Below, piece after piece: positions 1-64,000 of a DNA stretch of 64,000 nucleotides. The notes under the pieces were generated by a model that was not told where the DNA came from, did not search any database, and saw only the letters and a program-made list of their open reading frames with translations. The first letter of the stretch is position 1. Each line of letters starts with the position of its first letter. This DNA comes from a virus (Duplodnaviria > Heunggongvirae > Uroviricota > Caudoviricetes): positions 21,023 through 85,022 of IMG/VR virus record IMGVR_UViG_2974636330_000001; one strand, given 5' to 3'. The position numbers and the translations under genes were made by a program.

Positions 1-1
1 C

Positions 2-1957
2 GACCTGACGGTGCTGAAGGCCACGGCGCAGCGGCTGTACGATGAAGGGTTTGGGCTGTGCCTGAAGTGGAACAAGTCCGACAGTCTGGAGAAATGGCTG
101 CAATTGATTGCAGACCATGTGTGCGGCGTGATCAGTACGGACCGTAACACCGGCTTGCTCCGGTTTGATCTGGTGCGTGACGATTACGACTTCGATACGC
201 TGCCGATCTACGATGAGTCGAACATTCTGGAGATGACCCAGCTCGAACCCCCGGGCTTGGAGAACTCCACGAATGAGATGACCATCCAGTACAAAGACCC
301 GGTGTCGAACAACAAGGGATCGATCACCCTCCAGAGCCTCGCCAGCGTGCAGGTGCAGGGGCGTGTGGTGTCCGAGACCCGAGAGTACCCGGGACTGCCG
401 ACCGGCGCTCTGGCGGCTCGTGTGGGCCTGCGAGACCTGCGTTCGGTGTCGGTGGGTCTGAAGCGTGTGTCGTTCAAGGTGAACCGCACGGCGTACAACC
501 TGCGTCCGGGTCAGGTGATCCGCTTCAAGTGGAAGGCGGACCAGCTGGATATCGCCCTGCGTGTGGCAGAAGTCCAGTACGGCACCCTGAAGGACGGCAC
601 CATCAGCGTGACGGGCGTTGAAGACGTGTTCGGCCTGCCCGACAACACCTATCTGGAAGTGGAGCCGCCCGGCTGGGTTGAGCAGCCGACCACCGCGCTC
701 GACATGCCCGCATCGGTTGTCCGGGAAGCCAGCTACCTTGACCTGATCCGTATCCTGTCTGACTCGGAGTTCGCGGCTGTAGCCCCGGGCACTGGTCGCC
801 TGCTCACCTACGGACAGGCTCCGACTGAGCTTTCGTTGAACTACGGCATCTATACCCGTCTGGCTGGCACGACTGGCTATGCGGAAGAAGGGCTGGGTGA
901 CTTCTGCGCGGTGGCGTACTTGGGCGAGGTGATGGCTCAGGAAGAGCTGACCACGAACATCACGTTGGCTCCGGTGTTCCGCTCCTACATGATGGAGATC
1001 GGAGCGCTGTGTTCCTGCGGCGATGAGCTGATGCAATTGACTGCATGGGATGAGACCACCGGCAAGGCGAGCTTCAAGCGTGGTGTGGGCGACACTGTAC
1101 CGGCCCCGCACAACGCTCAGTCCCCGGTGTTCTTCTACGATGACAATTTCGGCTACGACACCCGGGAGTACGCGACGGGCGTCGATCTGGAGGTGAAGCT
1201 CCTGACCCGAACCAGCGAAGAGCAGCTGGCGGAGGCCAGTGCCACGACCAAGTACGTGGAGTTCAACGAGCGCTTTGATCGTCCGTATCCTCCGGGCAAG
1301 TTGATGGTCAATGGCCAGTATTACCCGGACGTGGTGACCACTCAGGACGTGAACCTGACTTGGGCTGGCCGCAACCGGAAGTTGCAGAACGATCAGCTGA
1401 TCGACTTCACGTACGGCAGCGTGACTCCGGAAGAGGGCACGACCTACAACGTAGAAGTCTTGAATGCGACGGGACAGCGGGTCCGGTTGATGACTGGCAT
1501 CGTGGGAGAGTCGTGGGTGTACACGGCTGCCATGGCGGTGACCGACAACCTCCTGTCCACGGCGCGGTTCCGAGTGTCGGCAGTGCGGGGTGGGCTGGAG
1601 TCTTTCCAGAAGCACGACGTTGCCGTGGAGCGCAATCCGCCAGTCGATCCGACTGTTGTTGACAGCGGCCCGTTGACCATCACGACCACCAGCCTTCCGC
1701 AGGGTGAAATCGGAACCCCGTACTATGCCCAGCTGACGAAGAGTGGCGGCAGCCAGTTCCCGAACTGGAGCGTTGACTCTGGGTTGGTGCCGGGCCTGAC
1801 GGTAGACAACGCGGGCGTGATCACGGGAACCCCGACCACTGAAGGCACGTTCTCCCTGATTGTCCGGGTGAGCGGTCCGCCGAGCCGCACGGTGACGAAG
1901 CAGCTGACCATCAGTGTGATCACCGACGAGTACATTCTGGATGGAGGCGGAGCCTGA
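2..1957 (+). CDS. tail fibre/baseplate structural protein with C-terminal Ig-like domain; 5' end runs off the window
   Basis: Frame is open from the window edge. 648+ aa; C-terminus (PYYAQLTKSGG...GTPTTEGTFSLIVRVSG) resembles bacterial Ig-like domains common on phage fibres. Fibre genes follow directly. Confidence 0.55.
   Translation, partial: DLTVLKATAQRLYDEGFGLCLKWNKSDSLEKWLQLIADHVCGVISTDRNTGLLRFDLVRDDYDFDTLPIYDESNILEMTQLEPPGLENSTNEMTIQYKDPVSNNKGSITLQSLASVQVQGRVVSETREYPGLPTGALAARVGLRDLRSVSVGLKRVSFKVNRTAYNLRPGQVIRFKWKADQLDIALRVAEVQYGTLKDGTISVTGVEDVFGLPDNTYLEVEPPGWVEQPTTALDMPASVVREASYLDLIRILSDSEFAAVAPGTGRLLTYGQAPTELSLNYGIYTRLAGTTGYAEEGLGDFCAVAYLGEVMAQEELTTNITLAPVFRSYMMEIGALCSCGDELMQLTAWDETTGKASFKRGVGDTVPAPHNAQSPVFFYDDNFGYDTREYATGVDLEVKLLTRTSEEQLAEASATTKYVEFNERFDRPYPPGKLMVNGQYYPDVVTTQDVNLTWAGRNRKLQNDQLIDFTYGSVTPEEGTTYNVEVLNATGQRVRLMTGIVGESWVYTAAMAVTDNLLSTARFRVSAVRGGLESFQKHDVAVERNPPVDPTVVDSGPLTITTTSLPQGEIGTPYYAQLTKSGGSQFPNWSVDSGLVPGLTVDNAGVITGTPTTEGTFSLIVRVSGPPSRTVTKQLTISVITDEYILDGGGA
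99..112 (+). repeat. 14-bp palindrome TGCAATTGATTGCA (inside tail-fibre CDS, encodes LQLIA)
   Basis: exact match. Confidence 0.9.
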
Positions 1958-2955
1958 TGGCCGTCGTAGTTGCACAACGGATGTGGCAGCGCCGGGACAC
2001 GGCTGCCAATTGGGCTTCGGTCAACCCGGTGATGGCTGCGGGTGAGATCGGTGTGGAATTGGGGGCGACGGAAGCCGACCCCCAGAAGTTCAAGATCGGC
2101 AACGGCAAGACCCCGTGGAATGGCCTGAAGTATGGGTCAGGCGATGATCTGCTGAAGGCGTATCTGGAAGCCCCGCCGATTGAAACGGTGGTCGGAACCG
2201 AGAAGGTGATGATCCTGAAGGATGGCGACCTTGTTGTAGTGCCTGCCCAAGCCCTGAAGGGTGGCAGTGGTGGCACTGGACAGGTGGCTGTCGAGATGCG
2301 TGTGGCTGATGGCTACATCCAGTACCGAAACATCGGTGAGACGACTTGGTATAACCTTGTTCTGCTGTCGGAGTTGAATCAAGGCTCCGATGTGAGGATG
2401 CGGCAGAATGGCAGCTGGCTTCAGTACAGTAACGACGCCGGGCTGACGTGGAACAACTTGGTGACGGTCGAGTCTCTGCGAGGCCCGCAAGGCGTCATCG
2501 GTCCGCAAGGTCTGGATGCGTATCAGGTGGCGGTGGCCAACGGATTCGCAGGCACCCGAGCAGAGTGGTTGGCCAGCTTGAAGGGGCCGAAGGGAGACAC
2601 GGGTCCGCAAGGCCCGCCCGGCATTCCCTCCCAGCGCCGCATTCAAGAAGTGAGTGACACGAATACGGGTTCGGTGCTGTGCGACTGGAACGCCTATGAC
2701 GAGATTCGAATCACCCTGACGACCGACACTCTGCTGGAGTTCACCGGGGCGCTGGATGGTCAGGGTTGTGTGGTGAAGGTACGGCAAGACGCAGTGGGAA
2801 GCCACGAGGTGTCTTTCAGCCCGAACGTCAGGTTCAACAGCCTGATCCCGAGCTACAACGCCACCATGACCCCCATGAAGGCGGATCGACTGGGTTTCGT
2901 ATATGATGCTGGTGACGATGCGTACGACTTCCATGCGATTGTCAATGGTATCTGA
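1957..2955 (+). CDS. tail fibre protein with collagen-like G-X-Y repeats
   Basis: N-terminus (...KIGNGKTPWNGLKY) matches the conserved phage tail-fibre N-terminal domain. Collagen-like runs GPQGVIGPQGL and GPKGDTGPQGPPGIP. TGATG overlap with the upstream gene. Confidence 0.7.
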   Translation: MAVVVAQRMWQRRDTAANWASVNPVMAAGEIGVELGATEADPQKFKIGNGKTPWNGLKYGSGDDLLKAYLEAPPIETVVGTEKVMILKDGDLVVVPAQALKGGSGGTGQVAVEMRVADGYIQYRNIGETTWYNLVLLSELNQGSDVRMRQNGSWLQYSNDAGLTWNNLVTVESLRGPQGVIGPQGLDAYQVAVANGFAGTRAEWLASLKGPKGDTGPQGPPGIPSQRRIQEVSDTNTGSVLCDWNAYDEIRITLTTDTLLEFTGALDGQGCVVKVRQDAVGSHEVSFSPNVRFNSLIPSYNATMTPMKADRLGFVYDAGDDAYDFHAIVNGI

Positions 2956-2957
2956 CG

Positions 2958-3134
2958 ATGGCAGAAGACTACACCCCGCCGCTGTCTCCCAATATCCAAT
3001 GGGTGTTCAAGCGACCAAACGACCCATACAGCCCCCCGCTGTCCCCGGATATCGTCTTCACTTTCGGAGCCGATGATGACGAAGGCGGAGAAGATCGAAA
3101 GAAGTCCAGTTTCATGATTATTCTGACTCAGTGA
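2958..3134 (+). CDS. small Pro-rich protein (58 aa) with YTPPLSP/YSPPLSP repeat
   Basis: ATG immediately after the upstream stop; internal direct peptide repeat. Below the ORF-track size cutoff, so weak support. Confidence 0.25.
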   Translation: MAEDYTPPLSPNIQWVFKRPNDPYSPPLSPDIVFTFGADDDEGGEDRKKSSFMIILTQ

Positions 3135-3141
3135 GGCATTT

Positions 3142-4113
3142 ATGACCGTCCGTTTTTACCAGTCGTCTGACGTTGATGCCCCGGTTCTGCGCGGCAATAC
3201 CCCCGGCGATATGATCAACCTGCTGGAAAAGTGCCTCGTAACAGGGTACGGCAGTGGCCCCAACGCTAAAGTAGGTGCGGGCTGGACGAAGCCTTTTGCA
3301 GGTACGAACGTGGCGTGCTTCAAGCAGGGCGCTGGCTCGAACGGCATGTACCTGCGTGTAGACGATACCAGTACGGCAACGAGCTATCGTAAGGCGAAGG
3401 TGGTCGGCTACGAGAACATGGTGGACGTGAACACGGGTTCCCCGATTTCGTTCCCCACCCCAGCCCAGAACCCGAACCAAGGTAATTGGTTCACGTACTA
3501 TTCGAGTGGCTCGCTGGCGAATCCCCGCATCTGGCAGATCATCGCCGATGAGAAGTTCTTCTGGTTCTTCATCAAGACTTGGCCGGAGGATGGTTACGGT
3601 ACGTACTACAACGAGTGCTATGCGTTCGGAGATATAATCCCGTTCAAGCCGGGTGATACGACCCATACGATTCTGCTCCAGAATGACAATCCGGATAGTC
3701 CGAACTCGTCGGAAACTTATCCGTTTGAAGGGGTCTCCATAAGTAGTGTGTTGACCAAGTATCGTATTTCTGTGGCCCGATCTTTCACGAATCTGGGTGG
3801 TCCCATTACGTGTGGCTGGCACAGTGACATGACCAAGGGAAGTTCCAATTGGGGACGCGGAAACTTGGCGTATCCCCACGGCCCTGATGGTGGACTGTAT
3901 TTGTCCCCGGTCTGGTTGCACGAACCCCATGTAAGTCCGTACAACGTGCGTGGGATCATGCCGGGGTTGTGGATTCCCTGCCATGTAGCGGGCATCCTCA
4001 GTCAGAATCAGATTTTCGATGGACAGGGTGATCTGGCAGGAAGGAAGTTCTTCGCAAAGCGCCACTACGAAAACACGGCCTGCTTTGAAATCTCGGACAC
4101 TTGGGACCGCTAA
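3142..4113 (+). CDS. hypothetical virion/tail protein
   Basis: 323-aa ORF in the fibre module, coding-like composition, no recognisable motif. Confidence 0.5.
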   Translation: MTVRFYQSSDVDAPVLRGNTPGDMINLLEKCLVTGYGSGPNAKVGAGWTKPFAGTNVACFKQGAGSNGMYLRVDDTSTATSYRKAKVVGYENMVDVNTGSPISFPTPAQNPNQGNWFTYYSSGSLANPRIWQIIADEKFFWFFIKTWPEDGYGTYYNECYAFGDIIPFKPGDTTHTILLQNDNPDSPNSSETYPFEGVSISSVLTKYRISVARSFTNLGGPITCGWHSDMTKGSSNWGRGNLAYPHGPDGGLYLSPVWLHEPHVSPYNVRGIMPGLWIPCHVAGILSQNQIFDGQGDLAGRKFFAKRHYENTACFEISDTWDR

Positions 4114-4116
4114 GAC

Positions 4117-5133
4117 ATGCTGCTCGTAGACCTACCGTTGACCTCCCCGGAAGGGACTAGCACCTATGCGGATGCAACGGGTAGGTTTTGGACGGGGTAC
4201 AGCACTCCCCCGAAGATCATTGGTGGTGCCCTGACTCTGGATGGGTCGGGGCTGATTTACACCAATAGCGGCACGGACTTTGTTCTTGGTCTGAAAGACT
4301 ACGACATTAAGTTCGACGTAAACACCACTTCAACTACTTTGTCTACGGTAGTGGATTACCTGTACGGTGGTTACACCACTTGGCAGATTTATTTCAGCAC
4401 TGATGGTAGGTTGATTTGGACAGCAGAAGGACCAAATGAATCCCCTGTGATCGCAAGTGATCCGATAAATGATGGCAACTGGCACACTGTATTGTTCCAG
4501 CGCCGTAACGGTATTTTGTCGGTTATCGTAGATGACGTAGTGCAGGCGAGTGTGCCTCATGGTCGCAGCTACAAAGATCAACTGTCTACTTTTGCGTTTG
4601 GTGGCCGGTGGTATTTGGGGTATTCCAATCTGTTTACGGGAAAGCTGCGCAATTTCCGCGTGGAGACTTTCGACCCCCCCCTAGCCCCGATCAAGGCCCT
4701 CCATACTCCGCCGAAGATGTATATCGGTTGGGACAAGCCTGTAATAGTTGGCGGGCCTAAAATTGGCTTTGAATACCCACTTCTCCCGCTCACGACGAAG
4801 AAACCGAAGGCTGTACAGATCACCCGGGGCGTTCCGCCTTGGTGGGGGCCTTCTGACTCGACCAAGGTTCTTCCGACCTACCGTCTGCGCGGGAGGGTGA
4901 TGCAGCGAGACCCAGACACCGGAACGGACTACCCGGTGATGAATGCTCAGGTGGCTCTGTTCTATCGAAAGCTGCACACCTTGATCGACATTAAGTTGTC
5001 GAACGCACAAGGGTATGTGGAGTTCAAGAACTTGATGCCGGGGCAGGGGGCCTACTATGCCATTGCATTCGATCCGGACGGAGGTCCGATCCAAAATGCC
5101 GTGATTTGGGATCAGCTGTCGTCCGAGCCTTGA
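4117..5133 (+). CDS. ConA-like lectin/LamG-domain protein, probable receptor-binding fibre component
   Basis: Central region (GGALTLDGSG...NDGNWHTVLFQRRNG...LGYSNLFTGKLRNFRV) looks like a concanavalin-A-like/LamG beta-sandwich. Located in the fibre module. Confidence 0.5.
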   Translation: MLLVDLPLTSPEGTSTYADATGRFWTGYSTPPKIIGGALTLDGSGLIYTNSGTDFVLGLKDYDIKFDVNTTSTTLSTVVDYLYGGYTTWQIYFSTDGRLIWTAEGPNESPVIASDPINDGNWHTVLFQRRNGILSVIVDDVVQASVPHGRSYKDQLSTFAFGGRWYLGYSNLFTGKLRNFRVETFDPPLAPIKALHTPPKMYIGWDKPVIVGGPKIGFEYPLLPLTTKKPKAVQITRGVPPWWGPSDSTKVLPTYRLRGRVMQRDPDTGTDYPVMNAQVALFYRKLHTLIDIKLSNAQGYVEFKNLMPGQGAYYAIAFDPDGGPIQNAVIWDQLSSEP

Positions 5134-5138
5134 TGGCT

Positions 5139-5152
5139 TGCAATCAATTGCA
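5139..5152 (+). repeat. TGCAATCAATTGCA (intergenic, 3 nt after stop)
   Basis: exact match. Confidence 0.9.
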
Positions 5153-5209
5153 ACTTGTTCGGGTGTTCCCCTCGTGAGACCATAGGAGCCAGACAAGTGG
5201 AGCTGGCCG

Positions 5210-5638
5210 ATGAACTTCCCGAGGATTACGGATGACTTCGCCTCGGCCTTGAAGAAGGGTACGACCCTTCCGACGCGATTCTGGCTAAGCCTGTCGATGA
5301 TGCTTTATTCGGCAGGCTTTTTCTTGAATCAGGGCACGTGGCTGTTGTCCCCGACCTTCCAACAGATGACGCAGCTCGCCAAGGTGGAATACTGGGGCGC
5401 GTTGTACGGTGTTGCCGGAGTGTTGGGGATGTGGCGGGCAATCAGCCCAGTAAGTCGCCCGTTCTGGGCGTGGGTGGTGAATACACTGATCTTCTTGGTA
5501 TGGGTGCTGTCAGAGATCGTGAGGGTCTGGGGGCTGGGCTGGGAAAGCCTGTTCTCGACCCATACGGGTTTCCTGTTGATGGCAGGGTGGTGCTTGCTTC
5601 GTACCGAGGCAACGGAACGTGACACGGAGACTGCGTAA
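5210..5638 (+). CDS. integral membrane protein (3-4 TM)
   Basis: Hydrophobic stretches throughout. Sits between the fibre and lysis genes. Confidence 0.45.
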   Translation: MNFPRITDDFASALKKGTTLPTRFWLSLSMMLYSAGFFLNQGTWLLSPTFQQMTQLAKVEYWGALYGVAGVLGMWRAISPVSRPFWAWVVNTLIFLVWVLSEIVRVWGLGWESLFSTHTGFLLMAGWCLLRTEATERDTETA

Positions 5639-6127
5639 ATGCCGACGCCAGAGATTGAACAAGAGGGTGCAGTTGTAAACCACCCGCAGGGGGCTGGCGC
5701 AAACGCGATGACCACGATGGAGAAGTTGGTCACCGGCTTGCTCGGCTTGTTGTCCACGTCGTTCCTGATCATCTTGGCGGTTGCCATCCGCCGAAAGAAC
5801 AAGGAACAGGGCACGGAGGACTTCGTATGGGTCATGTCCAACAAGACCATCGAACGTCTGAACAAGGAAGTGGAGGCTCTCCAGAAGGAGAACACCCTGA
5901 TCCGTGGCCAGAAGAACCAGTTCGAGTCGGCAGCCGCACAGGCTCAGGCCCGGGCTGACATTGCCAGCCAAGCCGCAGATGTGGCGCGGGCGGCAGCTGT
6001 GGCGAACATGGAAGAGATGAACCGACTGCGCAGGAACTGGGAGAAGCTGCTGGCCTACACCCACGTGCTGCGCTCGGAGATGGCAAAGAACAACGTTTCG
6101 ATCCCACCGGAACCGGAGTACGAATGA
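5639..6127 (+). CDS. membrane-anchored coiled-coil protein, holin/antiholin or lysis-regulator candidate
   Basis: One TM segment (LLGLLSTSFLIILAVAI) followed by a long coiled coil. Stop overlaps the endolysin start. Confidence 0.4.
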   Translation: MPTPEIEQEGAVVNHPQGAGANAMTTMEKLVTGLLGLLSTSFLIILAVAIRRKNKEQGTEDFVWVMSNKTIERLNKEVEALQKENTLIRGQKNQFESAAAQAQARADIASQAADVARAAAVANMEEMNRLRRNWEKLLAYTHVLRSEMAKNNVSIPPEPEYE

Positions 6128-6684
6128 TGAAGCTGCAAGACGTGATCACTGGAATCCTCCAGCGCGAGGGTTCCAAGTACACCAACAACCCGAATGACAG
6201 CGGCGGCCCGACCAAGTACGGCATCACGCAGGCCACGCTGGCGCGCTACCGTCGCCGGGCTGTGACCGCGCAGGAAGTCCAGAACCTGACCGAGGCAGAA
6301 GCCCGGAAGATTTACGAACAGCTGTACTGGTACGACCCGGGTCTGGACAAGGTGAATGCCCTGAGTCCGAAGATCGCGGAAGAACTGCTGGACACTGGCG
6401 TGAACACCGGCTCGGGCCGTGCGGCGACCTTCTTCCAGCGGGCGCTGAATGGCCTGAACAATGGCGGCAAGAACTGGCCGGACATTGCGGAAGACGGGGC
6501 CATCGGCCCGCGTACCATCAGCTGCTATCAGGCGTTCGTGAAGCAGCGGGGCGCGGCCAACGCCGAGAAGGTGATGTTCCGTTACCTCAACGGCCTGCAA
6601 CTGGCCTTCTACGATGACCTCGTGCGTCGTCGCCCGAAGGACGAAGAGTTCATGTACGGATGGGTTCTGAACCGGGTGGAATGA
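6124..6684 (+). CDS. endolysin: GH108 N-acetylmuramidase with C-terminal peptidoglycan-binding domain
   Basis: REGSKYTNNPNDSGGPTKYGIT matches the GH108 signature EGGYxNDPxDxGGxTxxGIT. C-terminal half resembles PG_binding_3. Confidence 0.8.
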   Translation: MMKLQDVITGILQREGSKYTNNPNDSGGPTKYGITQATLARYRRRAVTAQEVQNLTEAEARKIYEQLYWYDPGLDKVNALSPKIAEELLDTGVNTGSGRAATFFQRALNGLNNGGKNWPDIAEDGAIGPRTISCYQAFVKQRGAANAEKVMFRYLNGLQLAFYDDLVRRRPKDEEFMYGWVLNRVE

Positions 6685-6685
6685 C

Positions 6686-7090
6686 ATGGCGATCTGGAAC
6701 CCCAAGCGGGAGAATGAAAATCTGGAGAACTTCGGCATCTTCGTCGGCGTAATGCTGACGTTGCTGACCGGTTTCATGACCATTGCGCCGTTCTTCCTGA
6801 CGGTTCCGGAGCAGAGCCAGCGCCTGATCGACCAGCAGCAGACCATGCTCCAGACGGTGTTCATCGCCTTGACCAGTTTCCTTTGGGGAACGAGCGTGGG
6901 AAAGCGGCAGGATGCCAACACGATCAGCAAGCTGGCAGACACGGCCCAGATCACGGCAACCACTGCCCAGACTGTGGCCAGCCCTGCCAGCGTTACGCTG
7001 GGGCCGGGGCAGTCAGCCGACTTGCAGGTCAATGAAGACGGCTCGACTGTAATTCAGAAAGATGATGGCAATCAGAAGGTCTCAGATTAG
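6686..7090 (+). CDS. small membrane protein, holin candidate
   Basis: 134 aa, two TM segments, immediately after the endolysin. Confidence 0.45.
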   Translation: MAIWNPKRENENLENFGIFVGVMLTLLTGFMTIAPFFLTVPEQSQRLIDQQQTMLQTVFIALTSFLWGTSVGKRQDANTISKLADTAQITATTAQTVASPASVTLGPGQSADLQVNEDGSTVIQKDDGNQKVSD

Positions 7091-7111
7091 GTGGGTGTAG
7101 ACTGACGGCTC

Positions 7112-7125
7112 TGCAATCAATTGCA
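7112..7125 (+). repeat. TGCAATCAATTGCA (intergenic, runs into RBS AGAAGGAGG)
   Basis: exact match. Confidence 0.9.
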
Positions 7126-7360
7126 AGAAGGAGGTGATCCATGGCTACCCGTCGCGCACCGGTCAAGACCCCGACCAACGTCAAGGCCCCGACCGAGACC
7201 GTGAACCAGAAGGTGAAGCCGGGCCTGCTGAAGGCATCGAGCAACACCAACCAGCGGAGTTCGACTCCGAGCATCCGGGCCAACACAACCCGGACGACCA
7301 CCACGAAGTGATGTATACTCGGCCCCAGAGATGGGGTCGAGTCTTATCTGGAGAACGGAA

Positions 7361-7747
7361 ATGCCTTTTGTGTGGACTCCCTTGGCAACACGGCTGGTAG
7401 TGATCGGCGTGCTGTTGGTGGCTGCCTTCATCGGCATCCGGTTCTGGATCGCCAACCACGACGCGGCCCGCGACACGAAACTGACAGAACAGTCGAACGT
7501 TCGCACCGAGAAGGCAGCGGACAAGATTGAGGACAAGGCCGAAGACCTGTCCGGCGACCAGAAGGCAGCAGAAGATGCTGTCCAGACCATCCACACCCAG
7601 ACGGTGACGCGCTATGTCGAGATTCGCAAAGACCCTGCGGTGGCTGCTGCCGCTGACACTCCTGTTCCTGTGCAGTTGCGCGAGCTTGCAAAGTCGGCCC
7701 GCGAACAGCGAGAGCGACTTGATCGTGATCGAGAAGGCCGTCAATAA
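7361..7747 (+). CDS. i-spanin (Rz-like inner-membrane spanin)
   Basis: N-terminal TM (LVVIGVLLVAAFIGI) then a charged coiled-coil periplasmic domain. RBS ggagaacgg upstream of the ATG at 7361. The o-spanin gene starts inside it. Confidence 0.5.
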   Translation: MPFVWTPLATRLVVIGVLLVAAFIGIRFWIANHDAARDTKLTEQSNVRTEKAADKIEDKAEDLSGDQKAAEDAVQTIHTQTVTRYVEIRKDPAVAAAADTPVPVQLRELAKSAREQRERLDRDREGRQ

Positions 7748-8006
7748 GATGGCGGAAGCCCGGGAAGTTCCGCCAGTGAGCGGATCGAACCGGATGGAAG
7801 ATCAGGTGGTGTTCGGTGACGCCTACGTGCTGGGCATCAACTTGGAGAATACCCTGTGGCTGGCCGAAGGCGACAAGCGGAGGATCAAGGAGTTCGTCTC
7901 GGAGGCCATGCAGGCAATCCGGGAGGCTCGGAATCCTTGCCGGTGGTGGGAGTTCGCCTGCAAGAAGCGCCTGAGAACACCGCTGGTCGAAAAAACTGGC
8001 GAATAA
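7614..8006 (+). CDS. o-spanin (Rz1-like outer-membrane lipoprotein), partly embedded in the i-spanin gene
   Basis: Signal peptide with lipobox-like LLFLCSC, then a Pro/charged-rich body. Starts out of frame within the i-spanin, the classic overlapped arrangement. Confidence 0.45.
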   Translation: MSRFAKTLRWLLPLTLLFLCSCASLQSRPANSESDLIVIEKAVNKMAEAREVPPVSGSNRMEDQVVFGDAYVLGINLENTLWLAEGDKRRIKEFVSEAMQAIREARNPCRWWEFACKKRLRTPLVEKTGE

Positions 8007-8100
8007 GGCGAAAATAAAGGCGAATAAAGGTAGAAGCGCTTGCGCTGTCGGTGTGCTTTGCTATTCTTTACTCATCGGCAGCACAAACCCAATGGAGTGA
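7996..8100 (+). promoter_or_regulatory. early-type promoter cassette: phased AAAGGCGAAAA repeats, TTGCGC(8040-45)-N16-TATTCT(8062-67), leader CAATGGAGTGA(8090-8100)
   Basis: AAGGCGAAAAT / AAAGGCGAATA / AAGGTAGAAGC direct repeats with 11-bp period, then sigma70-like hexamers, then the conserved leader 5 nt before the ATG. Confidence 0.5.
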
Positions 8101-8105
8101 AGCAC

Positions 8106-8240
8106 ATGAACCGCAAAGCCATGATCGAAGCCATCAACACCATGCGCGCCGCCGCTGGCCACGCTCCCATTGATGGCAAGGGCGAACGTCTGGTGATCAT
8201 CAAGATGTGGCACCACCAGCACACGCAGGGCATCTTCTGA
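8106..8240 (+). CDS. small hypothetical protein (44 aa)
   Basis: ATG placed 5 nt after the conserved CAATGGAGTGA leader and downstream of a TTGCGC-N16-TATTCT promoter. Confidence 0.4.
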   Translation: MNRKAMIEAINTMRAAAGHAPIDGKGERLVIIKMWHHQHTQGIF

Positions 8241-8404
8241 TGGCTACCAAGGCGCGCACCCCGAAGATCACGGCCCGCAAGTACGGCGGCAATGACGAAT
8301 ACAGCTGGGCGGTGTTCATTGATGGCCGCCCGTTCGTGACCGGCCTCAGCAAGCGTGAAGTCCCGCACTACAAGTCGGTGGCAGCAAAGAAGGCGGTGGC
8401 CTGA
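8240..8404 (+). CDS. small hypothetical protein (54 aa)
   Basis: TGATG overlap with the upstream gene; open frame to 8404. Confidence 0.35.
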   Translation: MATKARTPKITARKYGGNDEYSWAVFIDGRPFVTGLSKREVPHYKSVAAKKAVA

Positions 8405-8832
8405 TGAGCATCTTCGCCTACATTCAGCAGCAGGAGGTGGACTGGCACAAGGCCCTGAAGGCCAACGGCCACGTCCCGGTGATGGACGAAGACTCCCCGG
8501 ACAAGTTGGACACGTGGGTTCATCAGGGTGGCGAGTATTGCAACGGTCCGGGCTGTTCGGCCTGCGGCGAGACGTGGTGCTACCACTGCAAAGGCACTGA
8601 TGCCATCAAGCCTTGTACGAAGGCCGCGCTGGAAGGTGAGTTCGTGAACGTCGGCAAGCAGAAGGCGTTGACCTACGAAGACCCGGAGGCAGACAACTCC
8701 CCGCGTCGGATCACCAACCGCCTGCGCCGAAAGGTCAACCGATTCACGTATCGTCAGCAGGGTGGGTGCGGGAACGTGAAGCGGGCGACAGGATCATGGC
8801 GGGTGCATAGTGGTCGCCAGTTCGTGAAATAA
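8404..8832 (+). CDS. Cys-rich (zinc-binding?) hypothetical protein
   Basis: 142 aa with CNGPGCSACGETWCYHCKG and a second CG cluster. Confidence 0.5.
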   Translation: MSIFAYIQQQEVDWHKALKANGHVPVMDEDSPDKLDTWVHQGGEYCNGPGCSACGETWCYHCKGTDAIKPCTKAALEGEFVNVGKQKALTYEDPEADNSPRRITNRLRRKVNRFTYRQQGGCGNVKRATGSWRVHSGRQFVK

Positions 8833-8838
8833 TAGAAA

Positions 8839-8935
8839 ATAAAGGCGAAAACTGGCAGAAAACCCTTCCCTTTGGAGGGGTTTTTGCTATTATTAAGTCG
8901 TACCCAGCAACAACCACACAATGGAGTGAGCCACA
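8839..8935 (+). promoter_or_regulatory. terminator hairpin (CCCTTCCCTTTGGAGGGG+T5) fused to -10 TATTAT and CAATGGAGTGA leader
   Basis: GGCGAAAA upstream; stem-loop 8861-8885; TGCTATTAT; leader 8919-8930. Confidence 0.5.
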
Positions 8936-9145
8936 ATGAACACCAAGACCGCCTACGCCAACATCAACGAGTTCCTCTCGGAGTCCCCGGAAGGCTCGCT
9001 GTTCGAAACCACGGCTCTCGGTCACAGTGTGGCTCGCCTGTATCACGCGCCGGGCATGGTTGCCGCCTTCGCGGGTGGCAAGACCCCGGAAGAAGCCCTG
9101 AAGAACCTCAGCATTGAGCTGGCCCGCATCGAGTCGGAGGCTTAA
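8936..9145 (+). CDS. hypothetical protein
   Basis: Conserved leader CAATGGAGTGAGCCACAATG, preceded by a terminator hairpin. Confidence 0.5.
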   Translation: MNTKTAYANINEFLSESPEGSLFETTALGHSVARLYHAPGMVAAFAGGKTPEEALKNLSIELARIESEA

Positions 9146-9147
9146 TC

Positions 9148-9450
9148 ATGAGCCACGCAGTCGCCGAAGACACCCTGACCAAGCTCGGAGGCCGGATGTT
9201 CGTACTGGACTCGGACTGCTCCCAGCCGATGATGGACGGAGATACCCTGACGCTGGGCTTCGGCCCTCGCGTCATCAAGGTCAAGGCAGTCGGTGACCAG
9301 TACGAAATCACCGACGCCACTTTGAACACCCGCAGCCAGTGGATGAAGACCGGCAAGCTGTTGAACGTACGGCAGGTGGTGACCACCACGGAGGAGCAGC
9401 TTCGGGAAAAGGTCTGGGAAATCGTCGGCAAGAGGGGCGGAAAGAAGTAA
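9148..9450 (+). CDS. hypothetical protein
   Basis: 100-aa ORF, ATG 3 nt after the upstream stop. Confidence 0.5.
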   Translation: MSHAVAEDTLTKLGGRMFVLDSDCSQPMMDGDTLTLGFGPRVIKVKAVGDQYEITDATLNTRSQWMKTGKLLNVRQVVTTTEEQLREKVWEIVGKRGGKK

Positions 9451-9509
9451 TTTCCTTCCCAGTGCTGCTGTAATCTGGTAGCATATCTGTTCACAATTGG
9501 AGTGATTTT

Positions 9510-10667
9510 GTGCTCGAATATGCTTTGAAGGCCAACCTGCCACTGGTGGGTGTGTCCACGGATGATATCCTCAACTACAAGGCCGTCCTTGCGGCGTTCT
9601 CCGGGCGCAACGTAGTAGAGCCGCCCGCCAACATGAAGATGATGGGCAAGGGTGACGCGATCTACGTCACGGACAATTCGGAGTACATCGATCCCAAGTG
9701 GTATGAGTATCTGGCCCACGCTGGCCGGTGCATGGTCATCGTCAACCCGAAGGTAACGTCCCCTCTGCTGTTCGATGGCGGCCTGCTGCCTACCCCCACC
9801 CCGATGGTCGCCAAGCTCCTGAGCGATATGCTGGGCAAGGGAGTCGATGAAGAGCTGTTCCTGCCTCCGTTGAAGGGGCTGAGTCTGCGGGCGGTGGGTG
9901 AGATTGTGGCCCTGACGAAGGCCCGCGTCGGCACGGTGACCGCTCCCGAGATTCGACGGACGCGGGGTATGACCAGCCCGGCCATCCAAGGCTTCACCCC
10001 GATTGATACGTCGTACGACTTCTACGACCTCCCGAAGGGGCTGGCAGAGTGGCTGTCGCTCAATTCTAAATACTTCACCAGCCCCACCCATCCCAAATTG
10101 GTCCCACGCGGACTGCTGTTGGAGGGTCCGCCCGGCACTGGTAAGACGATGGCGGCCAAGGCCATCAGCAATGAGTTCGCTTGCCCGTTGTACCGGCTCG
10201 ACATTGCCACGGTGCTGGACAGGTACATCGGCCAGTCGGAGGCACGAGTCGCCAAGATTCTCGCCATGTGCGAACGGGAAAGCCCGTGCGTTCTGCTGAT
10301 CGATGAAGTGGAGAAGCTGTTCGGGGACGAAGACAGCAGCGGCGTAACGTCGCGCATCCTGAGCCAGTTGCTCTGGTGGTTGTCCGAACATCAGTCGATG
10401 GTGTTCACGGTGATGACCACGAACGACGCATCGAAGTTGCCTCCGGAACTGCACCGGTCTGGCCGTATCGACAAGACGCTGCACCTTCCCAAGATGAAGG
10501 CGCAGGAGGCCAAAGTGTTCTCGCTGAAGGTTCTCGGCTCTTTGATGAAGAACGTGGATTTGAAGATGCAGAACCACATGTTCAAGGCGTTGACGGCCAA
10601 GGAATACTCGGCAGCCGAAGTCACGGACCTTGTGTACCAAGAAGTGAAGCGTCAGAAGTGGCTTTAA
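9510..10667 (+). CDS. AAA+ ATPase (classic clade) with a ~190-aa unknown N-terminal domain; paralog of 62687..63898
   Basis: Walker A GPPGTGKT, Walker B LLIDEVEK, sensor TTND, arginine finger ELHRSGRID. GTG start after the AATTGGAGTGA leader. The N-terminal region aligns with the second AAA+ protein. Confidence 0.75.
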   Translation: MLEYALKANLPLVGVSTDDILNYKAVLAAFSGRNVVEPPANMKMMGKGDAIYVTDNSEYIDPKWYEYLAHAGRCMVIVNPKVTSPLLFDGGLLPTPTPMVAKLLSDMLGKGVDEELFLPPLKGLSLRAVGEIVALTKARVGTVTAPEIRRTRGMTSPAIQGFTPIDTSYDFYDLPKGLAEWLSLNSKYFTSPTHPKLVPRGLLLEGPPGTGKTMAAKAISNEFACPLYRLDIATVLDRYIGQSEARVAKILAMCERESPCVLLIDEVEKLFGDEDSSGVTSRILSQLLWWLSEHQSMVFTVMTTNDASKLPPELHRSGRIDKTLHLPKMKAQEAKVFSLKVLGSLMKNVDLKMQNHMFKALTAKEYSAAEVTDLVYQEVKRQKWL

Positions 10668-10682
10668 CAAAATAAAGGCCAA

Positions 10683-10771
10683 TTGGCGAAAATATTGGCG
10701 AAAACCTCTTGCGCCTTCGACGACAATCGGTACGATTACTACATCAACAACACAGCTGCAATGGAGTGAAA
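10683..10771 (+). promoter_or_regulatory. promoter cassette: TTGGCGAAAA x2, TTGCGC(10709-14)-N16-TACGAT, leader CAATGGAGTGA
   Basis: Same architecture as 7996-8100. Confidence 0.5.
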
Positions 10772-11392
10772 ATGGAAGGTTTGAATATCACCCCGATGGA
10801 AGTCGTTGAGGCCGAAGGGTCGAAGCGCAAGTACATCGCCATCGCAAAGACGGACGGCGGCAAATTGTTCGCCGCTCTGGACTTCGAACTGAACATCATC
10901 ATCGACAAGCAGTCGAAGAAGAACCTCCCGGCCATCGGCGTGGGTGTTCGCTTCGCTGCTCTCGGCGGTGGTTCGTGGAACATGGAACACCGGGATCAGG
11001 GCAGTAAGTTGCCGGACGGGATGGAGAACCTCGAAAAGTTCTTCTTCGCGGTGAGCCTGCCCGGTCCGGTGGTCTACACGAACACCTTGATGGCCGAGAA
11101 GAAGATCGTGGCCCGCCTGTTCAAGTGGCTGCAATTGATTGCAGAGGTCAACAAGGCCGAACTGCTGGTGACCGAGGCGAACCTCCAGATGTGGTTCGAA
11201 GAGAAGTCCACCGGCCTGATCGACTATGACCCTGCCGACTGCCAGTTCCCCAACGAAGCGTGGGAAACCAAGAAGTCGGTGGCCGCTCCGGTGACCCTGA
11301 TGCCGGTCGTTGATTCCTCGGAAGACGAAGAGGAAGAAGAGGACGACGGCGAAGAGCAGGAAGAAGACGACGAGGAAGACGACAATGAGTAA
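10772..11392 (+). CDS. hypothetical protein with extreme acidic C-terminal tail
   Basis: Leader CAATGGAGTGAAAATG. C-terminus SSEDEEEEEDDGEEQEEDDEEDDNE. An acidic tail is reminiscent of SSB/gp2.5-type proteins, but no OB-fold is recognisable. Confidence 0.5.
   Translation: MEGLNITPMEVVEAEGSKRKYIAIAKTDGGKLFAALDFELNIIIDKQSKKNLPAIGVGVRFAALGGGSWNMEHRDQGSKLPDGMENLEKFFFAVSLPGPVVYTNTLMAEKKIVARLFKWLQLIAEVNKAELLVTEANLQMWFEEKSTGLIDYDPADCQFPNEAWETKKSVAAPVTLMPVVDSSEDEEEEEDDGEEQEEDDEEDDNE
11130..11143 (+). repeat. TGCAATTGATTGCA (in CDS, LQLIA)
   Basis: exact match. Confidence 0.9.
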
Positions 11393-11837
11393 GTACCGTC
11401 CCTCCTTCCGTCAAGTCCGTGCCCATTGCTGGCACCCGACCAACGATCCCCGTCCGGAAGTGCGCCCGCTAACCGTGATGGAAAACTGGTTCAGCGCACC
11501 GAAGGTGGACGGCGTGCCCCGCGACATGCTCGGCATGTTGGTGGTCGGCAACACCAAGAAGGTGGTGAAGCCGGGTGACTTCCTGATCTTCGATGAAGAT
11601 CGGATCACCGTCATGGATCATGAAGCCTTCCGCTCGATGTTCGTCAAGGTGACGATGGACCTCGACCTCCAGAATGCGGTGGACGGCCTGCGCCAGATGG
11701 CGGGCGGCTGCACCCCCGAAGAGCGTCAGCTGCTCGAAGACGCGGTGGCCGGGTTGTACATGCAGGCCGAACTGATCCGCAAGTTGCACGCCGAGCGTGC
11801 GGATCGTGAACTCGATTTCCTTCCGAAGGTGAAGTGA
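11385..11837 (+). CDS. hypothetical protein
   Basis: ATG 8 nt before the upstream stop; 150 aa. Confidence 0.45.
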   Translation: MSKYRPSFRQVRAHCWHPTNDPRPEVRPLTVMENWFSAPKVDGVPRDMLGMLVVGNTKKVVKPGDFLIFDEDRITVMDHEAFRSMFVKVTMDLDLQNAVDGLRQMAGGCTPEERQLLEDAVAGLYMQAELIRKLHAERADRELDFLPKVK

Positions 11838-12079
11838 TGTGCAGGCAGGTGTGCGGGCCATGCCCCTTCCGAGACTCCCCAGCAGCTTATGCGTATGACG
11901 CGGACGCCATGGAAGCTCTGGAAGACGGCAATGTGCCAGCCTGCCACTCCATCGTAGGAGCGGACGCGATATTCCAAGACGCACCGTTTGACCCGAAACA
12001 CCCCTGTGTCGGCCATCAGAAATGGGTGGCAGGCGAAGAAGGCTTCAAGAAGCCCGACGTAACCAACAAGGTGAAATGA
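11834..12079 (+). CDS. Cys-rich hypothetical protein
   Basis: 81-aa ORF with an ATGA overlap. Confidence 0.4.
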   Translation: MMCRQVCGPCPFRDSPAAYAYDADAMEALEDGNVPACHSIVGADAIFQDAPFDPKHPCVGHQKWVAGEEGFKKPDVTNKVK

Positions 12080-12264
12080 TGGACCAGCCCATCCGCGACA
12101 AGATCAAGAAGTTGGACCCGGCCAAGCATTCCGGGAAGGACAAGCAGTTTGCGCAGGACATGATCGACAAGGAAGCGACCACGGCCAAGGCCGGGTATCC
12201 GCTGAACATCGACCTCGCGCAGCTGACCAAGATCGAACAGCTGGTGAAAGCCCAGCGCCGGTAA
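12076..12264 (+). CDS. small hypothetical protein
   Basis: 62-aa in-frame ATG with ATGA overlap; followed by a GGGAGAGCGCTCTCCC hairpin. Confidence 0.4.
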   Translation: MMDQPIRDKIKKLDPAKHSGKDKQFAQDMIDKEATTAKAGYPLNIDLAQLTKIEQLVKAQRR

Positions 12265-12324
12265 AGGGAGAGCGCTCTCCCGAACGCCGCCAGACGTTTC
12301 TGGCATCCAAGGAGTGATCCGACA

Positions 12325-13251
12325 ATGGCAAGTGCAGCAAAGAAGCCCCTCACCCGGGCGCAGAAGGAAGCGGAGAAGGTCTGGAATGGCCTGACCGCCC
12401 GTCAGCAGAAGGCGCTGGACCCGAAGAAGTTCGAGCGGGAACAGAAGGCCATCAAGGCGGCAGCCGAGAAGGCAAAGAAGCAGGCCAAGGCCGAAGCTGA
12501 TAAGAAGAAGGCCGCCGACAAGAAGGCAGCGGACAAGGCCAAGGCCGCAGCGAAGAAGGCAACCGCCAAGAAGGCCACGAAGAAGGTCGCCAAGAAGGTG
12601 GTCAAGAAGACGGCGGCACCGAAGGTCAGCCAGAACGATGGCAAGGCCGCCCCGTCCTACGAATGGCGCAGCCTGAAGACGGGCCGCAAGGTCACCGAGT
12701 CCTACGCCAAAGCGAACCCGACGCTGGTGGCCAAGAAGCGCCTGACCAATGCGATCAAGCCGCTCGCGCCGAAGGCCCCGGCCAAGCCGAAGAAGACCCT
12801 GCTCCAGAAGGGTGCCGATGCTGTCAAGAAGGTGGCCAGCCGCGCCAAGGCGGCGGTGACCGGTGAGCAGGTGGACGCACAGCCGCGCATCACCGAAGCC
12901 CGGATGGAAGTCGGCCTGAGCGGCAGCCAGCAGACCTACCTGATCGTCGCCGAGAAGCCGAAGGGCAATCGTGACGCGCAGATCGGCGTCCGCCGCATCG
13001 ACGGCAGGTATCGCATCCATGCGTTCCCGGACTTCAAGTCGCACGGCATCGACAACAGCCACTACACCAGCGGCGCGATCCGTTCGGCCACCAGCGAGCG
13101 AGGCCAGTACCAGACCCGTTGGGTGGATTCCAACGAGTTCACCGGCTTCATGAACAAGCTGCGCGAGTCGAACCAGCACGCCCACATCGTGGACGATCTG
13201 CTGCTGTCGCGCCTCGGCATCAAGTCCACCACGGAAGCGGTCGCGGCCTAA
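12325..13251 (+). CDS. Lys/Ala-rich histone-H1-like (AKKA-repeat) protein with a distinct C-terminal domain
   Basis: Residues ~40-160 are near-pure K/A repeats (AAEKAKKQAKAEADKKKAADKKAADKAKAAAKKATAKKATKKVAKKVVKK), typical of H1/AlgP-like DNA-binding tails. Leader AAGGAGTGA-N8-ATG. Terminator downstream. Confidence 0.55.
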   Translation: MASAAKKPLTRAQKEAEKVWNGLTARQQKALDPKKFEREQKAIKAAAEKAKKQAKAEADKKKAADKKAADKAKAAAKKATAKKATKKVAKKVVKKTAAPKVSQNDGKAAPSYEWRSLKTGRKVTESYAKANPTLVAKKRLTNAIKPLAPKAPAKPKKTLLQKGADAVKKVASRAKAAVTGEQVDAQPRITEARMEVGLSGSQQTYLIVAEKPKGNRDAQIGVRRIDGRYRIHAFPDFKSHGIDNSHYTSGAIRSATSERGQYQTRWVDSNEFTGFMNKLRESNQHAHIVDDLLLSRLGIKSTTEAVAA

Positions 13252-13270
13252 GCTGCACCTGCTGTAGGAC

Positions 13271-13364
13271 GAAGCCCCGGGATGTTTCCTAGCGAAAACC
13301 CGGGGCTTTTTCTTGACTTAGATGCGAAGAAAAGTTACACTAAAGCATCAATGGAGTGCAGCAG
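13271..13364 (+). promoter_or_regulatory. intrinsic terminator (AAGCCCCGGG...CCCGGGGCTTTTT) followed by TTGACT(13313-18)-N17-TACACT(13336-41) promoter and leader
   Basis: Near-consensus sigma70 hexamers with 17-nt spacer. Confidence 0.55.
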
Positions 13365-14756
13365 ATGGCTGAGTTTTTCTGTGACAACCCGAAGTGTCAG
13401 TTCCACTTCACGATCCCGGCGACGATGACGCCAGCGGACGAACTGGAGTCCCTGAAGGGCTTTTCGCCGCTTGGGGAGAATCCGTACTTCCCGAAAGCAA
13501 AACAGATCACCAAGTATCCCAGCAGCGGTAACTATGACCTTGAGGCGAAGTACCAAGCCACCATCGAAGGCGCAACCATCGGCATAGGCATCCACGCGCT
13601 GCTCAACGGCGTTTCCGCCGTGGAAAGCCACCATAGCGCCATCGAAGTGGACGGCATGACCATCACGGGTAGGTTCTGTTCGTGCTGTATGCAGATGTTC
13701 GACTTCATGGGCGCAGCCCAAGTTGACCCGAATCCCATGGTTACGGTGAACACCATGGAAATGCCGGGAGGTCTGGAACCCCATCAGGCGTTTATGGCGG
13801 GCCTGATCGACGGGATGACACAGCCGAACGGACTTCCTCTGACTCTGGCAGACGTGTCGTCCAGCATGACGTATAAGGGTGTGAAGCTGACGCCGGAGAA
13901 CACGAAGAAGGCGATGGACCTGCTGTGTGCCGAGCTTCACAAAGGCCAGTATGTCGAGCCGAACATCGTGGAGTACAAGTCGTTGGATGACATTCCCGTG
14001 GAAGGCTTCGACGGCGAGCAGCTGTCTGATCCGTTCAAGTCGATGGCCAAACCCATCATCAAGACTGTGGATGAAATCTTCGTAGAGAAGATCAAGAAGC
14101 AGTGGCCTGATGCCGTGATGGTGAACGGCAAATGGTGGGACTATCCGGAGGCAAAGGGCGGCTCAAAAATCAAGAGCGGCATCCTGAAGGCCCTGATGAC
14201 GGATGCGACCCATGAGTTCGCCATGCAGGACTTCGACGGGAAGCACGGCAACAGCTACGAAGATTGGGCCAAGCAGAATGGGCCGGAAAGTCTTGAGTCC
14301 CTACAGGGGATGGCCAAGAAGGTAGGGATGAAGGATATTGATTTCCTGATCCACACCGGAATAACGGGCATAGTTAGTATGGAAGAAGACCTTGGAGCCT
14401 TGAAAGAGCAGGCGAATCAGAGCCTGATTTCCAAGATCGCATCCAAGTTGAAGCCCAAGACCGGCCCTGTCGGATTCGATCCGAAGGACTCCATCAGCAC
14501 CCACCCGGAGTTCAGTGCAGGGGGCGTAGAGGCGCTCCATGAGTACGACTTTATCTCGATGAACCATCACTTCACCCTGCCCAGCGGGACGGTGCTGAAG
14601 GTGCCTCACGAAGGACTAGACGCGGTGATGGGCAAGCTGACGAGCCACTTCCCGAACGTGACGTTCAATGGGAAGAAGCTGTCGGTGGAGGACAAAGCGT
14701 GGCTGAAAGAGGCCATCTTCACCCACAAGGCCAACACGAAACCGGGGCAGCACTGA
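13365..14756 (+). CDS. hypothetical protein (464 aa) with Cys/His N-terminal motif EFFCDNPKCQFH
   Basis: ATG 5 nt after CAATGGAGTGCAGCAG, behind a TTGACT-N17-TACACT promoter. The N-terminal motif is repeated in the next gene. Confidence 0.55.
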   Translation: MAEFFCDNPKCQFHFTIPATMTPADELESLKGFSPLGENPYFPKAKQITKYPSSGNYDLEAKYQATIEGATIGIGIHALLNGVSAVESHHSAIEVDGMTITGRFCSCCMQMFDFMGAAQVDPNPMVTVNTMEMPGGLEPHQAFMAGLIDGMTQPNGLPLTLADVSSSMTYKGVKLTPENTKKAMDLLCAELHKGQYVEPNIVEYKSLDDIPVEGFDGEQLSDPFKSMAKPIIKTVDEIFVEKIKKQWPDAVMVNGKWWDYPEAKGGSKIKSGILKALMTDATHEFAMQDFDGKHGNSYEDWAKQNGPESLESLQGMAKKVGMKDIDFLIHTGITGIVSMEEDLGALKEQANQSLISKIASKLKPKTGPVGFDPKDSISTHPEFSAGGVEALHEYDFISMNHHFTLPSGTVLKVPHEGLDAVMGKLTSHFPNVTFNGKKLSVEDKAWLKEAIFTHKANTKPGQH

Positions 14757-15040
14757 TGGCAGCGGGGCAGCACGAGTTTTTCTGCGAGAATCCGAAATGC
14801 CCGCATCACCGATTGTGCCATCCGAGCCAGATGATCTACCAGTATGGCGGCGTGCAGAAGATGTGGTGGGTGGTGCCATCGAAGGTGAGCGGCAAAGAGA
14901 ACATAAACGCGGATGCGATGGCTCCGATGACCATGAAGACCACGGAGGTAGCAAGGGTAAACGTAGTAGGTGCACACGGTATACAGGGGTGGTTCTGCGA
15001 AGTTTGCGCAGAGGCGATCAGGGCAGTCGAGGGGTTTTAA
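14756..15040 (+). CDS. small Cys/His-rich protein, N-terminus paralogous to the upstream gene
   Basis: TGATG overlap; EFFCENPKCPHHRLCH at the N-terminus and a second CEVC pair. Confidence 0.4.
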   Translation: MAAGQHEFFCENPKCPHHRLCHPSQMIYQYGGVQKMWWVVPSKVSGKENINADAMAPMTMKTTEVARVNVVGAHGIQGWFCEVCAEAIRAVEGF

Positions 15041-15961
15041 ATGGGCGTATTCGAAGAGGGCGAGGCATCGGGCGGCGTAATGCTCCGTCCGTTGTATGTG
15101 CGTATCGGCGGTGATCTGGCGACGGGCTTGCTGCTCTCCCAGCTGGTGTACTGGTTCAAGCCGGGTAAGACCGGGAAGACCAAGCTGACCATCGTTCGTG
15201 ATGGCCGCAGGTGGCTCGCCAAGAGCCGCGAAGACATGTGCGCGGAGACGGGCCTCACCCTGAAACAGTACAAGCGTGCGATCACTGTGCTGATCGATCT
15301 GGAGCTTGTGCAGGTTGAGCGGCACCTGTTTGCCGGGAAGGTGACGCCGCATATCTGGTTGGACACGGAGCGGCTGGCACTGGCCGGTCAGTCCATTGGA
15401 CCCAAAGGGACCAATCCAAATGACGCAAAGGGACCAATCGGTTGGGACCATAAGGACCAATCATGTGTGGTCCCATTGGGGCCAACCATTACAGAGAGTA
15501 AGAGTACAAAGAACAAAGACTACGACATGCCCGCGAGCGGGCTGACTGAGCAAGGGCAGGAGAGTGACATGAAGGCAAGTGAAGTATTGGCGCAGAAGAA
15601 GGGCGGGCAGTTCCCGGATACGAGCGGCGGTAACGCCATGCGTTGGAAGGCTCGCATGAGTACGGAGTACGGGTTCCAGAAAGACCTGACCCTGAAAGAC
15701 CGGGCCATGATCAAGCAGTTGATGAAGAGTGCCGGGGAGAAGACCCCGGAGCTGATCGACTACGTGCTGCAACACTGGATGAAGTTCGCCAGTTACGTGA
15801 AGCAACAGGCCGGGTTCAGTACGGTTCCGCTGAGTCCGTCGCTGGGGTTCGTGGTGAAGCACGTAGACCACGGGTTGCAATTGATTGCACAAGGGGCAGA
15901 GGACGAAGAGAGCGACCTCGCGCCCGCGAAGAAAAAGACCAAGTTCGTCTACGAGGACTGA
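15041..15961 (+). CDS. putative DNA-binding/replication-initiation protein
   Basis: N-terminal ~120 aa (LYVRIGGDLATGLLLSQLVYWFKP...LTLKQYKRAITVLIDLELV) resembles winged-helix replisome-organiser/DnaD-type N-domains. Lies upstream of the helicase-primase block. Confidence 0.3.
   Translation: MGVFEEGEASGGVMLRPLYVRIGGDLATGLLLSQLVYWFKPGKTGKTKLTIVRDGRRWLAKSREDMCAETGLTLKQYKRAITVLIDLELVQVERHLFAGKVTPHIWLDTERLALAGQSIGPKGTNPNDAKGPIGWDHKDQSCVVPLGPTITESKSTKNKDYDMPASGLTEQGQESDMKASEVLAQKKGGQFPDTSGGNAMRWKARMSTEYGFQKDLTLKDRAMIKQLMKSAGEKTPELIDYVLQHWMKFASYVKQQAGFSTVPLSPSLGFVVKHVDHGLQLIAQGAEDEESDLAPAKKKTKFVYED
15876..15889 (+). repeat. TGCAATTGATTGCA (in CDS, LQLIA)
   Basis: exact match. Confidence 0.9.
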
Positions 15962-15964
15962 GCC

Positions 15965-16099
15965 ATGGCCGAGTGTGAGAACGATGTGCCCTGCGGCGAG
16001 CAGTTCAACTGTTGCGACTGCGGTGGAAATGGGTGCGGTTGCGGGTACTGTTTCTCCTGCAATGCGTGTGACAAGTGCATGGAAGAGGGAGAAGACTGA
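15965..16099 (+). CDS. very small Cys-rich protein (44 aa, 13 Cys)
   Basis: ATG after the upstream stop; CCDCGGNGCGCGYCFSCNACDKC. Below the ORF-track cutoff. Confidence 0.25.
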   Translation: MAECENDVPCGEQFNCCDCGGNGCGCGYCFSCNACDKCMEEGED

Positions 16100-16311
16100 T
16101 GAAATGGGCAGCGATGGCAGTGTTGATGGTCCTTGCAGTTGGTTGCAAGCGTGCGGAACCGGTGGGCGGACACACTTCGACTGGTGATCTGCCGCCGAAA
16201 TCCACGGTGCTGCGCGATCACAACGGGCGGGCGTGGATTGTCACGCAAGATTGTTGGCAGCGGCGTTGCGAAATGGTCCGCGTGCCGGAGGTGGATACGC
16301 ATGGAGAGTAA
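16099..16311 (+). CDS. small lipoprotein
   Basis: MKWAAMAVLMVLAVGC is a signal peptide with a lipobox; TGATG overlap upstream. Confidence 0.35.
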   Translation: MKWAAMAVLMVLAVGCKRAEPVGGHTSTGDLPPKSTVLRDHNGRAWIVTQDCWQRRCEMVRVPEVDTHGE

Positions 16312-16474
16312 GCCCGCCGAAGGGTTTGCACTGTTGGACCCGGAAGGTGCTATCGTAATCAGCACGGTATCGGCCCATGAGAACGTCACCAAGAACACGT
16401 TAGGTGCATGGCCGAAGCTGGAGAATGAGGGCTATCTGCTGATTCGGGTCAGCGTTACCGAAGTGGGAAACTGA
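16301..16474 (+). CDS. small hypothetical protein
   Basis: 57-aa in-frame ATG ending at 16474. Confidence 0.3.
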   Translation: MESKPAEGFALLDPEGAIVISTVSAHENVTKNTLGAWPKLENEGYLLIRVSVTEVGN

Positions 16475-17034
16475 TGAACGACACGGTGAAATTGAAGAAA
16501 GTGATTGATCCTGTCCGGCACGCTCGACTGCTGGCTGGGATAGATCAGTTCGCCGCAACGGCTGGCATCCCGCCCCACTTCATCCACAAGTCCACCCGGG
16601 AACACCTGTCGGACAAGGAGATTCAGTGGCTGCGGGACTATCCGGAGCATAAACAGGAGGCCGAAGGGCTGCTCCTGACGGGCATTCACGACCCCGATCC
16701 GGCCACGAAGATGCAGAGCATGACGGCGGCGTTCCTGCGCAACTTCATTGATGCGCGGCTGATGGCTGTCAACCAGATTCTGGACCTGATCGAGCAGCAC
16801 TCGATGCCGGAGCCGGAAGTCCTGTTGATCCCGAACCTGTTCCAGAGCGCCTACGGAAAGGCATTCCCGGCGTACAAAGTCCAGCAGCTGTACGATCTGC
16901 TGTTGGGCCGCGTGGCGAAGGGCAAGCTGACGGTGGTTTACGTGCAGAACATGGACGAGCTGGAAGCTGAGTTCGGCGTCCTGTTCCGTGGTCACCTGAA
17001 CACCTACGAAGTATCCAAGGGCAAAAAGGCGTGA
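16474..17034 (+). CDS. hypothetical protein (possible helicase-associated)
   Basis: 186-aa ORF directly upstream of, and overlapping, the DnaB gene. No Walker motifs. Confidence 0.45.
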   Translation: MNDTVKLKKVIDPVRHARLLAGIDQFAATAGIPPHFIHKSTREHLSDKEIQWLRDYPEHKQEAEGLLLTGIHDPDPATKMQSMTAAFLRNFIDARLMAVNQILDLIEQHSMPEPEVLLIPNLFQSAYGKAFPAYKVQQLYDLLLGRVAKGKLTVVYVQNMDELEAEFGVLFRGHLNTYEVSKGKKA

Positions 17035-18320
17035 GCAACTACAATCTTGGCTTGACGACCCTGCACAGCCTTGTGCGGGAAGGTAACGGGTATCAGTATT
17101 TCCGCTCGAAACTGTCAGACCAGCTGTTCCGTGGCGAAATTGAGAAGGAAGTCTTCAAGTTCGTCAACGACCACTTCCAGAAGTACCAGTCGCTGCCGTC
17201 CGCCGAGACGGTGGCCGCTGCGTATCCTGATTTCGCTGAAGTGGAGTCGCCTGAAGTAGCGAAGTTCTACGTCGATAAGCTGGAGTTCCGCTTTTCGATG
17301 GACACGCTGCGGAAGGCGAACAACGCGGTTCACGAACTGCTGGACAACGACAAGAAAGACCCGGCCAGCGCCATCGCGGAAATGGAGAAGGCGCTGGGCG
17401 TAGTGAAAGAGCAGCAGTACCGCAGCCGCATCCTCGACTTCAGTCAGGAAGGCGCGCAGCTGGTGCTGGGCACGTACTACGGAACGTTGGGAAGTAACGC
17501 CAGCGTGGGTGGTTTCGGCTGGCATTACATGGATTCGATGTGCAACGGCATCCTGCCCGGTGACATTGTGTCCATTGTGGGCCGACCGGCGATGGGTAAG
17601 ACGTGGTTCCTGCTGTTCATCGCGCTTCACAACTGGCGGAAGCTGAAGTTGAACGTGCTGTTCGTGTCCATGGAAATGAACACCTTGGCCGTGGCCCAGC
17701 GTGTGGCGGCCATGTACGCGGGTACGAACATCGGGCAGCTGAAGGGCGGCGTGGCGCAAGGCTACGCAACGGCCAACCAGAAGAAGTTCGAAGCGGCAAT
17801 GCAGCAGCTGTCCTTCGAAGAAGCGAAGTTCTACGTAGTGGACGGCAACCTCGCGGCGTCCCCGGAGGACATTTATATCCTCGCCCAGCAGCTGGGATGC
17901 GACATGATCTGCGTGGACGGTGCGTACCTGATGCGCAGCAAGAACCCGAAGCTCGGACGGTTCGAGCGGGTGGCCGACAACATCGAGTTGATGAAGCGGT
18001 ACACGTCGGAGCATGAGAAGTCCACGATTTGCTCGTGGCAGTTCAACCGTGATGCGACAAAGAAGCTGGAAAAGAAGGCCACGAAGGTGGGTCTGGAAGA
18101 CATTGGCTACTCGGATGCCATCGGCCAGATCAGCAGTATCGCCCTCGGCCTGATGCAGGAAGAAGGTGTGGCCACGCTGGAAACCAGAACGGTCGATGTG
18201 ATGAAAGGCCGTAACGGTGAGATTGGAAGTTTCGATGTGAACTGGCTGTTCGGTGCAATGAACTTTGAGCAGGTTGGCAGCGATAATTCTGGCTCAAAAC
18301 AGCTGTTGCACCTTGAATAA
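17031..18320 (+). CDS. dnaB: replicative DNA helicase, DnaB family
   Basis: Walker A GRPAMGKT. RecA-like C-domain with the VLFVSMEM and ICVDGAYLM motifs. GTG start overlapping the upstream TGA. Confidence 0.8.
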   Translation: MSNYNLGLTTLHSLVREGNGYQYFRSKLSDQLFRGEIEKEVFKFVNDHFQKYQSLPSAETVAAAYPDFAEVESPEVAKFYVDKLEFRFSMDTLRKANNAVHELLDNDKKDPASAIAEMEKALGVVKEQQYRSRILDFSQEGAQLVLGTYYGTLGSNASVGGFGWHYMDSMCNGILPGDIVSIVGRPAMGKTWFLLFIALHNWRKLKLNVLFVSMEMNTLAVAQRVAAMYAGTNIGQLKGGVAQGYATANQKKFEAAMQQLSFEEAKFYVVDGNLAASPEDIYILAQQLGCDMICVDGAYLMRSKNPKLGRFERVADNIELMKRYTSEHEKSTICSWQFNRDATKKLEKKATKVGLEDIGYSDAIGQISSIALGLMQEEGVATLETRTVDVMKGRNGEIGSFDVNWLFGAMNFEQVGSDNSGSKQLLHLE

Positions 18321-18380
18321 ACGTTCTAAAAATGGCACAATAACCCGCTTGCAAACGTGCAAGCATCATAGGAGTGAATC

Positions 18381-18890
18381 ATGGGCGTGAAAATGGGCGA
18401 TCAGAAGCAGGAGTTCCTGACCGAGGCAGAGCAGGAACAGTCACAGGATCAGAGCCAGAAGCTGGACCCGAAGGGTTTTGCCAAGCCGATCCAGACGAAC
18501 CTGACCCCGGTGCAGCTGGCGGTCAACGAGTTCACCAAGTGCAGTGCGGTGGTGGACGAAATGAAGCCGATGATCAAGTCGGTGGAAGAGCATCGCAAGA
18601 CCTTGCAATCAATTGCAGACGAGAAGGGTGCGCCGAACGAAGAGGTGACCCTGCACGGCACCGATGGGCGGAGCGTCACCTTCAAGGCCAAGACCGAAAC
18701 CCGCAAGATCGACAACATGAACGGCGTGATCGGCCTGTTGAAGGACAAGCTGTCCTACGACGACCTGATGGGCCTGCTGAAGATCAGCCTGACGGACCTC
18801 GACAAGATTCTGTCCCCGGCAGAGCAGGCGCAGTTCGTGAAGAAGGTCTACGGCAGCCGTACCCTGAAGGGCTACACGACCGGTGAATGA
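18381..18890 (+). CDS. hypothetical protein
   Basis: Leader CATAGGAGTGAATCATG after a CTTGCAAACGTGCAAG hairpin; 169 aa. Confidence 0.5.
   Translation: MGVKMGDQKQEFLTEAEQEQSQDQSQKLDPKGFAKPIQTNLTPVQLAVNEFTKCSAVVDEMKPMIKSVEEHRKTLQSIADEKGAPNEEVTLHGTDGRSVTFKAKTETRKIDNMNGVIGLLKDKLSYDDLMGLLKISLTDLDKILSPAEQAQFVKKVYGSRTLKGYTTGE
18604..18617 (+). repeat. TGCAATCAATTGCA (in CDS, LQSIA)
   Basis: exact match. Confidence 0.9.
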
Positions 18891-19848
18891 GCAATCGATC
18901 CGTCTGCTACTGAAGGCCCTTGGGTCGAAGCAGATTGATCGGAAGGGCGAGTGGGTTACGGGCACGTGTCCCCTCGCTCCTTTCACCCACAAGGCAGGGA
19001 CGGACAACAACCCGTCCTTTGGGGTGAAGATCGGCGGGCACAGCCCGTTTAACTGTTTCGCCTGTGATAGTGGGTCGCTGTCCAAGTTGGTACACACGTT
19101 GTCGTACCACGTGCAGCAAGTTCCGAGCATGGCACCGTTCTACGACCTGAAGTCAGCGATGCAGCTGGTGGAAGGTGCGGAGATGGACTTCCTCCCGCAT
19201 CCCCCGTACGAAGAAGACAATTCCGACAAGATGGTGTTTCAGGCGTGGCCTGCATCTGCACTGGAAATCTTCGCGCCACTGGAAGCCGCACCGCACGCGG
19301 TGGAGTACCTCGCCAATCGTGACGGTGGCCTGACGTTGGAGCAGGCGAATGCGGCAGGGATGAAGTTCGACTTCAAGAAGCAGATGATCGTCTGCCCGTA
19401 CTGGAATGCGTACGGCAAGCTGGCAGGAGCCAGAGGAAGGAGCATCGACCCCGAATGCCCGAAGGCGTACCGGCACTTTGACTACACATGGAACGACGTA
19501 AATAACGCGCCGTTGGTGTGGTACAACGAGCTGGCTTTCAATCTGGAGGGGCCGGTGATTGTGGTGGAGGGCCAGTTCGACTGCCGCCACGTCGAAAAGG
19601 TATGGCCGAAAGTGGTGGCCAACCTCACGGCGAAGCCCAGCAAGGAGAAGTTGAGAAAGTTGTCAGGGTGCGAAAGCGTGATCCTGATGCTCGACAATGA
19701 CGAGACGGGCGAGAACGCCAAGAAGAAGTATCTGGAGTATCTGACGGGGCGTGTGCAGGTGGCTGTTTTCGAGTTCGACCAGCAGTATCACGACCCGGCA
19801 CAATGCCCCTTGAAGTACCTGCAACAAGAGCTTTACGGCGAAGGGTAG
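18883..19848 (+). CDS. DNA primase (CHC2 zinc finger + TOPRIM)
   Basis: CPLAPFTHKAGTDNNPSF...HSPFNCFACDSG zinc ribbon. TOPRIM motifs VVVEGQFD and LMLDNDETGENAKKK. Confidence 0.75.
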   Translation: MNEQSIRLLLKALGSKQIDRKGEWVTGTCPLAPFTHKAGTDNNPSFGVKIGGHSPFNCFACDSGSLSKLVHTLSYHVQQVPSMAPFYDLKSAMQLVEGAEMDFLPHPPYEEDNSDKMVFQAWPASALEIFAPLEAAPHAVEYLANRDGGLTLEQANAAGMKFDFKKQMIVCPYWNAYGKLAGARGRSIDPECPKAYRHFDYTWNDVNNAPLVWYNELAFNLEGPVIVVEGQFDCRHVEKVWPKVVANLTAKPSKEKLRKLSGCESVILMLDNDETGENAKKKYLEYLTGRVQVAVFEFDQQYHDPAQCPLKYLQQELYGEG

Positions 19849-19925
19849 GGTATAATCGACCTTGCGTCACCAAGTCCGACGAGAAATCGTCCCAGTAGAA
19901 TATAAGGTTCCAAGGAGAATAGAAG

Positions 19926-20699
19926 ATGGGTGTCAGCTGGCTCAAAACGGGTGCCGACTCTGCCAAGGCAGCAGAACAGGCGAAGGCCGAGGCGGAAGCC
20001 AAGAAGGCCGAAATGGGTAACATGTTCCGCTTCTTCATCAAGAAGGGCGAGGACGCACGAATCACCTTCGTGGATGGTGAGCTGTCGTCGCAGGGCTTCC
20101 TCCTGCCGCCGCGCTTCTACGAGCATACGGTGATGTTCAACGGCAACTGGACCAACTTCGTCTGTCCCGAGAAGACCAGCCCGGAGCTGGGCCACAAGTG
20201 CCCGCTGTGCGAAACCGGCGACTACGCCAGTCTGGTGGCCCTGTTCACTGTGGTGGACCACCGCACCTACAAGTCTCCGACCACCGGCAAGACGTACAAG
20301 GACACGACCAAGCTGTTCGTGGCGAAGTCCGGCACGTACGAAATGCTCAACAAGATCGCCATCAAGCGCGACGGCCTGATCGGCTGCACCTTCGACGTGT
20401 CCCGCATGGGCGACAAGGCCCCGGCAGTCGGCTCCATGTTCGACTTCGTGGAGAAGAACGATCCGGAGAAGCTGAAGGGCGTGTGGACCCGCAGCTACAA
20501 GGACAAGGACGGCAAGGAAGTCACCGAGGATTCGTTCAAGGTGGCCGACTACGACAAGGAAATCGTGTTCCGTACCGGCGACGAACTCCGCGCTCTCGGG
20601 TTCGGCAAGGGAGCGCATACCGGCAGTGGTTTTGCTGGAGCCAACCCGGGCGGCTCGCAGCAGTCGGCTGAGTCGAAGGACTATTCGAACGAGCTGTAA
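19926..20699 (+). CDS. putative zinc-binding ssDNA-binding protein (gp32-like?)
   Basis: Strong RBS AAGGAG and a -10-like TATAAT upstream. Zn-ribbon CPEKTSPELGHKCPLC inside a beta-rich core. High-expression context. Followed by an intrinsic terminator. Confidence 0.3.
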   Translation: MGVSWLKTGADSAKAAEQAKAEAEAKKAEMGNMFRFFIKKGEDARITFVDGELSSQGFLLPPRFYEHTVMFNGNWTNFVCPEKTSPELGHKCPLCETGDYASLVALFTVVDHRTYKSPTTGKTYKDTTKLFVAKSGTYEMLNKIAIKRDGLIGCTFDVSRMGDKAPAVGSMFDFVEKNDPEKLKGVWTRSYKDKDGKEVTEDSFKVADYDKEIVFRTGDELRALGFGKGAHTGSGFAGANPGGSQQSAESKDYSNEL

Positions 20700-20705
20700 G
20701 TCAAG

Positions 20706-20738
20706 CGGGGGCTGTAAAAGGCCCCCGTTTCTCTATGG
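20706..20738 (+). terminator. rho-independent terminator after the SSB-like gene
   Basis: GCGGGGGCTGTAAAAGGCCCCCGTTTCTC: a GC stem plus a U-run. Confidence 0.55.
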
Positions 20739-20745
20739 AGAGAAC

Positions 20746-20962
20746 CATGAGCGAGTTTGAAAAGAAGCTGGTCCGCATCCACGGCAAGATCGTACGGGCA
20801 ACGGTGGGCGACAACGGCGCAATGCTGATCCAGCCGAACACCCCGCACGCCAAGGAAGTCTGGATTCCGAAGAGCCAGATCGAAGAGACGCATACCCGGG
20901 GCGGTGTGGTGTACGCCATCGACGTTACCGAGTGGATTGCCAAGCAGAAGGGGTTGCTTTGA
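20746..20962 (+). CDS. small hypothetical protein
   Basis: 72-aa ORF with ATG after the terminator. Confidence 0.4.
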
Positions 20963-22323
20963 GCCTGATCGCCCCCTTCAAGATCGACCAGAAGCCCCTG
21001 TGGGTGGGCGCTGTCTCGGCTTACAAGTACGATGAAGTCCTCGAAAAGAGGATGACCTTCAAGAGCAAGTTCGGCGATGACGTGAACATGTCGTTCGTAA
21101 AGGACGGGATGTTGATGGTTCCGCGCCGACTGACTCCGGCTGGCGTGGGCGAGTACCGGACCACCCGTGACCTCGGTGCAATCAAGTGCAAAGTCGGGCC
21201 GCGCTCAGACGAACAGGCCAGCTGCATTGCACAGTCGGTGAAGCTGCTGAAAGCGGGCGTTGACCATATCCTGCAAGCACCGACCGGCTGGGGCAAGACC
21301 TACGGCGGCTCGGCCATCGCTGCGGAGCTGGGGCAGGCCACCTTGATCATCGTCCCGAAGTCGGACCTGATGTATGAGTGGAAGAACACCCTGATCAACC
21401 TGATCGGCATCCCGGCCAGTGAAATCGGCCTGATCCAAGGCGACAAGGCGGACTACGTAGGCAAGCGGTTCACGCTGGCGATGGTGCATTCGCTGGTGAT
21501 CGACGGCAAGTACGACCACGACCCGGCAATGCTGAAGTATTTCGGGCTGGTGATGTTCGATGAAACCCACAAGATGGCTGCCGACACGTTCCAGATCGCG
21601 GCCAGAATGTTCACCGCCAAGTATCGACTGGGCTTGTCGGCCACGCCGAAGCGCTCGGATGGCAAAGACCCGGTGATCGCAGCCCACATCGGTGAAGTGC
21701 TGGTGATAGGCAAGCAAGTCCCGATGAAGCCGAAGATCATCGTGGAGCGGAGCCAGTGGGCTATCCCGAAGTTCAAGCGATGGAACCCGGAGAAACAGCT
21801 GTACGAAATGCAGACCATGCCGTACTCGCCGGGGCGCATGGCCGGGGTGTTCAAGCGCATGGCGGCAGACTCTGCCCGTAATGCCATCATCGCCAACATG
21901 GCGAAACAGGCGTACGATGCGGGCAGGCACCACATCATCATGTCCGACACGCTGGAGCATTTGAAGTTGCTGCACCTGATCATCGCCAACAAGGGCGTGC
22001 CGGGTGAGCATTTCGGGTTCTATGTTGGCGGGACCAAGAAGAAAACGAAGGAAGAACTGGACTTTGCGGCCAGTAAACCGATAGTATTGGCTACGTACGC
22101 CATGACCAAGGAAGGCACGAACTATCCCAGCTGGGATATGTTGACCTTGGCGACCCCGAAGGCGGACGTGGAGCAGGCCATCGGGCGCGTGATGCGGATG
22201 AAGGAAGGCAAGAAGAAGCCCATCGTCTTCGATATCGTGGACATGGATTCCATCTTCAAGGGCTTCTACAGTGCCCGAGAAGTCCAGTATTACCGAGTAG
22301 GTGCGGAGATTGTGAAAGCATGA
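20932..22323 (+). CDS. superfamily-2 DNA helicase (DExH, ResIII-like)
   Basis: Motif I LQAPTGWGKT, motif II VMFDETHK, C-terminal helicase motifs (MSDTLEHL..., QAIGRVMR). Alternative TTG start at 20959. Confidence 0.7.
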   Translation: MDCQAEGVALSLIAPFKIDQKPLWVGAVSAYKYDEVLEKRMTFKSKFGDDVNMSFVKDGMLMVPRRLTPAGVGEYRTTRDLGAIKCKVGPRSDEQASCIAQSVKLLKAGVDHILQAPTGWGKTYGGSAIAAELGQATLIIVPKSDLMYEWKNTLINLIGIPASEIGLIQGDKADYVGKRFTLAMVHSLVIDGKYDHDPAMLKYFGLVMFDETHKMAADTFQIAARMFTAKYRLGLSATPKRSDGKDPVIAAHIGEVLVIGKQVPMKPKIIVERSQWAIPKFKRWNPEKQLYEMQTMPYSPGRMAGVFKRMAADSARNAIIANMAKQAYDAGRHHIIMSDTLEHLKLLHLIIANKGVPGEHFGFYVGGTKKKTKEELDFAASKPIVLATYAMTKEGTNYPSWDMLTLATPKADVEQAIGRVMRMKEGKKKPIVFDIVDMDSIFKGFYSAREVQYYRVGAEIVKA

Positions 22324-22721
22324 AGCCGTTTGACCGTTGGTATGCCAAGAACCGTGAGTCCCTGTTGAAGCAGCGTCGGGAGAAGTACCGCACCGATCCG
22401 CAATTCCGACAGGCCGCACTGAGCAGATCGGCACGCCAGCGGGCGAACAGGCAGAAACCCTCAGACGACAAGCCTTTCGGGTTCGGAGAAGTAGCCGAAC
22501 TGCTGGGAGTCAGCACCGTCACGCTGAGGACATGGAAGCGGAAGGATTACTACCCTGAGCCGTCACGGCATGGAAAGGCGGTTGTTTTCAGCGCGGAACA
22601 GGTGAACCTGCTGAAGACTCTCCGGTCTGTATTCGTCAAGCATGGTTGGAACATGCGGGATGACGCAGCGAAAGAAGAGCTTGAATCCACCATCCGTTTG
22701 ATTTATGCCAACTGGAGTTAG
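22320..22721 (+). CDS. MerR-type HTH DNA-binding protein
   Basis: FGFGEVAELLGVSTVTLRTWKRKDYYPEP resembles a MerR/excisionase-type helix-turn-helix. Confidence 0.45.
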   Translation: MKPFDRWYAKNRESLLKQRREKYRTDPQFRQAALSRSARQRANRQKPSDDKPFGFGEVAELLGVSTVTLRTWKRKDYYPEPSRHGKAVVFSAEQVNLLKTLRSVFVKHGWNMRDDAAKEELESTIRLIYANWS

Positions 22722-22723
22722 AA

Positions 22724-23095
22724 ATGGGCGTGAAGATGGGTAAGTCGGGCGACAGCGCGGCTCCAAAGGAAAAGAACTACGAGCAGCACCTGTTCTCGGG
22801 TGAAGCCTCGGGGCAGGTGACGGTCACCAAGAAGAAGGGCAGCGACCCTGAGAAGACCGTGGTGGCTGGCGTGTCCACCAGCGAAAGCCCGGGGCAGGTA
22901 ATCCCGGCACATGAGCTTGTGCAGCTGGAAATCCAAGGCGGCAAGACGATCAACCTCGGCAACTACGAGTCGGCCAAGATCAACGTCAGTCTGCGCGTCC
23001 CCTGCACCATGCAGACCCTGCCGGACATGTACAACTTCGCCACGGCATGGGTGAACGAGAAGATCGAAGAAATGATCAAGGGGGAGACTCCGTAA
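22724..23095 (+). CDS. hypothetical protein
   Basis: 123-aa ORF; shares the MGVKMG N-terminus with the 18381 gene. Confidence 0.45.
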   Translation: MGVKMGKSGDSAAPKEKNYEQHLFSGEASGQVTVTKKKGSDPEKTVVAGVSTSESPGQVIPAHELVQLEIQGGKTINLGNYESAKINVSLRVPCTMQTLPDMYNFATAWVNEKIEEMIKGETP

Positions 23096-24297
23096 TGGGC
23101 GTGAAACTCCCGGGCGCAAAGACCCCCACGGAAGAGCAGGCAGGCGACTCCGAAGTTCAGCAGGACGCAGCGGAAGAAACGACTTCTGCAACCCCTCCAC
23201 CCCCATCCAAGCCCAAAAAGGGCGGCAGCGAGTCATCGGCCATCATGAAGGCCCTGATCAAGTCGAAGGGCGAGGGCGTCTTCATTCAAGGTAACAAGAT
23301 TCCGGTGGTGGAGCGCATCCCGACCGGACTGTTCGAGTTCGACTACTACACGGGGGGAGGCTTCCCCAAAGGCCGCCTGTCCATCGTGTACGGCCCGGAG
23401 TCCTCGGGCAAGACCAACATCAGTCTGCTCGCTGCGGCGACGGCCCAGAAGTTCCCAGATGACTGCAACAAGGTGGTGTTCGTTGACCTTGAAGGAACCT
23501 TCGATCCGACTTGGGCAGAGCAGTTCGGGGTGGACACTGAGAATCTGATTGTCGTGAAACCGGGCTACGGCGAAGAGGCTGTGGACGTGATCGACGGGTT
23601 GGTGCGGGCCGATGACGTGGCTCTGCTGATCGTGGATTCCATCGCGGTGGTGACCAGTGCGAAGGAGGCAGAACAGTCGGCAGAAAAGTTCGACGTGGGT
23701 ACGGCTGCTGTGCTGGTGAAGCGCCTGTCCAACAAGTTGGCCATCGCGTTCTCGTTGGAGGCCCGTCGTGGCCACTTCCCGGCGGTGATTTTCCTGAACC
23801 AGACCCGCTTCAAGATCGGCGTCATGTTCGGTGACCCGGAGACCATGCCGGGCGGACAGACGATGAAGTTCTTGTCCTCCCTGACCGTACGCTTGTTCGG
23901 CAAGAACAAGATGGCCAAGGAAATCCACCCGGATAAGCCTGCCTTCAAGGACACCAACGCGGTGATCAAGAAGGCGAAGGTGGCGATCAACGGCTCAACC
24001 TTCCAGTACGACATGGCAATGATGCCGACCGGAACACTGAAAGTCGGCGAGTCGGACAGTTGGTCCACGGTAGCTGGTCATCTGCGCGAGATGGACCTGA
24101 TCCGCAAGGCGGCGAAGGGGGGTGGTTGGGAAGTGGAACTGACGGACGGGAGTGTACTGAGCTACAACACCTTGACCCAGATTCAGGACCACTATTACAC
24201 CGAGAAGTCATTCCAGAAAGAATTGCAGTCTATCGTCGTGAAGCGCAAGTCTGACAATGGCTTCCTGCTGGAAGCCGAAGGGTATGCGGCCAAGTGA
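23095..24297 (+). CDS. RecA-family recombinase
   Basis: Walker A YGPESSGKT, Walker B LLIVDSIAVV, RecA-fold core with the L1/L2 region. TAATG overlap. Confidence 0.65.
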   Translation: MGVKLPGAKTPTEEQAGDSEVQQDAAEETTSATPPPPSKPKKGGSESSAIMKALIKSKGEGVFIQGNKIPVVERIPTGLFEFDYYTGGGFPKGRLSIVYGPESSGKTNISLLAAATAQKFPDDCNKVVFVDLEGTFDPTWAEQFGVDTENLIVVKPGYGEEAVDVIDGLVRADDVALLIVDSIAVVTSAKEAEQSAEKFDVGTAAVLVKRLSNKLAIAFSLEARRGHFPAVIFLNQTRFKIGVMFGDPETMPGGQTMKFLSSLTVRLFGKNKMAKEIHPDKPAFKDTNAVIKKAKVAINGSTFQYDMAMMPTGTLKVGESDSWSTVAGHLREMDLIRKAAKGGGWEVELTDGSVLSYNTLTQIQDHYYTEKSFQKELQSIVVKRKSDNGFLLEAEGYAAK

Positions 24298-24671
24298 TGG
24301 GACTGGAAAACAACCCCCTGATGAAGCGGCTCGCCAAACACTCTGGCAATGCCCATGGAGACACTTCAGAGCGTCGTGTAGCCAAGTCCCTTGGTGCCCG
24401 CCTACAACCCAACAGCGGGGCCATGCGCGGGGCTAAGGGCGATGCCACGCTCAGTAGGAAGCGCAAGTTCCGAATCGAATGCAAGTCCACGGTGAAGAAC
24501 ACCCTGCCTGTCGAGTTGGGGTGGCTGGTCAAGATTCACCATGAAGCCCTGACGGGCGGAGAAGTACCGATCCTGACTGTCAGTTTCGTGACCCCGGATG
24601 GCAAGTCACGTCCTCCGGGCGATTGGGTGATGATGCCGAAGACCTATTTCGATGAGCTGACGGAGGAATGA
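24294..24671 (+). CDS. small putative PD-(D/E)xK nuclease (Hjc/VRR-NUC-like)
   Basis: KGD...RKFRIECKST gives a D..E-x-K arrangement. Located in the recombination block. Confidence 0.3.
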   Translation: MMGLENNPLMKRLAKHSGNAHGDTSERRVAKSLGARLQPNSGAMRGAKGDATLSRKRKFRIECKSTVKNTLPVELGWLVKIHHEALTGGEVPILTVSFVTPDGKSRPPGDWVMMPKTYFDELTEE

Positions 24672-25552
24672 TGAAGTTCCTCCAACAGGCACAGAAGGAG
24701 GCGTTTGATCCGAAGCAGACCATCATCAAGCGCCTGATGAAGAACTTGGAGGGCTACAGGCCCGCCAGATCGCACGAGATTGTCCATGCCTCGGACATTA
24801 CGAAGGAATCTTTCTGCCCCCGCCAGACGGCGCTGCTGGACCTCACGGGGCTGAAGAAGAAGGACGAGTACATCGACACCCCGTTGCAGGTGACGTTCGA
24901 CGTGGGCAACGCCCTGAGCGACCTGTTCCGCGAGGACTGGGGCAAGGGCTGGGTGTACGGCAACTGGATATGCGTCAGGTGCGGGCAGCAGCGTACGTTC
25001 TGTCTCCACCCGGGGCAGATGGAGTGCAAGTCCGGAGGCAAGTTCAAGACCTGCAAGTGGCGGTACGAGGAAATGAACTTCGTGTGTCAGAAGTACGACG
25101 TATCCGGCTCGCTGGACGCGGTGTGCGACCTCGGCGCTCCGAAGTTGTTCGTGACGGAACTGAAGATCATCACCCCGGTGGACTTCGAGAAGCTGGTGGC
25201 CCCGCTGCCTGAGCATCGAATCCGCACGAACCTGTACATGAATCTGATCGAGAACAGCGACAGCATGTACAAGCACAAGTTGAACCTGCAACAGGCGAAA
25301 GTGCTGTATATCAGTCGGGCGTGGGGAAAGATGCACAAGGACTACAACACGATCCTCCCGTTCAAGGAGTTCGATGTTGCCCGGGATGATTCTGTCCTCG
25401 CCCCGTATCTCGGCAAGGCCGCAGCCATCAAGAAGTGGCGGACGGTGAAGAAGATGCCCCACGGCGTCTGCCAGACCACGGCAGAGCCTACCGCCAAGAA
25501 GTGTTCCGTCTGTAAGGAGTGCTTCTCTGGCAAGTACCCGGTGAGCCTATGA
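24668..25552 (+). CDS. Cas4/RecB-like PD-(D/E)xK exonuclease with C-terminal Cys cluster
   Basis: LDAVCDLG...FVTELKIITP (D...ExK core). N-terminal Cys (FCPRQTA) plus C-terminal CQTT...CSVCKEC is consistent with a Cas4-type Fe-S ligand set. Confidence 0.5.
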   Translation: MMKFLQQAQKEAFDPKQTIIKRLMKNLEGYRPARSHEIVHASDITKESFCPRQTALLDLTGLKKKDEYIDTPLQVTFDVGNALSDLFREDWGKGWVYGNWICVRCGQQRTFCLHPGQMECKSGGKFKTCKWRYEEMNFVCQKYDVSGSLDAVCDLGAPKLFVTELKIITPVDFEKLVAPLPEHRIRTNLYMNLIENSDSMYKHKLNLQQAKVLYISRAWGKMHKDYNTILPFKEFDVARDDSVLAPYLGKAAAIKKWRTVKKMPHGVCQTTAEPTAKKCSVCKECFSGKYPVSL

Positions 25553-26046
25553 GAGTCTGCGGCATCGATCCCAGCATGAAGACCGGATTCGTCGTCCTTG
25601 ATCCTGACGGCGGCGTTCTGGTGGCGGTAAAGGTGGAGTTCACCGACGCAAAGGGTTACCACCGGCTGCAATTGATTGCAAAGTCGCTGGGAAGTCTCGT
25701 AAATGAGTGGAAACCGGACATTGTAGTGGTAGAAGGGCAGGGTTTCGCCAATAAGTTCACGAAAGTTGAACAGACCCATGCCCACATGATTGTGCGTCAG
25801 AGCTTGTATACCGCAGGAATTGGTTGGTATGATGCACCGCCGACCACAGTAAAGAAGTTGACCACCGGAAAGGGTGACGCCAAGAAGGCTGACATGGCGA
25901 AGTCCGTAAAGGAACGGTGGGGGTTCATATCGAAGAGCGACGACGTAGTTGACGCTTATGCGATGGCCCAGATTGCAAGACAAATCGCGCTGACCGGCGC
26001 TATCCCAACCGGAGTCAAGAAACATGAAGAACCCTCTCTACCGTAA
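25549..26046 (+). CDS. ruvC: RuvC-family Holliday-junction resolvase
   Basis: N-terminal MRVCGIDPSMKTGFVVLD, then VVVEGQ, then DAYAMAQIA: the catalytic D/E/D/D pattern of RuvC. Confidence 0.7.
   Translation: MRVCGIDPSMKTGFVVLDPDGGVLVAVKVEFTDAKGYHRLQLIAKSLGSLVNEWKPDIVVVEGQGFANKFTKVEQTHAHMIVRQSLYTAGIGWYDAPPTTVKKLTTGKGDAKKADMAKSVKERWGFISKSDDVVDAYAMAQIARQIALTGAIPTGVKKHEEPSLP
25667..25680 (+). repeat. TGCAATTGATTGCA (in ruvC, LQLIA)
   Basis: exact match. Confidence 0.9.
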
Positions 26047-26656
26047 GAACGTCACTGCCACCCTGTCGGTCAAGCCCGCGAAGGCTGGCCTGCGCCAGAT
26101 GCTGCGTAAGCAGAAGACCCTGAACCTCGGCCACGCGCTGGTCGGCCTCGGCGGCGAAATCGGCGAAGTCGTGCTGGCCCTGACCCCGTTCGTGACCGGC
26201 GCGTCCCAGCTGACCACTGACTTGAAGGCGAAGGCTCGTTCCGAGTTCGGCGACGTGCTGTACTTCACCTTCGTCGCTGGCAAGATGCTGAAAGCGAAGC
26301 TGCCCGCCAGCACCAAGAAGGTCAAGCTGAAGGGCATGACCATCAGCGAAGCGATCCTGAAGCTCAACGAGTACGGAACCCTGTTCGTCGGCCAGTACAA
26401 GAAGGTGTACTACGGGCTGGAGCTGGACGAAGCCAAGATCGCTGAACTGTACGGCGAGTTCGTGGAACTGCTGTGGGCCGTGGTCTACACGGTGTACGGC
26501 GAAGCCCCGGCCCCGATCATGGAAGAGAACGTCGCCAAGCTGGCCGCGAAGTACCCGGGTCAGGTGTTCTCGACCGAAGCGGCTCAGGCCGGTGAGGAAG
26601 CGAAGAAGGCCGAAGAGCAGGCCGTGACCGTCGATGGCGGCGGTGCTGCCGAATAA
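26024..26656 (+). CDS. MazG-like nucleotide pyrophosphohydrolase (putative)
   Basis: LGGEIGEVVLAL and EFGDVLYFTFV resemble the paired E-rich helices of MazG/HisE-type NTP-PPases. Confidence 0.4.
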   Translation: MKNPLYRKNVTATLSVKPAKAGLRQMLRKQKTLNLGHALVGLGGEIGEVVLALTPFVTGASQLTTDLKAKARSEFGDVLYFTFVAGKMLKAKLPASTKKVKLKGMTISEAILKLNEYGTLFVGQYKKVYYGLELDEAKIAELYGEFVELLWAVVYTVYGEAPAPIMEENVAKLAAKYPGQVFSTEAAQAGEEAKKAEEQAVTVDGGGAAE

Positions 26657-26660
26657 TTTC

Positions 26661-26674
26661 TGCAATTAATTGCA
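26661..26674 (+). repeat. TGCAATTAATTGCA (perfect-palindrome variant, intergenic)
   Basis: centre TA instead of CA/TG. Confidence 0.8.
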
Positions 26675-26738
26675 GTAACCCCTTTACAAACGTGCTGGGT
26701 GCGTTACTCTACGCATCCACCACAACGGAGTGATTCAA

Positions 26739-27542
26739 ATGAGCGAGAACGAAGAGCAGGGCGGTTCGCAGGTGCAGGAAGCTGCCCCGCAGGAGCAGGT
26801 TGTCACCGCTGGCAAGACCAAGGTGAAGGACGATCTGTTCGTCTCCATCGCGCAGGAAATCGAGGGCCTGAGCAAGACCAAGGCGCTGAACCTCGCGGAC
26901 AAGCTGAACGAGAACATCGAAGTCGATTACTTCCGTCTCGGCGGCGTGCTGAAGGTCATCTACGAGAACACGTGGTTCGAAGGTCACGAATCCTTCGGCG
27001 CGTTCGTGGCTGACAAGTTCGGCTTTGCCGAGCGCAAGGCCAAGTACCTGATGGAAATCTACGACCATCTGGTCACGAAGCAGATTCCCTTCGAGAAGGT
27101 CAGCGGCCTCGGCTGGACCAAGCTGAAGGATCTGGCCCGTCACCTGACGCTGGAAAACGTGGACGAGTGGGTGGCCAAGGCCCTGCCGCTGACCGTGAGC
27201 GAGTTGCAGGCCCTGCTGAAGGGCAGCAACGGCGACGCCGAAGGCACCACCAAGGTGACCTCCGACGAACAGACCCTGAAGTTCAAGTTCAAGAACGATC
27301 AGGTCGAAACCGTCACGTCCGCGCTGAACAAGGCCAAGGCCGAAGTCAACACGACCTACGACACCGTGGCGTTGGAAGCGATCTGCACCGGCTACCTCGG
27401 CGGCTCGGTCGGCATCGCGGCCACCGGTGCCTCGCTGGAAGAGCAGATGAAGTCTGCCGGTGCCAAGGGCGTGCTGGAGCTGTTCGACCAGCTGTTCCCG
27501 TCCGTGGAAATCACCATTGATTCCATGGGCGAAGAAGGTTAA
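26739..27542 (+). CDS. hypothetical protein
   Basis: Leader CAACGGAGTGATTCAAATG; 267 aa; intrinsic terminator downstream. Confidence 0.5.
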   Translation: MSENEEQGGSQVQEAAPQEQVVTAGKTKVKDDLFVSIAQEIEGLSKTKALNLADKLNENIEVDYFRLGGVLKVIYENTWFEGHESFGAFVADKFGFAERKAKYLMEIYDHLVTKQIPFEKVSGLGWTKLKDLARHLTLENVDEWVAKALPLTVSELQALLKGSNGDAEGTTKVTSDEQTLKFKFKNDQVETVTSALNKAKAEVNTTYDTVALEAICTGYLGGSVGIAATGASLEEQMKSAGAKGVLELFDQLFPSVEITIDSMGEEG

Positions 27543-27564
27543 GCTGTAAGTACACGCCGCCTGC

Positions 27565-27727
27565 CCTCGACGTGTGCGCCCGGGAGGGGTCTGAGAAATC
27601 AGGCCCCTCTTTTTATTGGGCGACAGTCGGAAAATAAAGGTAAAAACTGGCGAAAACCTCTTGCGCAGCCGGTGGGCATTCGTATACTAGGTCCATCAAA
27701 TCAATCAGCAACCAATGGAGTGACAGA
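27565..27727 (+). promoter_or_regulatory. terminator (GAGGGGTCTGAGAAATCAGGCCCCTCTTTTTAT), GGCGAAAA repeats, TTGCGC(27661-66)-N16-TATACT(27683-88), leader CCAATGGAGTGA
   Basis: Same cassette as 7996-8100. Confidence 0.5.
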
Positions 27728-27885
27728 TGAAGAAGCCCGCCATCAAGTTCAAAGCCGCAGCGACCACCACTGTCGGCAGCACGATCCGCTACTTCCACAA
27801 GGGCTACAAGTTCTGGGAAGTCAGCAAAATCGAAGATGGCGTGGCCACCGCTGTTGCGGTTTCTTCTCCCTCCGGCTGCTGCTAA
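27727..27885 (+). CDS. small hypothetical protein (52 aa)
   Basis: ATG 5 nt after CCAATGGAGTGACAG, behind TTGCGC-N16-TATACT. Below the ORF-track cutoff. Confidence 0.35.
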   Translation: MKKPAIKFKAAATTTVGSTIRYFHKGYKFWEVSKIEDGVATAVAVSSPSGCC

Positions 27886-27895
27886 GGAGATGGCA

Positions 27896-28003
27896 ATGAA
27901 GATGGGTTCCTTCCAAGACAAGTCCACCGAGAACGTCATCATCGTGATGGGCGTGATCGCCACTCTGGTCATCGGCACTGTGAAGGTTCTGTTCGGATTC
28001 TGA
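27896..28003 (+). CDS. small membrane peptide (35 aa)
   Basis: TAAGGAG RBS; single TM segment IIVMGVIATLVIGTV. Confidence 0.3.
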   Translation: MKMGSFQDKSTENVIIVMGVIATLVIGTVKVLFGF

Positions 28004-28085
28004 GCCGCAAACCACCTAATTTTCTTGACTGACTACCTGCCAAGTAGTACAGTCTTTGAGACCCACAACCCCGGAGAGTTACCCC

Positions 28086-28562
28086 ATGGCACGCGATACC
28101 ATCTTCAAGGTGACCGACAACAAGCTCGGCACCACCGTCCTCGTCCAAGCCGCCAGCAAGCGCAAGGCCGAGAAGTTCCTCGAAACCGGCCGCTTCGTTG
28201 CCGAGAAGGCTTCCCCGGAAGAAATCACCCGCGCGGTGAATGAAGGTGGCAAGATTCTGGTCGAAGGCCCGCACGTTCCGTCCAGCGGCGACGTGGACCC
28301 GGCGCAGACCGCCACCGTCATCCACAACGGCCAGATGCTGGCCAACCCGGCAGAAGCAAAGGCTCCGCTGGCCGAGAAGGCTCCCGAGAAGAACCTCGAA
28401 AGCTGGCCGGCTGGTCATGAAGCTGGCGTCCAGCCGAGCGTCGAAGGTGGTCTGGCCGAAGCCGAGCAGGCTGATCAGGTCGTCAAGGAGCAGGCTGCTG
28501 GCGTGATCGCCTCCGACCTGCACGCCGCCGAAGGTGCCGAGAAGGCCACCGACGCCGAGTAA
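28086..28562 (+). CDS. hypothetical protein
   Basis: RBS GGAGAG; 158 aa, Ala/Glu-rich C-terminal half. Confidence 0.5.
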   Translation: MARDTIFKVTDNKLGTTVLVQAASKRKAEKFLETGRFVAEKASPEEITRAVNEGGKILVEGPHVPSSGDVDPAQTATVIHNGQMLANPAEAKAPLAEKAPEKNLESWPAGHEAGVQPSVEGGLAEAEQADQVVKEQAAGVIASDLHAAEGAEKATDAE

Positions 28563-28860
28563 TTGAAGTACCCCTGATTGCGGTCTCCCCACCGCAATGG
28601 GCGTAGCGCCTCCCCAGCGAACCGCCCCGCGTGCATCCGGCGATACGGGCCAGATAGTCCGGTTCCCCCCTGTTCCGGGGCTATCTGAGAGGCACCTGAC
28701 AGCTATCGGCTCACCGTTGACTGGAGTCACCGCCAGAAGAATACGGACAAGTCGGCCCGACTGAAACTCAGGTGCCTCCCAGATAGGTCCGAACAACCCA
28801 GAGAAGGAGAAGACCATGAAGTAGGTCTACAAGCCGCCCTAACGTCGTCCATGTTGTCTC
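28563..28860 (+). ncRNA. candidate structured non-coding RNA upstream of the tRNA cluster
   Basis: No plausible + strand ORF. An 8-bp hairpin ATTGCGGT/ACCGCAAT (28577-28598). Hairpin GATAGTCCGG...CCGGGGCTATC (28641-28674). A 19-bp long-range stem CTATCTGAGAGGCACCTGA (28680-28698) pairing with TCAGGTGCCTCCCAGATAG (28768-28786), enclosing further hairpins. Confidence 0.3.
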
Positions 28861-28904
28861 CCGTAGTACCCACAGAAAGACCTCAAATCAAATTGGAGAA
28901 CACC

Positions 28905-29240
28905 ATGTACGACAAGACCCAGACCAAGATCATCGACCGCCGCGAAATGCTGAAGGTCAAGCTGAAGTCCCTCGCTGCCGAGGCTCGCATCATCCGCAAG
29001 GAAGAGAGCAAGACCCACGGCGCACTGCGTGATGAACTGCACCGCCACCGCGTCGGCATTGTCCGCGAAGTGGCCCGCAGCACCCACATCGCATACGGGA
29101 TCATCCGGGGTAAGACCCTCGACCAGATCGAGCCGAATCGTCAGACGGAGCCGAACTGGGAAGCGATCAACAAGATGATCATGAAGTACGGCCCGCTGAA
29201 CACCGAAGAACGTGCGAAGCTGGTGGTGAAGGCGGCTTAA
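28905..29240 (+). CDS. hypothetical protein
   Basis: Leader AATTGGAGAACACCATG; 111 aa; ends 7 nt before the first tRNA. Confidence 0.5.
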   Translation: MYDKTQTKIIDRREMLKVKLKSLAAEARIIRKEESKTHGALRDELHRHRVGIVREVARSTHIAYGIIRGKTLDQIEPNRQTEPNWEAINKMIMKYGPLNTEERAKLVVKAA

Positions 29241-29247
29241 AAGTTAC

Positions 29248-29320
29248 GGCGAGTTAGCTCAGTTGGTAGAGCAGCAGACTCTAAATCAGAAGGTCACGGG
29301 TTCGATTCCCGTACTCGCCG
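29248..29320 (+). tRNA. tRNA-like gene with apparent anticodon CTA (amber-reading), weak anticodon stem
   Basis: Perfect acceptor stem GGCGAGT/ACTCGCC, D-arm GCTC-AGTTGGTA-GAGC, T-arm ACGGG-TTCGATT-CCCGT. The anticodon arm GCAGA-CTCTAAA-TCAGA has two non-Watson-Crick pairs. Loop CT-CTA-AA puts CTA at positions 34-36. Confidence 0.45.
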
Positions 29321-29353
29321 CAGTATGGTAGAGTAGTCCCCTTCCACGAACAC

Positions 29354-29429
29354 ACACCCATCATCTAGTTGGTCAGGATACCGGCCTTTCACGTCGTTAA
29401 CACGGGTTCGAATCCCGTTGGGTGTACCA
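29354..29429 (+). tRNA. tRNA-Glu (anticodon TTC), CCA encoded
   Basis: Acceptor ACACCCA/TGGGTGT. Anticodon arm CCGGC-CTTTCAC-GTCGT, the same loop as E. coli tRNA-Glu. T-arm ACGGG-TTCGAAT-CCCGT. Confidence 0.6.
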
Positions 29430-29436
29430 GCAAGAC

Positions 29437-29513
29437 GCGATGTTAACTCAGTCTGGTAGAGTCGCAGCCTTCCAAGCTGTCGGTCAAGGGTTCGAATCCC
29501 TTACATCGCTCCA
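29437..29513 (+). tRNA. tRNA-Gly (anticodon TCC), CCA encoded
   Basis: Acceptor GCGATGT/ACATCGC, D-arm ACTC/GAGT, anticodon arm GCAGC-CTTCCAA-GCTGT, T-arm AAGGG-TTCGAAT-CCCTT. Confidence 0.7.
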
Positions 29514-29522
29514 AGTTGTATC

Positions 29523-29608
29523 GGGTGGAGTTATCAGATGGGCGCTGAACCAGACTGTAAATCTGGTGTCTCCGGACTCGCTAGGTTCGACTCCTAGTCT
29601 ACCCACCA
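29523..29608 (+). tRNA. tRNA-Tyr (anticodon GTA), long variable arm, CCA encoded
   Basis: Acceptor GGGTGGA/TCTACCC, anticodon arm CCAGA-CTGTAAA-TCTGG, long variable arm, T-arm CTAGG-TTCGACT-CCTAG. Confidence 0.6.
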
Positions 29609-29625
29609 GTTGAAAGGGTGTTGTC

Positions 29626-29639
29626 TGCAATCAATTGCA
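29626..29639 (+). repeat. TGCAATCAATTGCA (non-coding, after tRNA-Tyr)
   Basis: exact match. Confidence 0.9.
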
Positions 29640-29644
29640 GGCAG

Positions 29645-30104
29645 CATCTGAAACCCTCTCAGGTCCAGCAGTAGCTGCGGACTGAAGTGGTCACCGATTA
29701 CGGGGTTCTCTATCTCCATAACCGGCTACGCGGGAGGGTTTCAGATGTTGCCTCGGATAGATGGGTGAGTGGCTTAAACCGGCGACCTGCTACGTCGCTT
29801 CCTCGAAAGGGGACGAAGGTTCGAATCCTTCTCTATCCGCCAGCATCGTCTACAGACCCCGCGTTGACCGGCGATACGGTCGAGAGGTAGGAGGGTGGCT
29901 TGACCTAGCGCGGTGGCCCGGCAGGGAGATACCGGTTAAAGCGAGGATCAACCTCGGCTGTCAGGCCACCCTCCTACGGACTGCATAGATGGGCGGCTTT
30001 GCCGTCAGGAAATTACACCGGCAGTCAGTCCTCCTGCGGAGGCCACCGGTCCCTATGTCTCCTGAAACAAAGCGGATTCGACCGAGATAGGCCGCCCTTC
30101 TATG
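29645..30104 (+). ncRNA. three tandem long-stem structured elements between/after the tRNAs
   Basis: Perfect 14-bp inverted repeat CATCTGAAACCCTC (29645-58) with GAGGGTTTCAGATG (29734-47). A 13-bp stem GTAGGAGGGTGGC (29887-99) with GCCACCCTCCTAC (29965-77). A 14-bp stem CATAGATGGGCGGC (29984-97) with GCCGCCCTTCTATG (30091-104). No credible ORF in the region. Confidence 0.3.
29755..29842 (+). tRNA. tRNA-Ser (anticodon GCT), long variable arm, CCA encoded
   Basis: Acceptor GGATAGA/TCTATCC, anticodon arm GCGAC-CTGCTAC-GTCGC, long variable arm, T-arm GAAGG-TTCGAAT-CCTTC. Confidence 0.65.
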
Positions 30105-30246
30105 TTGTCCAATGGTGGACGCTGGCATTCCCTTCGAGCGGGACAGGGCCAGCAAGGCAACCTCAGTAGCGGGCCAGTCGTGAGACTCGCGGGAAACCAC
30201 TACATGCCTTGTCGCACGACACCGGGACGACGCCAAATAATGGAGT

Positions 30247-30316
30247 AATAAGGCGAAAAGCCTTGCGCAATCGGAGACATTTGCTATGCTCTCCGCTCAC
30301 CACAACGGGGCAATTC
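30247..30316 (+). promoter_or_regulatory. promoter: AAGGCGAAAAG, TTGCGC(30264-69)-N15-TATGCT(30285-90)
   Basis: Conserved cassette downstream of the tRNA/ncRNA block. Confidence 0.45.
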
Positions 30317-31087
30317 ATGGATAAGAAAGTACAGGCGGCGCTGTCGGCAAAGATCGACGTGCGCGGTGAAGACTACACGGTCGAGCAGGCCCTCCTGAGC
30401 GCACACGGACACTTCGCCCCCGAAGACCTGATCAAGGCGATTCTGGACAGCCAGAAGCCGGAGGGCTTCATTGTTACGGGCCTGAGCGATTCCGAGCTGG
30501 TTTCGAAGTTGCAGGAAGTCGGCCACGCCGAAAGCGTCCGTGACATTCTCGTCAGCCGGATCGGCGTCCCCGCCCACACGGTGTTGATCGATGAAATGAC
30601 CTACGCCAACTGGAAGACGCGGTACAACGTTGAAACGTTGGCTGTGAACGGTGAAGCGTACTGGTACTGGCAAGGGGACAAGGAAGACTACCCGGAGAGT
30701 CTGACCTGCCCCGTCATCATGTCGGCAGAGCAGCTGCGCGAAATGCTGGGCAACGCCAACCGTTACAAGACATGGCGCGACTCGATGATCGCCCATCTGT
30801 TGGAAGATCAGCTGGTGATCCAGCAGGCTCTGCCGGAAGAAGTTGGCGAAAGTCGCCCACCAACCGCACAGGAGTGGGACAAGGCCATCGACGCCCTCCG
30901 AGCAGTGAAAGAGTCCGGCAAGAAGTGCGATCACTGCGACAACGGCAAGGTGATCAACGAGAACTCCCGAATGGCAGAAAGCTGCCGCCATTGTCAGCCG
31001 AAGTGCATCTGGCCCGACTGCGGCCACGACACGAACCGGGTGGGCTATGGCGCTGAAGGTTGCAACGGCGTGGGCTGCGTCAAGTGA
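30317..31087 (+). CDS. hypothetical protein with C-terminal Cys cluster
   Basis: ATG after the leader CACAACGGGGCAATTCATG, behind TTGCGC-N15-TATGCT. 256 aa; C-terminus CDHCDNGK...CRHCQPKCIWPDCGH...CNGVGC. Confidence 0.5.
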   Translation: MDKKVQAALSAKIDVRGEDYTVEQALLSAHGHFAPEDLIKAILDSQKPEGFIVTGLSDSELVSKLQEVGHAESVRDILVSRIGVPAHTVLIDEMTYANWKTRYNVETLAVNGEAYWYWQGDKEDYPESLTCPVIMSAEQLREMLGNANRYKTWRDSMIAHLLEDQLVIQQALPEEVGESRPPTAQEWDKAIDALRAVKESGKKCDHCDNGKVINENSRMAESCRHCQPKCIWPDCGHDTNRVGYGAEGCNGVGCVK

Positions 31088-31650
31088 TTTCCCAAGTCCT
31101 GTTCAACGCCCTGAAAGACCCGAGCTATTGCCCCTACTGCATGAAGTGCTACGGGGCAGTCCGTATGACCAAAGTCGCCCCGTACCTGTGGGAACACAAG
31201 AAGTGCGGCGCGATCCACGACGAACGCGAGAACGCCAAGAGGCACAAGATGGAAAAGACCATGCACCCGGACGATGTTGCGGTGGACCTGTTCGCGGGCT
31301 TCATGAAGAACAAGATGGCCGATTCCCGCCTGAAAGGGCGCAGCGGCTGGAATGATCCGGTGGACTGCCCGACCCAGCATCTGGTGAACCTGCTCCACGG
31401 GCATATCCAGAAGGGTGACCCGGTGGACGTGGCCAACTTCTGCATGATGCTGCACGCACGCGGAGCCAAGGTCACGGCACCGACCGCCAGCCTGTTCGAA
31501 ATCCAGTACCCGCCGCAAGTCCCGGCGCTGGACCTGATCAAGTACCCGGAGTTCGTGCGCAGCGAAGACCGGGCCAAGCGTATCTGTCAGGCCGTACGTG
31601 ATGCCCACGGCGTCGCGGCGACCTATCGTGGTTTCATCCCGGTCAACTGA
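31084..31650 (+). CDS. hypothetical Cys-containing protein
   Basis: GTG start overlapping the upstream TGA (alternatively ATG at 31141); 188 aa. Confidence 0.4.
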   Translation: MISQVLFNALKDPSYCPYCMKCYGAVRMTKVAPYLWEHKKCGAIHDERENAKRHKMEKTMHPDDVAVDLFAGFMKNKMADSRLKGRSGWNDPVDCPTQHLVNLLHGHIQKGDPVDVANFCMMLHARGAKVTAPTASLFEIQYPPQVPALDLIKYPEFVRSEDRAKRICQAVRDAHGVAATYRGFIPVN

Positions 31651-31669
31651 CCACAACTGGAGAAGTAGA

Positions 31670-32467
31670 GTGAACAAGCTGTTGCTGATGGTACTGATGG
31701 TGGTGCTGGCCTTGACCGGCTGTACGATGGTCTCCCCGGACCCGGGTCAGGAGGCTGTCCTGATCGACAAGCCGATCCTGTTCGGCGACGGTGGTGTCCG
31801 TCTGGATGACGTGCGTCCGGCTGGCCTGACCTACACGTGGTGGACCACCGAGAAGGAATACATCGACGTGACCCCGCAGACGGTGCAGGTCCAGTTCGAT
31901 GACTTCTCGTCGTCCGACAATATCCTGCTGGACTTCCAGACGCAGATTCAGTACCGGATCACCGGCTCCGGCGTGCTGTTGGCCAAGTTCGGCAAGGACT
32001 GGTTCAAGAACAACGTCGCCAGCCAGTACGCCGCCATCGTCCGTGATCAGGTCAAGCGTTACGACATGACCAAGATGATGAGCGATCCGAATACGGCCAG
32101 CCAGATCGACACCGAAGTGACCAAGCAAGTGCGTGAACTGCTGGCCGAGCAGAAGATTCCGGTGGAAATCATGAACGTCACGCTGGGCAAGGCCAAGCCG
32201 AACCCGAACGTGCTGGAGCAGATGAACCAGACGGCAGCCCAGCAGCAGCGCGTCAAGACATTGGTCGAAGCGACGAACGCCGAGAACCAGCGAGAGCAGG
32301 AGCAGCTGGCCAAGGCCAAGGCTGACAACGCCTACCGTCAGGCAATGAGCCTGTCCCCGGAAATGTATCTGGCCCGCGAAATCGCCGAGCTGAATGCCGA
32401 AGCCTGCAAGGCCGCGAAGGGTGGCTGCTACATGGTGCCGTCCGGCACGTCGGTTCTCGCAAAATAA
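31670..32467 (+). CDS. lipoprotein with SPFH/band-7-like domain
   Basis: GTG after RBS GGAGAAGTAGA. Signal peptide VNKLLLMVLMVVLALTGC (lipobox LTGC). The body resembles HflK/C-stomatin SPFH domains, with a coiled-coil region QQQRVKTLVEATNAENQREQEQLAKAKA. Confidence 0.45.
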   Translation: MNKLLLMVLMVVLALTGCTMVSPDPGQEAVLIDKPILFGDGGVRLDDVRPAGLTYTWWTTEKEYIDVTPQTVQVQFDDFSSSDNILLDFQTQIQYRITGSGVLLAKFGKDWFKNNVASQYAAIVRDQVKRYDMTKMMSDPNTASQIDTEVTKQVRELLAEQKIPVEIMNVTLGKAKPNPNVLEQMNQTAAQQQRVKTLVEATNAENQREQEQLAKAKADNAYRQAMSLSPEMYLAREIAELNAEACKAAKGGCYMVPSGTSVLAK

Positions 32468-32562
32468 TGCGAAAACAGGCGAAATAAAAGACGAAAGCCC
32501 TTCCAATTGGAGGGGCTTTTGCTATTATAAATCCATCAAGTCGCAAACCAATGGAGTGAATC
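32468..32562 (+). promoter_or_regulatory. GCGAAAA repeats, terminator hairpin (GCCCTTCCAATTGGAGGGGCTTTT) fused to -10 TATTAT, leader CCAATGGAGTGA
   Basis: Same layout as 8839-8935. Confidence 0.5.
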
Positions 32563-32790
32563 ATGAAGACCATCGCCCTGCCCAGCCCGAAAGACTTCCC
32601 GAACGCCAAGGAGTTCTCCATGGAACTGGCCCGGGCACGCTGGATCAACAGTGAGACTGGTGAAGCTCGCGCCGTGGCTTATGCGGAATATATGGAAGCC
32701 CGCAAGGTGTTCGAAGGAACCCAGAACATCGCTGGCAAGTTCGAAGGCATGAACGGTGAGTTCGCCGTCTTCTCGGGTGTCAGCCTGTGA
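32563..32790 (+). CDS. small hypothetical protein
   Basis: Leader CCAATGGAGTGAATCATG after a terminator plus TATTAT -10. Confidence 0.5.
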   Translation: MKTIALPSPKDFPNAKEFSMELARARWINSETGEARAVAYAEYMEARKVFEGTQNIAGKFEGMNGEFAVFSGVSL

Positions 32791-33227
32791 GCTACAAGCA
32801 CCGCAAGGCAGAAATGAAGCGGCAGCGTGAGGTAGACCGCGCCGTAAGGGCTGAAGAACGGCAGTCAAGGATTGCCAAGAAGTTCAAGAAGCCTGCCTTT
32901 ACCCCGCTCAAACCGCGTGAATCCAAGTACGTAGAGACGGATTCCATGCGGAGGGTGCGGGAATTGCCGTCCTTCCAAGCACTGTCAGACCCGAAGCCCA
33001 GTATGGAGCTGGCCATGTCCGACATGGACATGACCCAGTTGGAGGCGCGAGTGATGGCATTCGCAGGTACGGAAGAAGGTGCCAAGTATCTGAAGGAGTT
33101 CGAAGCCCGGGTGAAGTCCAAGGACTACGCCGCGCAGCTGGCTCCGCTGTATCCCAAGGGTCCGTATCAGCTGATTACCGACCCGAACGCCCCGAAAATG
33201 TTCAATAAGAAGGATGGTGGACTGTGA
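32787..33227 (+). CDS. basic hypothetical protein
   Basis: 146 aa with a Lys/Arg-rich N-terminus; GTGA/ATGA-type overlap. Confidence 0.45.
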   Translation: MSYKHRKAEMKRQREVDRAVRAEERQSRIAKKFKKPAFTPLKPRESKYVETDSMRRVRELPSFQALSDPKPSMELAMSDMDMTQLEARVMAFAGTEEGAKYLKEFEARVKSKDYAAQLAPLYPKGPYQLITDPNAPKMFNKKDGGL

Positions 33228-33574
33228 AGTACAAGCCGCAGAAGGTGTCCGATGTGCAGATGGCTTTCCCGGGTGAGCTGGGTGATTTGCTGCCCCCGCT
33301 GAAAGACATTCCGGCAGAATACAAAGACCCGAACTGTAAGCTGCCGTTCTTCCAGTTCATGGGCGATTGGTTCTACTCGGGTGTGCAGGTGACGGGCGCA
33401 GTGGCCGCTGAAGGCATCGACGGCAATGATGCTGTCCGCCACGTCAAGTGCATCATGGGCAGCTTCGAACCGAAGCACGAACACAAGATGGCCGCCATCG
33501 GCTGGCTTATGAGCCTGTGGTTCAAGAAGATCATCTACGTCAAGAAGGACGGCACGGAGGTGATCTGTGAGTAA
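33224..33574 (+). CDS. hypothetical protein
   Basis: 116-aa ORF with overlap coupling. Confidence 0.45.
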   Translation: MKYKPQKVSDVQMAFPGELGDLLPPLKDIPAEYKDPNCKLPFFQFMGDWFYSGVQVTGAVAAEGIDGNDAVRHVKCIMGSFEPKHEHKMAAIGWLMSLWFKKIIYVKKDGTEVICE

Positions 33575-34721
33575 GGGCAAGTACGGCTTCGGATACGGGG
33601 TCAAGAGCCTGCAAGACGCCATCAAGTCCTCGAACGGCAAGGCTCTGCAACTGGAGCAGGCCAAACAGATGGTGGCTGATGCCAAGAAGAACATGTTTCT
33701 CGACTTCGAAGTGATCGAAACCAAGCACATGCCTCCCAGCATGGCAGCGGTGGTCCCGAAGGGTATTCTCCATAGCCACGGCAAGACCGCGACGGGTTCG
33801 TTCCAGACCAAGAACTACCCGATCCAATCGGCGATGGTCGATGCTTCCCTGAGCTTGCAAGCAATGGCTGAGAAGTTCAAAGCCGCAGGGGCAGGCATCA
33901 CCCAGATGGGTGACATGATGATCATTGATTCGATCCCCACTGAAATACAGCAGATGCTGGGCCAGCAGAAGCTGACGATGGCAGACCTGCTGGGTGGCTC
34001 GGCCAACAGCGTGCAATCAATTGCACCACCCAGCATCAAGGAGTACATGGCCGGTGGGGCTAACTACGTCGAGTCCCCGTGCCCGGACTTTGCCTACGTG
34101 GCGAAGCCGACAGGGGCCGACGTTCTGCGCCGTCTGAAAGAGTTGGGTTTCGAAGGCAGCGACCTGTTCCAACCGAAAGACGCTGAGGCCCTTCCTCCCA
34201 ACAGCAAGAAGATCGGGGACAGTCAGGTCCACACCCCGATTGATGTGCTGGAAAGCATGATGGAAGAAGCGGGTCCGATGTACGCTGACCTTCAGTTCGC
34301 TGTCGGCGCGCTGACCGCCGTGACCGGCATGTTCCGGCAGATGCGGAACGAGATTACCCACCTTCGGAATATGGTGCTGAAGCCTGTAGCCGATGGCTGC
34401 GAGTTTGACAAAACCGCGTTCGAAGAGCAAGCTGACATTGTTTTGAACCGGTACGAAACACGTATCAAGCAGATGGAAGACCTCGACACCTTCGTCAAGG
34501 TTTACGACAGGAACGCAGCACCGGGACGCATCAAGGGCGCGTGGAGGAAGAAGGCATGGCAGAAGGTGACCAAGAAGGACGGGCAGATCATCAAGACGAC
34601 TCTCTGCCAGACGGAACCGAAGCAGAAGTGGGTAAAAGGCGAGTATCAGTACGATGTGCCAGAAGGCACGGAAGTTCGTCAGGTCTGGATTGTCCGCACG
34701 CCCCAGCTGCTTGGGTTGTAA
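33567..34721 (+). CDS. hypothetical protein (384 aa)
   Basis: Long ORF with coding-like composition. Confidence 0.5.
   Translation: MSKGKYGFGYGVKSLQDAIKSSNGKALQLEQAKQMVADAKKNMFLDFEVIETKHMPPSMAAVVPKGILHSHGKTATGSFQTKNYPIQSAMVDASLSLQAMAEKFKAAGAGITQMGDMMIIDSIPTEIQQMLGQQKLTMADLLGGSANSVQSIAPPSIKEYMAGGANYVESPCPDFAYVAKPTGADVLRRLKELGFEGSDLFQPKDAEALPPNSKKIGDSQVHTPIDVLESMMEEAGPMYADLQFAVGALTAVTGMFRQMRNEITHLRNMVLKPVADGCEFDKTAFEEQADIVLNRYETRIKQMEDLDTFVKVYDRNAAPGRIKGAWRKKAWQKVTKKDGQIIKTTLCQTEPKQKWVKGEYQYDVPEGTEVRQVWIVRTPQLLGL
34012..34025 (+). repeat. TGCAATCAATTGCA (in CDS, VQSIA)
   Basis: exact match. Confidence 0.9.
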
Positions 34722-34723
34722 TG

Positions 34724-35062
34724 TCAGATGAAGGTGACATGTGGGTAGCGTATGCCCACACGTACGAAGAAGCTGTTGCGAAGTCCCTCCCCAACTTCCC
34801 GGATGGTGGCAGGGTGGAAAGCGTTGACCGGGACGCTCGACTCGACAAGTATTCGCCCGGGCCAGCACCCATGTGGGAACTGCTGGCTTTGGCGTATGAG
34901 TGGGTTTGTTTGAACTGCGGGGCGCTGGTGAATGAAGACCTGTTCGATGCTGAAGAAGAGCGGGAGCTGAAGCCGGTGTTCGATGATGATATGCAACTGG
35001 TGTTTTGCTGCCCAGAGTGCGCAATCGAATACGAACGGGAGCAACGCGCCACCTTCCACTAA
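34724..35062 (+). CDS. small zinc-ribbon protein
   Basis: ATG 3 nt after the upstream stop; CLNCG...CCPEC motif pair. Confidence 0.4.
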   Translation, partial: SDEGDMWVAYAHTYEEAVAKSLPNFPDGGRVESVDRDARLDKYSPGPAPMWELLALAYEWVCLNCGALVNEDLFDAEEERELKPVFDDDMQLVFCCPECAIEYEREQRATFH

Positions 35063-35074
35063 CGGGGGCAGGGC

Positions 35075-35416
35075 ATGGCGGATGAAGCGGACTTGGCGGA
35101 CGGCTACGGGGAGACACTCGTAGCCATTGCGCTGATGGCGATGCAGACACATAGGTCAGTCGAAAACGATGAACCTTGTGAGTTCTGTGAAGAGAATCCC
35201 CGCGAAAAGCTTAGGAACGGGGTCTGTAGTAAACTGTGCGAACGGTGCAGGCTGGAGAAGGAAGCAGAGGACGCCTTGAAAGTCCTCCCCGTCACAGTAG
35301 TGGCGGAGCAGCCGCAGCAAGGTGACAACGAAGACGACACGTGGACTCCCACGATGATCGACAAGCGCACATATCGAAAGAACTGGATGATAAAGGGCGA
35401 TCCATGCGTATTTTAG
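35075..35416 (+). CDS. Cys-rich hypothetical protein
   Basis: 113 aa; CEFCEEN...CSKLCERC. Confidence 0.45.
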   Translation: MADEADLADGYGETLVAIALMAMQTHRSVENDEPCEFCEENPREKLRNGVCSKLCERCRLEKEAEDALKVLPVTVVAEQPQQGDNEDDTWTPTMIDKRTYRKNWMIKGDPCVF

Positions 35417-36447
35417 TGACGGGCGGCTGTGGCTACATCGGCAAGAACGTGGTGATGAAGCTCCACGAGTTGGGGCACAGCATCATCATCGTGGATGACC
35501 TGACCAACGCCCCCATGGGGCCGCAGTGGCGGGAGTTCCTCCGTCAGAACAAGACCCACACCCAAGACCAGCCCGGAACGGTTGACCTGATCCCCATGGG
35601 GTTCGAGCAGCTGCCCGGGCTTGATGGTCTGGGTGTCCAGTGCGTCGTCCATCTGGCTGCCTGCAAGTCAGTCGTCCAGTCCAAACTGGACCCCGACACG
35701 TATTGGCAGAATAACGTCATAAACACCATCAAACTGGCGCGGGCCGCGAGGGCCGCAGGTGTAGAACTGTTTGTATATAGCTCAACAGCCAGTGTGTATG
35801 GAGAGAAGAACACCCCAGTAGTAGAGGGTGATCCCACGAACCCCATGAGTACCTACGGCCATACGAAACTCGCCAGCGAAGAGTATTTGGCCAGTATTTC
35901 GGCCATTTCGGGTATGAAATCGAGGGCGCTAAGGTATTTCAATGTGGTAGGAGCAGGACACTCCCCATGGGGTAGTAATACTCTGGGAGATAAGGGTAGA
36001 GACGCAGGCTCGACATTGTTCGGGAGGATCATCCGTCAGCATCCACCTGCCCTATCTGATCTGGTAATCCGTGGAAATAATCACGATACACCGGATGGAT
36101 TTGCCGTAAGGGATTACGTCCATGTGGAAGACCTCGCACAGGCACACGTAGACATAATCAGTAAGGAGTTCAGTTCACACCCATGGCCTACCCAGTACGA
36201 TGTGTTGAACGTCGGCACGGGCGTCGGCCATTCTGTGTGTGAGGTGTTGGAAGAGTTCAAGAAGCAAGGGTTCGATGTGCCGTATACCGTAGGCGCGGCG
36301 GACTCGACCGAGATTCCGTACAGTGTCTGTGACCCGAAGAAGTTGCAGGGGCTGTACGGGTGGAAGGCCCACCACGATCTCATGACCATGGTGGGGAGTA
36401 TGTTGGAGTTCGCTCCGACGTTGGCGGACCTGCAATCAATTGCATGA
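35404..36447 (+). CDS. NAD-dependent sugar epimerase/dehydratase, GalE-like (UDP-hexose 4-epimerase family)
   Basis: Rossmann motif VTGGCGYIG; SDR catalytic triad with Ser (YSSTAS) and YGHTK. 347 aa. Confidence 0.7.
   Translation: MRILVTGGCGYIGKNVVMKLHELGHSIIIVDDLTNAPMGPQWREFLRQNKTHTQDQPGTVDLIPMGFEQLPGLDGLGVQCVVHLAACKSVVQSKLDPDTYWQNNVINTIKLARAARAAGVELFVYSSTASVYGEKNTPVVEGDPTNPMSTYGHTKLASEEYLASISAISGMKSRALRYFNVVGAGHSPWGSNTLGDKGRDAGSTLFGRIIRQHPPALSDLVIRGNNHDTPDGFAVRDYVHVEDLAQAHVDIISKEFSSHPWPTQYDVLNVGTGVGHSVCEVLEEFKKQGFDVPYTVGAADSTEIPYSVCDPKKLQGLYGWKAHHDLMTMVGSMLEFAPTLADLQSIA
36431..36444 (+). repeat. TGCAATCAATTGCA (last codons of GalE-like gene, LQSIA-stop)
   Basis: exact match. Confidence 0.9.
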
Positions 36448-36481
36448 GGTGTTGTATGTCTGAAGTGATCGATGGCTTGTA

Positions 36482-36802
36482 ATGGACTTCGTTCAAAGCG
36501 AAGACCGTAGAAAGGAGTTCGCGGCAGTGAGTAATGCGGGGAGAGTGTCTGTCCGTAATGGCAGCACTGGTGAGTGGTTGGGTTACGAGTTCGACGTATG
36601 GATGGAGGGCTACCAAGCCTCCGGTGATTCCGGCACCGCGATGTACATGGGCCGGGCACGGGGCAAAGACTTCCAAACAGCCTGCGCCAAAGCGTTGTAC
36701 AACAAGGGGTGTGTCATGTCCCTGTACAATCCGCGACTCGGTACGTATTGGGGTTGTCGCCTCTACGACAATGAACAGGACGCACGTAAATCTTTCGGAT
36801 AA
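36482..36802 (+). CDS. hypothetical protein
   Basis: 106-aa ORF; a terminator hairpin follows at 36809-36835. Confidence 0.45.
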   Translation: MDFVQSEDRRKEFAAVSNAGRVSVRNGSTGEWLGYEFDVWMEGYQASGDSGTAMYMGRARGKDFQTACAKALYNKGCVMSLYNPRLGTYWGCRLYDNEQDARKSFG

Positions 36803-36808
36803 AGGCAG

Positions 36809-36867
36809 AAACCCGCGCACTAAGGCGGGTTTTCTGCTATATTATCGGTACGTAATGGAGTAAAGAC
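36809..36867 (+). promoter_or_regulatory. terminator (AAACCCGCGCACTAAGGCGGGTTTTCT) fused to -10 TATATT and leader GTAATGGAGTAAAGAC
   Basis: Hairpin plus T-run directly followed by the -10 and leader. Confidence 0.45.
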
Positions 36868-37926
36868 ATGTATGAGCTGACGTTGCAGACGCTGGGTTCC
36901 TCCCTGCACGCCCTGCCCCAGACCATTTGGGTGAAAGACAGTCCGGGCGACTGGGGTGACCTGATCACCAGCATGATGAGCCGCAAGACGTGGGAGAAGC
37001 TCCCGCAGATGAAGCATTTGAACCCCGCACGTAAGTGGGAAGTCGTCAGTGCATATCAGAAGGCAGTCCGGCGAGGTGATCTGGCAGTGGCCCTGAAGAT
37101 GGTCGCTGCAATTGATTGCACGGGGGATCAGGAGATGCTGAAGTACCTGTGGCGTCGAGTGCTTACGACCGTCGCAGAAGACTGTGGCCCTGCCAGCCCG
37201 GGCCTGATGGCATTCGTGATGGCCGCCCATGAGTGGACCAAGAAGGAAGTCTGGGGTTCGCAAGTTGCGATCATCGCTGTCCTGACGGAAATGATGTGCC
37301 TCTACCCCCGCAGCCGCACGTATTGTGCGATGAGCATCATTGAAGGGAAGTTGAAGGAGAAGCTGAAGGCCGGGGGCGGCTATGTGGACCTGTCGATGAC
37401 CCCGCTGGATGATTGGGAGCTGGAGTTCCTCGACTACCTGACCAACCGTCCGGATGAGCTGGACCAGACCGTGGCGCAGTGGTGCCGTAAGAAGGGCTGG
37501 CTGACCGAACACCTGTCCGACTACTACAGCTTCACCCCCGAGCTGGTGGATCGACCGGAAGAGCAGTTCCCGGCATCGGAGACGATTGCGGGCCTGCCGT
37601 CGTATGCGTACGACATGCACACGAAGATCGGCAAGACCCTGTTGTACAAGATCGGCGGGGAGCCTGAGCTGGGCATCCTGAAAGATACGGCGTGCAACGA
37701 CAAGCCGAAGGCGTTGGGCTGGGCGATGTTCTTCTGTGAGGGTGGGCGCATCCGGGATGAACTGTTGGATGTGCGTATTGCCCAGCTGGAGAAGAAAGTG
37801 GCCTATGGTCAGTTCGGTATGTCGGCAGAAGAAGGCGACGCACTGGAGAAGGCCATGTGGCTGGTAATCGACTCGGGTCGGGTGAATGCCCGGCGTGCGT
37901 ATGCAGCGAAGGCCATGTATGGATAA
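36868..37926 (+). CDS. hypothetical protein (352 aa)
   Basis: Leader GTAATGGAGTAAAGACATG after a terminator plus TATATT. Confidence 0.5.
   Translation: MYELTLQTLGSSLHALPQTIWVKDSPGDWGDLITSMMSRKTWEKLPQMKHLNPARKWEVVSAYQKAVRRGDLAVALKMVAAIDCTGDQEMLKYLWRRVLTTVAEDCGPASPGLMAFVMAAHEWTKKEVWGSQVAIIAVLTEMMCLYPRSRTYCAMSIIEGKLKEKLKAGGGYVDLSMTPLDDWELEFLDYLTNRPDELDQTVAQWCRKKGWLTEHLSDYYSFTPELVDRPEEQFPASETIAGLPSYAYDMHTKIGKTLLYKIGGEPELGILKDTACNDKPKALGWAMFFCEGGRIRDELLDVRIAQLEKKVAYGQFGMSAEEGDALEKAMWLVIDSGRVNARRAYAAKAMYG
37107..37120 (+). repeat. TGCAATTGATTGCA (in CDS, other frame: AIDC)
   Basis: exact match. Confidence 0.9.
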
Positions 37927-38140
37927 GACGCGCTGGAAGTGGAAGTGGTGGTTCAAGTACCGGAAGGCCATCATGCCGAACGACCGGCACTGGTGGGTGA
38001 CCACGAAGAACGGGCACCGCGTCCATCAGTGGTTCTCGATCCACACGTTGGAGAATCAGAAGAAAGACATGCTGATCCTGCAAGTCGTGGTCGGGCCGTG
38101 GATGATCAATCTGGCTGGAGCGTACAAGGTGAAGGCATGA
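37919..38140 (+). CDS. small Trp/Lys-rich hypothetical protein
   Basis: MDKTRWKWKWWFKYRK...; overlaps the upstream gene by 8 nt. Confidence 0.35.
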   Translation: MDKTRWKWKWWFKYRKAIMPNDRHWWVTTKNGHRVHQWFSIHTLENQKKDMLILQVVVGPWMINLAGAYKVKA

Positions 38141-38508
38141 ACCTGATCGAACAGTTGCGCGATGGGCCGGTGTGCCATGCGAAGCGCTGGAGCGGCGACA
38201 CCCATGATGATCTGGGTGGGACCGTCAACGAGAGTGCGACCATCGAGCTGATGAACCGTGCGGCAGACGCGCTGGAAAGTAGGAAGGTGTTCGCGTTCGT
38301 CCACAGTAGCTGTAAGTACGAAGAATCCCCGTACGTCGTCTCCCTGCACACCACGAAGGCAGGAGCATGGCGAGCGATGTACGAACATCGTTACGCGCAT
38401 GAAGTGCTGAACCGCGACTACTACCTGTTGCATGGTGGGAACTACAGTCCGATGCACGCAGGGCTGATGATGATCTGGGCCGTACGCCAGTATGAGGTGA
38501 AGCCATGA
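38138..38508 (+). CDS. hypothetical protein
   Basis: ATGA overlap; 123 aa. Confidence 0.4.
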
Positions 38509-38759
38509 AGCCGCATGAAGTATCGGCACTGTTGGCCCGTATAGATGCAGGGCTGATGCGTGCGATGGACCAGTCTGGTCGGAATGTCATGGTCAAGACC
38601 GAAGACCTGCAAGAGTTGCGTAGGTTGGCTGAGGCCGGGCGGAGTCTGGAGTTCTACCAGACCCGTTGCAATCAGTTGCAGATGGCCATGAACAGCTTCC
38701 GTGATCCGGAGCGGCAGGTCGTGTGCGATATTCTGGCCAATGGAAGTACGAAGCGATGA
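38505..38759 (+). CDS. hypothetical protein
   Basis: 84 aa with overlap coupling. Confidence 0.4.
   Translation: MKPHEVSALLARIDAGLMRAMDQSGRNVMVKTEDLQELRRLAEAGRSLEFYQTRCNQLQMAMNSFRDPERQVVCDILANGSTKR
38667..38680 (+). repeat. TGCAATCAGTTGCA (1-mismatch copy, in CDS)
   Basis: one substitution in right half-site. Confidence 0.6.
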
Positions 38760-38932
38760 ACGAACTGCTGTTGTGCCTGACCGGAGTGACCTTGATCCTG
38801 ACTGCATGGTGGGCAGACACCCGGATGGGCACGAAGTTGTACCGGGTACTGTCGTGGGTGATCGGCACGTTGCTTGTGCTACTTGCCGTTGGCCTGATTG
38901 AACGTATGATCTACTTGTTCACAGCGTTTTAG
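38756..38932 (+). CDS. small membrane protein
   Basis: Two TM helices (LLLCLTGVTLILTAWW, VIGTLLVLLAVGLI). Confidence 0.35.
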   Translation: MNELLLCLTGVTLILTAWWADTRMGTKLYRVLSWVIGTLLVLLAVGLIERMIYLFTAF

Positions 38933-38940
38933 GGGCAGTT

Positions 38941-39123
38941 ATGTTGAATCGTCAAGAACGTCTGAAGTTGGAGCAGCTGATCGAAGCGCACTCGGAGGCG
39001 CAGGTGGCTGAATCGTGGGCCGGGGCAGGTGATCCAGCTGAAGCAGAAGCGGTACGTGCAAGGGCCGAAGCGGCAGAAGCCCAGCTGAAGTTGTACATCG
39101 TAGAGATAACGATCAAGGAGTGA
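38941..39123 (+). CDS. small coiled-coil protein
   Basis: 60-aa ORF. Confidence 0.35.
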   Translation: MLNRQERLKLEQLIEAHSEAQVAESWAGAGDPAEAEAVRARAEAAEAQLKLYIVEITIKE

Positions 39124-39125
39124 GC

Positions 39126-39491
39126 ATGAGCGGTATCAGTGAGATTCACGGGAAGACCCTGTTCCTGCATGTCGGCGCGACCGAAGGTGGTTGCCTCGAT
39201 GTAGGTGCAATCCAGTTGCAAGGCTTCACCCTACTCCCCGACAAAGAAGTGCAGGCCCTGAAAGATGCGGCCAAGCCGGAGAATACGGCGTGGGCAGTCG
39301 TCACGTTGGTGATCGATTATTACCGTCTGGCAGAAGGGCTGCGCAAGGCTGCCGATCCTCATGGTAAGTGGGGCATGAGCCAGAAAGTCCACTGGGATAA
39401 AGTCGCCCAGTTCCGGGAGGCGATGGACAACACCCTGAAGTCCATCAAGGCGCTGGACTACGGTACGTACGAAAGGCTGGTGCGGGAATGA
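39126..39491 (+). CDS. hypothetical protein
   Basis: ATG after AAGGAGTGAGC. Confidence 0.4.
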   Translation: MSGISEIHGKTLFLHVGATEGGCLDVGAIQLQGFTLLPDKEVQALKDAAKPENTAWAVVTLVIDYYRLAEGLRKAADPHGKWGMSQKVHWDKVAQFREAMDNTLKSIKALDYGTYERLVRE

Positions 39492-39955
39492 CCGTGATGA
39501 AGTCGAAGCGGCTGGGCCTGTCCCACTTGCAGGCTGACCTGCTGGCCATGAAGTTGCAGGAAGAAGAACTGCTCGGTGCGGTGCGTCAGGCACTGGGCGT
39601 CAGGAAGTTGCGGCTGCGGCTGGACTACACGAGCCATGTGCCCCAGCTGATGGTCGTCCTGCCTGATGGATATCCGATCCCGTGGCAGGCCATGAACACG
39701 CAGAAGCGTAGGCTGTTCAAGTACGCGACCGATCATGTCGATGCGTCGGCGTTCATCACTGACCTGACTGATCGGCTGGCCAAGCTCGGGGCGCGTATGG
39801 CGCTGGTGTACCACAAAGACCCGAAGACCCAGCGTAGGCTGGTCAAGATGGTAGTGATTTCGGATGACAGCCGTCTGATCAACCTGAGTCTGGTCGGGGT
39901 CTACAAGGGCGGCGCGTGCCTGTACGATGGGTTCAATGCGAAGGAGATGACATGA
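39488..39955 (+). CDS. hypothetical protein
   Basis: 155-aa ORF with ATGA overlap. Confidence 0.45.
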   Translation: MTVMKSKRLGLSHLQADLLAMKLQEEELLGAVRQALGVRKLRLRLDYTSHVPQLMVVLPDGYPIPWQAMNTQKRRLFKYATDHVDASAFITDLTDRLAKLGARMALVYHKDPKTQRRLVKMVVISDDSRLINLSLVGVYKGGACLYDGFNAKEMT

Positions 39956-40227
39956 TCACGATCTTTGGAATGTCGTTCGAGCCGGGCACGTTCGTAATCC
40001 TGTGCCTGATCCTCGGGTGTCTGGCAGGGTATCTGTCGGCCAAGTGCATGAGGCCGGTAGTCGTCATGGTGAAGCACTGTATCCACACGATCCCGAAGGA
40101 AGACGTGGATGCGTACATGGCCAGCCCGGATGGCAAGAAGCTGGTCGCAGCGATTCTGTCAGGTGAAGTGCAGCCTGAGAGCGATCAGGACGTGAATCGG
40201 CAGGGTCCGGGCGGCGTTGAAATGTAA
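39952..40227 (+). CDS. small membrane protein
   Basis: TM segment GTFVILCLILGCLAGYL. Confidence 0.35.
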   Translation: MITIFGMSFEPGTFVILCLILGCLAGYLSAKCMRPVVVMVKHCIHTIPKEDVDAYMASPDGKKLVAAILSGEVQPESDQDVNRQGPGGVEM

Positions 40228-40231
40228 GCCG

Positions 40232-40245
40232 TGCAATTGATTGCA
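40232..40245 (+). repeat. TGCAATTGATTGCA (intergenic, fused to RBS AAGGAG)
   Basis: exact match. Confidence 0.9.
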
Positions 40246-40255
40246 AGGAGATAGC

Positions 40256-40900
40256 ATGGGTGTGTTACTCGCGGTGATCGGGTCCGTAGCGTTCATGCTG
40301 AACCTGATCGTGGTGTTCTGGTGGGGCGTGCCGTTTCTGAGGACGAAGATCGGGAACTGGCGCAAGTCGAGGTACGACAAGAAGATGGCCAAAGTAATCG
40401 GGAATATCAGTGTGGAAGTGGAAGACCCGGCAGTCCTGATGGGGCTGAAGCCGTTGGTGACTCTGGTAGCAGATGAAGCCCTGCCCATCGCTGAGAAGTG
40501 CGTGGGCGTAGAACTGTCCGGCATCTTCGTCATGAAGAACGAGCGTGTCGTGCTGGTGTTCTCGAACGACGAATCGTTCACGATCACGTCGAACATCACG
40601 TGGCCGTCGAACCATCCGTTGTTCAAGGTAGGGTCGCACCTGAAGAACCCGGCCATGGGCGTGCGGGCGTTCGATCATCAAGGCAAGAAGATCAAGCTGG
40701 AGAAGTTCGAAGGGGCGAAGCTGATATCGTTCCAGCGTAAGGGCCACACTGGCGACAAGGTGGAGAGCGGCAAGATGTACAAGCACGAAGCCGAGTGGAT
40801 GATCCTGAAGTTCGACGTGGGCCTGCTCGGGATCGAGTTCTCGGTGAAGCGTACCCCGGGCGAGAACGTCGTGCGGACCTACCTGATCAAGACGGAGTGA
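40256..40900 (+). CDS. membrane-anchored hypothetical protein
   Basis: ATG after AAGGAGATAGC, immediately downstream of a palindrome copy. N-terminal TM (LLAVIGSVAFMLNLIVVFWW). Confidence 0.5.
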   Translation: MGVLLAVIGSVAFMLNLIVVFWWGVPFLRTKIGNWRKSRYDKKMAKVIGNISVEVEDPAVLMGLKPLVTLVADEALPIAEKCVGVELSGIFVMKNERVVLVFSNDESFTITSNITWPSNHPLFKVGSHLKNPAMGVRAFDHQGKKIKLEKFEGAKLISFQRKGHTGDKVESGKMYKHEAEWMILKFDVGLLGIEFSVKRTPGENVVRTYLIKTE

Positions 40901-40906
40901 CGTGCC

Positions 40907-41185
40907 ATGAACCATCTTTGGAACAAGCGTCGTGAGAAGTTGGAACTGGAGCTGGCCCGGGCCGCTGTCGAGCTGATCGGCCATGTCGGTACGTCCGATA
41001 TCCGGCTGCACCTGTCCGAAGGGCACATGATCTGTATCGGGAGTCGTGAGGGCATCGCCCACCTGTTGGATGCGACCCTCGGGGAAGAGCGGATCACCAT
41101 TGGCGTGGAGAAGGAAGAACCGGCTACGATCCAGCCGAGCAAGAAGGCCCAGCTGTCTCTGGTGATCCCGGAGCCGAAGCCGTGA
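40907..41185 (+). CDS. hypothetical protein
   Basis: 92-aa ORF. Confidence 0.4.
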   Translation: MNHLWNKRREKLELELARAAVELIGHVGTSDIRLHLSEGHMICIGSREGIAHLLDATLGEERITIGVEKEEPATIQPSKKAQLSLVIPEPKP

Positions 41186-41421
41186 ATGTAGAGGGCAAGA
41201 TCGCGGAGTCCGTCGCAGCGTACAACGTCGAGTTGAAAGAGCTGACCAAGAAGTTGATCCTCGACGTGAATCAGGCATTGAAAGAGCAGAACCAGAAAGA
41301 AGAATGCCTGAAACTGTTGGAGTTCGACCTCACGATAGACATGATCGCTGTCGAATCGTTCGGCGAGCCGCAGTACATGACCCTGAAGGAGATCGGGTTG
41401 GCCATACGCACCAGAAGGTGA
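41182..41421 (+). CDS. hypothetical protein
   Basis: 79-aa ORF; terminator GGGAGGCTTCGGCCTCCTTTT downstream. Confidence 0.4.
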   Translation: MNVEGKIAESVAAYNVELKELTKKLILDVNQALKEQNQKEECLKLLEFDLTIDMIAVESFGEPQYMTLKEIGLAIRTRR

Positions 41422-41453
41422 ACGGCCCGTTCATACGTTAGGTAGTTCCACGG

Positions 41454-41476
41454 TAGGGAGGCTTCGGCCTCCTTTT
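41454..41476 (+). terminator. rho-independent terminator
   Basis: GGGAGGCTTCGGCCTCCTTTTCG. Confidence 0.55.
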
Positions 41477-41669
41477 CGTATGTAGAAGTGCCTGTTTATG
41501 TGCTGAAAGTGCGTATCGACAAAGTGGTGTGAAGAGAAAAGAATGGCCTTTTAACGTGCCGAAGAGGATAATAGTTCGCATAAGACTTTAGGCTAGGGCC
41601 ACAGATGATCCGGGGACGTGACCATGGGTGGAGTCATGGAAGGACGATCAGAGCGAACCTGCACAGGTT

Positions 41670-41683
41670 TGCAATCAAATGCA
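41670..41683 (+). repeat. TGCAATCAAATGCA (1-mismatch copy, upstream of rhomboid gene RBS)
   Basis: one substitution. Confidence 0.6.
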
Positions 41684-41697
41684 CAGGAGGTAGTGCT

Positions 41698-42225
41698 GTG
41701 AAAGCGATCTGCGTCGGGTTGTTGATGCTCGCCGTGCTGGAGATTCTGGCACCACGTACGCTGAACTGGATGATCCTGTGGCCAGACCGTAGGTTCGAGC
41801 CGTGGCAACCACTGACGTACTGGATGGTGCATGTTGGCCTGCTCCATGTGCTGACGAACGTCGGCATCGTGTGGGTGATGGCGCGCGATCTGGAGTGGCG
41901 GTACAGCCTGTTGGAAATCGGAGGCTGTTTCATTGTGGCGTGTGTCGTAGGCGGCTGCCTCCATGCGCTGGTGTCGAGTACCCCGATTGCGGGTGCGTCG
42001 GCAGGAGTATTCGCCCTGATGGTGATGTACATCATGAGCTTCCCGTACAAGAAGCTGGGATGGTTCACGTTGGGCAAGTTGCTGATCCCACTGTTTGTCC
42101 TGCAAAGCGTGATGGGGGTGGTCTGGACCGGCCAGATTCCCCACCTTGTAGGCATGGTAGTGGGCTTGTGCTGGATGATGTTTTGTGGCAAGGCCGTTCG
42201 TTCGGAGCGACCGACCCTGATATAG
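41698..42225 (+). CDS. rhomboid-family intramembrane serine protease
   Basis: GTG after AGGAGG. About 6 TM helices in 175 aa. TM2 has H-x3-N (HVLTN), TM4 has GASAGVFALM (G-x-S-x-G, catalytic Ser region), TM6 has IPHLVGMVVGL (catalytic His, HxxGxxxG). Confidence 0.55.
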   Translation: MKAICVGLLMLAVLEILAPRTLNWMILWPDRRFEPWQPLTYWMVHVGLLHVLTNVGIVWVMARDLEWRYSLLEIGGCFIVACVVGGCLHALVSSTPIAGASAGVFALMVMYIMSFPYKKLGWFTLGKLLIPLFVLQSVMGVVWTGQIPHLVGMVVGLCWMMFCGKAVRSERPTLI

Positions 42226-42283
42226 TCAAGGTTCTGAGGGCATTCCGGCCTGAATTGTCAACGAAAGATGAAGGAGAACGACG

Positions 42284-42877
42284 ATGCAACTGTCCCTGTT
42301 CCAGAATGCGTTCCTGATCCGTAACAAGGAAGGCTACGGCTACCACAAAGACCTCCCGAAGCCGCTGACCTACGAAGGCGACACCAAGTCCATCGAGTTC
42401 CAGCTGGCCGAGCTGGGCTATGAAGTGGCCTACGTCACCAAGGGTGCGCCGAAGGCCGACAAGAAGGACAAGGCCGACGCCGAGAAGAACGGCGAATACC
42501 ACAGCCCGGACGTGTCGGACTGGAATCCGGAAGCGCCGAGCCTGAGCGGCAAGTCCGGCAAGGGCTTCGAGACCGAGGGCGAGAACAAGAAGCTGACCCC
42601 GGAAGCGAACGCAGCCCAGATCAAGGCCCAGAAGGGCGGCGATGATGCCAAGGGCTTCCCGCGTGATTCGGATTCGAAGGACTTGCTGTCGAACGACCCG
42701 TGGCATCTGGTCGCGGTGTATGACACCGACGACAAGGGTCCGACCGCCATGTTCGCCCGCAAGAAGGTCCAGAAGGCTGACACCCCGGAAGAGAATGAAG
42801 TGGTCGCCGAAAAGCGCAAGGAGCGCATGGAAGTGACTGCCGACGACCGGATCAGCGGACGCGAAGGCATCCAGTGA
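42284..42877 (+). CDS. hypothetical low-complexity (Lys/Asp/Glu-rich) protein
   Basis: 197 aa; RBS GAAGGAGAACG. Confidence 0.5.
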   Translation: MQLSLFQNAFLIRNKEGYGYHKDLPKPLTYEGDTKSIEFQLAELGYEVAYVTKGAPKADKKDKADAEKNGEYHSPDVSDWNPEAPSLSGKSGKGFETEGENKKLTPEANAAQIKAQKGGDDAKGFPRDSDSKDLLSNDPWHLVAVYDTDDKGPTAMFARKKVQKADTPEENEVVAEKRKERMEVTADDRISGREGIQ

Positions 42878-43134
42878 TGAAAGCCCTGTTCAAGAATCCG
42901 GTGTTCGTGGTGGCTTTGATCGCCTCGGTGGTGTATCTGGTGTTCGGCCTGTCGATCTTCTTCGGGCCGCACAGTGGGTTGCTCAGTTGGATTCTGGGCG
43001 GGGTGATCGCGCTGGTGATCGCTGCGTTGTGGGTTGCCGTGTACAAGGGAGCGACGACCTACTCGACTGCGAAAGACGCCGTGGATCAGTCATGGGATGA
43101 CCTGCGGGATCGCATCGATAAGGGCGAAAAATAG
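42874..43134 (+). CDS. small membrane protein
   Basis: Two TM segments. Confidence 0.4.
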   Translation: MMKALFKNPVFVVALIASVVYLVFGLSIFFGPHSGLLSWILGGVIALVIAALWVAVYKGATTYSTAKDAVDQSWDDLRDRIDKGEK

Positions 43135-43209
43135 CGGGCCTTGGGATAAGAACCCTGCTAAAATAAGGGTCGGGAGATTCGTCTCTCGGCCCTTTCTAAT
43201 GGAGTAAGT

Positions 43210-43848
43210 ATGAAGAGTCTCGTGATCGTGCCGCACATGGACGATGAAGTCCTGAGTTGCGGGGGCCTGATCCAGAACCGGACTGAAGTGCGCGTGCTGG
43301 TGGTGTACGGCAGGCACTACCCCGAGCTGTCCGGACAAGAACTGTGGGATAAGCAGGCGGAGCAGATACAGCACTTCAATGCGGCGTGCGGAATGCTGAA
43401 AGTCGAATCGGTAGTGTTCCTGAACATGCCGGAGGGGGAGCCGCATCAGGTGGGCTACTACCGGGTGTTGGAGCAGCTGGAGTCCCGACTGAAGTCCTTC
43501 CAGCCTGAAGAAGTCGTGTTCCCCGGGGAGTTCGACCAGAACCAAGACCACGTGATGCTGAACCACGTTGGCCGCATCCTGATGCGTCCCGGAAACCTCG
43601 GAAACGTGAAGCGCGTGTTGAAGTCGATTGCCCACGATAGTATCCTGACGCAGCCGACCTATTTCGTGCCGATGAACAGCAATCAGATGAAGAACAAGCT
43701 GAATGCCATGCGTTGCTACGAAGACGAAGTGCGCGAAAACCCCCATCCCCGCAGTCTCGACAACATCGAGGCGCTGGCCCGTGTCCACGGTAGCAAGTGC
43801 GGCCACGAGTTCGCCGAAGGCTACATCACCCACATGATCAAGGAATAA
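43210..43848 (+). CDS. LmbE/PIG-L family N-acetyl-sugar deacetylase
   Basis: Leader CTAATGGAGTAAGTATG. N-terminal VIVPHMDDEVLSCGG (the PIG-L HxDDE motif) and a second FDQNQDHVMLNH motif. Confidence 0.6.
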   Translation: MKSLVIVPHMDDEVLSCGGLIQNRTEVRVLVVYGRHYPELSGQELWDKQAEQIQHFNAACGMLKVESVVFLNMPEGEPHQVGYYRVLEQLESRLKSFQPEEVVFPGEFDQNQDHVMLNHVGRILMRPGNLGNVKRVLKSIAHDSILTQPTYFVPMNSNQMKNKLNAMRCYEDEVRENPHPRSLDNIEALARVHGSKCGHEFAEGYITHMIKE

Positions 43849-43852
43849 CAAG

Positions 43853-44794
43853 ATGCGCGTTGCAATCACTGGCGGCACCGGATTCATCGGTACGAACCTG
43901 ACTAAGTACCTGCAAGAGAACGAGCCGAACACCGAAATCGTACTGGTTGATCTGGTCGCTCCGTGCATCGAACTCGGGCCGAAGACGAAGTTCGTCTATG
44001 CCGATATCCGGAACCTGAAGTCGCTGTTGAACGCCTTCGACGGCTGCGATGAAGTCTACAATCTGGCAGGCATCCTCGGCACGTCCGAACTGCTGTCGAT
44101 CAGTTCGCTGGCCTGCGAAACGAATATCGTCGGCGCGTGCAACGTCTTCGACGCCTGCATCGAGAAGGGCGTGAAGCGGGTGTACAACGTGGCGAAGCCG
44201 CACTTCGAAGGGTACGCGGAGAACGCCTACACCCTGACGAAGCACTCGGGCGAACTGCTCGGCCTGATGTACCGCAAGACGTACGGCCTCGACGTGGCAA
44301 CCGTCCGCTGGCTCAACGCAGTCGGCCCGTACCAGCACCTGTATCCGGTGCGTAAGTTCCTGCCGATGATGATCCTGCAAGCCTTCTATGGCTACGACCT
44401 CGAAGTCTACGGCAGCGGCAAGCAGACCATCGACCCCATCGACACCCGCGATCTGGCCCGCTTCACCCTGCACGCCTGCCGCGAGCTGGGCCAGCACCCG
44501 GACGTGGTTGACCTCGGCTCGGGCCGTGCAATCAGTTGCAACGACGCGGCGGAGCTGATCCTGAAGCTGGTGAAGGAAGCTGGCATCAAGACCGACAGCA
44601 AGGTGATCCACGTACCGATGCGTCCGGGCGAGGCTGACGATATCAACCTGTGCGCCGACACGACCTACTGGGATTCGGTGGGCATGAAGACCGAGTTCTC
44701 GTTCGAAGATTCGATCCGCGACACGATCCAGTACATGCGGAACCTCCCGGCGTACCACATGCAGAACGCCCTCCATTTCTACGGGCTGACCTGA
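43853..44794 (+). CDS. NAD-dependent nucleotide-sugar epimerase/dehydratase (extended SDR)
   Basis: MRVAITGGTGFIGTNL Rossmann motif; catalytic YTLTK. Confidence 0.7.
   Translation: MRVAITGGTGFIGTNLTKYLQENEPNTEIVLVDLVAPCIELGPKTKFVYADIRNLKSLLNAFDGCDEVYNLAGILGTSELLSISSLACETNIVGACNVFDACIEKGVKRVYNVAKPHFEGYAENAYTLTKHSGELLGLMYRKTYGLDVATVRWLNAVGPYQHLYPVRKFLPMMILQAFYGYDLEVYGSGKQTIDPIDTRDLARFTLHACRELGQHPDVVDLGSGRAISCNDAAELILKLVKEAGIKTDSKVIHVPMRPGEADDINLCADTTYWDSVGMKTEFSFEDSIRDTIQYMRNLPAYHMQNALHFYGLT
44527..44540 (+). repeat. TGCAATCAGTTGCA (1-mismatch copy, in epimerase CDS)
   Basis: one substitution. Confidence 0.6.
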
Positions 44795-45840
44795 TGGATA
44801 TCGTGACCTCCCTGAAGAACCCCCAGCGGCAGGGGCGCATCCATGACCTGATCACTCAGGTGATGAACAGTGGGAAGTACGCCGAAGGCCCGAAGCTGAA
44901 GGAGTTCGAGCGCATCCTGTCCGAACAGCACCGCATGTACTTCGCCACGGCGACGAACAGTTGCGGCTCGGCCCTGTTCGCGGTGTTCTCGTACCTGAAG
45001 TCTAAGGGCGCGGAGACGGTGGCGATCCAGAACAACACGTTCTACGCCACGGCGGCGATGGCGCTGGCAGCTGGCTTGAAGGTAGCTCTGGTGGACAACC
45101 GCAAGGACTGCCCGAGCATGTCGGTTGACAGCCTGCGGACCCTGCACAGCCAGATCAAGATCGACGCGGTGGTGCTGACCCATGTCGGTGGGTATCTGGC
45201 CAAGGACTACAGTTCGATTGCGGAGTTCTGCGAGTTCGAAGCGATCCCGCTGATCGAAGACGGGGCGCATTCGTACGGTGTCCGTGAGCGCGACCTGTTC
45301 GCCGGAGCGTTGGGCGTTGCCACGACCCTGAGCTTCTACCCGACCAAGAGCATCCCGATTGGTGAGGGCGGCGCGGTGATCACCCGCGATCCGGAACTGG
45401 ACCAGTACGTGCGTCGGTTCATCAGTTACGGCAAGCACGTCGAAGACGGCGTGATGAAGTACGACGGGATCGGCTTCAACTTCCGTATGTCTGAAGTGCA
45501 GGCAGCGGTCGGCATTGTCCAGCTGGAGAACGTGGACCAGATCGTCGGAGGCCGTGACCGTGATGCCCGTGTGCTGGCTCAGTTCATGGCTCCCCTCCTG
45601 AGCGGACCGACGAACTGGTACAAGTACATCGTGCCGAAGGCAGTCGGCTTCAAGACTGTCGGAGCGGTGTATACCGAAACCGACCAGATCACCGGGACTG
45701 GGTTGGAAGTAGCGACCCCGGTGTCGTTGGACAACAGCAAGAACTGGGCCGCCAGTCACATGTGTCTGCCGATTGGCGAAGGCATGTATGACGGGCTTTC
45801 GATGGAAGAAGTCTCCAACTACCTGAAGGGTGAAGCGTGA
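44794..45840 (+). CDS. DegT/DnrJ/EryC1/StrS-family PLP-dependent sugar aminotransferase
   Basis: TLSFYPTKSIPIGEGGAVIT (the PLP-lysine motif SFxxxKxxxxGEGG). Fold-type I layout. TGATG overlap. Confidence 0.75.
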   Translation: MDIVTSLKNPQRQGRIHDLITQVMNSGKYAEGPKLKEFERILSEQHRMYFATATNSCGSALFAVFSYLKSKGAETVAIQNNTFYATAAMALAAGLKVALVDNRKDCPSMSVDSLRTLHSQIKIDAVVLTHVGGYLAKDYSSIAEFCEFEAIPLIEDGAHSYGVRERDLFAGALGVATTLSFYPTKSIPIGEGGAVITRDPELDQYVRRFISYGKHVEDGVMKYDGIGFNFRMSEVQAAVGIVQLENVDQIVGGRDRDARVLAQFMAPLLSGPTNWYKYIVPKAVGFKTVGAVYTETDQITGTGLEVATPVSLDNSKNWAASHMCLPIGEGMYDGLSMEEVSNYLKGEA

Positions 45841-46517
45841 AAGTTCGTCAGACCGATGTGAGCGAAGCCGATATCAAGTCGGCCAAGATTTTCTTCGATG
45901 CGGTGCTGGGGTTCTTCGACCTGAGCAACGCGACCGTGCTGGATGCGTTCGCGCGTAACGGCCAGCTGACCGTCTCGAACTACCACGACCATGTGGGCGC
46001 GGTGGAGTGCTGGGAACTGGGGCCGGAGCATGAAGAAGCCCTGCGCAAGTACACCGACGAAGTGAAGATCGGCGACAGTTACAGTCTGCTGGATGGCATG
46101 GGTGCCAGCCTGTACGACATGATCGTGATCGACACCCCGCAGGGCCTGCACAAGGACAACCACGGAGCGGTGATGTGCGAGCATTTCGACTTCCTACCGC
46201 ACGCCATTTCGTTGCTGACCGAGGGAGGCATCGTCGTCCTGTACTGCAACAAGGCCCCGTACGACAAGGACAAGGAAGGCAGTCAGGGGTACGACGAGTA
46301 CGAAGAGTACGACTTCAAGAACTGGATGGCAGCCCGGCAGAACTTCTACAACGTCAGCAATGGCCGCGAAGTCGCAGAAGAAGACATGCTGATCGCGTAC
46401 CGTGATCTGATCGCAGACGAAGGCCGCGAGCTGGGCCGTGTCGTCATGATCCCGTGCTTCTCGGACGTACCGAACAAGGAACCGTACGCCTTCCGTCTGG
46501 CTCTCGAAATCCTGTAA
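45837..46517 (+). CDS. putative class-I SAM-dependent methyltransferase-like protein
   Basis: VLDAFARNG (motif-I-like) and DMIVIDTPQG (DPPY-like). Weak match; function uncertain. Confidence 0.3.
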   Translation: MKVRQTDVSEADIKSAKIFFDAVLGFFDLSNATVLDAFARNGQLTVSNYHDHVGAVECWELGPEHEEALRKYTDEVKIGDSYSLLDGMGASLYDMIVIDTPQGLHKDNHGAVMCEHFDFLPHAISLLTEGGIVVLYCNKAPYDKDKEGSQGYDEYEEYDFKNWMAARQNFYNVSNGREVAEEDMLIAYRDLIADEGRELGRVVMIPCFSDVPNKEPYAFRLALEIL

Positions 46518-46540
46518 CGGGCCGACAAGAAGTTCCACCC

Positions 46541-46572
46541 AAGGGCTGGTAGTGAAGTGCCAGCCCTTTTTC
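46541..46572 (+). terminator. rho-independent terminator after the sugar-cluster methyltransferase-like gene
   Basis: AGGGCTGGTAGTGAAGTGCCAGCCCTTTTTCA. Confidence 0.55.
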
Positions 46573-46577
46573 ATGAG

Positions 46578-46773
46578 GAAGATAAAGATGAGCAAGCTGG
46601 CCGAACGTTACAAAGAAGCCCTGAAGGAAGACCCCCGTTTCATCGACCCGGCAGCCGAAGCGGCAGAGCTGGAGCTGACCGTGGAAATGATCCGACAGCA
46701 TGTCAAGTCGCGCCTGTACAACGGCGACAACTACGACGTGATCCAGAAGATTCTCGGGGAGGATTTGCTATGA
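46578..46773 (+). CDS. small hypothetical protein
   Basis: ATG after AGGAAGATAAAG, downstream of the terminator AGGGCTGG...CCAGCCCTTTTT. Confidence 0.35.
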
Positions 46774-47192
46774 ACTGGAGTTGGGCCAAGGTGATGTGGC
46801 TGGGCCTCGTCATTGTGCTGTGCAGCCTCCTTCCGGAGAGCCTGCTCCCACGCCCACTGGGAGTGCTGATCGTCCTTGCAGTGCTTCTGGTGGTCCTGAT
46901 GATCGACCCCACGGCCATGCGCTCGGACTACTCAGGGCATCGGTGGATGTTGCGGGACCACTTCGAAGTCATGTTGGCCAGACGTGTGGTGGAGTACGAC
47001 GTACTGATCCAGCGCGGACTGCCGACACCAGAGCTTTCGGGGCTGAAATGTGAGATCGAGACGGCTACGAAGTACCTGTTCCGTCTGTTCCCACGGCGCT
47101 ACGTAGGGTGGACAGAGCTGGACCGCGACTGGGCAGATCGCGTACTATTGTCGGCAGACAAGACCCTTCTGGCGTACGTGGACCAACAATGA
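46770..47192 (+). CDS. membrane protein
   Basis: Two TM helices at the N-terminus. Confidence 0.4.
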   Translation: MNWSWAKVMWLGLVIVLCSLLPESLLPRPLGVLIVLAVLLVVLMIDPTAMRSDYSGHRWMLRDHFEVMLARRVVEYDVLIQRGLPTPELSGLKCEIETATKYLFRLFPRRYVGWTELDRDWADRVLLSADKTLLAYVDQQ

Positions 47193-48643
47193 AAATCCTG
47201 TTCGACGTGGTGTACACGAACCGACCGAGCGTCTGCTCGACCTCCTATTTGGTGTGGGAGCTGATCGAACGGTTGATGGAGTGGCGTGACGACATTTTCT
47301 TCTATGTCACGTACCCGCCGAACAAGATCAACGATGATGATCAGGAGTTTCTGGCACGGCACAGTGATCGGGTCCGTCTGCTGCCGGTGACCTCTGAACC
47401 GACCGACCGCGTGAGCGAACTGTTCTCGATCCCGCGCGAGCTGAAGAAGTATTTCGTACCGTGGAACAGCGAATGCTGGGACTATGACGTGGTGGTGAGC
47501 AGCCGCGTCCCGATGCTCGGAGCGTTCTGGCCCCACTTCGCACGGTACAGCGGCAGGAAGATGCCCGGCACCCGGGCCGTGTTCGGGCTGGAAGAAATGC
47601 CAGTGCTGCCGTTCCGAAAGACCGTGCCGTGGCACGAGCATCTGCATCTGCAATCAATTGCAAGTTACCTGCATTCGACCGGCATCCTGATCAACAACCA
47701 GTGGACGCTCACCGAGCTGAAGAAGGTGGGGCGTGATCTGCTGTCCCCGGCGCAGCTGAAGAAGCTGATGACCAAGGTCCACGAAGTGGTGCCGGTGCGC
47801 CTGACTCGCCTGAACCTGAAGAAAGACCTGACCGTAGGGGCGGAGTTCAACGTCACGTTCGTGGGCCGAGTGACCAGTACCCGAAACGTGGCGCAGGTGC
47901 TGGACCTGTTCCGTAAGCAGTTCGCGTACCCGATTGGGAAGACCGACATGCGGTTCCTGATCAGCACGAACAGCCTGTCGATGGGCGGCACCGACTACGG
48001 TGAGATGGACTTCATCGACATGCAGATGAACAACCGGAAGGAGTTCTACGAGTTCCTCGGCAAGGCACATGTCGCAGTCAACCTGACCCACGTAGAGGAT
48101 TTCAGCCTGTCCACGTGGGAGACCCTGCTCAACGGCGTGCCGGTGATCGTGTTGGATGAAGCATGGAACAGTTTCCTCGGGCCGGACTACCCGTTCCGGG
48201 TGAAGTCGCAGGTCGAGGCGTACGCCATGTTGAACGCCATGGTGAAAGACTATCCGGCCATGTACCAGAAGTTCGTGGACTGGGAAGCGTCGTACTGGGC
48301 CGCGTATGTGGACAGCGACAAGAACGTCACGACCTCGGAGAAGCTGATCGAGCTGATCGACAACTACGAGACGTGGCGCGATGGCCACCTGTCCGGAGAC
48401 GAACAGGGCAAGAGCTACAAGCTGGAGCTGGACGAGTTCCTGAAGGACGATCCGCAGGTGATCGACCTGACGGCCTACCTGAAGGACAAGAACAACGGAA
48501 CGGCCTTCCACGACGGCAAGTCGGAGTTCTTCTCCCTGCCGCTGGCGAAGGTGCCGAACAACCACCTGATCAAAGTGCTGGCTGGCCTGCGCGGCTACCG
48601 CGATACGAACCAAGTCGGCGTGATGGTGAAGGAGCAGCCGTGA
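47189..48643 (+). CDS. glycosyltransferase, GT-B fold (GT4-like)
   Basis: C-terminal EDFSLSTWETLLNGVPVIV matches the GT4 E-x7-E donor-binding motif. 484 aa. Confidence 0.65.
   Translation: MKILFDVVYTNRPSVCSTSYLVWELIERLMEWRDDIFFYVTYPPNKINDDDQEFLARHSDRVRLLPVTSEPTDRVSELFSIPRELKKYFVPWNSECWDYDVVVSSRVPMLGAFWPHFARYSGRKMPGTRAVFGLEEMPVLPFRKTVPWHEHLHLQSIASYLHSTGILINNQWTLTELKKVGRDLLSPAQLKKLMTKVHEVVPVRLTRLNLKKDLTVGAEFNVTFVGRVTSTRNVAQVLDLFRKQFAYPIGKTDMRFLISTNSLSMGGTDYGEMDFIDMQMNNRKEFYEFLGKAHVAVNLTHVEDFSLSTWETLLNGVPVIVLDEAWNSFLGPDYPFRVKSQVEAYAMLNAMVKDYPAMYQKFVDWEASYWAAYVDSDKNVTTSEKLIELIDNYETWRDGHLSGDEQGKSYKLELDEFLKDDPQVIDLTAYLKDKNNGTAFHDGKSEFFSLPLAKVPNNHLIKVLAGLRGYRDTNQVGVMVKEQP
47649..47662 (+). repeat. 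TGCAATCAATTGCA (in glycosyltransferase, LQSIA)
   Basis: exact match. Confidence 0.9.
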
Positions 48644-48951
48644 GCGACTACCTGATCAAGTCCATGATTCTGGCCGCAATCGCAGTAGTGATGGCGTTCC
48701 TGTTGTGGGGCCTGATCCGGGGCGTTCGGGAGAGTTTGCGTGCCTTGTGGTGGGTGCGTTATCAGCGTAGGATGATGGAACTGGGGGCGTGGCTCGACCG
48801 ATTCGAGACCCTGCAACCCGTGATTGTTTCGGAGGGGCGCAGGCTGGTAGCGGTGGAAGTAGCCGATGCAGATGCGGACCTGAGTTTGGAAAACTTCCTG
48901 AAGAAATATGGAGTGAACGAACGTGAGTTCTGCACCACTTACGGCCATTGA
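48640..48951 (+). CDS. membrane protein
   Basis: GTG overlapping the upstream stop; TM segment MILAAIAVVMAFLLWGLI. Confidence 0.35.
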   Translation: MSDYLIKSMILAAIAVVMAFLLWGLIRGVRESLRALWWVRYQRRMMELGAWLDRFETLQPVIVSEGRRLVAVEVADADADLSLENFLKKYGVNEREFCTTYGH

Positions 48952-49777
48952 AAAGACAGCGGCGCTTGGCCGAGTGATGCTGCCGGTCAGCAGTCTGTTC
49001 TCGAACGAGAAGAACCCGAACAAGATGAGCGATAAGGAGTTCAATCTCCTGTGCGACAACATCGAACGGGTGGGGATTACTGATCCGATCTTCGTGCGCG
49101 AACTGGAGGATGGGAAGTACCGTATCATCGGCGGCCACCACCGGTTCGAAGTGGCGAAGCTACTCGACTTCGTGGAAGTGCCCTGTACGGTGATCACCGA
49201 CCCGAACTTCTCGGAAGACGAAGAGTCGTTCCAAGTCATGCGCCACAATATGATCCGGGGTAAGCTCGACCCGGAGAAGTTCCAGCAGCTGTTTGCAGGG
49301 CTGAAGGAGCAGTACGCCGAAGACGTGATCGCGGAATCGTTCGGCTTCGCTGACGAGAAAGAGTTTGCCAAGGTCATGGCGCAGATGAAGAAGAAGCTGC
49401 CCAAGGACATGCAGGCAGCGTTCGAAGAAGCATCGAAAGAAATCAAGACCATCGACGGCCTGTCGAAGCTGTTGAATCGCCTGTTCTCGGAGCATGGCGA
49501 CACCCTGCCCTACGGCTACATGCTGATTGACTTCGGACAGAAGGACAGCATCTGGCTGCGTATGTCGAACGACACGCGCAAGGCGCTGCTGGAAGTGGGC
49601 AACCTGTGCAAGGCCCACGGACGGACCATGGATGATCTGCTGGGCGGCGTCGTGCAATCAATTGCAGCAGGCAACCACCCCGAACTGATGGCCCAGCTGG
49701 TGGCCAAGAGCAAGGAAGTGGTGATCCCCGAAGGGTTCAAGGAGTTGCCGACCGAGAATAATCTGGCGGTGGTCTGA
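48923..49777 (+). CDS. ParB-like nuclease domain protein
   Basis: KYRIIGGHHRFEVAKLL matches the ParB/Srx motif. Adjacent to the terminase genes, as often seen in phages. Confidence 0.55.
   Translation: MSSAPLTAIEKTAALGRVMLPVSSLFSNEKNPNKMSDKEFNLLCDNIERVGITDPIFVRELEDGKYRIIGGHHRFEVAKLLDFVEVPCTVITDPNFSEDEESFQVMRHNMIRGKLDPEKFQQLFAGLKEQYAEDVIAESFGFADEKEFAKVMAQMKKKLPKDMQAAFEEASKEIKTIDGLSKLLNRLFSEHGDTLPYGYMLIDFGQKDSIWLRMSNDTRKALLEVGNLCKAHGRTMDDLLGGVVQSIAAGNHPELMAQLVAKSKEVVIPEGFKELPTENNLAVV
49653..49666 (+). repeat. TGCAATCAATTGCA (in ParB-like gene, VQSIA)
   Basis: exact match. Confidence 0.9.
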
Positions 49778-50424
49778 TGGCCGCCGTCAAGTACGCCCGA
49801 ATCTTCGCCCTCGGGGAAGAGAAAGTAACCGTCATCAACAACATGTTGGCGGAGGGCAACAGCGCACAGGTAGTGGCTCGCCATATTCAAGGAGTGTGGG
49901 GTGAGTTCAAGGACGTAGCAGAGAAGACCCTGATGCAGCAGTTGTTGCGCTACCGGTCCGAACACTGCGAAAGTCCACAGGTACAACAGGAGCTGGCAGT
50001 AGACCCCAAAACCGAGCGGTTCAAGAAGGTCGAAGGCAAGCTGGATGTGCTGACCGAGATGATCGAACTGGCAGGGATGCAGAAGAAGCGTCTGAGAACG
50101 TTCCTCGACCGAGAGGAAACCCTGAAGATGCCGATCAAGGGGGTGTCGGAAGACATTTCCCTGTTGAACAACATGTACAAGGACATTCAGAAGGTGCAGT
50201 TCGACCTCGGTTTGGACCAGTACAATGGCCCCCTGATTCAGGGTGGCAAGCAAACCCAGTCCCGTACAGTCCACCCGGACGGCACGGTAGTCGAAGAAAG
50301 TACGACGGAAGTGATTTCAAGCACGCTGGAAGTGCTGGAGCAGTTCCGAATGAAGAAGCAGCAGCCAGCCATTGAGGGAGAGGCAAGTGTCGTCAGCGTT
50401 GATCCAGCAGGTGAACCAACTTAG
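49777..50424 (+). CDS. putative terminase small subunit
   Basis: Position directly upstream of TerL. N-terminal HTH-like KVTVINNMLAEGNSAQVVARHIQ. ATGA overlap. Confidence 0.35.
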   Translation: MAAVKYARIFALGEEKVTVINNMLAEGNSAQVVARHIQGVWGEFKDVAEKTLMQQLLRYRSEHCESPQVQQELAVDPKTERFKKVEGKLDVLTEMIELAGMQKKRLRTFLDREETLKMPIKGVSEDISLLNNMYKDIQKVQFDLGLDQYNGPLIQGGKQTQSRTVHPDGTVVEESTTEVISSTLEVLEQFRMKKQQPAIEGEASVVSVDPAGEPT

Positions 50425-52300
50425 TACAGAAATGTACGCCTACCTGCTGGAGAACCTCGGCCCACAGGACGGCAAGAAAGTATGGTTCCAAGGTCAGAAG
50501 ATTCACGACCTGCACGAACGTGCGAAGTTCTATGCGATGGTGGCGCAGGATATCGAGCTGATCCTGCGGGGAGAGCGTGCGCTCAATCTGGAGAACGAAG
50601 AGAAGTACAAGTGGCAACCGGTGGGAGTGCAGGAGTTCGTTGAGTCGCCCAACTACATGGATCGGCGCGGTGAGGTGTACCCGGCTGTCATGCAGGAGTT
50701 GGTCAACATCAACAGCGGCCAGTACCAAGAACTGGTGGCCACGGGCGGCATCGGCTCGGCCAAGACCACGATTGCCTTGTACACGATTGCGTATCAGGTG
50801 TACCTGATGAGCTGCCTGCGTAACCCGCACAGGTTGTTCGGACTGGACACGGCGTCGGAGTTGCTGATCATCTTCCAGTCGTTGAACGCGGCGATTGCGA
50901 AGGACAGTTTCAGCCGCTTCACGTCGATGGTGGAGAACAGCCCGTATTTCCAGAACCACTTCATGTTCAACAAGGAACTGAAGTCGCGTCTGGTGTTCCC
51001 GAACCGTATCGAAGTACGACCGATCTCTGGTCAGGAGTCCGGCGCGATTGGTCAGAACGTCATCGGCGGTTTGATCGATGAGCTGAATTACATGTCCATC
51101 GTAGAGAAGTCCAAGCAGTCGGTGGACAAGGGCACGTACGATCAGGCAGTGGCGCTGTACAACTCCATCGCCCGACGCCGAAAGTCTCGATTCATGAAGA
51201 ACGGCAAGATGCCGGGCATGTTGTGTCTGGTGTCCTCGAAACGTTACCCGGGACAGTTCACGGATATCAAGGAAGAAGAGGCCCGGAACGACCCGACGAT
51301 CTACATCTATGACAAGCGCGTGTGGGACGTGAAGCCGGAGGGTACGTTCTCGGGTGAGACGTTCTTCGTATTCGTGGGTGACGAAACGCGCAAGCCGAAG
51401 GTGCTGGAAGAGGAAGAGCAGGTCGAGGACGAAGATCGTCATCTGGTGATGGCCATCCCGGTGGAGTTCCGCGACGACTTCGACGGCCCCGGCGCGGATA
51501 TCATCAATGCCCTGCGCGAAATCGCAGGCGTCAGTACGCTGGCCCGGCATCCGTACTTCTCGAACACGAACGCCGTCGCCGCTGGTATGGGGACGCACGA
51601 AAGCATCTTCAGTCGGGAAGAAATCGACTTCGTGCAGACGAAGGCTGCGGTGTATCCGAAGCTGTTCTACAAGCCAGAACTGCCCCGATTCGCTCACATC
51701 GACTTGGCAATCTCGGGAGACAGTGCGGGTCTGGCCATCGGAACGGTGACTGGATTCGCGTCCATGAAGGAACTGGGCTACGGCGACAACGCGAACGAGA
51801 TGATGCCGATCATCCACTATGACGGGATGCTCGAAATCATGCCGCCGAAGGGTGGCGAAATCCTGTTCTGGAAGATCAGAGAGATTTTGGTCAAGCTGCG
51901 CGAGATGGGACTGAACATTCGGTGGGTGACCTTCGATAGCTTCCAGTCCACCGACAGCATCCAGTTGCTGCGAGCGCAGGGGTTTGTCACCGGCCAGATT
52001 TCCATGGATACGTCGGCCAGGCCATACGACACGTTGAAGAGCGCGTTCTACTCGGGCCGGGTCAAGGCACCGAAGCATAAGCGGGCACAAAAGGAGCTTG
52101 TCTCGCTGGAAAAAGACAGTAAAACTGGTAAAATCGATCACCCAGCCTCCGGATCGAAGGACGTAAGCGATGCGATGGCGGGTGTGGCATACGGCCTGAC
52201 CAACCGTCGAGAGATTTGGTCGATGTACGGCATCCCCATGGTGACTGTCCCGCAATCAATTGCAGTTGCGATGGACAAGTCTGAGCAGAAAATCGTCTAA
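50372..52300 (+). CDS. terL: terminase large subunit
   Basis: ATPase Walker A VATGGIGSAKTT and Walker B GLIDELNYM. C-terminal RNaseH-like nuclease (HIDLAISGDSAGLAIG...). Start ambiguous; in-frame candidates at 50372, 50411 (GTG) and 50432 (ATG). Confidence 0.8.
   Translation: MRERQVSSALIQQVNQLSTEMYAYLLENLGPQDGKKVWFQGQKIHDLHERAKFYAMVAQDIELILRGERALNLENEEKYKWQPVGVQEFVESPNYMDRRGEVYPAVMQELVNINSGQYQELVATGGIGSAKTTIALYTIAYQVYLMSCLRNPHRLFGLDTASELLIIFQSLNAAIAKDSFSRFTSMVENSPYFQNHFMFNKELKSRLVFPNRIEVRPISGQESGAIGQNVIGGLIDELNYMSIVEKSKQSVDKGTYDQAVALYNSIARRRKSRFMKNGKMPGMLCLVSSKRYPGQFTDIKEEEARNDPTIYIYDKRVWDVKPEGTFSGETFFVFVGDETRKPKVLEEEEQVEDEDRHLVMAIPVEFRDDFDGPGADIINALREIAGVSTLARHPYFSNTNAVAAGMGTHESIFSREEIDFVQTKAAVYPKLFYKPELPRFAHIDLAISGDSAGLAIGTVTGFASMKELGYGDNANEMMPIIHYDGMLEIMPPKGGEILFWKIREILVKLREMGLNIRWVTFDSFQSTDSIQLLRAQGFVTGQISMDTSARPYDTLKSAFYSGRVKAPKHKRAQKELVSLEKDSKTGKIDHPASGSKDVSDAMAGVAYGLTNRREIWSMYGIPMVTVPQSIAVAMDKSEQKIV
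52251..52264 (+). repeat. CGCAATCAATTGCA (in terL 3' end, PQSIA)
   Basis: first base C instead of T. Confidence 0.8.
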
Positions 52301-52311
52301 CGGAGCAAAGA

Positions 52312-53205
52312 GTGACTATCCAAGCCAAGGCCGTGATACTGGCCGACAGTATCTGCAACGGGATCAGGTTGTTGACCTTCCAGTTGCAGTACCAGCGGTT
52401 CATCCATGCGGAGTTCATGACCCACCGGGTGTTCTCCCGGAACGCAGGGTCGAGCCGAGCGAAACCTGTCCAGAAAGTGCTGGAGCAGGTGCGTACGAAC
52501 CCGGCGATGCCGTGCCACTGGGGCCTGAATCAGGCGGGTATGCAGGCCGACCACGAGAACGACGCCATCGTGTGGTATCCGGAGTACATGCGGAAGCCGT
52601 TGCAGGTGTTCCTCGGCATTCCGGATGAAGAGCTGGATGACGTGGAGCTGGGCCTGCTGCCGGAGTCGGCATGGAAGTTCAGTGCATGGCTGGCCACCGT
52701 GAGTGCAGAGGCATTCGACGCGGCGAAGTACCACAAGCAGGTGGTGAACCGTCTGCTGGAGCCGTACCAGTTCATCGACGTGGTAATGTCCACGACCGAT
52801 CTGCGCAACTGGAATGGCCTGCGCGATCACAAGCTGGCACAGCCTGAAATCCAAGTGCTGGCCAAGGTGATGAAGGAAGCGGTGAAGAACAGCACGCCGC
52901 GTCAGCTGAAGAAGGGCGAATGGCATCTGCCGTACATCAGCGACGAAGAACGCAAGATCATCAGCGCTCCGATGGTGCTGGCTGAAATCAGTGCGGCACG
53001 TACGGCGCGGGTGAGCATCACCCCGTTCGGCGAGAATGTGGTGTCCATCAAGAAGGACTTGGCACTGGCAGAACAGCTGGCTTCGGCCAACCCGATGCAC
53101 GCCAGCCCGTTCGAACACCCGGCACAGGCCATGGGCGACAGCAAGAAGTACGGCAACTTCGTCGGCTTCAAGCAGCTGCGCCAGTACAAGGAGGAGGCGG
53201 CATGA
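52312..53205 (+). CDS. thyX: flavin-dependent thymidylate synthase ThyX
   Basis: ThyX signature (R/T)HR-x7-S as FMTHRVFSRNAGSSRA. GTG start after GGAGCAAAGA. Confidence 0.65.
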   Translation: MTIQAKAVILADSICNGIRLLTFQLQYQRFIHAEFMTHRVFSRNAGSSRAKPVQKVLEQVRTNPAMPCHWGLNQAGMQADHENDAIVWYPEYMRKPLQVFLGIPDEELDDVELGLLPESAWKFSAWLATVSAEAFDAAKYHKQVVNRLLEPYQFIDVVMSTTDLRNWNGLRDHKLAQPEIQVLAKVMKEAVKNSTPRQLKKGEWHLPYISDEERKIISAPMVLAEISAARTARVSITPFGENVVSIKKDLALAEQLASANPMHASPFEHPAQAMGDSKKYGNFVGFKQLRQYKEEAA

Positions 53206-53612
53206 GCGGCACCGTCAGCACGACCGGCAAGGAACTGGACCCGAACGGCGTCCATCATCCGAAGCATTACAACGTCCATCCGTCCGGGGTGGAGACCATC
53301 GAAGTCATCCGCCACCTTCCCTACGACCTCGGCGCAGCGTTCAAGTACGTCGTCCGCTGGCGGGAGAAGGACGGTAAGAAGGACTTGGAAAAAGCCCTGT
53401 GGTATCTGGCCGATCTGAAGAGCCACCCGTTCATCACGTACTCCAGTTCGTACGCAGGCAGCGTGATCCTCAACGTACGGAAGTACCGCGACACGGCTAC
53501 GGACGAAGCGGAGGCCCTGTTCTACGACGCAGTGCTGGGCTACATGTCCGGAAGTGGTGCGGCGGTGGAACGCATGATCGCACAGGTGAAAAACCTGCTC
53601 GAAAAAGCGTAA
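53202..53612 (+). CDS. DUF3310-like phage protein
   Basis: PKHYNVHPSGVETIEVI...AFKYVVRW is reminiscent of the DUF3310 conserved blocks, a family often found next to nucleotide-metabolism genes in phages. Confidence 0.4.
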   Translation: MSGTVSTTGKELDPNGVHHPKHYNVHPSGVETIEVIRHLPYDLGAAFKYVVRWREKDGKKDLEKALWYLADLKSHPFITYSSSYAGSVILNVRKYRDTATDEAEALFYDAVLGYMSGSGAAVERMIAQVKNLLEKA

Positions 53613-53616
53613 AAAT

Positions 53617-53682
53617 AGGCGAAATAAAGGTGAAAGCCCTTCCATATGGTGGGGCTTTTGCTATTCTAAGTGCATGGAAACC
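53617..53682 (+). promoter_or_regulatory. GGCGAAATAAAGGTGAAA repeats, terminator hairpin (GCCCTTCCATATGGTGGGGCTTTT) fused to -10 TATTCT
   Basis: Same cassette type. Confidence 0.45.
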
Positions 53683-53916
53683 ATGACTATCGCCAACATG
53701 AAGAACTGGACCGTCCTGTACTACGGGAACAAGGTCGGTGAAATCAAGGCATACGACGCCATGTACGCTCAGGCTAAGGCAGAAGTGATGTTCGCCAAGC
53801 TGGGTGACGGCCCGATCACCGTGGAGCAGATCGTGGAGGAAGAGCCGGTTGCAATCAATTGCAGTGGCCTGATCCTCGGCAACGATCAGTTCGACATGTC
53901 TTTGTACGGAGTCTGA
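53683..53916 (+). CDS. small hypothetical protein
   Basis: ATG after a terminator plus TATTCT -10. Confidence 0.45.
   Translation: MTIANMKNWTVLYYGNKVGEIKAYDAMYAQAKAEVMFAKLGDGPITVEQIVEEEPVAINCSGLILGNDQFDMSLYGV
53850..53863 (+). repeat. TGCAATCAATTGCA (in CDS, other frame: AINC)
   Basis: exact match. Confidence 0.9.
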
Positions 53917-53917
53917 C

Positions 53918-54310
53918 ATGCCCCAGCACTGGCATTTGGTGGACGTGGAGTACCACGATATCTTCCGCAACCCGGCCCTGTCCGAGACGTACAAGATCAA
54001 GGCTGGCTCGCTTGTACAGTGCCTGTTGATGGCCCAACTCAACGAAACCGAGAAGGGTTTCTACCAGTTGGTGTGGTTCCGGGCGGTTGAAGACTTCACC
54101 CAGTATGGCATTTGGAAGGGTGAGCTGTTGACCAAGCCGGTTCGACCGCTGGTGATGTTGGAAGAGGGCATCAGGGTGAAGCTCCGGTACGATTACGTCA
54201 CCGACTTCAAGGTGCCGGGTGAAGAGCAGACCTACTGGCAGAAGAAGGGAATGAAGGATGCCTTCAAGTTTGCCCTGCCTCCGTGCCCGGAACATCAAAA
54301 ATTGACGTAA
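53918..54310 (+). CDS. hypothetical protein
   Basis: 130-aa ORF. Confidence 0.45.
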   Translation: MPQHWHLVDVEYHDIFRNPALSETYKIKAGSLVQCLLMAQLNETEKGFYQLVWFRAVEDFTQYGIWKGELLTKPVRPLVMLEEGIRVKLRYDYVTDFKVPGEEQTYWQKKGMKDAFKFALPPCPEHQKLT

Positions 54311-54315
54311 AAACC

Positions 54316-54369
54316 TTGCATTTGGTGCGGGAACCCGTATGATAACCGTATCAAATCTGCATCCAATGG
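54316..54369 (+). promoter_or_regulatory. promoter TTGCAT(54316-21)-N16-TATGAT(54338-43) plus leader CCAATGGAGTGA
   Basis: Spacer TTGGTGCGGGAACCCG is nearly identical to the spacer at 62639-54. Confidence 0.5.
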
Positions 54370-54477
54370 AGTGAAGTCATGGGTTTCTGGTATATCGTCA
54401 TCGGTTTCGTACTCGGACTGGTCACGGGCGGCGTCATGACGCTGATGGCCAAGGCCCATGTAGGCGACAGCGTATGA
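54370..54477 (+). CDS. small membrane peptide (35 aa)
   Basis: ATG 5 nt after CCAATGGAGTGAAGTC, behind TTGCAT-N16-TATGAT. Single TM segment WYIVIGFVLGLVTGGVMTLM. Confidence 0.35.
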   Translation, partial: SEVMGFWYIVIGFVLGLVTGGVMTLMAKAHVGDSV

Positions 54478-54791
54478 GCCGCTGGCCCTCCCAGAAGACC
54501 GCGAAGGAAGAGATTCAGGCGCTGCTCGACAGCAATGATCGGGCCGTGTATCGGGCGATCATCCTGATCAACGACCGACAGACTGCCTCCGAGAAGGCGC
54601 ACAACGCCGCCGAGGAAGAGAACGGTGAGGGTTGGAGCAAGTTCGATGCGGAGTTCATGTCGAACATGGCCCACGCGATCCGCCAGTACGGCAAGTTGAC
54701 CGAGCGCCAGATGGAGTTCGCCCGGCCCAAGATCAAGCGGTACTGGAAGCAACTGATGATCATCTCCAACGAGAAAGGAGAGGCGGCATGA
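54474..54791 (+). CDS. hypothetical protein
   Basis: 105-aa ORF with ATGA overlap. Confidence 0.45.
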   Translation: MSRWPSQKTAKEEIQALLDSNDRAVYRAIILINDRQTASEKAHNAAEEENGEGWSKFDAEFMSNMAHAIRQYGKLTERQMEFARPKIKRYWKQLMIISNEKGEAA

Positions 54792-55042
54792 ACCGCTGGA
54801 CCAAGTTCCGCATCTGGCGCTTGCGCCGTAAGGAAAAGAAGCTGGAGAAGCGGTCTTCGTACCACTACGAACAGCGCAGGGAGTACGCACAGAAGGCGTA
54901 CGACATTGACCAGTTCCACCAGCCGCGCCGTTGGGGAGAGTTGCAGAACTGTGCGAACTGGCATGGCTTCTGGCTCAACCAGTACCGTGATGAGCTGCGC
55001 GAAGTGCGCGCCAAGCTGAAGGAGCTGGGCCATGTGGAGTGA
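54788..55042 (+). CDS. basic hypothetical protein
   Basis: 84 aa, Arg/Lys-rich. Confidence 0.4.
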   Translation: MNRWTKFRIWRLRRKEKKLEKRSSYHYEQRREYAQKAYDIDQFHQPRRWGELQNCANWHGFWLNQYRDELREVRAKLKELGHVE

Positions 55043-55406
55043 ATCGAAGGAGTCCGAGAAGGACGCAGCTGCTCGCCCCACGAAGAGCGAGCCGACGAAC
55101 AAGACGGGCTGGATCGCCTACTACTCCACCGACGCGAGCGGGGGCGGTTGGCACCAGCCGAAGTACCTCCACCTTCCGTGGGCCAGCGAAGACCAGTCCG
55201 ATGAAGTCCATCACTGGATCATCGACACCCGGGAGACGTGGATGCAGCACGCAAGTCGGGCGCATCTGTGCGTCCACTACGGGGTGGTTCCCCCGGTGGA
55301 AGTGGTGAAGGAACTGCGGGACGATTACGTCAAGTCGGCGAACCGTCATCTGGCACTGGCAGAAGAACTGAACAAGCAACTACAGGAGCGAGGGTTATGG
55401 GACTGA
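55032..55406 (+). CDS. hypothetical protein
   Basis: 124-aa ORF. Confidence 0.45.
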   Translation: MWSESKESEKDAAARPTKSEPTNKTGWIAYYSTDASGGGWHQPKYLHLPWASEDQSDEVHHWIIDTRETWMQHASRAHLCVHYGVVPPVEVVKELRDDYVKSANRHLALAEELNKQLQERGLWD

Positions 55407-55549
55407 AGGAAATTGCCGAGTTCGAAGCTCAGAAGCGGGAGTTGGAAGAACTCCTTCCCATGTCGATTGGCACGCAGGCGGAAGCCTCCCTGCGCCGCAA
55501 GATCAAATGGGTAGACGAGCAGATCGAAGCGGAAAAACAGGCTGCATAA
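55397..55549 (+). CDS. small coiled-coil protein (50 aa)
   Basis: In-frame ATG with RBS GGAGCGAGGG. Confidence 0.3.
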   Translation: MGLKEIAEFEAQKRELEELLPMSIGTQAEASLRRKIKWVDEQIEAEKQAA

Positions 55550-55631
55550 GGCGAATATCAGGAAATCCCTACACGCAGAAGGGAGAACCTGCCGTATACT
55601 TCACCCCAACACACCCCAAACGGAGCAAGTC

Positions 55632-55883
55632 GTGGCCAAAAGGAATCGTCAGCAGATTTTCAAAGTCCAGATTCCCATCGGTGGGGACATGGGCGCTGCG
55701 CTGATCTACAACCGGGACCGGAGTATCTGTTTCCAGCTGCCGCTGACTGATGAAGCGCGGAAGGAATTGAACCGGTACTTCAAGGAAGACGAGTACAAGA
55801 TTTATGTCGAGGGCCGACTGCAAGGCCCTGCAATGAATGCCGGGTTCGAGATTCTGAAAAGGATGCCCGAACAGGCTTGGTAA
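55632..55883 (+). CDS. hypothetical protein
   Basis: GTG after AAACGGAGCAAG; 83 aa. Confidence 0.4.
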   Translation: MAKRNRQQIFKVQIPIGGDMGAALIYNRDRSICFQLPLTDEARKELNRYFKEDEYKIYVEGRLQGPAMNAGFEILKRMPEQAW

Positions 55884-55938
55884 TGGGCGACATGCCCGGA
55901 GGTTGGCTGACCTTTTCAGCCGTAGAGGGAGACCTTAC

Positions 55939-57111
55939 ATGTACGTGAAGTATGGACTGGGCCTGATCTTGGCCCTGATCGCAAGTCCGGCGTTCGCCAC
56001 CTGCAAGAACGGTGCGACGAACTACCCGAAGTGCGACAACAACGTGCCGCCCCCGACCACGGTGGAACCGCCGAAGTCGAGCTGGTGGAATGAAGTGAAG
56101 AACGACCTGCATCAGGACCAGCATCAGGGTCAGGAGCAGGGCCAAGGGCAGGACCAGAACCAGCACCAGACCGCCAACGGTGGCAACGGGACCGGCGTCG
56201 GCGTGGGTGTCGGCTACGGCCAAGGCGGTGCCGGTGGTGATGGTGGCAAGGGCGGCAACGGCTACGGCGGTTCCTCCAACAGCAACGCCACGGGCGGCAC
56301 CGGTTACGGCGGCGCGGGCGGCAGTGTGGCCGGTTCGGGCAACTCCGCCAACACCAACCTCAACAATGCAACGGGTGGCACGGCCACCGGGGGCAGCGTG
56401 GGAAACGTGTCGAGTGGTTCGAGTTCTGGCGTGACGGTCGGCGATACGTCGCTGGCGAACAACAGCAACTCGCAGTCGGGCGCGTACTCGGGCGGCAACA
56501 GCCTGTCGAATGGTTCCGCAAGCCAGTCCGGGGCGACCAGTTCCTCGGGTGGAAACCGTACCGATTCGTCGGCGAACAACTCGGGTGGCAACAGTACGAC
56601 TACCGTCGATGCTGCGGACCGCTCGGTGACGAACTACGAATCGCAGGCCCTGTTCATCCCCAGCGTGCAGGCGGCACCGCCGAGTATCGTCGCTGGCTCA
56701 ACGGCAATCGTGGACCGGGGAGTGTGCGGCCCGCGTCAGGGGCTGGTGACCGAGGACGTGTACGGTACGTACATCGGGATGGTCCGGAAGTCGAAGGTCT
56801 ACCTCGGGAAGTCGGATCGTCTGGTGTCTATCGAAGGCCAGCCGTTCTTGCTCGATGTGGGTCCGGATGGTGTCAAGCGACTGATCGGCCATCGACCGGT
56901 GTCCTACATCGCGGTGATCGGGGTCGCGGGCAGCCGATCCATTGGACTCGGGGGCGGTAAGACCGGTGGCGACTGGGGCAATGCTGGTGCCAGTGGCGGC
57001 AGTTCCATGCAGCGGATGGTGGTGCAGACCAACCTCGAAGACTGCGAGTTCGCCCACACCGCGCCCGAGCCGGTTCGCATCGAAGTCCCGGCCAAGCGCA
57101 TCCGCCAGTAA
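55939..57111 (+). CDS. secreted Gly/Ser/Asn-rich low-complexity protein
   Basis: Signal peptide MYVKYGLGLILALIASPAFA. About 200 aa of G/N/S repeats (GGNGTGVGVGVGYGQGGAGGDGGKGGNGYGG...). Globular C-terminal ~130 aa. Confidence 0.55.
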   Translation: MYVKYGLGLILALIASPAFATCKNGATNYPKCDNNVPPPTTVEPPKSSWWNEVKNDLHQDQHQGQEQGQGQDQNQHQTANGGNGTGVGVGVGYGQGGAGGDGGKGGNGYGGSSNSNATGGTGYGGAGGSVAGSGNSANTNLNNATGGTATGGSVGNVSSGSSSGVTVGDTSLANNSNSQSGAYSGGNSLSNGSASQSGATSSSGGNRTDSSANNSGGNSTTTVDAADRSVTNYESQALFIPSVQAAPPSIVAGSTAIVDRGVCGPRQGLVTEDVYGTYIGMVRKSKVYLGKSDRLVSIEGQPFLLDVGPDGVKRLIGHRPVSYIAVIGVAGSRSIGLGGGKTGGDWGNAGASGGSSMQRMVVQTNLEDCEFAHTAPEPVRIEVPAKRIRQ

Positions 57112-57461
57112 TGTCTGACGTTACGGTCATTCTGGCCAAGGCACTGATCTGTTTCGCAGGTCAGTGTCACCCGGCTCTGGTGGGGGATTCGACTCCCACC
57201 GGGGCTTTTGTTTTGCAGGAGCGGCAGGTTTTGGCTTCTGGCTACGGCGGTGATGTTCTCCAGTTCGATGAAGACGACACGTTTGTGTGGGCCATCCACC
57301 GTGTCTGGACTGGAAACCCCAAGGAAGCCAGAATCCAAAGGCTGCAAGGCGCAGACCCGAAGCGGCGCTGGATCACGAACGGCTGTATCAACGTGATGCC
57401 AGAAGTGTATGAGCAGCTGAAAGACTGCTGCTCGACCGGCAAGCTGATAATCGAACCGTAG
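57111..57461 (+). CDS. small protein with L,D-transpeptidase-like Cys motif
   Basis: WITNGCINVMPEVYEQL resembles the YkuD catalytic (S/T)xGC(I/V)(R/N) motif. Weak. Confidence 0.3.
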   Translation: MSDVTVILAKALICFAGQCHPALVGDSTPTGAFVLQERQVLASGYGGDVLQFDEDDTFVWAIHRVWTGNPKEARIQRLQGADPKRRWITNGCINVMPEVYEQLKDCCSTGKLIIEP

Positions 57462-57475
57462 TGCAATCAATTGCA
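57462..57475 (+). repeat. TGCAATCAATTGCA (intergenic, fused to RBS AAGGAG)
   Basis: exact match. Confidence 0.9.
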
Positions 57476-57486
57476 AGGAGTGAGAA

Positions 57487-57948
57487 ATGGAACTGACCGC
57501 AGCAAATGTGAAGAAGATTTTCCTCGACTGCCTGTTCAAGGTAGGGGAACCGACTGACAACCACGTCAAGGGCGAGGGCTGCATGATGCGTGTCGGGTTC
57601 CATCCCGAACGCCTCGAAACCTATCGGGAAGATGTGCGTTCGATGTTGGATCAGCTGCCGCTGGAGTTCATGCGCAATGGTGGGGGCGGCTGGTCGTTCC
57701 TCCAGTTCCCGATGCGTCGTGACGGCAAACAATGGGGCGAGCATCAGAACTGCGATGAGCTGATCTGCCTCGGAAACGCACTGGGCTTGTGCTTGTTCAC
57801 GCTGGACCGTGAGTTGTGGGGAAGCTTGCCCGGTGGAGTCCCCTATGTCACCATTGACCTGACCAGTGGTGAGAACGAACATGCAACCGAAGCCCCCTCT
57901 GACGGATGCGTACATGAAGTCGGCCCTTCCGAAGGAAGCGCTGATTGA
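57487..57948 (+). CDS. hypothetical protein
   Basis: ATG after a palindrome copy fused to the RBS (TTGCAAGGAGTGAGAAATG). Overlaps the next ORF by ~70 nt. Confidence 0.45.
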   Translation: MELTAANVKKIFLDCLFKVGEPTDNHVKGEGCMMRVGFHPERLETYREDVRSMLDQLPLEFMRNGGGGWSFLQFPMRRDGKQWGEHQNCDELICLGNALGLCLFTLDRELWGSLPGGVPYVTIDLTSGENEHATEAPSDGCVHEVGPSEGSAD

Positions 57949-58144
57949 TCGACGGTACGGAGCGCCTGTCCCGGTGAACCGTGCGGTTGCGATCATCGAA
58001 GACCTGTTGGGCAATCTGAATCAGACCGACAACCTGCTGGCCAGTTGGCATACGATCAAGATGGCACTGGCCGCCAGCCCCGTAATCGAAGTCGCCTACC
58101 CGAACGTGGAAGCGATGAAGAAGGCCAAACTGGAGCAAGAATGA
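57881..58144 (+). CDS. hypothetical protein
   Basis: 87-aa ORF in an alternate frame. Confidence 0.35.
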   Translation: MQPKPPLTDAYMKSALPKEALIDRRYGAPVPVNRAVAIIEDLLGNLNQTDNLLASWHTIKMALAASPVIEVAYPNVEAMKKAKLEQE

Positions 58145-58320
58145 TGGCCCGCCGCACTCACTATGATCTTGTGGAAGAAATCCAAGAGCAGCTGTACCGG
58201 ATGCACGACCGGGAAGTCGAGCGGTTTGCGGCAGTAGGTGAGCTGGTGGAGCGTGGAATCGATCTGTCAGACGATGACGAAGAGTTTTTGGAAAATTTGG
58301 CGGATAGGCTCGGTATTTAG
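58141..58320 (+). CDS. small acidic protein
   Basis: 59 aa with ATGA overlap. Confidence 0.35.
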   Translation: MMARRTHYDLVEEIQEQLYRMHDREVERFAAVGELVERGIDLSDDDEEFLENLADRLGI

Positions 58321-58392
58321 GCGAAAAGCGCTTGCACTATGGCAGGGCTTTGCTATCGTATAAATATTCGGTATCCAATGGAGTGACTCAAA
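58319..58392 (+). promoter_or_regulatory. promoter GGCGAAAAGCG, TTGCAC(58332-37)-N16-TATCGT(58354-59), leader CCAATGGAGTGA
   Basis: Conserved cassette. Confidence 0.5.
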
Positions 58393-58512
58393 ATGAGCGG
58401 AACTGTTCTTCTGGTTGGTCTTCTGGTTGAAGTCCTGCTGGTAGTCCTCCATGGCTACCGCAGCAGTCAGCGCACCCTGCGCCGTGACCTCACCAAGAAG
58501 GCATACCGCTAA
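58393..58512 (+). CDS. small membrane peptide (39 aa)
   Basis: ATG after CCAATGGAGTGACTCAAA, behind TTGCAC-N16-TATCGT. Confidence 0.35.
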   Translation: MSGTVLLVGLLVEVLLVVLHGYRSSQRTLRRDLTKKAYR

Positions 58513-58820
58513 TGTCCAAGATCGCAATTAAGATGGCCAAGGCTCTGTTGAAGGGCACCGGCTTCGTCATCGTGTCCCGGGAAGAACTGGCCACCGCCCA
58601 TGCCTACATGAAGGCAGTGGATGATGAGCTGGTGGTACGGCACATTCTGGATGACAAGAACGGGGCCGATCCGAAGCAGGCGTTGCACGATATCTGTTCG
58701 TGGGATGTGCAGGTTGCGCTCGACCCGGCAGTCAGTGCTGACGCCCGTCGCCTGATCGAGCAGGGCAAGATCGAAGCCGCCGACGAACTCGAAGAAATCT
58801 ACAAGGCCCACAGCCTGTAA
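58512..58820 (+). CDS. hypothetical protein
   Basis: 102-aa ORF. Confidence 0.45.
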   Translation: MSKIAIKMAKALLKGTGFVIVSREELATAHAYMKAVDDELVVRHILDDKNGADPKQALHDICSWDVQVALDPAVSADARRLIEQGKIEAADELEEIYKAHSL

Positions 58821-58845
58821 CCCAGACCACAATGGAGTGAGCAAC

Positions 58846-59580
58846 ATGAAGAACTACGAAGAACCCACTGTTACCTTCAAGGAAGGCCCGACCGGTGGTG
58901 AAGAAATCCGCCACCCGGCATTCGGAAAGATTTGGGCCAGCCGTACGAATGGCAGGGAGAATCTGTACGGTTCGAATGTTGGCCACGACGGCTACATCAC
59001 CCTGCGGATCGATGAATCCTACATGGTGCGGGACGGCTACAGCGAACACATGTTCGGCGGTCACCACATCATCGAAGTGATGTTGAGCGAGGCGCAGTGG
59101 GTAGGGTTGATCAGCCGTATGAACCACGGCGATGGAATCCCCTGCACCCTGTCGTATCGCCCGCAAGGGCAGATGATGAAGGTGCCCCGCCTGCCGGAGC
59201 CGAAGAAGGCTGTCGAAAAGATGGAAGGCATGATCGACAGCATGACCGAAGAGCATGAGAAGCAGGCCAAGGCGTCTGCGGCCCAGCTGTGGGAACTGAT
59301 CGAGAAGCGTTTCCCGAAGAGCCTGCACCACGACGCCCGTATCATGCTGGATCGTGTGGTCGGGCAGGGCAAGTCCACCCGAGAGTTCCAGAAGGACCGC
59401 CTGACCAAGGTGAAGGAACGTTTGGTCAACGAATCGAAGGTGGAAATCGACGCCATGTTGACCAATGCGATCAGCAACTTGGGCGTGGCGAGCATCGAGC
59501 AGCTGGGCCAGATTCTGAGCGCCAACCCGGAAGCGGCCATGCAACTGATTGCACACGACAAGAAGGACTCGCAGGAATGA
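58846..59580 (+). CDS. hypothetical protein
   Basis: Leader ACAATGGAGTGAGCAACATG; 244 aa. Confidence 0.5.
   Translation: MKNYEEPTVTFKEGPTGGEEIRHPAFGKIWASRTNGRENLYGSNVGHDGYITLRIDESYMVRDGYSEHMFGGHHIIEVMLSEAQWVGLISRMNHGDGIPCTLSYRPQGQMMKVPRLPEPKKAVEKMEGMIDSMTEEHEKQAKASAAQLWELIEKRFPKSLHHDARIMLDRVVGQGKSTREFQKDRLTKVKERLVNESKVEIDAMLTNAISNLGVASIEQLGQILSANPEAAMQLIAHDKKDSQE
59540..59553 (+). repeat. TGCAACTGATTGCA (1-mismatch copy, in CDS, MQLIA)
   Basis: one substitution. Confidence 0.6.
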
Positions 59581-59966
59581 TCAAGGTTGGGATCGCCGGG
59601 AACCTGCCCGGCACCAATGGTGGCTTCACCCAGTGCGCGTTCCATGCCACGGAAGTCCCTGAAGGTACGGACCTGTTCATCAAGACCGAAGAAGACCCGA
59701 CCCTGCTGGAGAGGTATGGTGAAGCCTTCCAGTTGGGCTTGACTCACGCGATCATCGCAGACTTGTTGAAGCATATCGACAAGGAAACCTGCACCCACGA
59801 AGAGACTCACCGGGGCGGCGCGATCTGGACGATCTGTGATAGCTGCGGCAGGAAGTGGGCAGATGACGAAGGTGGCTTCCAGCCTCACAAAGATGATCCG
59901 GCAGTGGCACAGGCCCGCAAGTACATGCAAGAAAACGGCTATATGAGGAAGAAGCACAATGGCTGA
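59577..59966 (+). CDS. Cys/His-containing hypothetical protein
   Basis: ATGA overlap; CTHEETH...CDSCG. Confidence 0.4.
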   Translation: MIKVGIAGNLPGTNGGFTQCAFHATEVPEGTDLFIKTEEDPTLLERYGEAFQLGLTHAIIADLLKHIDKETCTHEETHRGGAIWTICDSCGRKWADDEGGFQPHKDDPAVAQARKYMQENGYMRKKHNG

Positions 59967-60141
59967 CAAGATCGTGGTGTTCGAAAAGGAGTACGACGGC
60001 GAGAGCCTGTACGACCTTGACCGGGATATTTCCGAGGCGATGTTGGAAGAGTACAACGACAAGGTTGGCCAGATTCCGACCAACGCTGACGGCTTCCAGA
60101 CCGGCAAGTTCAAGGTCACCGTCGTCTGGGAGGACCGGTAA
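59959..60141 (+). CDS. small hypothetical protein
   Basis: 60-aa ORF. Confidence 0.35.
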   Translation: MADKIVVFEKEYDGESLYDLDRDISEAMLEEYNDKVGQIPTNADGFQTGKFKVTVVWEDR

Positions 60142-60614
60142 TGTCGGCAGTCATCAGTCCGTGTGAGAAGTACCGTTACCTGTTGCGCCGGGGCGGAAAC
60201 GACCCGTTGCCGTTCGTGATGTTGAATCCGTCCACGGCAGATGCGAACACGGATGACCCGACGATCCGGCGCTGTATGGGTTTCGCCAAGCGGGAAGGCC
60301 GCAATGGAATTGTCGTGGTCAATTTGTACGCATTCCGCACCGCCTACCCTGCACAAATGAAGTCAGCGGCGGCAGAGGGCTTCGATATTGTCGGCCCGTT
60401 GAACGACTACAACCTGTCGCTGGTATCGCATTCGTACCCGGCAGTGGTGTGCGCGTGGGGCGCGAGCCATGTCGATCCGGAACGGGTCAAGTTCGTGGTG
60501 GACCTGATGCGGAAGAACTGCAATGTGCTGTGTTTCGGCACGACCCGCGAAGGCCATCCGCGCCATCCCCTGTACCTGAAGGGTGACGCTCCGCTGGTGG
60601 AGTTCAACCCGTGA
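60141..60614 (+). CDS. DUF1643-family protein
   Basis: KYRYLLRR...FVMLNPSTAD...DPTIRRC...VVVNLYAF matches the conserved blocks of DUF1643. Confidence 0.55.
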   Translation: MSAVISPCEKYRYLLRRGGNDPLPFVMLNPSTADANTDDPTIRRCMGFAKREGRNGIVVVNLYAFRTAYPAQMKSAAAEGFDIVGPLNDYNLSLVSHSYPAVVCAWGASHVDPERVKFVVDLMRKNCNVLCFGTTREGHPRHPLYLKGDAPLVEFNP

Positions 60615-60952
60615 ACGAAGAGCCGATCCCCGCCAGCGCTCGCCGCCGATACGCCGCAGGCCGACGCATCAAAGTACCCAAGAAGGTCAAGACGACCCGG
60701 GACGTGATGCGTCGGCACATGCGCGAAGAAGGCAAGGACTACTCGGAGCTGGCCAAGGCATGGAACATGAAGTCCGCCGAGTACGTGAAGCATCGGATGT
60801 GGAGGAAGACTCCGTTGTCTCCGCAGTACATCGACGCCTTCATCGAACTGTTGAAGCTGGACGGTCAAGACGCGCTGGAGTTGCGATTCCTCGCAGCCCT
60901 TGAAGCGGGCTGGCAGCTGGAAGGTGTAGCCTCAGCGGTTTTCTGCGAATAA
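60611..60952 (+). CDS. basic hypothetical protein
   Basis: 113-aa ORF. Confidence 0.45.
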   Translation: MNEEPIPASARRRYAAGRRIKVPKKVKTTRDVMRRHMREEGKDYSELAKAWNMKSAEYVKHRMWRKTPLSPQYIDAFIELLKLDGQDALELRFLAALEAGWQLEGVASAVFCE

Positions 60953-61021
60953 TAGGCGAAAAATGCTTGCCTTTTGGTGGGTATTAGGTACGATAATCGT
61001 ATCGGAAATCCACTGGAGTAC
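60952..61021 (+). promoter_or_regulatory. promoter GGCGAAAAATG, TTGCCT(60967-72)-N16-TACGAT(60989-94), leader CCACTGGAGTA
   Basis: Conserved cassette upstream of the ligase gene. Confidence 0.5.
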
Positions 61022-61921
61022 ATGATGGCCCTGCGTAAACCCCACAAGGCGTGTGATGCTGAGGTCCAGCACCTGCGGTTCCCCCTGATCGGTATGCCCA
61101 AGATCGACGGCGTGCGCGGTCTGGTGCAGGACAGCAAGTTGTACTCCCGGACGTTGAAGCTGCACCCGAACCTGTACAGTCAGGAGCGCTTCGGCAAGGA
61201 AGAGTACAACGGCCTCGACGGTGAACTGGCCCTCGGCGACCCCACCGGGGAGCGTCAGTGCAACCGGTCCAGCAGTGCCATCGGGCGCATCAAAGAAGAG
61301 CCGGACTTCACCCTGTGGGCCTTCGACCTGCTGACTCCGGAGACGGAAGGCATGGGCTACAAGGCCCGCCTCGTACTGCTGGCGGAGCTGGTGGAAGAGC
61401 TGGCAGTAGACCATATCCAGATCGTGCCCCACGTCCTGATCACCAGTCAGGAAGAGCTGGAGGCATGGGAGGAAGCGTGGTTGTCCGAAGGCTTCGAGGG
61501 CATCATCCTCCGCGACCCGGAGGGCAAGCACAAGCAGGGACGATCCACGGCGCGTGAGAACGGGTTCCTGCGCATCAAGCGGTTCACCGACAGCGAAGGT
61601 GTCGTCCTTGAATTGAAGGAAGGCCAGTCGAACGGGAACGAAGCTCAGATCAATGAGCTTGGGCACACCAAGCGCAGCACCCACAAGGAGAACATGAAGC
61701 CGAACGGCCTCGTGGGAACCATCGTGATGAAGGACGTGTACACCGGGCAGGTGCTGAACGTCAGCCCGGGCAACATGACCGAAGACGAACGCAAGTTCTA
61801 TTTCGAAAACCAAGACCAGATCGTCGGCAAGATCGGCAAGTACAAGGCTTTCCAGTACGGGAAGAAAGACAAGCCGCGCTTCGCAGGATGGCTGGGATTC
61901 CGCAACCCGGAGGAAATGTGA
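61022..61921 (+). CDS. ATP-dependent DNA ligase
   Basis: Leader CCACTGGAGTACATG behind TTGCCT-N16-TACGAT. Adenylation motif I MPKIDGVRG (KxDG), motif III FTLWAFD, motif IV FEGIILR, motif V FLRIKRF. Confidence 0.8.
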   Translation: MMALRKPHKACDAEVQHLRFPLIGMPKIDGVRGLVQDSKLYSRTLKLHPNLYSQERFGKEEYNGLDGELALGDPTGERQCNRSSSAIGRIKEEPDFTLWAFDLLTPETEGMGYKARLVLLAELVEELAVDHIQIVPHVLITSQEELEAWEEAWLSEGFEGIILRDPEGKHKQGRSTARENGFLRIKRFTDSEGVVLELKEGQSNGNEAQINELGHTKRSTHKENMKPNGLVGTIVMKDVYTGQVLNVSPGNMTEDERKFYFENQDQIVGKIGKYKAFQYGKKDKPRFAGWLGFRNPEEM

Positions 61922-62334
61922 AGACAACCCTGTTGAAGGCAGCCGAAGCTGCCACGTTGGTGATCATCGAGAACGTCGATCAGACGGGCTGCGAAGTATT
62001 CCAGAGTGGAATGCTGCGCTTCGATGGAGCCGATGAAAATTGTTGGCTGCTGGACGGCAGTCAGGAACTGGAAATCGACGCCGAGGGCAAGGCTGTGGCG
62101 CAGGATGACGAAGGCTCCTTGAACATGGAGTTCCGTGTTACCCACCCGTTGACCGAAGACGACCTGAAGAGCGGCAACCGTGATCCGGCAGGCAAGCGTC
62201 TGACCGAAGGCTACCGCGCCCTGCGCGGGGTGTTGGATAAGGGGCAGTTCGGCCAGCACAACTTTACGTTGGACAAGGTGCAGATCGAGGGTATCCTCGG
62301 CCTGCTGTCCGGCGAGTTCGAAGGGGTCTACTGA
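61918..62334 (+). CDS. hypothetical protein
   Basis: GTG overlapping the ligase stop; 138 aa. Confidence 0.4.
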   Translation: MKTTLLKAAEAATLVIIENVDQTGCEVFQSGMLRFDGADENCWLLDGSQELEIDAEGKAVAQDDEGSLNMEFRVTHPLTEDDLKSGNRDPAGKRLTEGYRALRGVLDKGQFGQHNFTLDKVQIEGILGLLSGEFEGVY

Positions 62335-62627
62335 TGCCAGTATCGTTCAAACAGCGCGAGCCGGTGCAGCAGGACAGCGTGCAATCAATTGCACCGGAAC
62401 AGATGAGCCGCCAGCAGCTGATCGCCGCCATGATGGAAGATCGTCTGGACCCGGCCTGCTCCATCCGACCGGTGATGCAGAACCTGTTGCTCAATGGGCA
62501 CAAGGGGTTCAACAACATGTCGGATGCTGAACTGCTGGACGAAGTGCTGAATATGGGCACGTTCCCGGAAGAAGAGCGAATCCTTCCGAAGTCGCAAGCC
62601 TCGATCCTGCCGGTAAATAAGGCGTAA
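62334..62627 (+). CDS. hypothetical protein
   Basis: 97-aa ORF with ATGA-type coupling. Confidence 0.45.
   Translation: MPVSFKQREPVQQDSVQSIAPEQMSRQQLIAAMMEDRLDPACSIRPVMQNLLLNGHKGFNNMSDAELLDEVLNMGTFPEEERILPKSQASILPVNKA
62380..62393 (+). repeat. TGCAATCAATTGCA (in CDS, VQSIA)
   Basis: exact match. Confidence 0.9.
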
Positions 62628-62632
62628 ACCTC

Positions 62633-62686
62633 TTGATTTTGGTGCGGAAACCCGTACCATAAGCGTTCAAACCAATGGAGTGTTAG
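62633..62686 (+). promoter_or_regulatory. promoter TTGATT(62633-38)-N16-TACCAT(62655-60), leader CCAATGGAGTG
   Basis: Spacer TTGGTGCGGAAACCCG matches the spacer at 54322-37. Upstream of the second AAA+ gene. Confidence 0.5.
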
Positions 62687-63898
62687 ATGGACATGCTGAA
62701 ACTGGCGGCGCAGGCCCGCATCCCCTTCATCGCGGTGAAGACCGATGACCTGATCTACAGCACCGATGTGCTGGAGTTCGTGACCGGCGAGAAGATCGCC
62801 CCGTTCTTCCCGGACAACCTCGGGCCTGACCTGAGCCAGCTGTCCTTGCCGGACTCCAATATCCTGTGGACTTCGTTGCAGATCGAGTCGAAGGAATTGT
62901 ACCTGAAACTCGAAATCGAGAAGAAGACGCTGGTGTTCATCAATCCGCCGAAGGCCAGTGCGTTGCACTTCAACGCAGGCCAGCTGTTGCCGCCGCGCGA
63001 CATGATCCACAAGTTCCTGAAGGACACCTTCAAGATCACCGCGAAGGCCGACGAACTGATCGGCGCGTTCGGTGGCCTGACCATGAAGGACACCCGCGAA
63101 CTGATCCAAATGTCGGTGGAAGAATGGGGCGACGTGACCCCCAAGATGATCAACGATCTGCGCCAGTCCTACGTGACCAAGCTGAAGGGCATGGTGCAGG
63201 TGGACACGACGCAGGACTACTACGCGATCCCGAAGTACCTGTCGAAGTGGCTGGGCGAGAACCTGATGTTCTTCACCGACGACGTGGCCGAAGCCCTGCG
63301 CCCGCGTGGCCTGCTGTTCGATGGCATCCCCGGCACCGGCAAGACCGCAGCGTCCAAGGCGATTGCGAACCAGCTGGGTATGCCGCTCTTCCGACTGGAC
63401 GTGGGCGGCATGAAGGGCAAGTACGTGGGCGACAGCGAAGGCAACCTCAACGCCGCGTTGCAGGCCATCGATCAGCTGGCCCCGTGCGTCGTGATCTTCG
63501 ATGAAATCGAGAAGATGTTCGGCGAACACCACGACGGCGGCACCACCGCGTCGATGCTCGGCACCCTGCTGTGGTGGTTGCAGGAACACAAGAGCAAGGT
63601 GCTGTCGATCATGACCACGAACAACAAGTCGGCCCTGCCGCCCGAACTGTACCGCGAAGGTCGTATCGACCAGACGATGTTGTTCAAGGGGCTGGAAACC
63701 TCGGACGAAGTGACGGCCTTCATCAACGGCCAGCTGGAAGCCACCTTGAAGAAGGTGGAAATCAAGGACGTGGACAGCCTGCGCAACACCCTGCATCAGA
63801 AGGTGAAGCTGAAGCCGCAGCCGGTGACGCAGGTGGCTATGACGAACCTGATCAACGAAGAAGTGAAGGCCCAGTTCCTGAAGGAGAAGGTGAAATGA
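62687..63898 (+). CDS. AAA+ ATPase, paralog of 9510..10667
   Basis: Leader CCAATGGAGTGTTAGATG behind TTGATT-N16-TACCAT. Walker A GIPGTGKT, Walker B VIFDEIEK, sensor-1 TTNN, arginine finger ELYREGRID. The N-terminal ~190 aa aligns with the first AAA+ protein. Confidence 0.75.
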   Translation: MDMLKLAAQARIPFIAVKTDDLIYSTDVLEFVTGEKIAPFFPDNLGPDLSQLSLPDSNILWTSLQIESKELYLKLEIEKKTLVFINPPKASALHFNAGQLLPPRDMIHKFLKDTFKITAKADELIGAFGGLTMKDTRELIQMSVEEWGDVTPKMINDLRQSYVTKLKGMVQVDTTQDYYAIPKYLSKWLGENLMFFTDDVAEALRPRGLLFDGIPGTGKTAASKAIANQLGMPLFRLDVGGMKGKYVGDSEGNLNAALQAIDQLAPCVVIFDEIEKMFGEHHDGGTTASMLGTLLWWLQEHKSKVLSIMTTNNKSALPPELYREGRIDQTMLFKGLETSDEVTAFINGQLEATLKKVEIKDVDSLRNTLHQKVKLKPQPVTQVAMTNLINEEVKAQFLKEKVK

Positions 63899-64000
63899 GT
63901 TTCGGCGACTACATCGAGAGCCAGTTCCCCGGCATCAAGTGGAACGGGCGCAGCCATATCCACCGCAGTATCTGTGGCAACTTCGGCATGGACCAGCAGT
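63898..64000 (+). CDS. hypothetical protein, 3' end beyond window
   Basis: ATGA overlap with the AAA+ gene; open to the window end. Confidence 0.35.

Follow-up and report, generated by a model that had tools for sequence, protein, structure and literature searches.

An evenly spaced, genome-wide array of a 14-bp dyad in Stenotrophomonas phage DLP5 and its relatives, with gp066 as the candidate reader

KorB has 12 OB operators on the IncP plasmid RK2. Noc of Bacillus, a ParB family member with a 14-bp site (NBS), and SlmA of E. coli (SBS) use scattered palindromes of 12-14 bp, each a positional mark and not a promoter operator; both belong to host chromosomes, have one site per tens of kilobases and act on cell division. 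Among phages, the stoperators of Cluster A mycobacteriophages (L5 gp71) number two to three dozen 13-14-bp copies, lie in spacers as well as genes, are conserved among relatives and silence the genome by blocking elongation; they are asymmetric, monomer-bound and oriented with transcription. The C1 operators of P1 (~94 kb) and the centromere sites of N15 (in four places) are also scattered, in phages that persist as plasmids; the former are asymmetric 17-mers at promoters, and the latter, only four, are read by SopB with SopA. The Cluster O mycobacteriophages, as a group, reportedly share many conserved 17-bp dyad repeats whose reader is not known. Lastly, T5-like phages and certain Pseudomonas phages carry site-specific nicks, which mark short words that recur at set positions along a large siphovirus genome; the nick consensus sequences known so far are asymmetric and confined to one strand.

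The stretch analysed here (the window, 64,000 nucleotides) corresponds to bases 21,023-85,022 of the genome of Stenotrophomonas phage DLP5. It contains 17 exact and 8 one-mismatch copies of a mirror-symmetric 14-base word, TGCAATCAATTGCA (Table 1), against 0.03 sites expected from dinucleotide shuffles, none of 100 of which gave more than one. The original prediction had counted at least 19 exact and four one-mismatch copies; our recount changes both numbers, while finding every coordinate it cited correct. Gaps between the 25 sites run from 676 to 4746 with a coefficient of variation (CV) of 0.45, and 0/20,000 random placements were equally even. Enrichment extends to the rest of the genome; over the whole 96.5 kb, 26 exact and 9 one-mismatch copies make 35 sites, one per ~2.7 kb (gap CV 0.47; again 0/20,000 random placements as even). 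Compared with the OB operators of RK2, the DLP5 sites occur at roughly double the density, at even intervals, mostly inside genes and in a phage. The P1 and N15 sets, unlike this one, are neither evenly spaced nor embedded in coding sequence, and stoperators, P1 operators and nick words are asymmetric, whereas the DLP5 sites are dyads found in both orientations. No immunity repressor was identified in the DLP5 analysis, unlike in the stoperator phages. The Cluster O repeats are likewise dyad words, their sequence, hosts and lineage being unrelated. Full-text literature searches found no mention of the 14-bp word, in line with the earlier remark that it was not a described motif.

Table 1. Copies of the 14-base word and associated features in the window
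Feature	Coordinates	Strand	Context
exact site	99..112	-	inside tail protein gp024, reads LQLIA; kept in DLP3 and Summit
one-mismatch site TGCAGTCAATTGCA	1032..1045	-	inside gp024; identical in DLP3 and Summit
exact site	5139..5152	+	spacer between tail fibre gp028 and holin gp029
exact site	7112..7125	+	gp032/gp033 spacer; abuts gp033 Shine-Dalgarno
exact site	11130..11143	-	inside gp042; centre is CG in DLP3
exact site	15876..15889	-	inside gp049 (replication-initiator-like, phrog_428)
exact site	18604..18617	+	inside gp054; orthologous DLP3 site flipped CA to TG, word kept
one-mismatch site TGCAATCAAGTGCA	21177..21190	+	inside SF2 helicase gp058
exact site	25667..25680	-	inside RuvC-like gp064
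perfect-palindrome variant TGCAATTAATTGCA (one mismatch)	26661..26674	.	gp065/gp066 spacer, 64 nt upstream of gp066 start codon
spacer with putative gp066 promoter (TTTACA-N16-TACTCT) and GGAGTG leader	26675..26738	+	below promoter-scanner threshold
gp066, 267 aa	26739..27542	+	candidate reader
exact site	29626..29639	+	between tRNA genes
exact site	34012..34025	+	inside gp142
exact site	36431..36444	+	3' end of epimerase gp139, stop codon overlapped
exact site	37107..37120	-	inside gp137, frame A-I-D-C
one-mismatch site TGCAATCAGTTGCA	38667..38680	+	inside gp134
exact site	40232..40245	-	gp129/gp128 spacer; fused to gp128 Shine-Dalgarno
one-mismatch site TGCAATCAAATGCA	41670..41683	+	directly upstream of likely true start of rhomboid gp125
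one-mismatch site	44527..44540	+	inside epimerase gp121, gene offset 674
exact site	47649..47662	+	inside glycosyltransferase gp116
gp114, ParB/Noc-like, ParB_N domain, GHHR replacing GERR	48923..49777	+	rival candidate reader
exact site	49653..49666	+	inside ParB/Noc-like gp114
one-mismatch copy CGCAATCAATTGCA	52251..52264	+	close to end of TerL; not kept in DLP3 or Summit
exact site	53850..53863	+	inside gp109, frame A-I-N-C
exact site	57462..57475	+	fills spacer from gp100 stop codon to gp099 Shine-Dalgarno
one-mismatch site	59540..59553	-	inside gp095
exact site	62380..62393	+	inside gp087

Eleven of the 35 DLP5 sites are intergenic, in a genome with ~5% non-coding DNA. Within the window, seven copies had been called non-coding; RefSeq annotation confirms six (5139, 7112, 26661, 29626 in the tRNA cluster, 40232 and 57462), and the seventh, 41670, counts as such only on the shorter gp125 start adopted in DLP3 and Summit, should that be correct. 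Thirteen of the 18 coding sites in the window read x-Q-(S/L)-(I/T)-A, bearing out the frame bias first described, and the remainder read A-I-D-C, A-I-N-C, A-I-K-C, A-I-S-C and C-N-Q-L-Q. Information content outside the 14 bases is zero and site flanks share no homology, as originally noted. Because the flanks are uninformative and all three reading frames and spacers are used in DLP5, the word can be taken neither for a repeat element nor for a protein motif. Orientation leans to the coding strand (24:12 in DLP5, 21:3 in RcZahn), a bias that a symmetric dimer does not explain.

Between DLP5 and DLP3, identity is 97.7% at the sites and 83% in the flanks; 28 of 34 aligned sites are identical, versus 18.5% of random 14-mers (P ~1e-15). 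One site flips its centre from CA to TG and keeps the word at the price of a Ser-to-Leu change, and minus-oriented sites are equally conserved. RcZahn has an exact site in the epimerase orthologue at the very gene offset of the DLP5 one-mismatch site 44527. The copy at 52251 is not conserved in DLP3 and Summit and is therefore probably not a working site. These comparisons support selection on the DNA word itself, as originally proposed. The array is distributed clade-wide, just as evenly spaced in distant phages, and the motif is enriched in the relatives: the alphaproteobacterial (Rhodobacter) phage RcZahn has 24 sites versus 0.5 expected, Vibrio phage SIO-2 has 25 versus 0.2 (gap CV 0.58), the Pseudomonas Samunavirus FBPa45 has 29 (gap CV 0.52, orientation ratio 10:10), and 56 of 60 related metagenomic loci in IMG/VR carry the word family. 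The carriers' hosts are Stenotrophomonas, Rhodobacter, Vibrio, Pseudomonas and Burkholderia.

Among lineages, both half-sites change together, giving GGCAAT..ATTGCC, TCCAAT..ATTGGA and CGCAAT..ATTGCG as well as the symmetric consensus words TGCAAGCGCTTGCA, TGCAATTAATTGCA and TGCAATCGATTGCA; in some lineages the sites are perfect palindromes. Within genomes, however, of 55 deviating pairs 46 are broken and not one is compensated. Symmetric change between lineages, combined with a lack of compensation within genomes, is in keeping with a DNA-binding homodimer and speaks against hairpins, nick sites and mobile elements alike. We thus infer that the dyads are bound by protein, in agreement with the dimeric-site interpretation first offered.

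Of the candidate DNA-binding proteins examined, gp066 alone is present in DLP5, RcZahn, SIO-2 and FBPa45, a co-occurrence confounded by shared ancestry, since the carriers are all related and have many genes in common; no close relative lacking gp066, usable as a negative control, was found. This core protein of a large uncharacterised family is the most likely reader of the 14-mer. It consists of a disordered N-terminus, a central helical domain (~31-163) resembling the helix-turn-helix (HTH) DNA-binding domain of ParB/KorB, and a C-terminal helical domain; helix 98-113 contains R99-K100-A101. Unlike KorB, it lacks any detectable N-terminal CTPase (CTP-binding) domain of the ParB type; its sequence is not similar to that of KorB either, and no ParA or IncC partner was seen. 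Noc has both the CTPase domain and a membrane-binding helix. The triad is RKA or RRA wherever the half-site starts TGCAA, R-T-I or R-T-A in the GGCAA lineages (L159, L160, L195) and S-K-A in the TCCAA lineage (L184, L185). R99 differs exactly where base 2 of the half-site does, and K100 exactly where base 1 does, a covariation that amounts to two or three independent lineage events. In loci where no such dyad was detected, all short (5-20 kb), the triad diverges further. A site occupies the spacer upstream of gp066 in the same arrangement in DLP5, DLP3, Summit and RcZahn, and one lies upstream of the homologue in FBPa45; overall this holds for 30 of 65 loci versus 20% expected, while the SIO-2 homologue has no upstream site. 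The putative gp066 promoter resembles the 15 leader-associated promoter-like boxes of DLP5. None of the 15 recognisable DLP5 promoter/leader units has an adjacent site, unlike the situation with KorB, so a classical operator role is not supported. The MerR-like gp059, which had also been suggested as reader, is missing from the RcZahn lineage, and its recognition helix varies freely among phages with one common motif; it is not supported.

Another reader put forward originally was the ParB-like gp114; on this reading the dyads would be parS-like centromere or loading sites on which it would load and spread, partitioning or silencing a plasmid-state phage ('phagemid'). ParB-family sites are palindromes of 13-16 bp, a size that fits, gp114 has a ParB_N domain and can be aligned to Noc and Spo0J as far as the HTH region (E 1e-9), and its own gene contains a site. 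Persistence as a phagemid is reported for DLP5 and lysogen formation for DLP3, both of which count for partition (PMC5834331, PMC7326821), and in the assembly of a Burkholderia isolate a 98.8-kb relative forms a contig of its own. However, searches of SIO-2 and FBPa45, both with full arrays, detected neither a gp114 homologue nor a ParB_N domain; the site within gp114 is not conserved in RcZahn, the GERR motif for CTP binding is replaced, a ParA is not seen, no DLP5-like replicon occurs among 72,556 plasmids, and Samunavirus phages, described as lytic, also carry arrays. We therefore consider this reading unlikely. That the sites are packaging signals, multiple pac-like terminase entry points on concatemers, is scarcely credible. 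RcZahn is circularly permuted, but a single P1-type pac is reported for the related RcF phages (PMC8601537); in SIO-2 and FBPa45 only a few genes separate the gp066 homologue from TerL downstream of it, and in DLP5 and RcZahn TerL follows a ParB-like gene, yet symmetric sites give a polar motor no direction and nothing in this analysis ties them to genome ends.

Programmed nick or cleavage sites of a phage endonuclease, T5-like and serving recombination-dependent replication, would suit the even spacing as a supply of DNA ends. The replication module matches a T5-like polymerase and helicase according to annotation notes, T5 replication genes resembling those of DLP5, which also encodes a DNA ligase, a UvsX-like recombinase, a RecB-type exonuclease and two resolvases. 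This is nonetheless quite improbable, and the strand-specific nicks first entertained are disfavoured: both orientations are conserved, some lineages have perfect palindromes, FBPa45 is evenly split, a palindrome-bound dimer would tend to cut both strands, and no nickase gene was identified. Very improbable, too, are targets or protected windows of a DNA-modification machinery. ThyX-like, PPDK-like kinase and phosphatase genes are common to the clade, and the DLP5/RcZahn branch shares a sugar-modification cluster. No modification motif is known to reach the 14 bp of this target. Only 4 of 36 restriction enzymes cut DLP5 DNA and 0 of 15 cut DLP3 DNA (PMC5834331, PMC7326821), but such resistance, to enzymes with unrelated recognition sequences, points to modification far commoner than one per 2.7 kb. 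A small RNA or ssDNA hairpin acting at gene junctions in processing, pausing, termination or translational coupling would account for the third to half of sites located there, many beginning 1-5 nt past a stop codon or abutting the next Shine-Dalgarno, and for the coding-strand bias in three phages; symmetric lineage variants also preserve base pairing. It is highly unlikely, as the hairpin has little stability (-2.5 kcal/mol, falling to 0 in the most frequent SIO-2 variants), the invariant is the stem sequence and not just pairing, deviating pairs are broken within genomes, and minus-oriented sites are conserved equally. Barely credible, finally, is a host transcription factor such as a LacI-family regulator, hijacked or titrated by the phage: the shape TGNAANNNNTTNCA matches LacI-family operators, and literature matches to the Samunavirus 12-mer cores were confined to MalR and CcpA operator papers, but the array spans phages of several host classes, which makes a host factor unlikely, and lineage variants of the word track a phage protein.

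On balance, it seems somewhat probable that the evenly spaced dyad array binds a phage-encoded homodimer, with gp066 the likeliest reader, and organises the genome. One gp066 subunit would read one half-site, TGCAAT(C/T), with R99 of the predicted recognition helix facing base 2 and K100 base 1, and one dimer would sit every ~2.7 kb, spacers being preferred and otherwise reading frames that tolerate the word. Bound dimers may nucleate nucleoprotein organisation over the entire phage chromosome, with possible roles in compaction or bridging, transcriptional insulation or silencing, and segregation or self-marking of the episomal or replicating genome; by analogy, the downstream function might resemble that of KorB or Noc. 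If this is true, a large group of related phages would share a system for marking DNA throughout the genome that has not been described before.

The near-palindrome TGCAAT(CA/TG)ATTGCA (TGCAATCAATTGCA) occurs in the window as 17 exact and 8 one-mismatch copies, where dinucleotide-preserving shuffles give 0.03, ruling out chance or base composition as the source of the word. The original prediction had listed at least 19 exact copies, two too many, and only four one-mismatch copies, but every coordinate it gave was correct. The complete genome of DLP5, a 96.5-kb siphovirus with genes nearly all on one strand, holds 26 exact and 9 one-mismatch copies; the two-mismatch class is essentially absent. 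Syntenic positions are occupied in DLP3 (83% nucleotide identity to DLP5; 24 exact and 10 one-mismatch copies) and Summit (90%; 26 and 8). The enrichment that the original prediction proposed to look for in the rest of the genome and in relatives is thus present in DLP5, DLP3 and Summit, and also in the distant phages described below. Isolated half-sites are not avoided, their counts being near Markov expectation.

DLP5 and DLP3 are 97.7% identical within sites and 83% identical in the 60 bases to either side, and 28 of the 34 aligned sites are fully identical, versus 18.5% of random 14-mers. At one site the centre has changed from CA to TG in the DLP3 orthologue, which reverses the site and replaces Ser by Leu but retains the word. 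Another copy is conserved in neither DLP3 nor Summit and is probably non-functional. In the window 18 copies are coding: thirteen use the frame x-Q-(S/L)-(I/T)-A and the remaining five use two other frames; a shared protein motif is ruled out, since the sites occupy three reading frames as well as spacers. Intergenic sites make up 11/35 genome-wide, while non-coding DNA is only ~5% of the genome (P ~1e-6). Each 25-base flank has an information content of ~0, in agreement with the earlier remark that similarity ends with the 14 bp; because the flanks are uninformative, with no homology past the core, the sites are not a MITE, REP or other mobile repeat. Conservation between DLP5 and DLP3, the use of several frames and spacers, and the uninformative flanks together bear out the proposal that selection acts on the DNA word itself.

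The consensus words of different lineages differ symmetrically (GGCAATCAATTGCC, TCCAATCAATTGGA, CGCAATCAATTGCG, TGCAATTAATTGCA, TGCAATCGATTGCA, TGCAAGCGCTTGCA, TGCAAACGTTTGCA, TGCACTTAAGTGCA), and several lineages use perfect palindromes. Because these words vary, the central CA of DLP5 is inessential to the word family. Symmetric change is expected if one type of protein subunit reads both halves, and the 14-bp dyad lies within the 13-16-bp palindromes typical of ParB/KorB/Noc-type sites. An RNA or intrinsic-terminator hairpin also predicts symmetric change between lineages. Within genomes, however, deviating pairs are compensated in 0/55 cases and simply broken in 46/55, and the hairpin energy is only -2.5 kcal/mol, falling to 0 for the commonest SIO-2 variants, so that neither the stable stem nor the compensatory changes of a structured RNA are seen and the hairpin was rejected. 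From the uncompensated deviating pairs and the weak hairpin we conclude that a homodimer probably reads the site as duplex DNA; the symmetric lineage variants likewise favour the dimeric DNA-binding protein of the original prediction.

The 35 DLP5 sites are evenly spread: their gaps, 676 to 5,962 bases long, have a coefficient of variation (CV) of 0.47 versus 0.97 under random placement (0.45 for the window sites alone), and 0/20,000 random placements were as even. Site placement would seem to serve genome coverage. Spacers are used where available, sites often filling the gap between stop codon and Shine-Dalgarno sequence; where there is no spacer, the site seems to fall in whichever reading frame tolerates the word. 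Orientation is biased in DLP5 (24:12), RcZahn and SIO-2 and unbiased in FBPa45 (10:10). Like stoperators, the sites are dispersed through spacers and coding regions of the whole genome, but they are dyad-symmetric, and palindromic in some lineages, without the asymmetry of stoperators along transcription.

Besides the 14-mer, the word (C)AATGGAGTG(A) is over-represented in DLP5, with 15 copies, all on the + strand and 5-9 nt before a start codon, each with a conserved promoter-like box (TTGCTATTCTA or CGGTACGATA) 25-45 nt upstream. The units, conserved in the metagenomic relative L195 as well as in DLP3 and Summit, resemble a set of early promoters that share one leader and an extended Shine-Dalgarno sequence. 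The 14-mer adjoins 0/15 of them in DLP5. A promoter role for the 14-mer is ruled out, since this separate box never stands beside a site and sites lie 10-15 nt from start codons. Nor do the sites have the placement of classical promoter-operators; the sole candidate is the spacer upstream of gp066, whose putative promoter is below the threshold of the promoter scanner.

Arrays of the same kind are found in distant phages. RcZahn (Rhodobacter; TerL 54% identical to that of DLP5) has 24 sites within two mismatches (0.5 expected) with the consensus TGCA(A/G)T(C/T)A(A/T)(T/C)TGCA and a gap CV of 0.67; SIO-2 (Vibrio, 45% GC; TerL 48%) has 25 sites (0.2 expected), TG(C/A)AAT(C/T)AATT(G/T)CA, with a CV of 0.58; and FBPa45 (Samunavirus, Pseudomonas; TerL 29.5%) has 29 copies of TGCAA-N4-TTGCA, consensus TGCAA(A/G)CG(C/T)TTGCA, with a CV of 0.52. 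The epimerase orthologues of DLP5 and RcZahn share one site at the same offset (674). The word family is present in 56 of 60 IMG/VR loci with a gp066 homologue, where its density is 1-7 sites per 10 kb. Judged by these sequences, the array is ancient and clade-wide. The phages that bear it have hosts in five genera, which speaks against a host-specific word of the DUS/USS or Chi type, and since the array spans hosts of different proteobacterial classes, its reader is most simply a phage protein. In FBPa45, 8/29 sites start 1-2 nt past a stop codon, two genes open with the word itself (ATGCAAACGCTTGCA, giving MQTLA), and flanking bases lengthen the dyad to 16 bp (G...C). The exact DLP5 word also occurs in 8 copies in 20 kb of a Burkholderia ubonensis contig of 98,836 bp (GCA_001528345.1, LPCD01000108.1); this separate phage-sized contig in an isolate assembly suggests that such phages are carried in cultures.

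We compared the phyletic distribution of four candidate DNA-binding proteins, gp114, gp059, gp049 and gp066. The ParB/Noc-like gp114 and the replication-initiator-like gp049 occur in DLP5 and RcZahn and are absent from SIO-2 and FBPa45, both of which bear arrays; the MerR-like gp059 occurs in DLP5, SIO-2 and FBPa45, is absent from the RcZahn lineage, and has a recognition helix that varies freely among phages with one shared word. The ParB-like and MerR-like readers suggested earlier are thereby disfavoured. The protein gp066 is present in all four groups, its FBPa45 homologue being reached only via intermediate homologues. FBPa45 had been chosen as a gp066-negative control and instead carries both the array and this diverged homologue; a true gp066-negative control was not obtained. 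As to gp114 itself, it has the ParB_N-then-HTH arrangement (Pfam ParB_N at E 1e-9; the Noc/Spo0J alignment extends across the HTH region, with GERR changed to GHHR) and shows no relation to gp066 by hhalign. Together with the small hypothetical gp113 and TerL it forms a conserved module with which the RcZahn record opens; upstream of TerL, SIO-2 has an HTH protein in place of a ParB-like gene. No ParA/IncC-type partner was found among the annotated genes of DLP5, RcZahn, SIO-2 and FBPa45; the AAA ATPases gp041 and gp086 match phrog_10401, not ParA.

Relatives of gp066 are very numerous: 458 are close homologues, and the family comprises 3,038 representative clusters at 50% identity. The gp066 sequence has no Pfam or PDB match, and the N-terminal ParB domain with the GxxRxxA CTP-binding motif gave no Pfam ParB_N hit in it or in 36 homologues and is also absent from longer homologues; residues 1-30 of the model are disordered. 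Foldseek returned nothing significant in the PDB and weak DUF3102 and ParB-like matches in BFVD; DnaA domain IV, P1 ParB, SopB and VirB matched at lower scores. The assignment of the predicted fold to the HTH of ParB/KorB type is therefore suggestive. A site stands upstream of the gp066-family gene at 30/65 loci versus 20% expected from the loci's own site density. DLP5, DLP3 and Summit share the order site, 8 nt, TTTACA, ~16 nt, TACTCT, leader, ATG of gp066; RcZahn has the same layout, with site, 8 nt, TTGCAA, ~17 nt, TACTAT. FBPa45 also has an upstream site, SIO-2 has none, and some lineages have two, 23 bp apart.

The predicted recognition helix of gp066 reads F-G-F-x-x-R99-K100-A101-x-Y-L. 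RKA or RRA is retained in every lineage with a TGCAA half-site, including very distant ones (24-35% identity); GGCAA lineages (L159/L160 and the separately sampled L195) have R-T-I or R-T-A, and the TCCAA lineage (L184/L185) has S-K-A, a covariation that comprises few lineage events, counted without phylogenetic correction. Loss of the arginine where the guanine is lost makes chemical sense. No TGCAA-type dyads were found at the R-K-V-E-R, T-R-A, G-K-A and A-K-T loci, some of which are short. The A-K-T member, divergent and adjoining an integrase, lies in a setting that resembles an integrated prophage of another type, with no TGCAA-type dyad array around the gene. We consider gp066 the probable reader of the word.

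Coordinates of sites, genes and other features (window positions for DLP5, record positions otherwise)
Feature	Record	Position	Strand	Remark
gp066	DLP5	26739-27542	+	candidate reader
Hairpin, terminator-like	DLP5	26635-26651		at gp065 end, then T-rich tail; directly before palindromic site and gp066 spacer
gp114	DLP5	48923-49777
TerL	DLP5	to 52300
One-mismatch copies overlooked earlier	DLP5	1032, 21177, 26661, 52251
Site reversed in DLP3	DLP5	18604
Site without conservation	DLP5	52251
AATGGAGTG copies	DLP5	8091, 8920, 10760, 13350, 27714, 32550, 54365, 58377, 58831, 62674	+	five more outside window
gp125	DLP5	41605-42225
gp149	DLP5	29594-29719	-
tRNA cluster	DLP5	29248-29839
Possible hypermodification gene sets	DLP5	43210-48643, 64558-69973
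Possible hypermodification gene set	RcZahn L127	4303-9547
Possible hypermodification gene set	RcZahn L128	46392-50000
Sites noted	FBPa45 (L191+L192)	364, 16647, 35988, 41443, 42996, 72432, 80219, 90834
Divergent gp066-family gene (A-K-T)	L197, GCA_037975565.1 contig	10001-10777

Several annotations deserve comment. The RefSeq record probably places the start of gp125 ~90 nt too early: in DLP3 and Summit the gene begins further downstream, and the extension contains the 14-mer and a Shine-Dalgarno sequence. An ORF among the tRNA genes, gp149, looks spurious; the tRNA cluster includes an annotated amber-suppressor tRNA (Sup-CTA), and DLP5, DLP3 and Summit do not have the same set of tRNAs. DNA hypermodification is suggested by two conserved groups of genes. 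One, which RcZahn and SIO-2 also have, comprises a PPDK-like kinase, two PTP-like phosphatases, a conserved 338-aa protein and ThyX-like genes; the other, also present in RcZahn, is a cluster of deacetylase, epimerase, aminotransferase, methyltransferase and glycosyltransferase genes. DLP5 and DLP3 DNA is reported to resist nearly all restriction enzymes, and the methyltransferase has been interpreted as Erm (PMC5834331, PMC7326821).

Three features favour a role in covering the whole chromosome and not in controlling particular promoters: the sites are evenly spaced, show no preference for a class of gene and are missing from recognisable promoters. Silencing or segregation of an episome is plausible, given that DLP5 is reported to persist as a phagemid (PMC5834331) and DLP3 to form lysogens (PMC7326821) and that a relative forms a separate contig in an isolate assembly; however, the array is also found in Samunavirus phages, one of them, UF_RH6, being lytic according to a genome announcement, and no DLP5-like replicon was found among 72,556 plasmids (PLSDB). 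DLP5 and DLP3 are reported to have heavily modified DNA (PMC5834331, PMC7326821), and the sites may be linked to DNA modification. They may alternatively be programmed nicks as in T5, but nothing in their sequence is strand-specific. The consensus sequences of IHF, Fis, sigma-54 and FNR, compared by eye, do not fit the word.

Dispersed operator-like arrays are already known as a kind, the nearest working parallels being KorB with the 12 operators of RK2, Noc with its 14-bp sites, and L5-like mycobacteriophages with their stoperators; the DLP5 array sets itself apart in being symmetric, evenly spaced and located mostly within genes, and in its probable reader. The word is not mentioned in the DLP5, DLP3 and Rhodobacter phage papers, and full-text string searches of a paper library for the DLP5 and Samunavirus 14-mers matched only primers and LacI-family operators, consistent with the earlier view that the motif is not a described one. 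Our tentative model, which we regard as possible rather than probable, is that in a large assemblage of 80-120-kb siphoviruses a widespread protein family lacking a Pfam model recognises dyads set evenly, ~3 kb apart, over the full length of the genome and co-evolves with them, forming a genome-wide "self-marking" nucleoprotein scaffold that would organise, insulate or segregate the DNA. It would be a counterpart of KorB and Noc without the ParB CTPase module, the domain that permits ParB, KorB and Noc to slide and that gp066 lacks.

If the model is true, a whole assemblage of phages, with hosts in Stenotrophomonas, Pseudomonas, Vibrio, Rhodobacter, Rhizobium and Burkholderia, would carry a conserved DNA-protein system undescribed so far; among these phages are candidates for therapy against S. 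maltophilia and P. aeruginosa, and the vibriophages known for pseudolysogeny. Some 35 positions per genome would be constrained, and with them the amino-acid sequences of a dozen unrelated proteins; a recognition code would be predicted, with R99 opposite base 2 and K100 opposite base 1 in each half-site. Together with its lineage variants, the word offers a simple marker by which to recognise and classify such phages in metagenomes, and the sites would have to be respected when these phages are recoded or engineered. A large family of "hypothetical" proteins would gain a function, and with it would come a handle on the organisation, or the quiet carrier state, of large, co-directionally transcribed phage genomes.

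Follow-up and report, generated by a model that had tools for sequence, protein, structure and literature searches.

What reads, and what is served by, an upstream architecture that recurs at gene start after gene start in a single phage genome? The window, by which we mean the whole stretch of 64,000 nucleotides that was analysed, is Stenotrophomonas phage vB_SmaS_DLP_5 (DLP5), record positions 21023–85022, and the original prediction had listed 14 gene starts within it that carry such an architecture. Judged from the sequence, a repeated expression unit of ~110 bp that heads about twenty non-structural operons of DLP5 is real. The family has not been described before, yet as phage regulatory cassettes go it is of an ordinary type, its closest analogues being the T4-type PeSL cassettes and the mycobacteriophage Start-Associated Sequences (SAS). 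The cassettes are probably host sigma70-type promoters that carry UP-element-like DNA on their upstream side and are coupled to a specialised site for ribosome binding, a reading that we favour with some reserve.

A position matrix built from 16 cassettes and spanning -50 to +14, counted from the -10 element, finds 19 matches in DLP5, 20 in Summit and 18 in DLP3, all of them past 29 kb and with the coding strand as their strand, and none on the opposite strand or in shuffled sequence. The whole-genome scan that had been proposed as a check thus bears out the family. The DLP5 matches, all on the + strand and 13 of them inside the window, score 12–69 bits (25–62 bits on leave-one-out) versus a shuffle maximum of 6.8 bits, and are confined to record positions 29–96 kb, with none in the structural module. 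Beyond the window lie five more cassettes (record positions 85583, 89194, 91099, 95076 and 95447). The family comprises ~19–22 promoters, and the genome-wide counts below refer to 22 cassettes. Matches to AATGGAGTGA with at most one mismatch number 18, 17 of them on the + strand, versus 4.7 expected (reached in 0/100 shuffles), while GGCGAAAA has 10 matches versus 2.3 expected, and the cassettes hold all nine of its + strand copies. The shared architecture is matched by the matrix at 12/14 of the listed sites; those at 9510 and 13365 are promoters, but with 17-nt spacers or degenerate sequence and no matrix match. The near-identity of the spacers at 54322 and 62639 is likewise present in the sequence. 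Gene duplication does not account for the likeness, there being only one paralogous pair, with 33% amino acid identity, among the 22 downstream genes.

Table 1. Cassettes and related promoters in the window (window coordinates).
Unit	Position	Strand	Elements	Start codon	Matrix score
Cassette 1	7996–8108	+	Four GGCGAA(A/T) repeats; TTGCGC-16-TATTCT (-10 at 8062); leader CAATGGAGTGA	ATG 8106 (gp036)	52.7 bits
Cassette 2, hairpin type	8826–8938	+	Repeats; TGC-TATTAT (-10 at 8888); leader	ATG 8936 (gp039)	61.5 bits
Degenerate cassette	9430–9512	+	TTCCCA-17-TAGCAT (-10 at 9479); CAATTGGAGTGA	GTG 9510 (AAA+ ATPase gp041)	Under matrix threshold
Cassette	10669–10774	+	2–3 repeats; TTGCGC-16-TACGAT (-10 at 10731); GCAATGGAGTGA	ATG 10772 (gp042)	51.0 bits
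Separate terminator and promoter	13270–13367	+	TTGACT-17-TACACT (13313–13341); CAATGGAGTGC	ATG 13365 (gp047)	
Relative-type promoter	26661–26741	+	Palindrome TGCAATTAATTGCA; TTTACA-17-TACTCT (-10 at 26705); AACGGAGTGA	ATG 26739 (gp066)	13.6 bits
Upstream terminator (27582–27611), then cassette	27582–27729	+	Repeats; TTGCGC-16-TATACT (-10 at 27683); CCAATGGAGTGA	ATG 27727 (gp067)	56.2 bits
Cassette promoter without leader motif	30223–30319	+	GGCGAAAA; TTGCGC-16-TGC-TATGCT (-10 at 30285)	ATG 30317	52.0 bits
Cassette, hairpin type	32461–32565	+	Repeats; TGC-TATTAT (-10 at 32523); CCAATGGAGTGA	ATG 32563	63.9 bits
Cassette, hairpin type, differing stem (cccgcgc...gcggg)	36790–36870	+	TGC-TATATT (-10 at 36838); TAATGGAGTAA	ATG 36868	25.4 bits
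Degenerate cassette	43110–43212	+	One GGGCGAAAAA; TGC-TAAAAT (-10 at 43159); structured leader; TAATGGAGTAA	ATG 43210 (PIG-L deacetylase)	
Cassette, hairpin type	53600–53685	+	Repeats; hairpin (dG -20.6); TGC-TATTCT (-10 at 53662)	ATG 53674	67.6 bits
Cassette	54276–54381	+	TTGCAT-16-TATGAT (-10 at 54338); CCAATGGAGTGA	ATG 54379 (gp107)	47.3 bits
Degenerate cassette	55540–55634	+	GGCGAATAT; -10 TATACT at 55595; ACGGAGCAAG	GTG 55632	
Cassette	58292–58395	+	GGCGAAAA; TTGCAC-16-TGC-TATCGT (-10 at 58354); CCAATGGAGTGA	ATG 58393	51.8 bits
Cassette	60927–61027	+	Repeats; TTGCCT-16-TACGAT (-10 at 60989); degenerate leader CCACTGGAGTAC	ATG 61022/61025 (DNA ligase)	56.9 bits
Cassette	62593–62689	+	GGCGTAAA; TTGATT-16-TACCAT (-10 at 62655); CCAATGGAGTGT	ATG 62687 (AAA+ ATPase gp086)	40.8 bits

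The core promoter consists of an invariant CTTGC at the -35 element, which a spacer of 16 nt separates from an extended -10 element (T-T-T-G-C/G-TAYnnT, or TTTGC-TATnnT), followed by a conserved Y-A-T at the predicted start, 7 nt past the -10. The extended -10 (TGn) and the Y-A-T were absent from the original prediction, whose definition of the -10 as TAT(A/T/G)(C/A)T is too narrow, as TACGAT or TACCAT also occur. Its assignment of the -35 and -10 fits a sigma70-type promoter: orthologues show 0/49 substitutions at CTTGC, T-12, A-11, T-7 and A-39, versus about 0.4 in the upstream flank, and the sigma70 holoenzyme reads TTG, T-12, A-11 and T-7 among these positions. In some orthologues (e.g. 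at record positions 75360 and 82011), the motifs have survived turnover of the DNA that makes up the spacer or repeats. Transcription is predicted to begin at the conserved A of the Y-A-T, and the TGn may offset a weak -35, above all in the hairpin variants. Two observations speak against a sigma70-type reading, namely that sigma70 does not require the invariant C before TTG, and that a generic TTGACA/TATAAT scan leaves the cassette promoters undetected, with no excess over shuffles.

Upstream of the -35, each cassette carries up to five GGCGAAA/A-tract units, spaced by one helical turn and held in a fixed phase with the -35. Their offsets from it are quantised (-12, -22/23, -33, -42/44 and -54/55; mean step 10.6 bp) and recur in all three genomes, and the A-tracts sit near -40, -51, -61 and -72. 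The power of the A-periodicity is 1.12, versus 0.31 ± 0.06 for the null, and 0/2000 random sets reach this value. Direct repeats one helical turn apart had been correctly recognised, with a spacing of 9–12 bp rather than 11–12 bp, and the helical phasing and the lock to the -35 also fit the UP-like or transcription-factor-site character proposed for them, the latter as activator-type sites. We suggest that the A-tracts behave as UP-element subsites or curved DNA, and that they may recruit the alpha C-terminal domains of RNA polymerase on one face of the helix.

A strong hairpin (dG -20 kcal/mol or lower, z -4.5 or lower) spans the -35 and spacer in 6/22 cassettes. Terminators, said to occur often, are therefore present but in a minority, at 4/14 in-window sites and 6/22 genome-wide. 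In cassette 2, the hairpin (8858–8885) has a dG of -21.2 and a z of -5.1; at 32498–32514, with the stem extended from about 32490, the values are -23.1 and -7.2, and for the differing stem within 36790–36870 they are -22.1 and -4.8. A terminator scanning tool detects two of the six, and four of the six are annotated in the Summit record as terminators that stop 3 nt short of the -10. The hairpin within 13270–13367 (ccccggg...cccgggg plus a T-run) is separate from, and 5' of, its promoter. In the six cassettes, the -35/spacer DNA may double as the intrinsic terminator of the upstream operon, such that the flanking A-tract of the terminator would be the proximal upstream repeat and its U-tract the T-rich extended -10.

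The CAATGGAGTGA leader was confirmed, although it ends 2–7 nt before the ATG rather than 4–7 nt, and lies within a 5'UTR of 18–53 nt that is CA-rich, G-poor and unstructured (38% A, 36% C and 13% G 5' of the motif; fold z +0.5). All of the strong cassettes (17/17) lead to an ATG. As proposed, the leader marks the putatively co-regulated class, preceding 13/22 cassette-led genes versus 2/126 others (p = 3e-11). Individual sites depart from this scheme: the promoter upstream of 30317 lacks the leader motif, that of the ligase gene has a degenerate leader, and position 54370, listed as a gene start, falls within the leader of gp107. The start placed at 53683 is likewise displaced, the conserved start being ATG 53674, which coincides with the predicted +1 of a cassette without leader motif and probably gives rise to a leaderless mRNA. 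We note that ATG 58393 opens a 39-amino-acid ORF absent from the DLP5 RefSeq annotation.

Relatives (L007, L145 and L166) conserve the leader: it takes the form AA(C/T)GGAGTGA in distant relatives, whose ATPase is 39–50% identical, where it stands behind TTGACAAACT promoters without repeats and also precedes internal genes. Because it is kept there after different promoters, the leader predates the promoter design, and the cassette, while reused as predicted, is not indivisible. Within the leader, GGAG would form the Shine-Dalgarno site, and UGA may add further base pairs with the 3' tail of the 16S rRNA, one C being bulged out; the predicted anti-Shine-Dalgarno duplex is -8.1 kcal/mol when UGA is included and -5.6 when it is left off (for the generally known 16S 3' end rather than one read from a Stenotrophomonas genome). 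Of the six extra conserved bases that had been claimed, UGA can be explained in this way but CAAU cannot, as it does not pair with 16S rRNA, the C least of all.

That the leader, CAAUGGAGUGA, is more than a strong Shine-Dalgarno site, and serves a class-specific post-transcriptional factor as its target on the RNA, is doubtful but draws on exactly this residue. CAAU, together with the G after GGAGT, shows 0/43 substitutions between orthologues, although its C lies past the 16S 3' end and its U opposite a mismatch, and the motif brings no gain in predicted duplex energy (mean -7.5 for cassette-led versus -7.7 for other genes); the absence of pairing and that of an energy gain count against the reading that we favour. 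Structural genes have a different context, AAGGAG(G), and the leader persists across relatives with 39–50% identical proteins and 47–58% GC. Such a factor could be a translational repressor, an activator or an endoribonuclease: RegA of T4 binds early initiation regions, RegB of T4 cuts GGAG in early mRNAs, and such a role was also suspected for the SAS motif. However, a non-exhaustive search of the annotated genes reveals no RegA-like or RegB-like protein, the base before GGAG varies (T/C/A) among relatives, and the occurrence of the motif 5' of internal genes there resembles a general ribosome-binding site. It is most improbable that AATGGAGTGA is a two-codon mini-ORF (AUG-GAG-UGA) whose translation or termination would supply ribosomes that re-initiate at the start codon close by, since relatives often have AACGGAGTGA, lacking a start codon, the variants TGC, TGT and TGG provide no stop and no Shine-Dalgarno site lies 5' of it, even though a stop codon in frame with the ATG is kept in 16/18 DLP5 instances (13 TGA, 3 TAA).

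At the DNA level, the conserved GG(C)G between the A-tracts is not required by an UP element, whose full consensus is uninterrupted A/T, and this leaves some room for the tentative alternative that the GGCGAAA repeats form an array of sequence-specific protein sites, bound cooperatively on one helix face and switching the whole class. The binder could be phage- or host-encoded, for example a prophage-state repressor or an activator at class-I-type positions. Between 10 and 14 of the 16 cassettes keep GG at -46/-45 and -56/-55, more than A-tracts would need; the repeats are direct, in one orientation only and phase-locked; the cassettes hold 15/24 exact + strand GGCGAAA copies; the motif is regenerated in orthologues despite altered surrounding DNA; and relatives carry another conserved site, the TGCAATCAATTGCA palindrome, at the same upstream position. 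Against such an array, the distal units are degenerate, copy number ranges from 0 to 4 per cassette, the A's are conserved more strongly than the G/C bases, and the location of the sites, 5' of the -35 and clear of the core promoter, is atypical for a repressor. Nor was a candidate binder found: gp059 is a MerR-type HTH protein, of a kind that usually binds a dyad, and gp081 is an annotated repressor for which a Pfam search gave no match. An unlikely view holds that the cassettes are mainly PeSL-like recombination modules, which exchange and gene conversion keep alike and which drive gain and loss of the small genes on their flanks. The lone DLP3 cassette joins the 5' repeats of DLP5 cassette 1 to the hairpin, promoter and leader of cassette 2, a chimera that eliminates gp036–038, further breakpoints fall at cassette edges (record positions 48755, 53589, 75328 and 95084/95335), and copies share spacer sequences dispensable for promoter function. 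Yet enrichment over other gene boundaries is not significant (6/22 versus 14/93, p = 0.15; 5/22 versus 13/93, p = 0.24), and the orthologue footprints place selection exactly on promoter and ribosome-binding positions. A phage-directed polymerase specificity, conferred by a modified host enzyme or by a sigma factor of the phage, with a class that need not be early, seems very unlikely: the invariant C-TTGC and conserved G-rich spacer exceed the sigma70 consensus, the terminase gene lies in an operon 3' of a weak cassette and promoters of the host lineage are themselves poorly conserved (PMC3300014), but TAnnnT (invariant A-11 and T-7), TGn, the 16-nt spacer and TTG are the canonical sigma70 signature, neither a sigma factor nor an RNA polymerase of the phage is annotated, and relatives have a near-perfect TTGACA -35.

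We retain the sigma70/UP-element reading, against which it counts that the heavy modification of DLP5 DNA (PMC5834331) could alter the sequence seen by the polymerase. The cassette promoters would be read by the host housekeeping (sigma70-type) RNA polymerase and stand at the front of non-structural operons in DLP5 and its genus; the units may yield strong, insulated and probably early expression and now and then act as recombination points. DLP5 is temperate and maintained as a phagemid, or plasmid prophage (PMC5834331), a lifestyle that lends weight to a protein array at the repeats: as ~20 strong promoters would need silencing in this state, a protein-binding role is favoured for some conserved element of the cassette.

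The cassettes, units of about 110 bp in which GGCGAAA/A-tract repeats and promoter elements precede a conserved leader motif and an ATG, are best explained as a family of host σ70-type promoters with phased UP-like DNA, an extended −10 and a specialised ribosome-binding site, a reading that draws on statistics and on patterns of selection. The window that carries them is 100% identical to vB_SmaS_DLP_5 (DLP5; NC_042082.1/MG189906.1, 96,542 bp; window position = record position − 22 − 21,000), a Delepquintavirus siphovirus of Stenotrophomonas with two GenBank relatives, Summit (~90% identical) and DLP3 (~84%). A temperate phage with extensively modified DNA, DLP5 persists as a plasmid, or 'phagemid' (PMC5834331). 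The annotated genes of the window all lie on the plus strand, except gp149 (a 41-aa ORF) and gp090 (a 37-aa ORF). Promoters, terminators and regulatory repeats are mentioned neither in the DLP5 announcement nor in the DLP3 paper, and the annotation of Summit covers ribosome-binding sites and seven terminators, with no promoter among its features.

Comparison of the 130 nt before every DLP5 gene with an upstream gap of at least 35 nt makes the common layout directly visible and adds five copies outside the window. A weight matrix built from 16 copies (span −50 to +14 relative to the −10; leave-one-out scores 25–62 bits) identifies plus-strand sites only, 19 of them in DLP5, 20 in Summit and 18 in DLP3, with zero on the minus strand of these genomes and no score above 8.4 bits in shuffled genomes. 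The sites are confined to record 29–96 kb, the scan returning none in the structural and lysis module (0–28 kb). The motif AATGGAGTGA, at up to one mismatch, occurs 18 times (17 on the plus strand, one on the minus) against 4.7 expected, and GGCGAAAA occurs 10 times against 2.3 expected, all nine plus-strand copies falling in cassettes. The original prediction, which had listed 14 cassette sites and proposed a matrix scan of the full genome, is thereby borne out as to the family, and 12 of its 14 sites have a matrix match; the other two, 9510 and 13365, are 17-nt-spacer or degenerate versions, two of its start coordinates were wrong and two of its sites have no leader. Duplication of whole genes as the source of the similarity can be set aside, as only the two AAA+ ATPases, one old paralogous pair with 33% amino-acid identity, are related among the 22 first downstream genes.

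With the −10 hexamer taken as −12 to −7, the core promoter comprises C-TTGC at −35 to −31 (TT in 16/16 cassettes, G in 12/16; general form CTTGC(G/C)C), a spacer of 16 nt in 16 of 22 cassettes and of 17 nt in three, the 16-nt version with a G-rich run at −26 to −20, and an extended −10, T-T-T-G-(C/G), at −17 to −13 (G−14 in 13/16, T−15 in 10/16). The −10 itself reads T-A-(T/C)-n-(A/C)-T followed by A-A, with A−11 and T−7 in 16/16, and leads into a Y-A-T start region whose A, 7 nt past the −10, is the expected start site. The cassettes therefore combine the −35 starting with TTG, the 16–18 nt spacer, the −10 of form TAnnnT and the TGn before it that characterise σ70-type promoters, while close matches to TTGACA/TATAAT (at least 9/12) are lacking and a generic scan shows no excess over shuffles. 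Indeed, the generic E. coli-consensus scan is blind to the family, which is why a family-specific matrix was used; it finds only two promoters of another flavour (see table), which have TTTTC-TTGACT-N17-TACA(C/G)T in common, with a canonical −35 and a 17-nt spacer, and are without the GGCGAAA array.

Upstream of this core, A-tracts lie at about −72/−70, −62/−60, −52/−49 and −41/−39 (AAA at −41 to −39 in 14–16 of 16 cassettes, A at −52 to −49 in 8–11 of 16), with GG at −56/−55 and −46/−45. Relative to the −35, counted from its first T, GGCGAAA units (up to one mismatch) start at −11 to −13, −21 to −24, −33/−34, −42 to −44 and −54/−55, offsets that are common to DLP5, Summit and DLP3 and correspond to a step of 10.6 bp. 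The ~10.5-bp A periodicity has a power of 1.12; windows drawn at random from the genome give 0.31 ± 0.06 and shuffled ones 0.36 ± 0.07, and 0 of 2000 sets reached the value of 1.12. UP elements and phased A-tract (curved) DNA occur upstream of strong promoters such as rrnB P1 and the early promoters of T4 and SPO1. Similarly, the DLP5 A-tracts near −41 and −51, and also −61 and −72, lie on one helical face next to the −35, the A/T-rich subsites near −42 and −52 being in fixed phase with it. However, the E. coli UP consensus is continuous A/T, whereas the DLP5 tracts are short (3–4 nt) and are split by conserved GG(C)G blocks, which interrupt the −59 to −38 region. UP-element-like, helically phased DNA would be added to a σ70-type core.

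Two features of the start region are observed in individual cassettes. Where the −10 is TACGAT or TATTCT, it is part, together with the start region, of a short DNA palindrome (TACGAT-A-ATCGTA or CTATACGTATAG, for instance), which may result from the conservation of cgTATCGG around the start or may constitute a small operator over −10 and +1. At window 53662–53685, 6 nt separate a −10 TATTCT from the annotated ATG (53674), and in all three genomes this ATG coincides exactly with the predicted +1; a second ATG at 53683 is not kept in DLP3, and the transcript is plausibly a leaderless mRNA.

Substitutions between orthologous cassettes indicate that their conservation reflects selection and not merely common ancestry. 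Across 49 pairwise comparisons there are 0 substitutions at C-TTGC, T−12, A−11, T−7 and the A at −39, compared with ~0.4 substitutions per site 60–75 nt upstream of the −10. The unsubstituted positions are those most important in σ70-type promoters. At record 75360, 82011 and 29910, DLP5 and DLP3 differ by a replacement of the spacer or the repeat DNA that leaves the motifs intact. When leaders are anchored on GGAGT, the C-A-A-T and the following G, positions that the anchor does not impose, show 0/43 substitutions, whereas the flanks show 0.1–0.33.

The original prediction held that the cassettes often contain a terminator; the hairpins are real, but a minority feature. A GC-rich stem, short loop and T-run are present in 6/22 cassettes (ΔG −20.6 to −27.7 kcal/mol, z −4.5 to −7.3), the remaining 16 folding the same as shuffles with no significant hairpin. 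The stem spans the −35 and the spacer, with the proximal repeat, GCGAAAG, paired to the CTTTTGC that belongs to the extended −10, so that the same DNA would provide both the terminator A-tract and the upstream element, and both the U-tract and the extended −10. A terminator scanning tool independently calls window 8858–8885 and 32498–32514, and four of the orthologous hairpins carry a terminator annotation in Summit, in each case with its end 3 nt short of the −10. Between orthologous hairpins no compensatory changes are seen; in the hairpin at record 74684, the mismatches of DLP5 and DLP3 are uncompensated. Roughly one copy in four would also serve as an intrinsic terminator of the preceding operon. 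The strongest terminator-like hairpin of the window lies elsewhere, inside annotated gp100, where GGCTCTGGTGGGGGATTCGACTCCCACCGGGGCT is followed by TTTGTTTTGC and the loop region is similar to a tRNA T-arm (GGATTCGACTCC).

This arrangement is similar, but distinct, to the promoter-early stem-loop (PeSL) elements, composite promoter-terminator cassettes of T4-like myoviruses (PMC2839356, PMC4122927) that consist of an AT-rich region, a stem-loop, a σ70-like promoter, an SD and a start codon (PMC4122927). The DLP5 cassettes are likewise repeated intergenic composites of these parts, concentrated among small non-structural genes, and the A(n)G(n)-loop-C(n)T(n) PeSL stems of phage nt-1 resemble the cassette stems GAAAGCCC...GGGCTTT. 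In one case, too, two cassettes have clearly recombined: cassette 1 and gp036–038 are missing from DLP3, whose single cassette at this locus is a clean chimera, with 5' repeats that match DLP5 cassette 1, a crossover within GGCGAATAAAG repeats and, from the hairpin on, sequence identical to cassette 2. In contrast to PeSLs, however, DLP5 is a Stenotrophomonas siphovirus unrelated to T4, whereas PeSLs occur in hyperplastic regions of T4-like myoviruses, its stem-loop lies over the −35 and spacer rather than upstream of the promoter and only in the minority of copies, and its upstream DNA is a phase-locked GGCGAAA repeat rather than generically AT-rich. Other breakpoints fall at cassette edges, but their enrichment over other gene boundaries is not significant (6/22 versus 14/93, p = 0.15; 5/22 versus 13/93, p = 0.24), so that an association of cassettes with indels is statistically not established and a PeSL-like shuffling role is possible.

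The leader CAATGGAGTGA (at most one mismatch) precedes 13/22 cassette-led genes and 2/126 others (Fisher p = 3e-11), ending 2–7 nt before the ATG with GGAG 5–10 nt from it; none occurs before record 29 kb, and structural genes have AAGGAG(G) instead. All 17 strong cassettes lead to an ATG, compared with 80% ATG genome-wide. The predicted 5'UTRs are 18–53 nt long, with 38% A, 36% C and 13% G upstream of the leader and slightly less structure than shuffles (z = +0.5), and a standard unstructured leader would end in a specialised ribosome-binding site. With a 16S tail sequence assumed for the host, the predicted Shine-Dalgarno duplex is −8.1 kcal/mol including UGA, whose pairing past a single bulged C would contribute ~2.5 kcal/mol; the U that precedes GGAG is mismatched, and the C has no partner, being past the 3' end of the rRNA. 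Anti-SD pairing does not explain the whole leader, as the mean predicted duplex of cassette-led genes (−7.5 kcal/mol) is no better than that of other genes (−7.7) and CAAU is unaccounted for. A two-codon mini-ORF, ATG-GAG-TGA, is unlikely, since relatives often have ACG for ATG and several copies have no stop.

The closest parallel to the leader is with the Start-Associated Sequences (SAS) of Cluster K mycobacteriophages, with the motif GGGATAGGAGCCC (PMC3203893). Both are asymmetric conserved motifs with an SD core, 3–7 bp before the start in SAS, that are restricted to the non-structural part of the genome in one orientation, strongly prefer ATG, contain conserved positions unable to pair with 16S rRNA and are conserved across subgroups before unrelated genes. 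The motifs themselves differ, however, the phages are proteobacterial rather than actinobacterial, and DLP5 has no ESAS-type inverted repeats, the partner element being a promoter. Cassette and leader are thus further examples of the PeSL and SAS kinds and, by sequence or host, members of neither.

Beyond the genus, only the leader is found. With the best cassette, blastn against all GenBank phages matches only the three Delepquintavirus genomes; an exact-pattern search of viral contigs for GGCGAAAANNNCTTGCGC gives 100 single, apparently random matches, and these contigs have no cassette by matrix score, except for unrelated AT-rich promoters. Used to look for related prophages among bacteria and archaea, the ATPase alignment retrieves nothing from their genomes but archaeal AAA+ ATPases of a generic kind. 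The ATPase did lead to metagenomic relatives, with amino-acid identities of 50% (L007), 51% (L145) and 39% (L166). L007 has nine (C)AA(T/C)GGAGTG(A/G) sites in 12.4 kb, all on the plus strand, each 3–6 nt before an ATG, and before promoter-proximal and internal genes alike; the leader is also present in L145 and L166. Their promoters are of the form TTGACAAAC(T)-N-TAnnnT, with no GGCGAAA repeats and zero matrix matches. The leader is therefore an old, lineage-wide translation-initiation signal, whereas the CTTGC/GGCGAAA promoter design is particular to the genus, and TTGACAAACT promoters would have been switched for CTTGC/GGCGAAA promoters within the lineage. In L007 and L166, the conserved block TTGACAAAC(T)(C/G)(G)-N-TA(C/T)nnT, often with the near-palindrome of the next paragraph before it and AA(C/T)GGAGTGA after it, represents a second promoter family that could be modelled across uncultured relatives.

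A separate element, the near-palindrome TGCAAT(CA/TG)ATTGCA, has 44 strand matches in the window against 0.45 expected. It occurs at 35 sites in DLP5 and 34 each in Summit and DLP3, every 2–3 kb over the entire genome and in both orientations; 26/35 lie within coding sequence and five abut the SD of structural, lysis or other genes. Distant relatives (38–60% GC) also have it, at a distance of 5–20 nt on the upstream side of TTGACA −35 boxes. Candidate roles are a dispersed operator, a parS-like site for phage ParB-like proteins or a link to DNA modification.

Two conserved parts are left unaccounted for: σ70 does not explain the GG(C)G between A-tracts, together with the invariant C before TTG, and 16S rRNA does not explain the CAAU of the leader. 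A DNA-binding regulator that reads GG(C)G and the upstream repeats is a real alternative, attractive because a plasmid prophage must silence ~20 promoters, but a Pfam scan of the annotated regulators and neighbouring proteins gives only a MerR-type HTH in gp059 (gp081 has no Pfam match), and thus no candidate for a direct-repeat binder. Temperate phages are known to have dispersed asymmetric operators, namely the P1 C1 operators and the L5 stoperators. As in these systems, DLP5 has many short oriented motif copies by promoters and intergenic sites and a temperate, plasmid-type prophage; however, P1 C1 and L5 sites are single, well conserved and overlap the promoter or block elongation, whereas the DLP5 units are tandem, degenerate and upstream of the −35. 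For the CAAU, a class-specific RNA-binding factor or nuclease is likewise a real alternative, and no candidate protein emerged from the Pfam scan.

Taken together, GG(C)G and CAAU could be operators for dedicated phage factors that form a two-layer global switch, which we consider unlikely. A DNA-binding protein would polymerise along one repeat face and turn ~20 promoters on or off jointly, a layer that could silence them in the plasmid-prophage state, and an RNA-binding factor or nuclease would recognise CAAUGGAGUGA and exert post-transcriptional control over the same gene class; if true, such a switch would be present in a phage family reaching well beyond the genus. We favour the σ70-type promoter family with its specialised ribosome-binding site, and we infer that the cassettes are probably early, as their promoters look host-type and they head non-structural operons with many small ORFs. 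In Xanthomonas, a close host relative, dRNA-seq revealed only a weak −10, no −35 and no SD consensus, with 14% leaderless mRNAs (PMC3300014), so that the phage signals stand far above this host background.

The analysis also touches the annotation. A fifth tRNA, Tyr-GTA, is found by ARAGORN, is annotated in Summit and DLP3 and not in DLP5, and scores below the Rfam gathering threshold; gp149 lies just downstream and overlaps its 3' end. The tRNA cluster also contains an amber-suppressor-type tRNA (anticodon CTA), and the Rfam search reports no family beyond tRNAs. Directly 3' of a full cassette is a 39-aa hydrophobic ORF (MSGTVLLVGLLVEVLLVVL...) that the RefSeq record of DLP5 leaves unannotated, with a gap of 191 nt at that place; cassette and ORF start are kept in Summit and DLP3, and DLP3 annotates a gene there.

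Positions of cassette hairpins and other sequence features in DLP5 and two distant relatives
Feature	Window	Record or contig
Cassettes with strong hairpins	8888, 32523, 36838, 53662 (first four)	29910, 53545, 57860, 74684, 85547, 95398
−10/start palindromes	60989–61010	89160–89180, 91044–91065
Promoters of another flavour	13313–13341, 28025–28053	
Strongest terminator-like hairpin	57173–57216	
Near-palindrome, 14 bp each	99, 1032, 5139, 7112, 11130, 15876, 18604, 21177, 25667, 26661, 29626, 34012, 36431, 37107, 38667, 40232, 41670, 44527, 47649, 49653, 52251, 53850, 57462, 59540, 62380	
tRNA Tyr-GTA	29523–29608	
gp149, minus-strand CDS		50616–50741
39-aa ORF	58393–58512	
Conserved promoter block, L007		1068–11720
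Conserved promoter block, L166		9300–16000

The cassettes provide a first, predicted transcription-unit map for Delepquintavirus phages, which are therapy candidates against S. maltophilia, with ~20 promoters, six terminator-promoter junctions, one probable leaderless mRNA and one unannotated gene. They are also predicted to serve as compact expression parts, both strong and insulated, in Xanthomonadaceae, a group with poorly defined promoters and ribosome-binding sites of its own (PMC3300014). The practical value lies in annotation and expression parts, and the question of interest is what reads GGCG and CAAU. Kept across a broad, mostly uncultured phage family, the leader appears to be a Gram-negative counterpart to the unexplained mycobacteriophage SAS and would allow the function of extended start signals to be studied experimentally.
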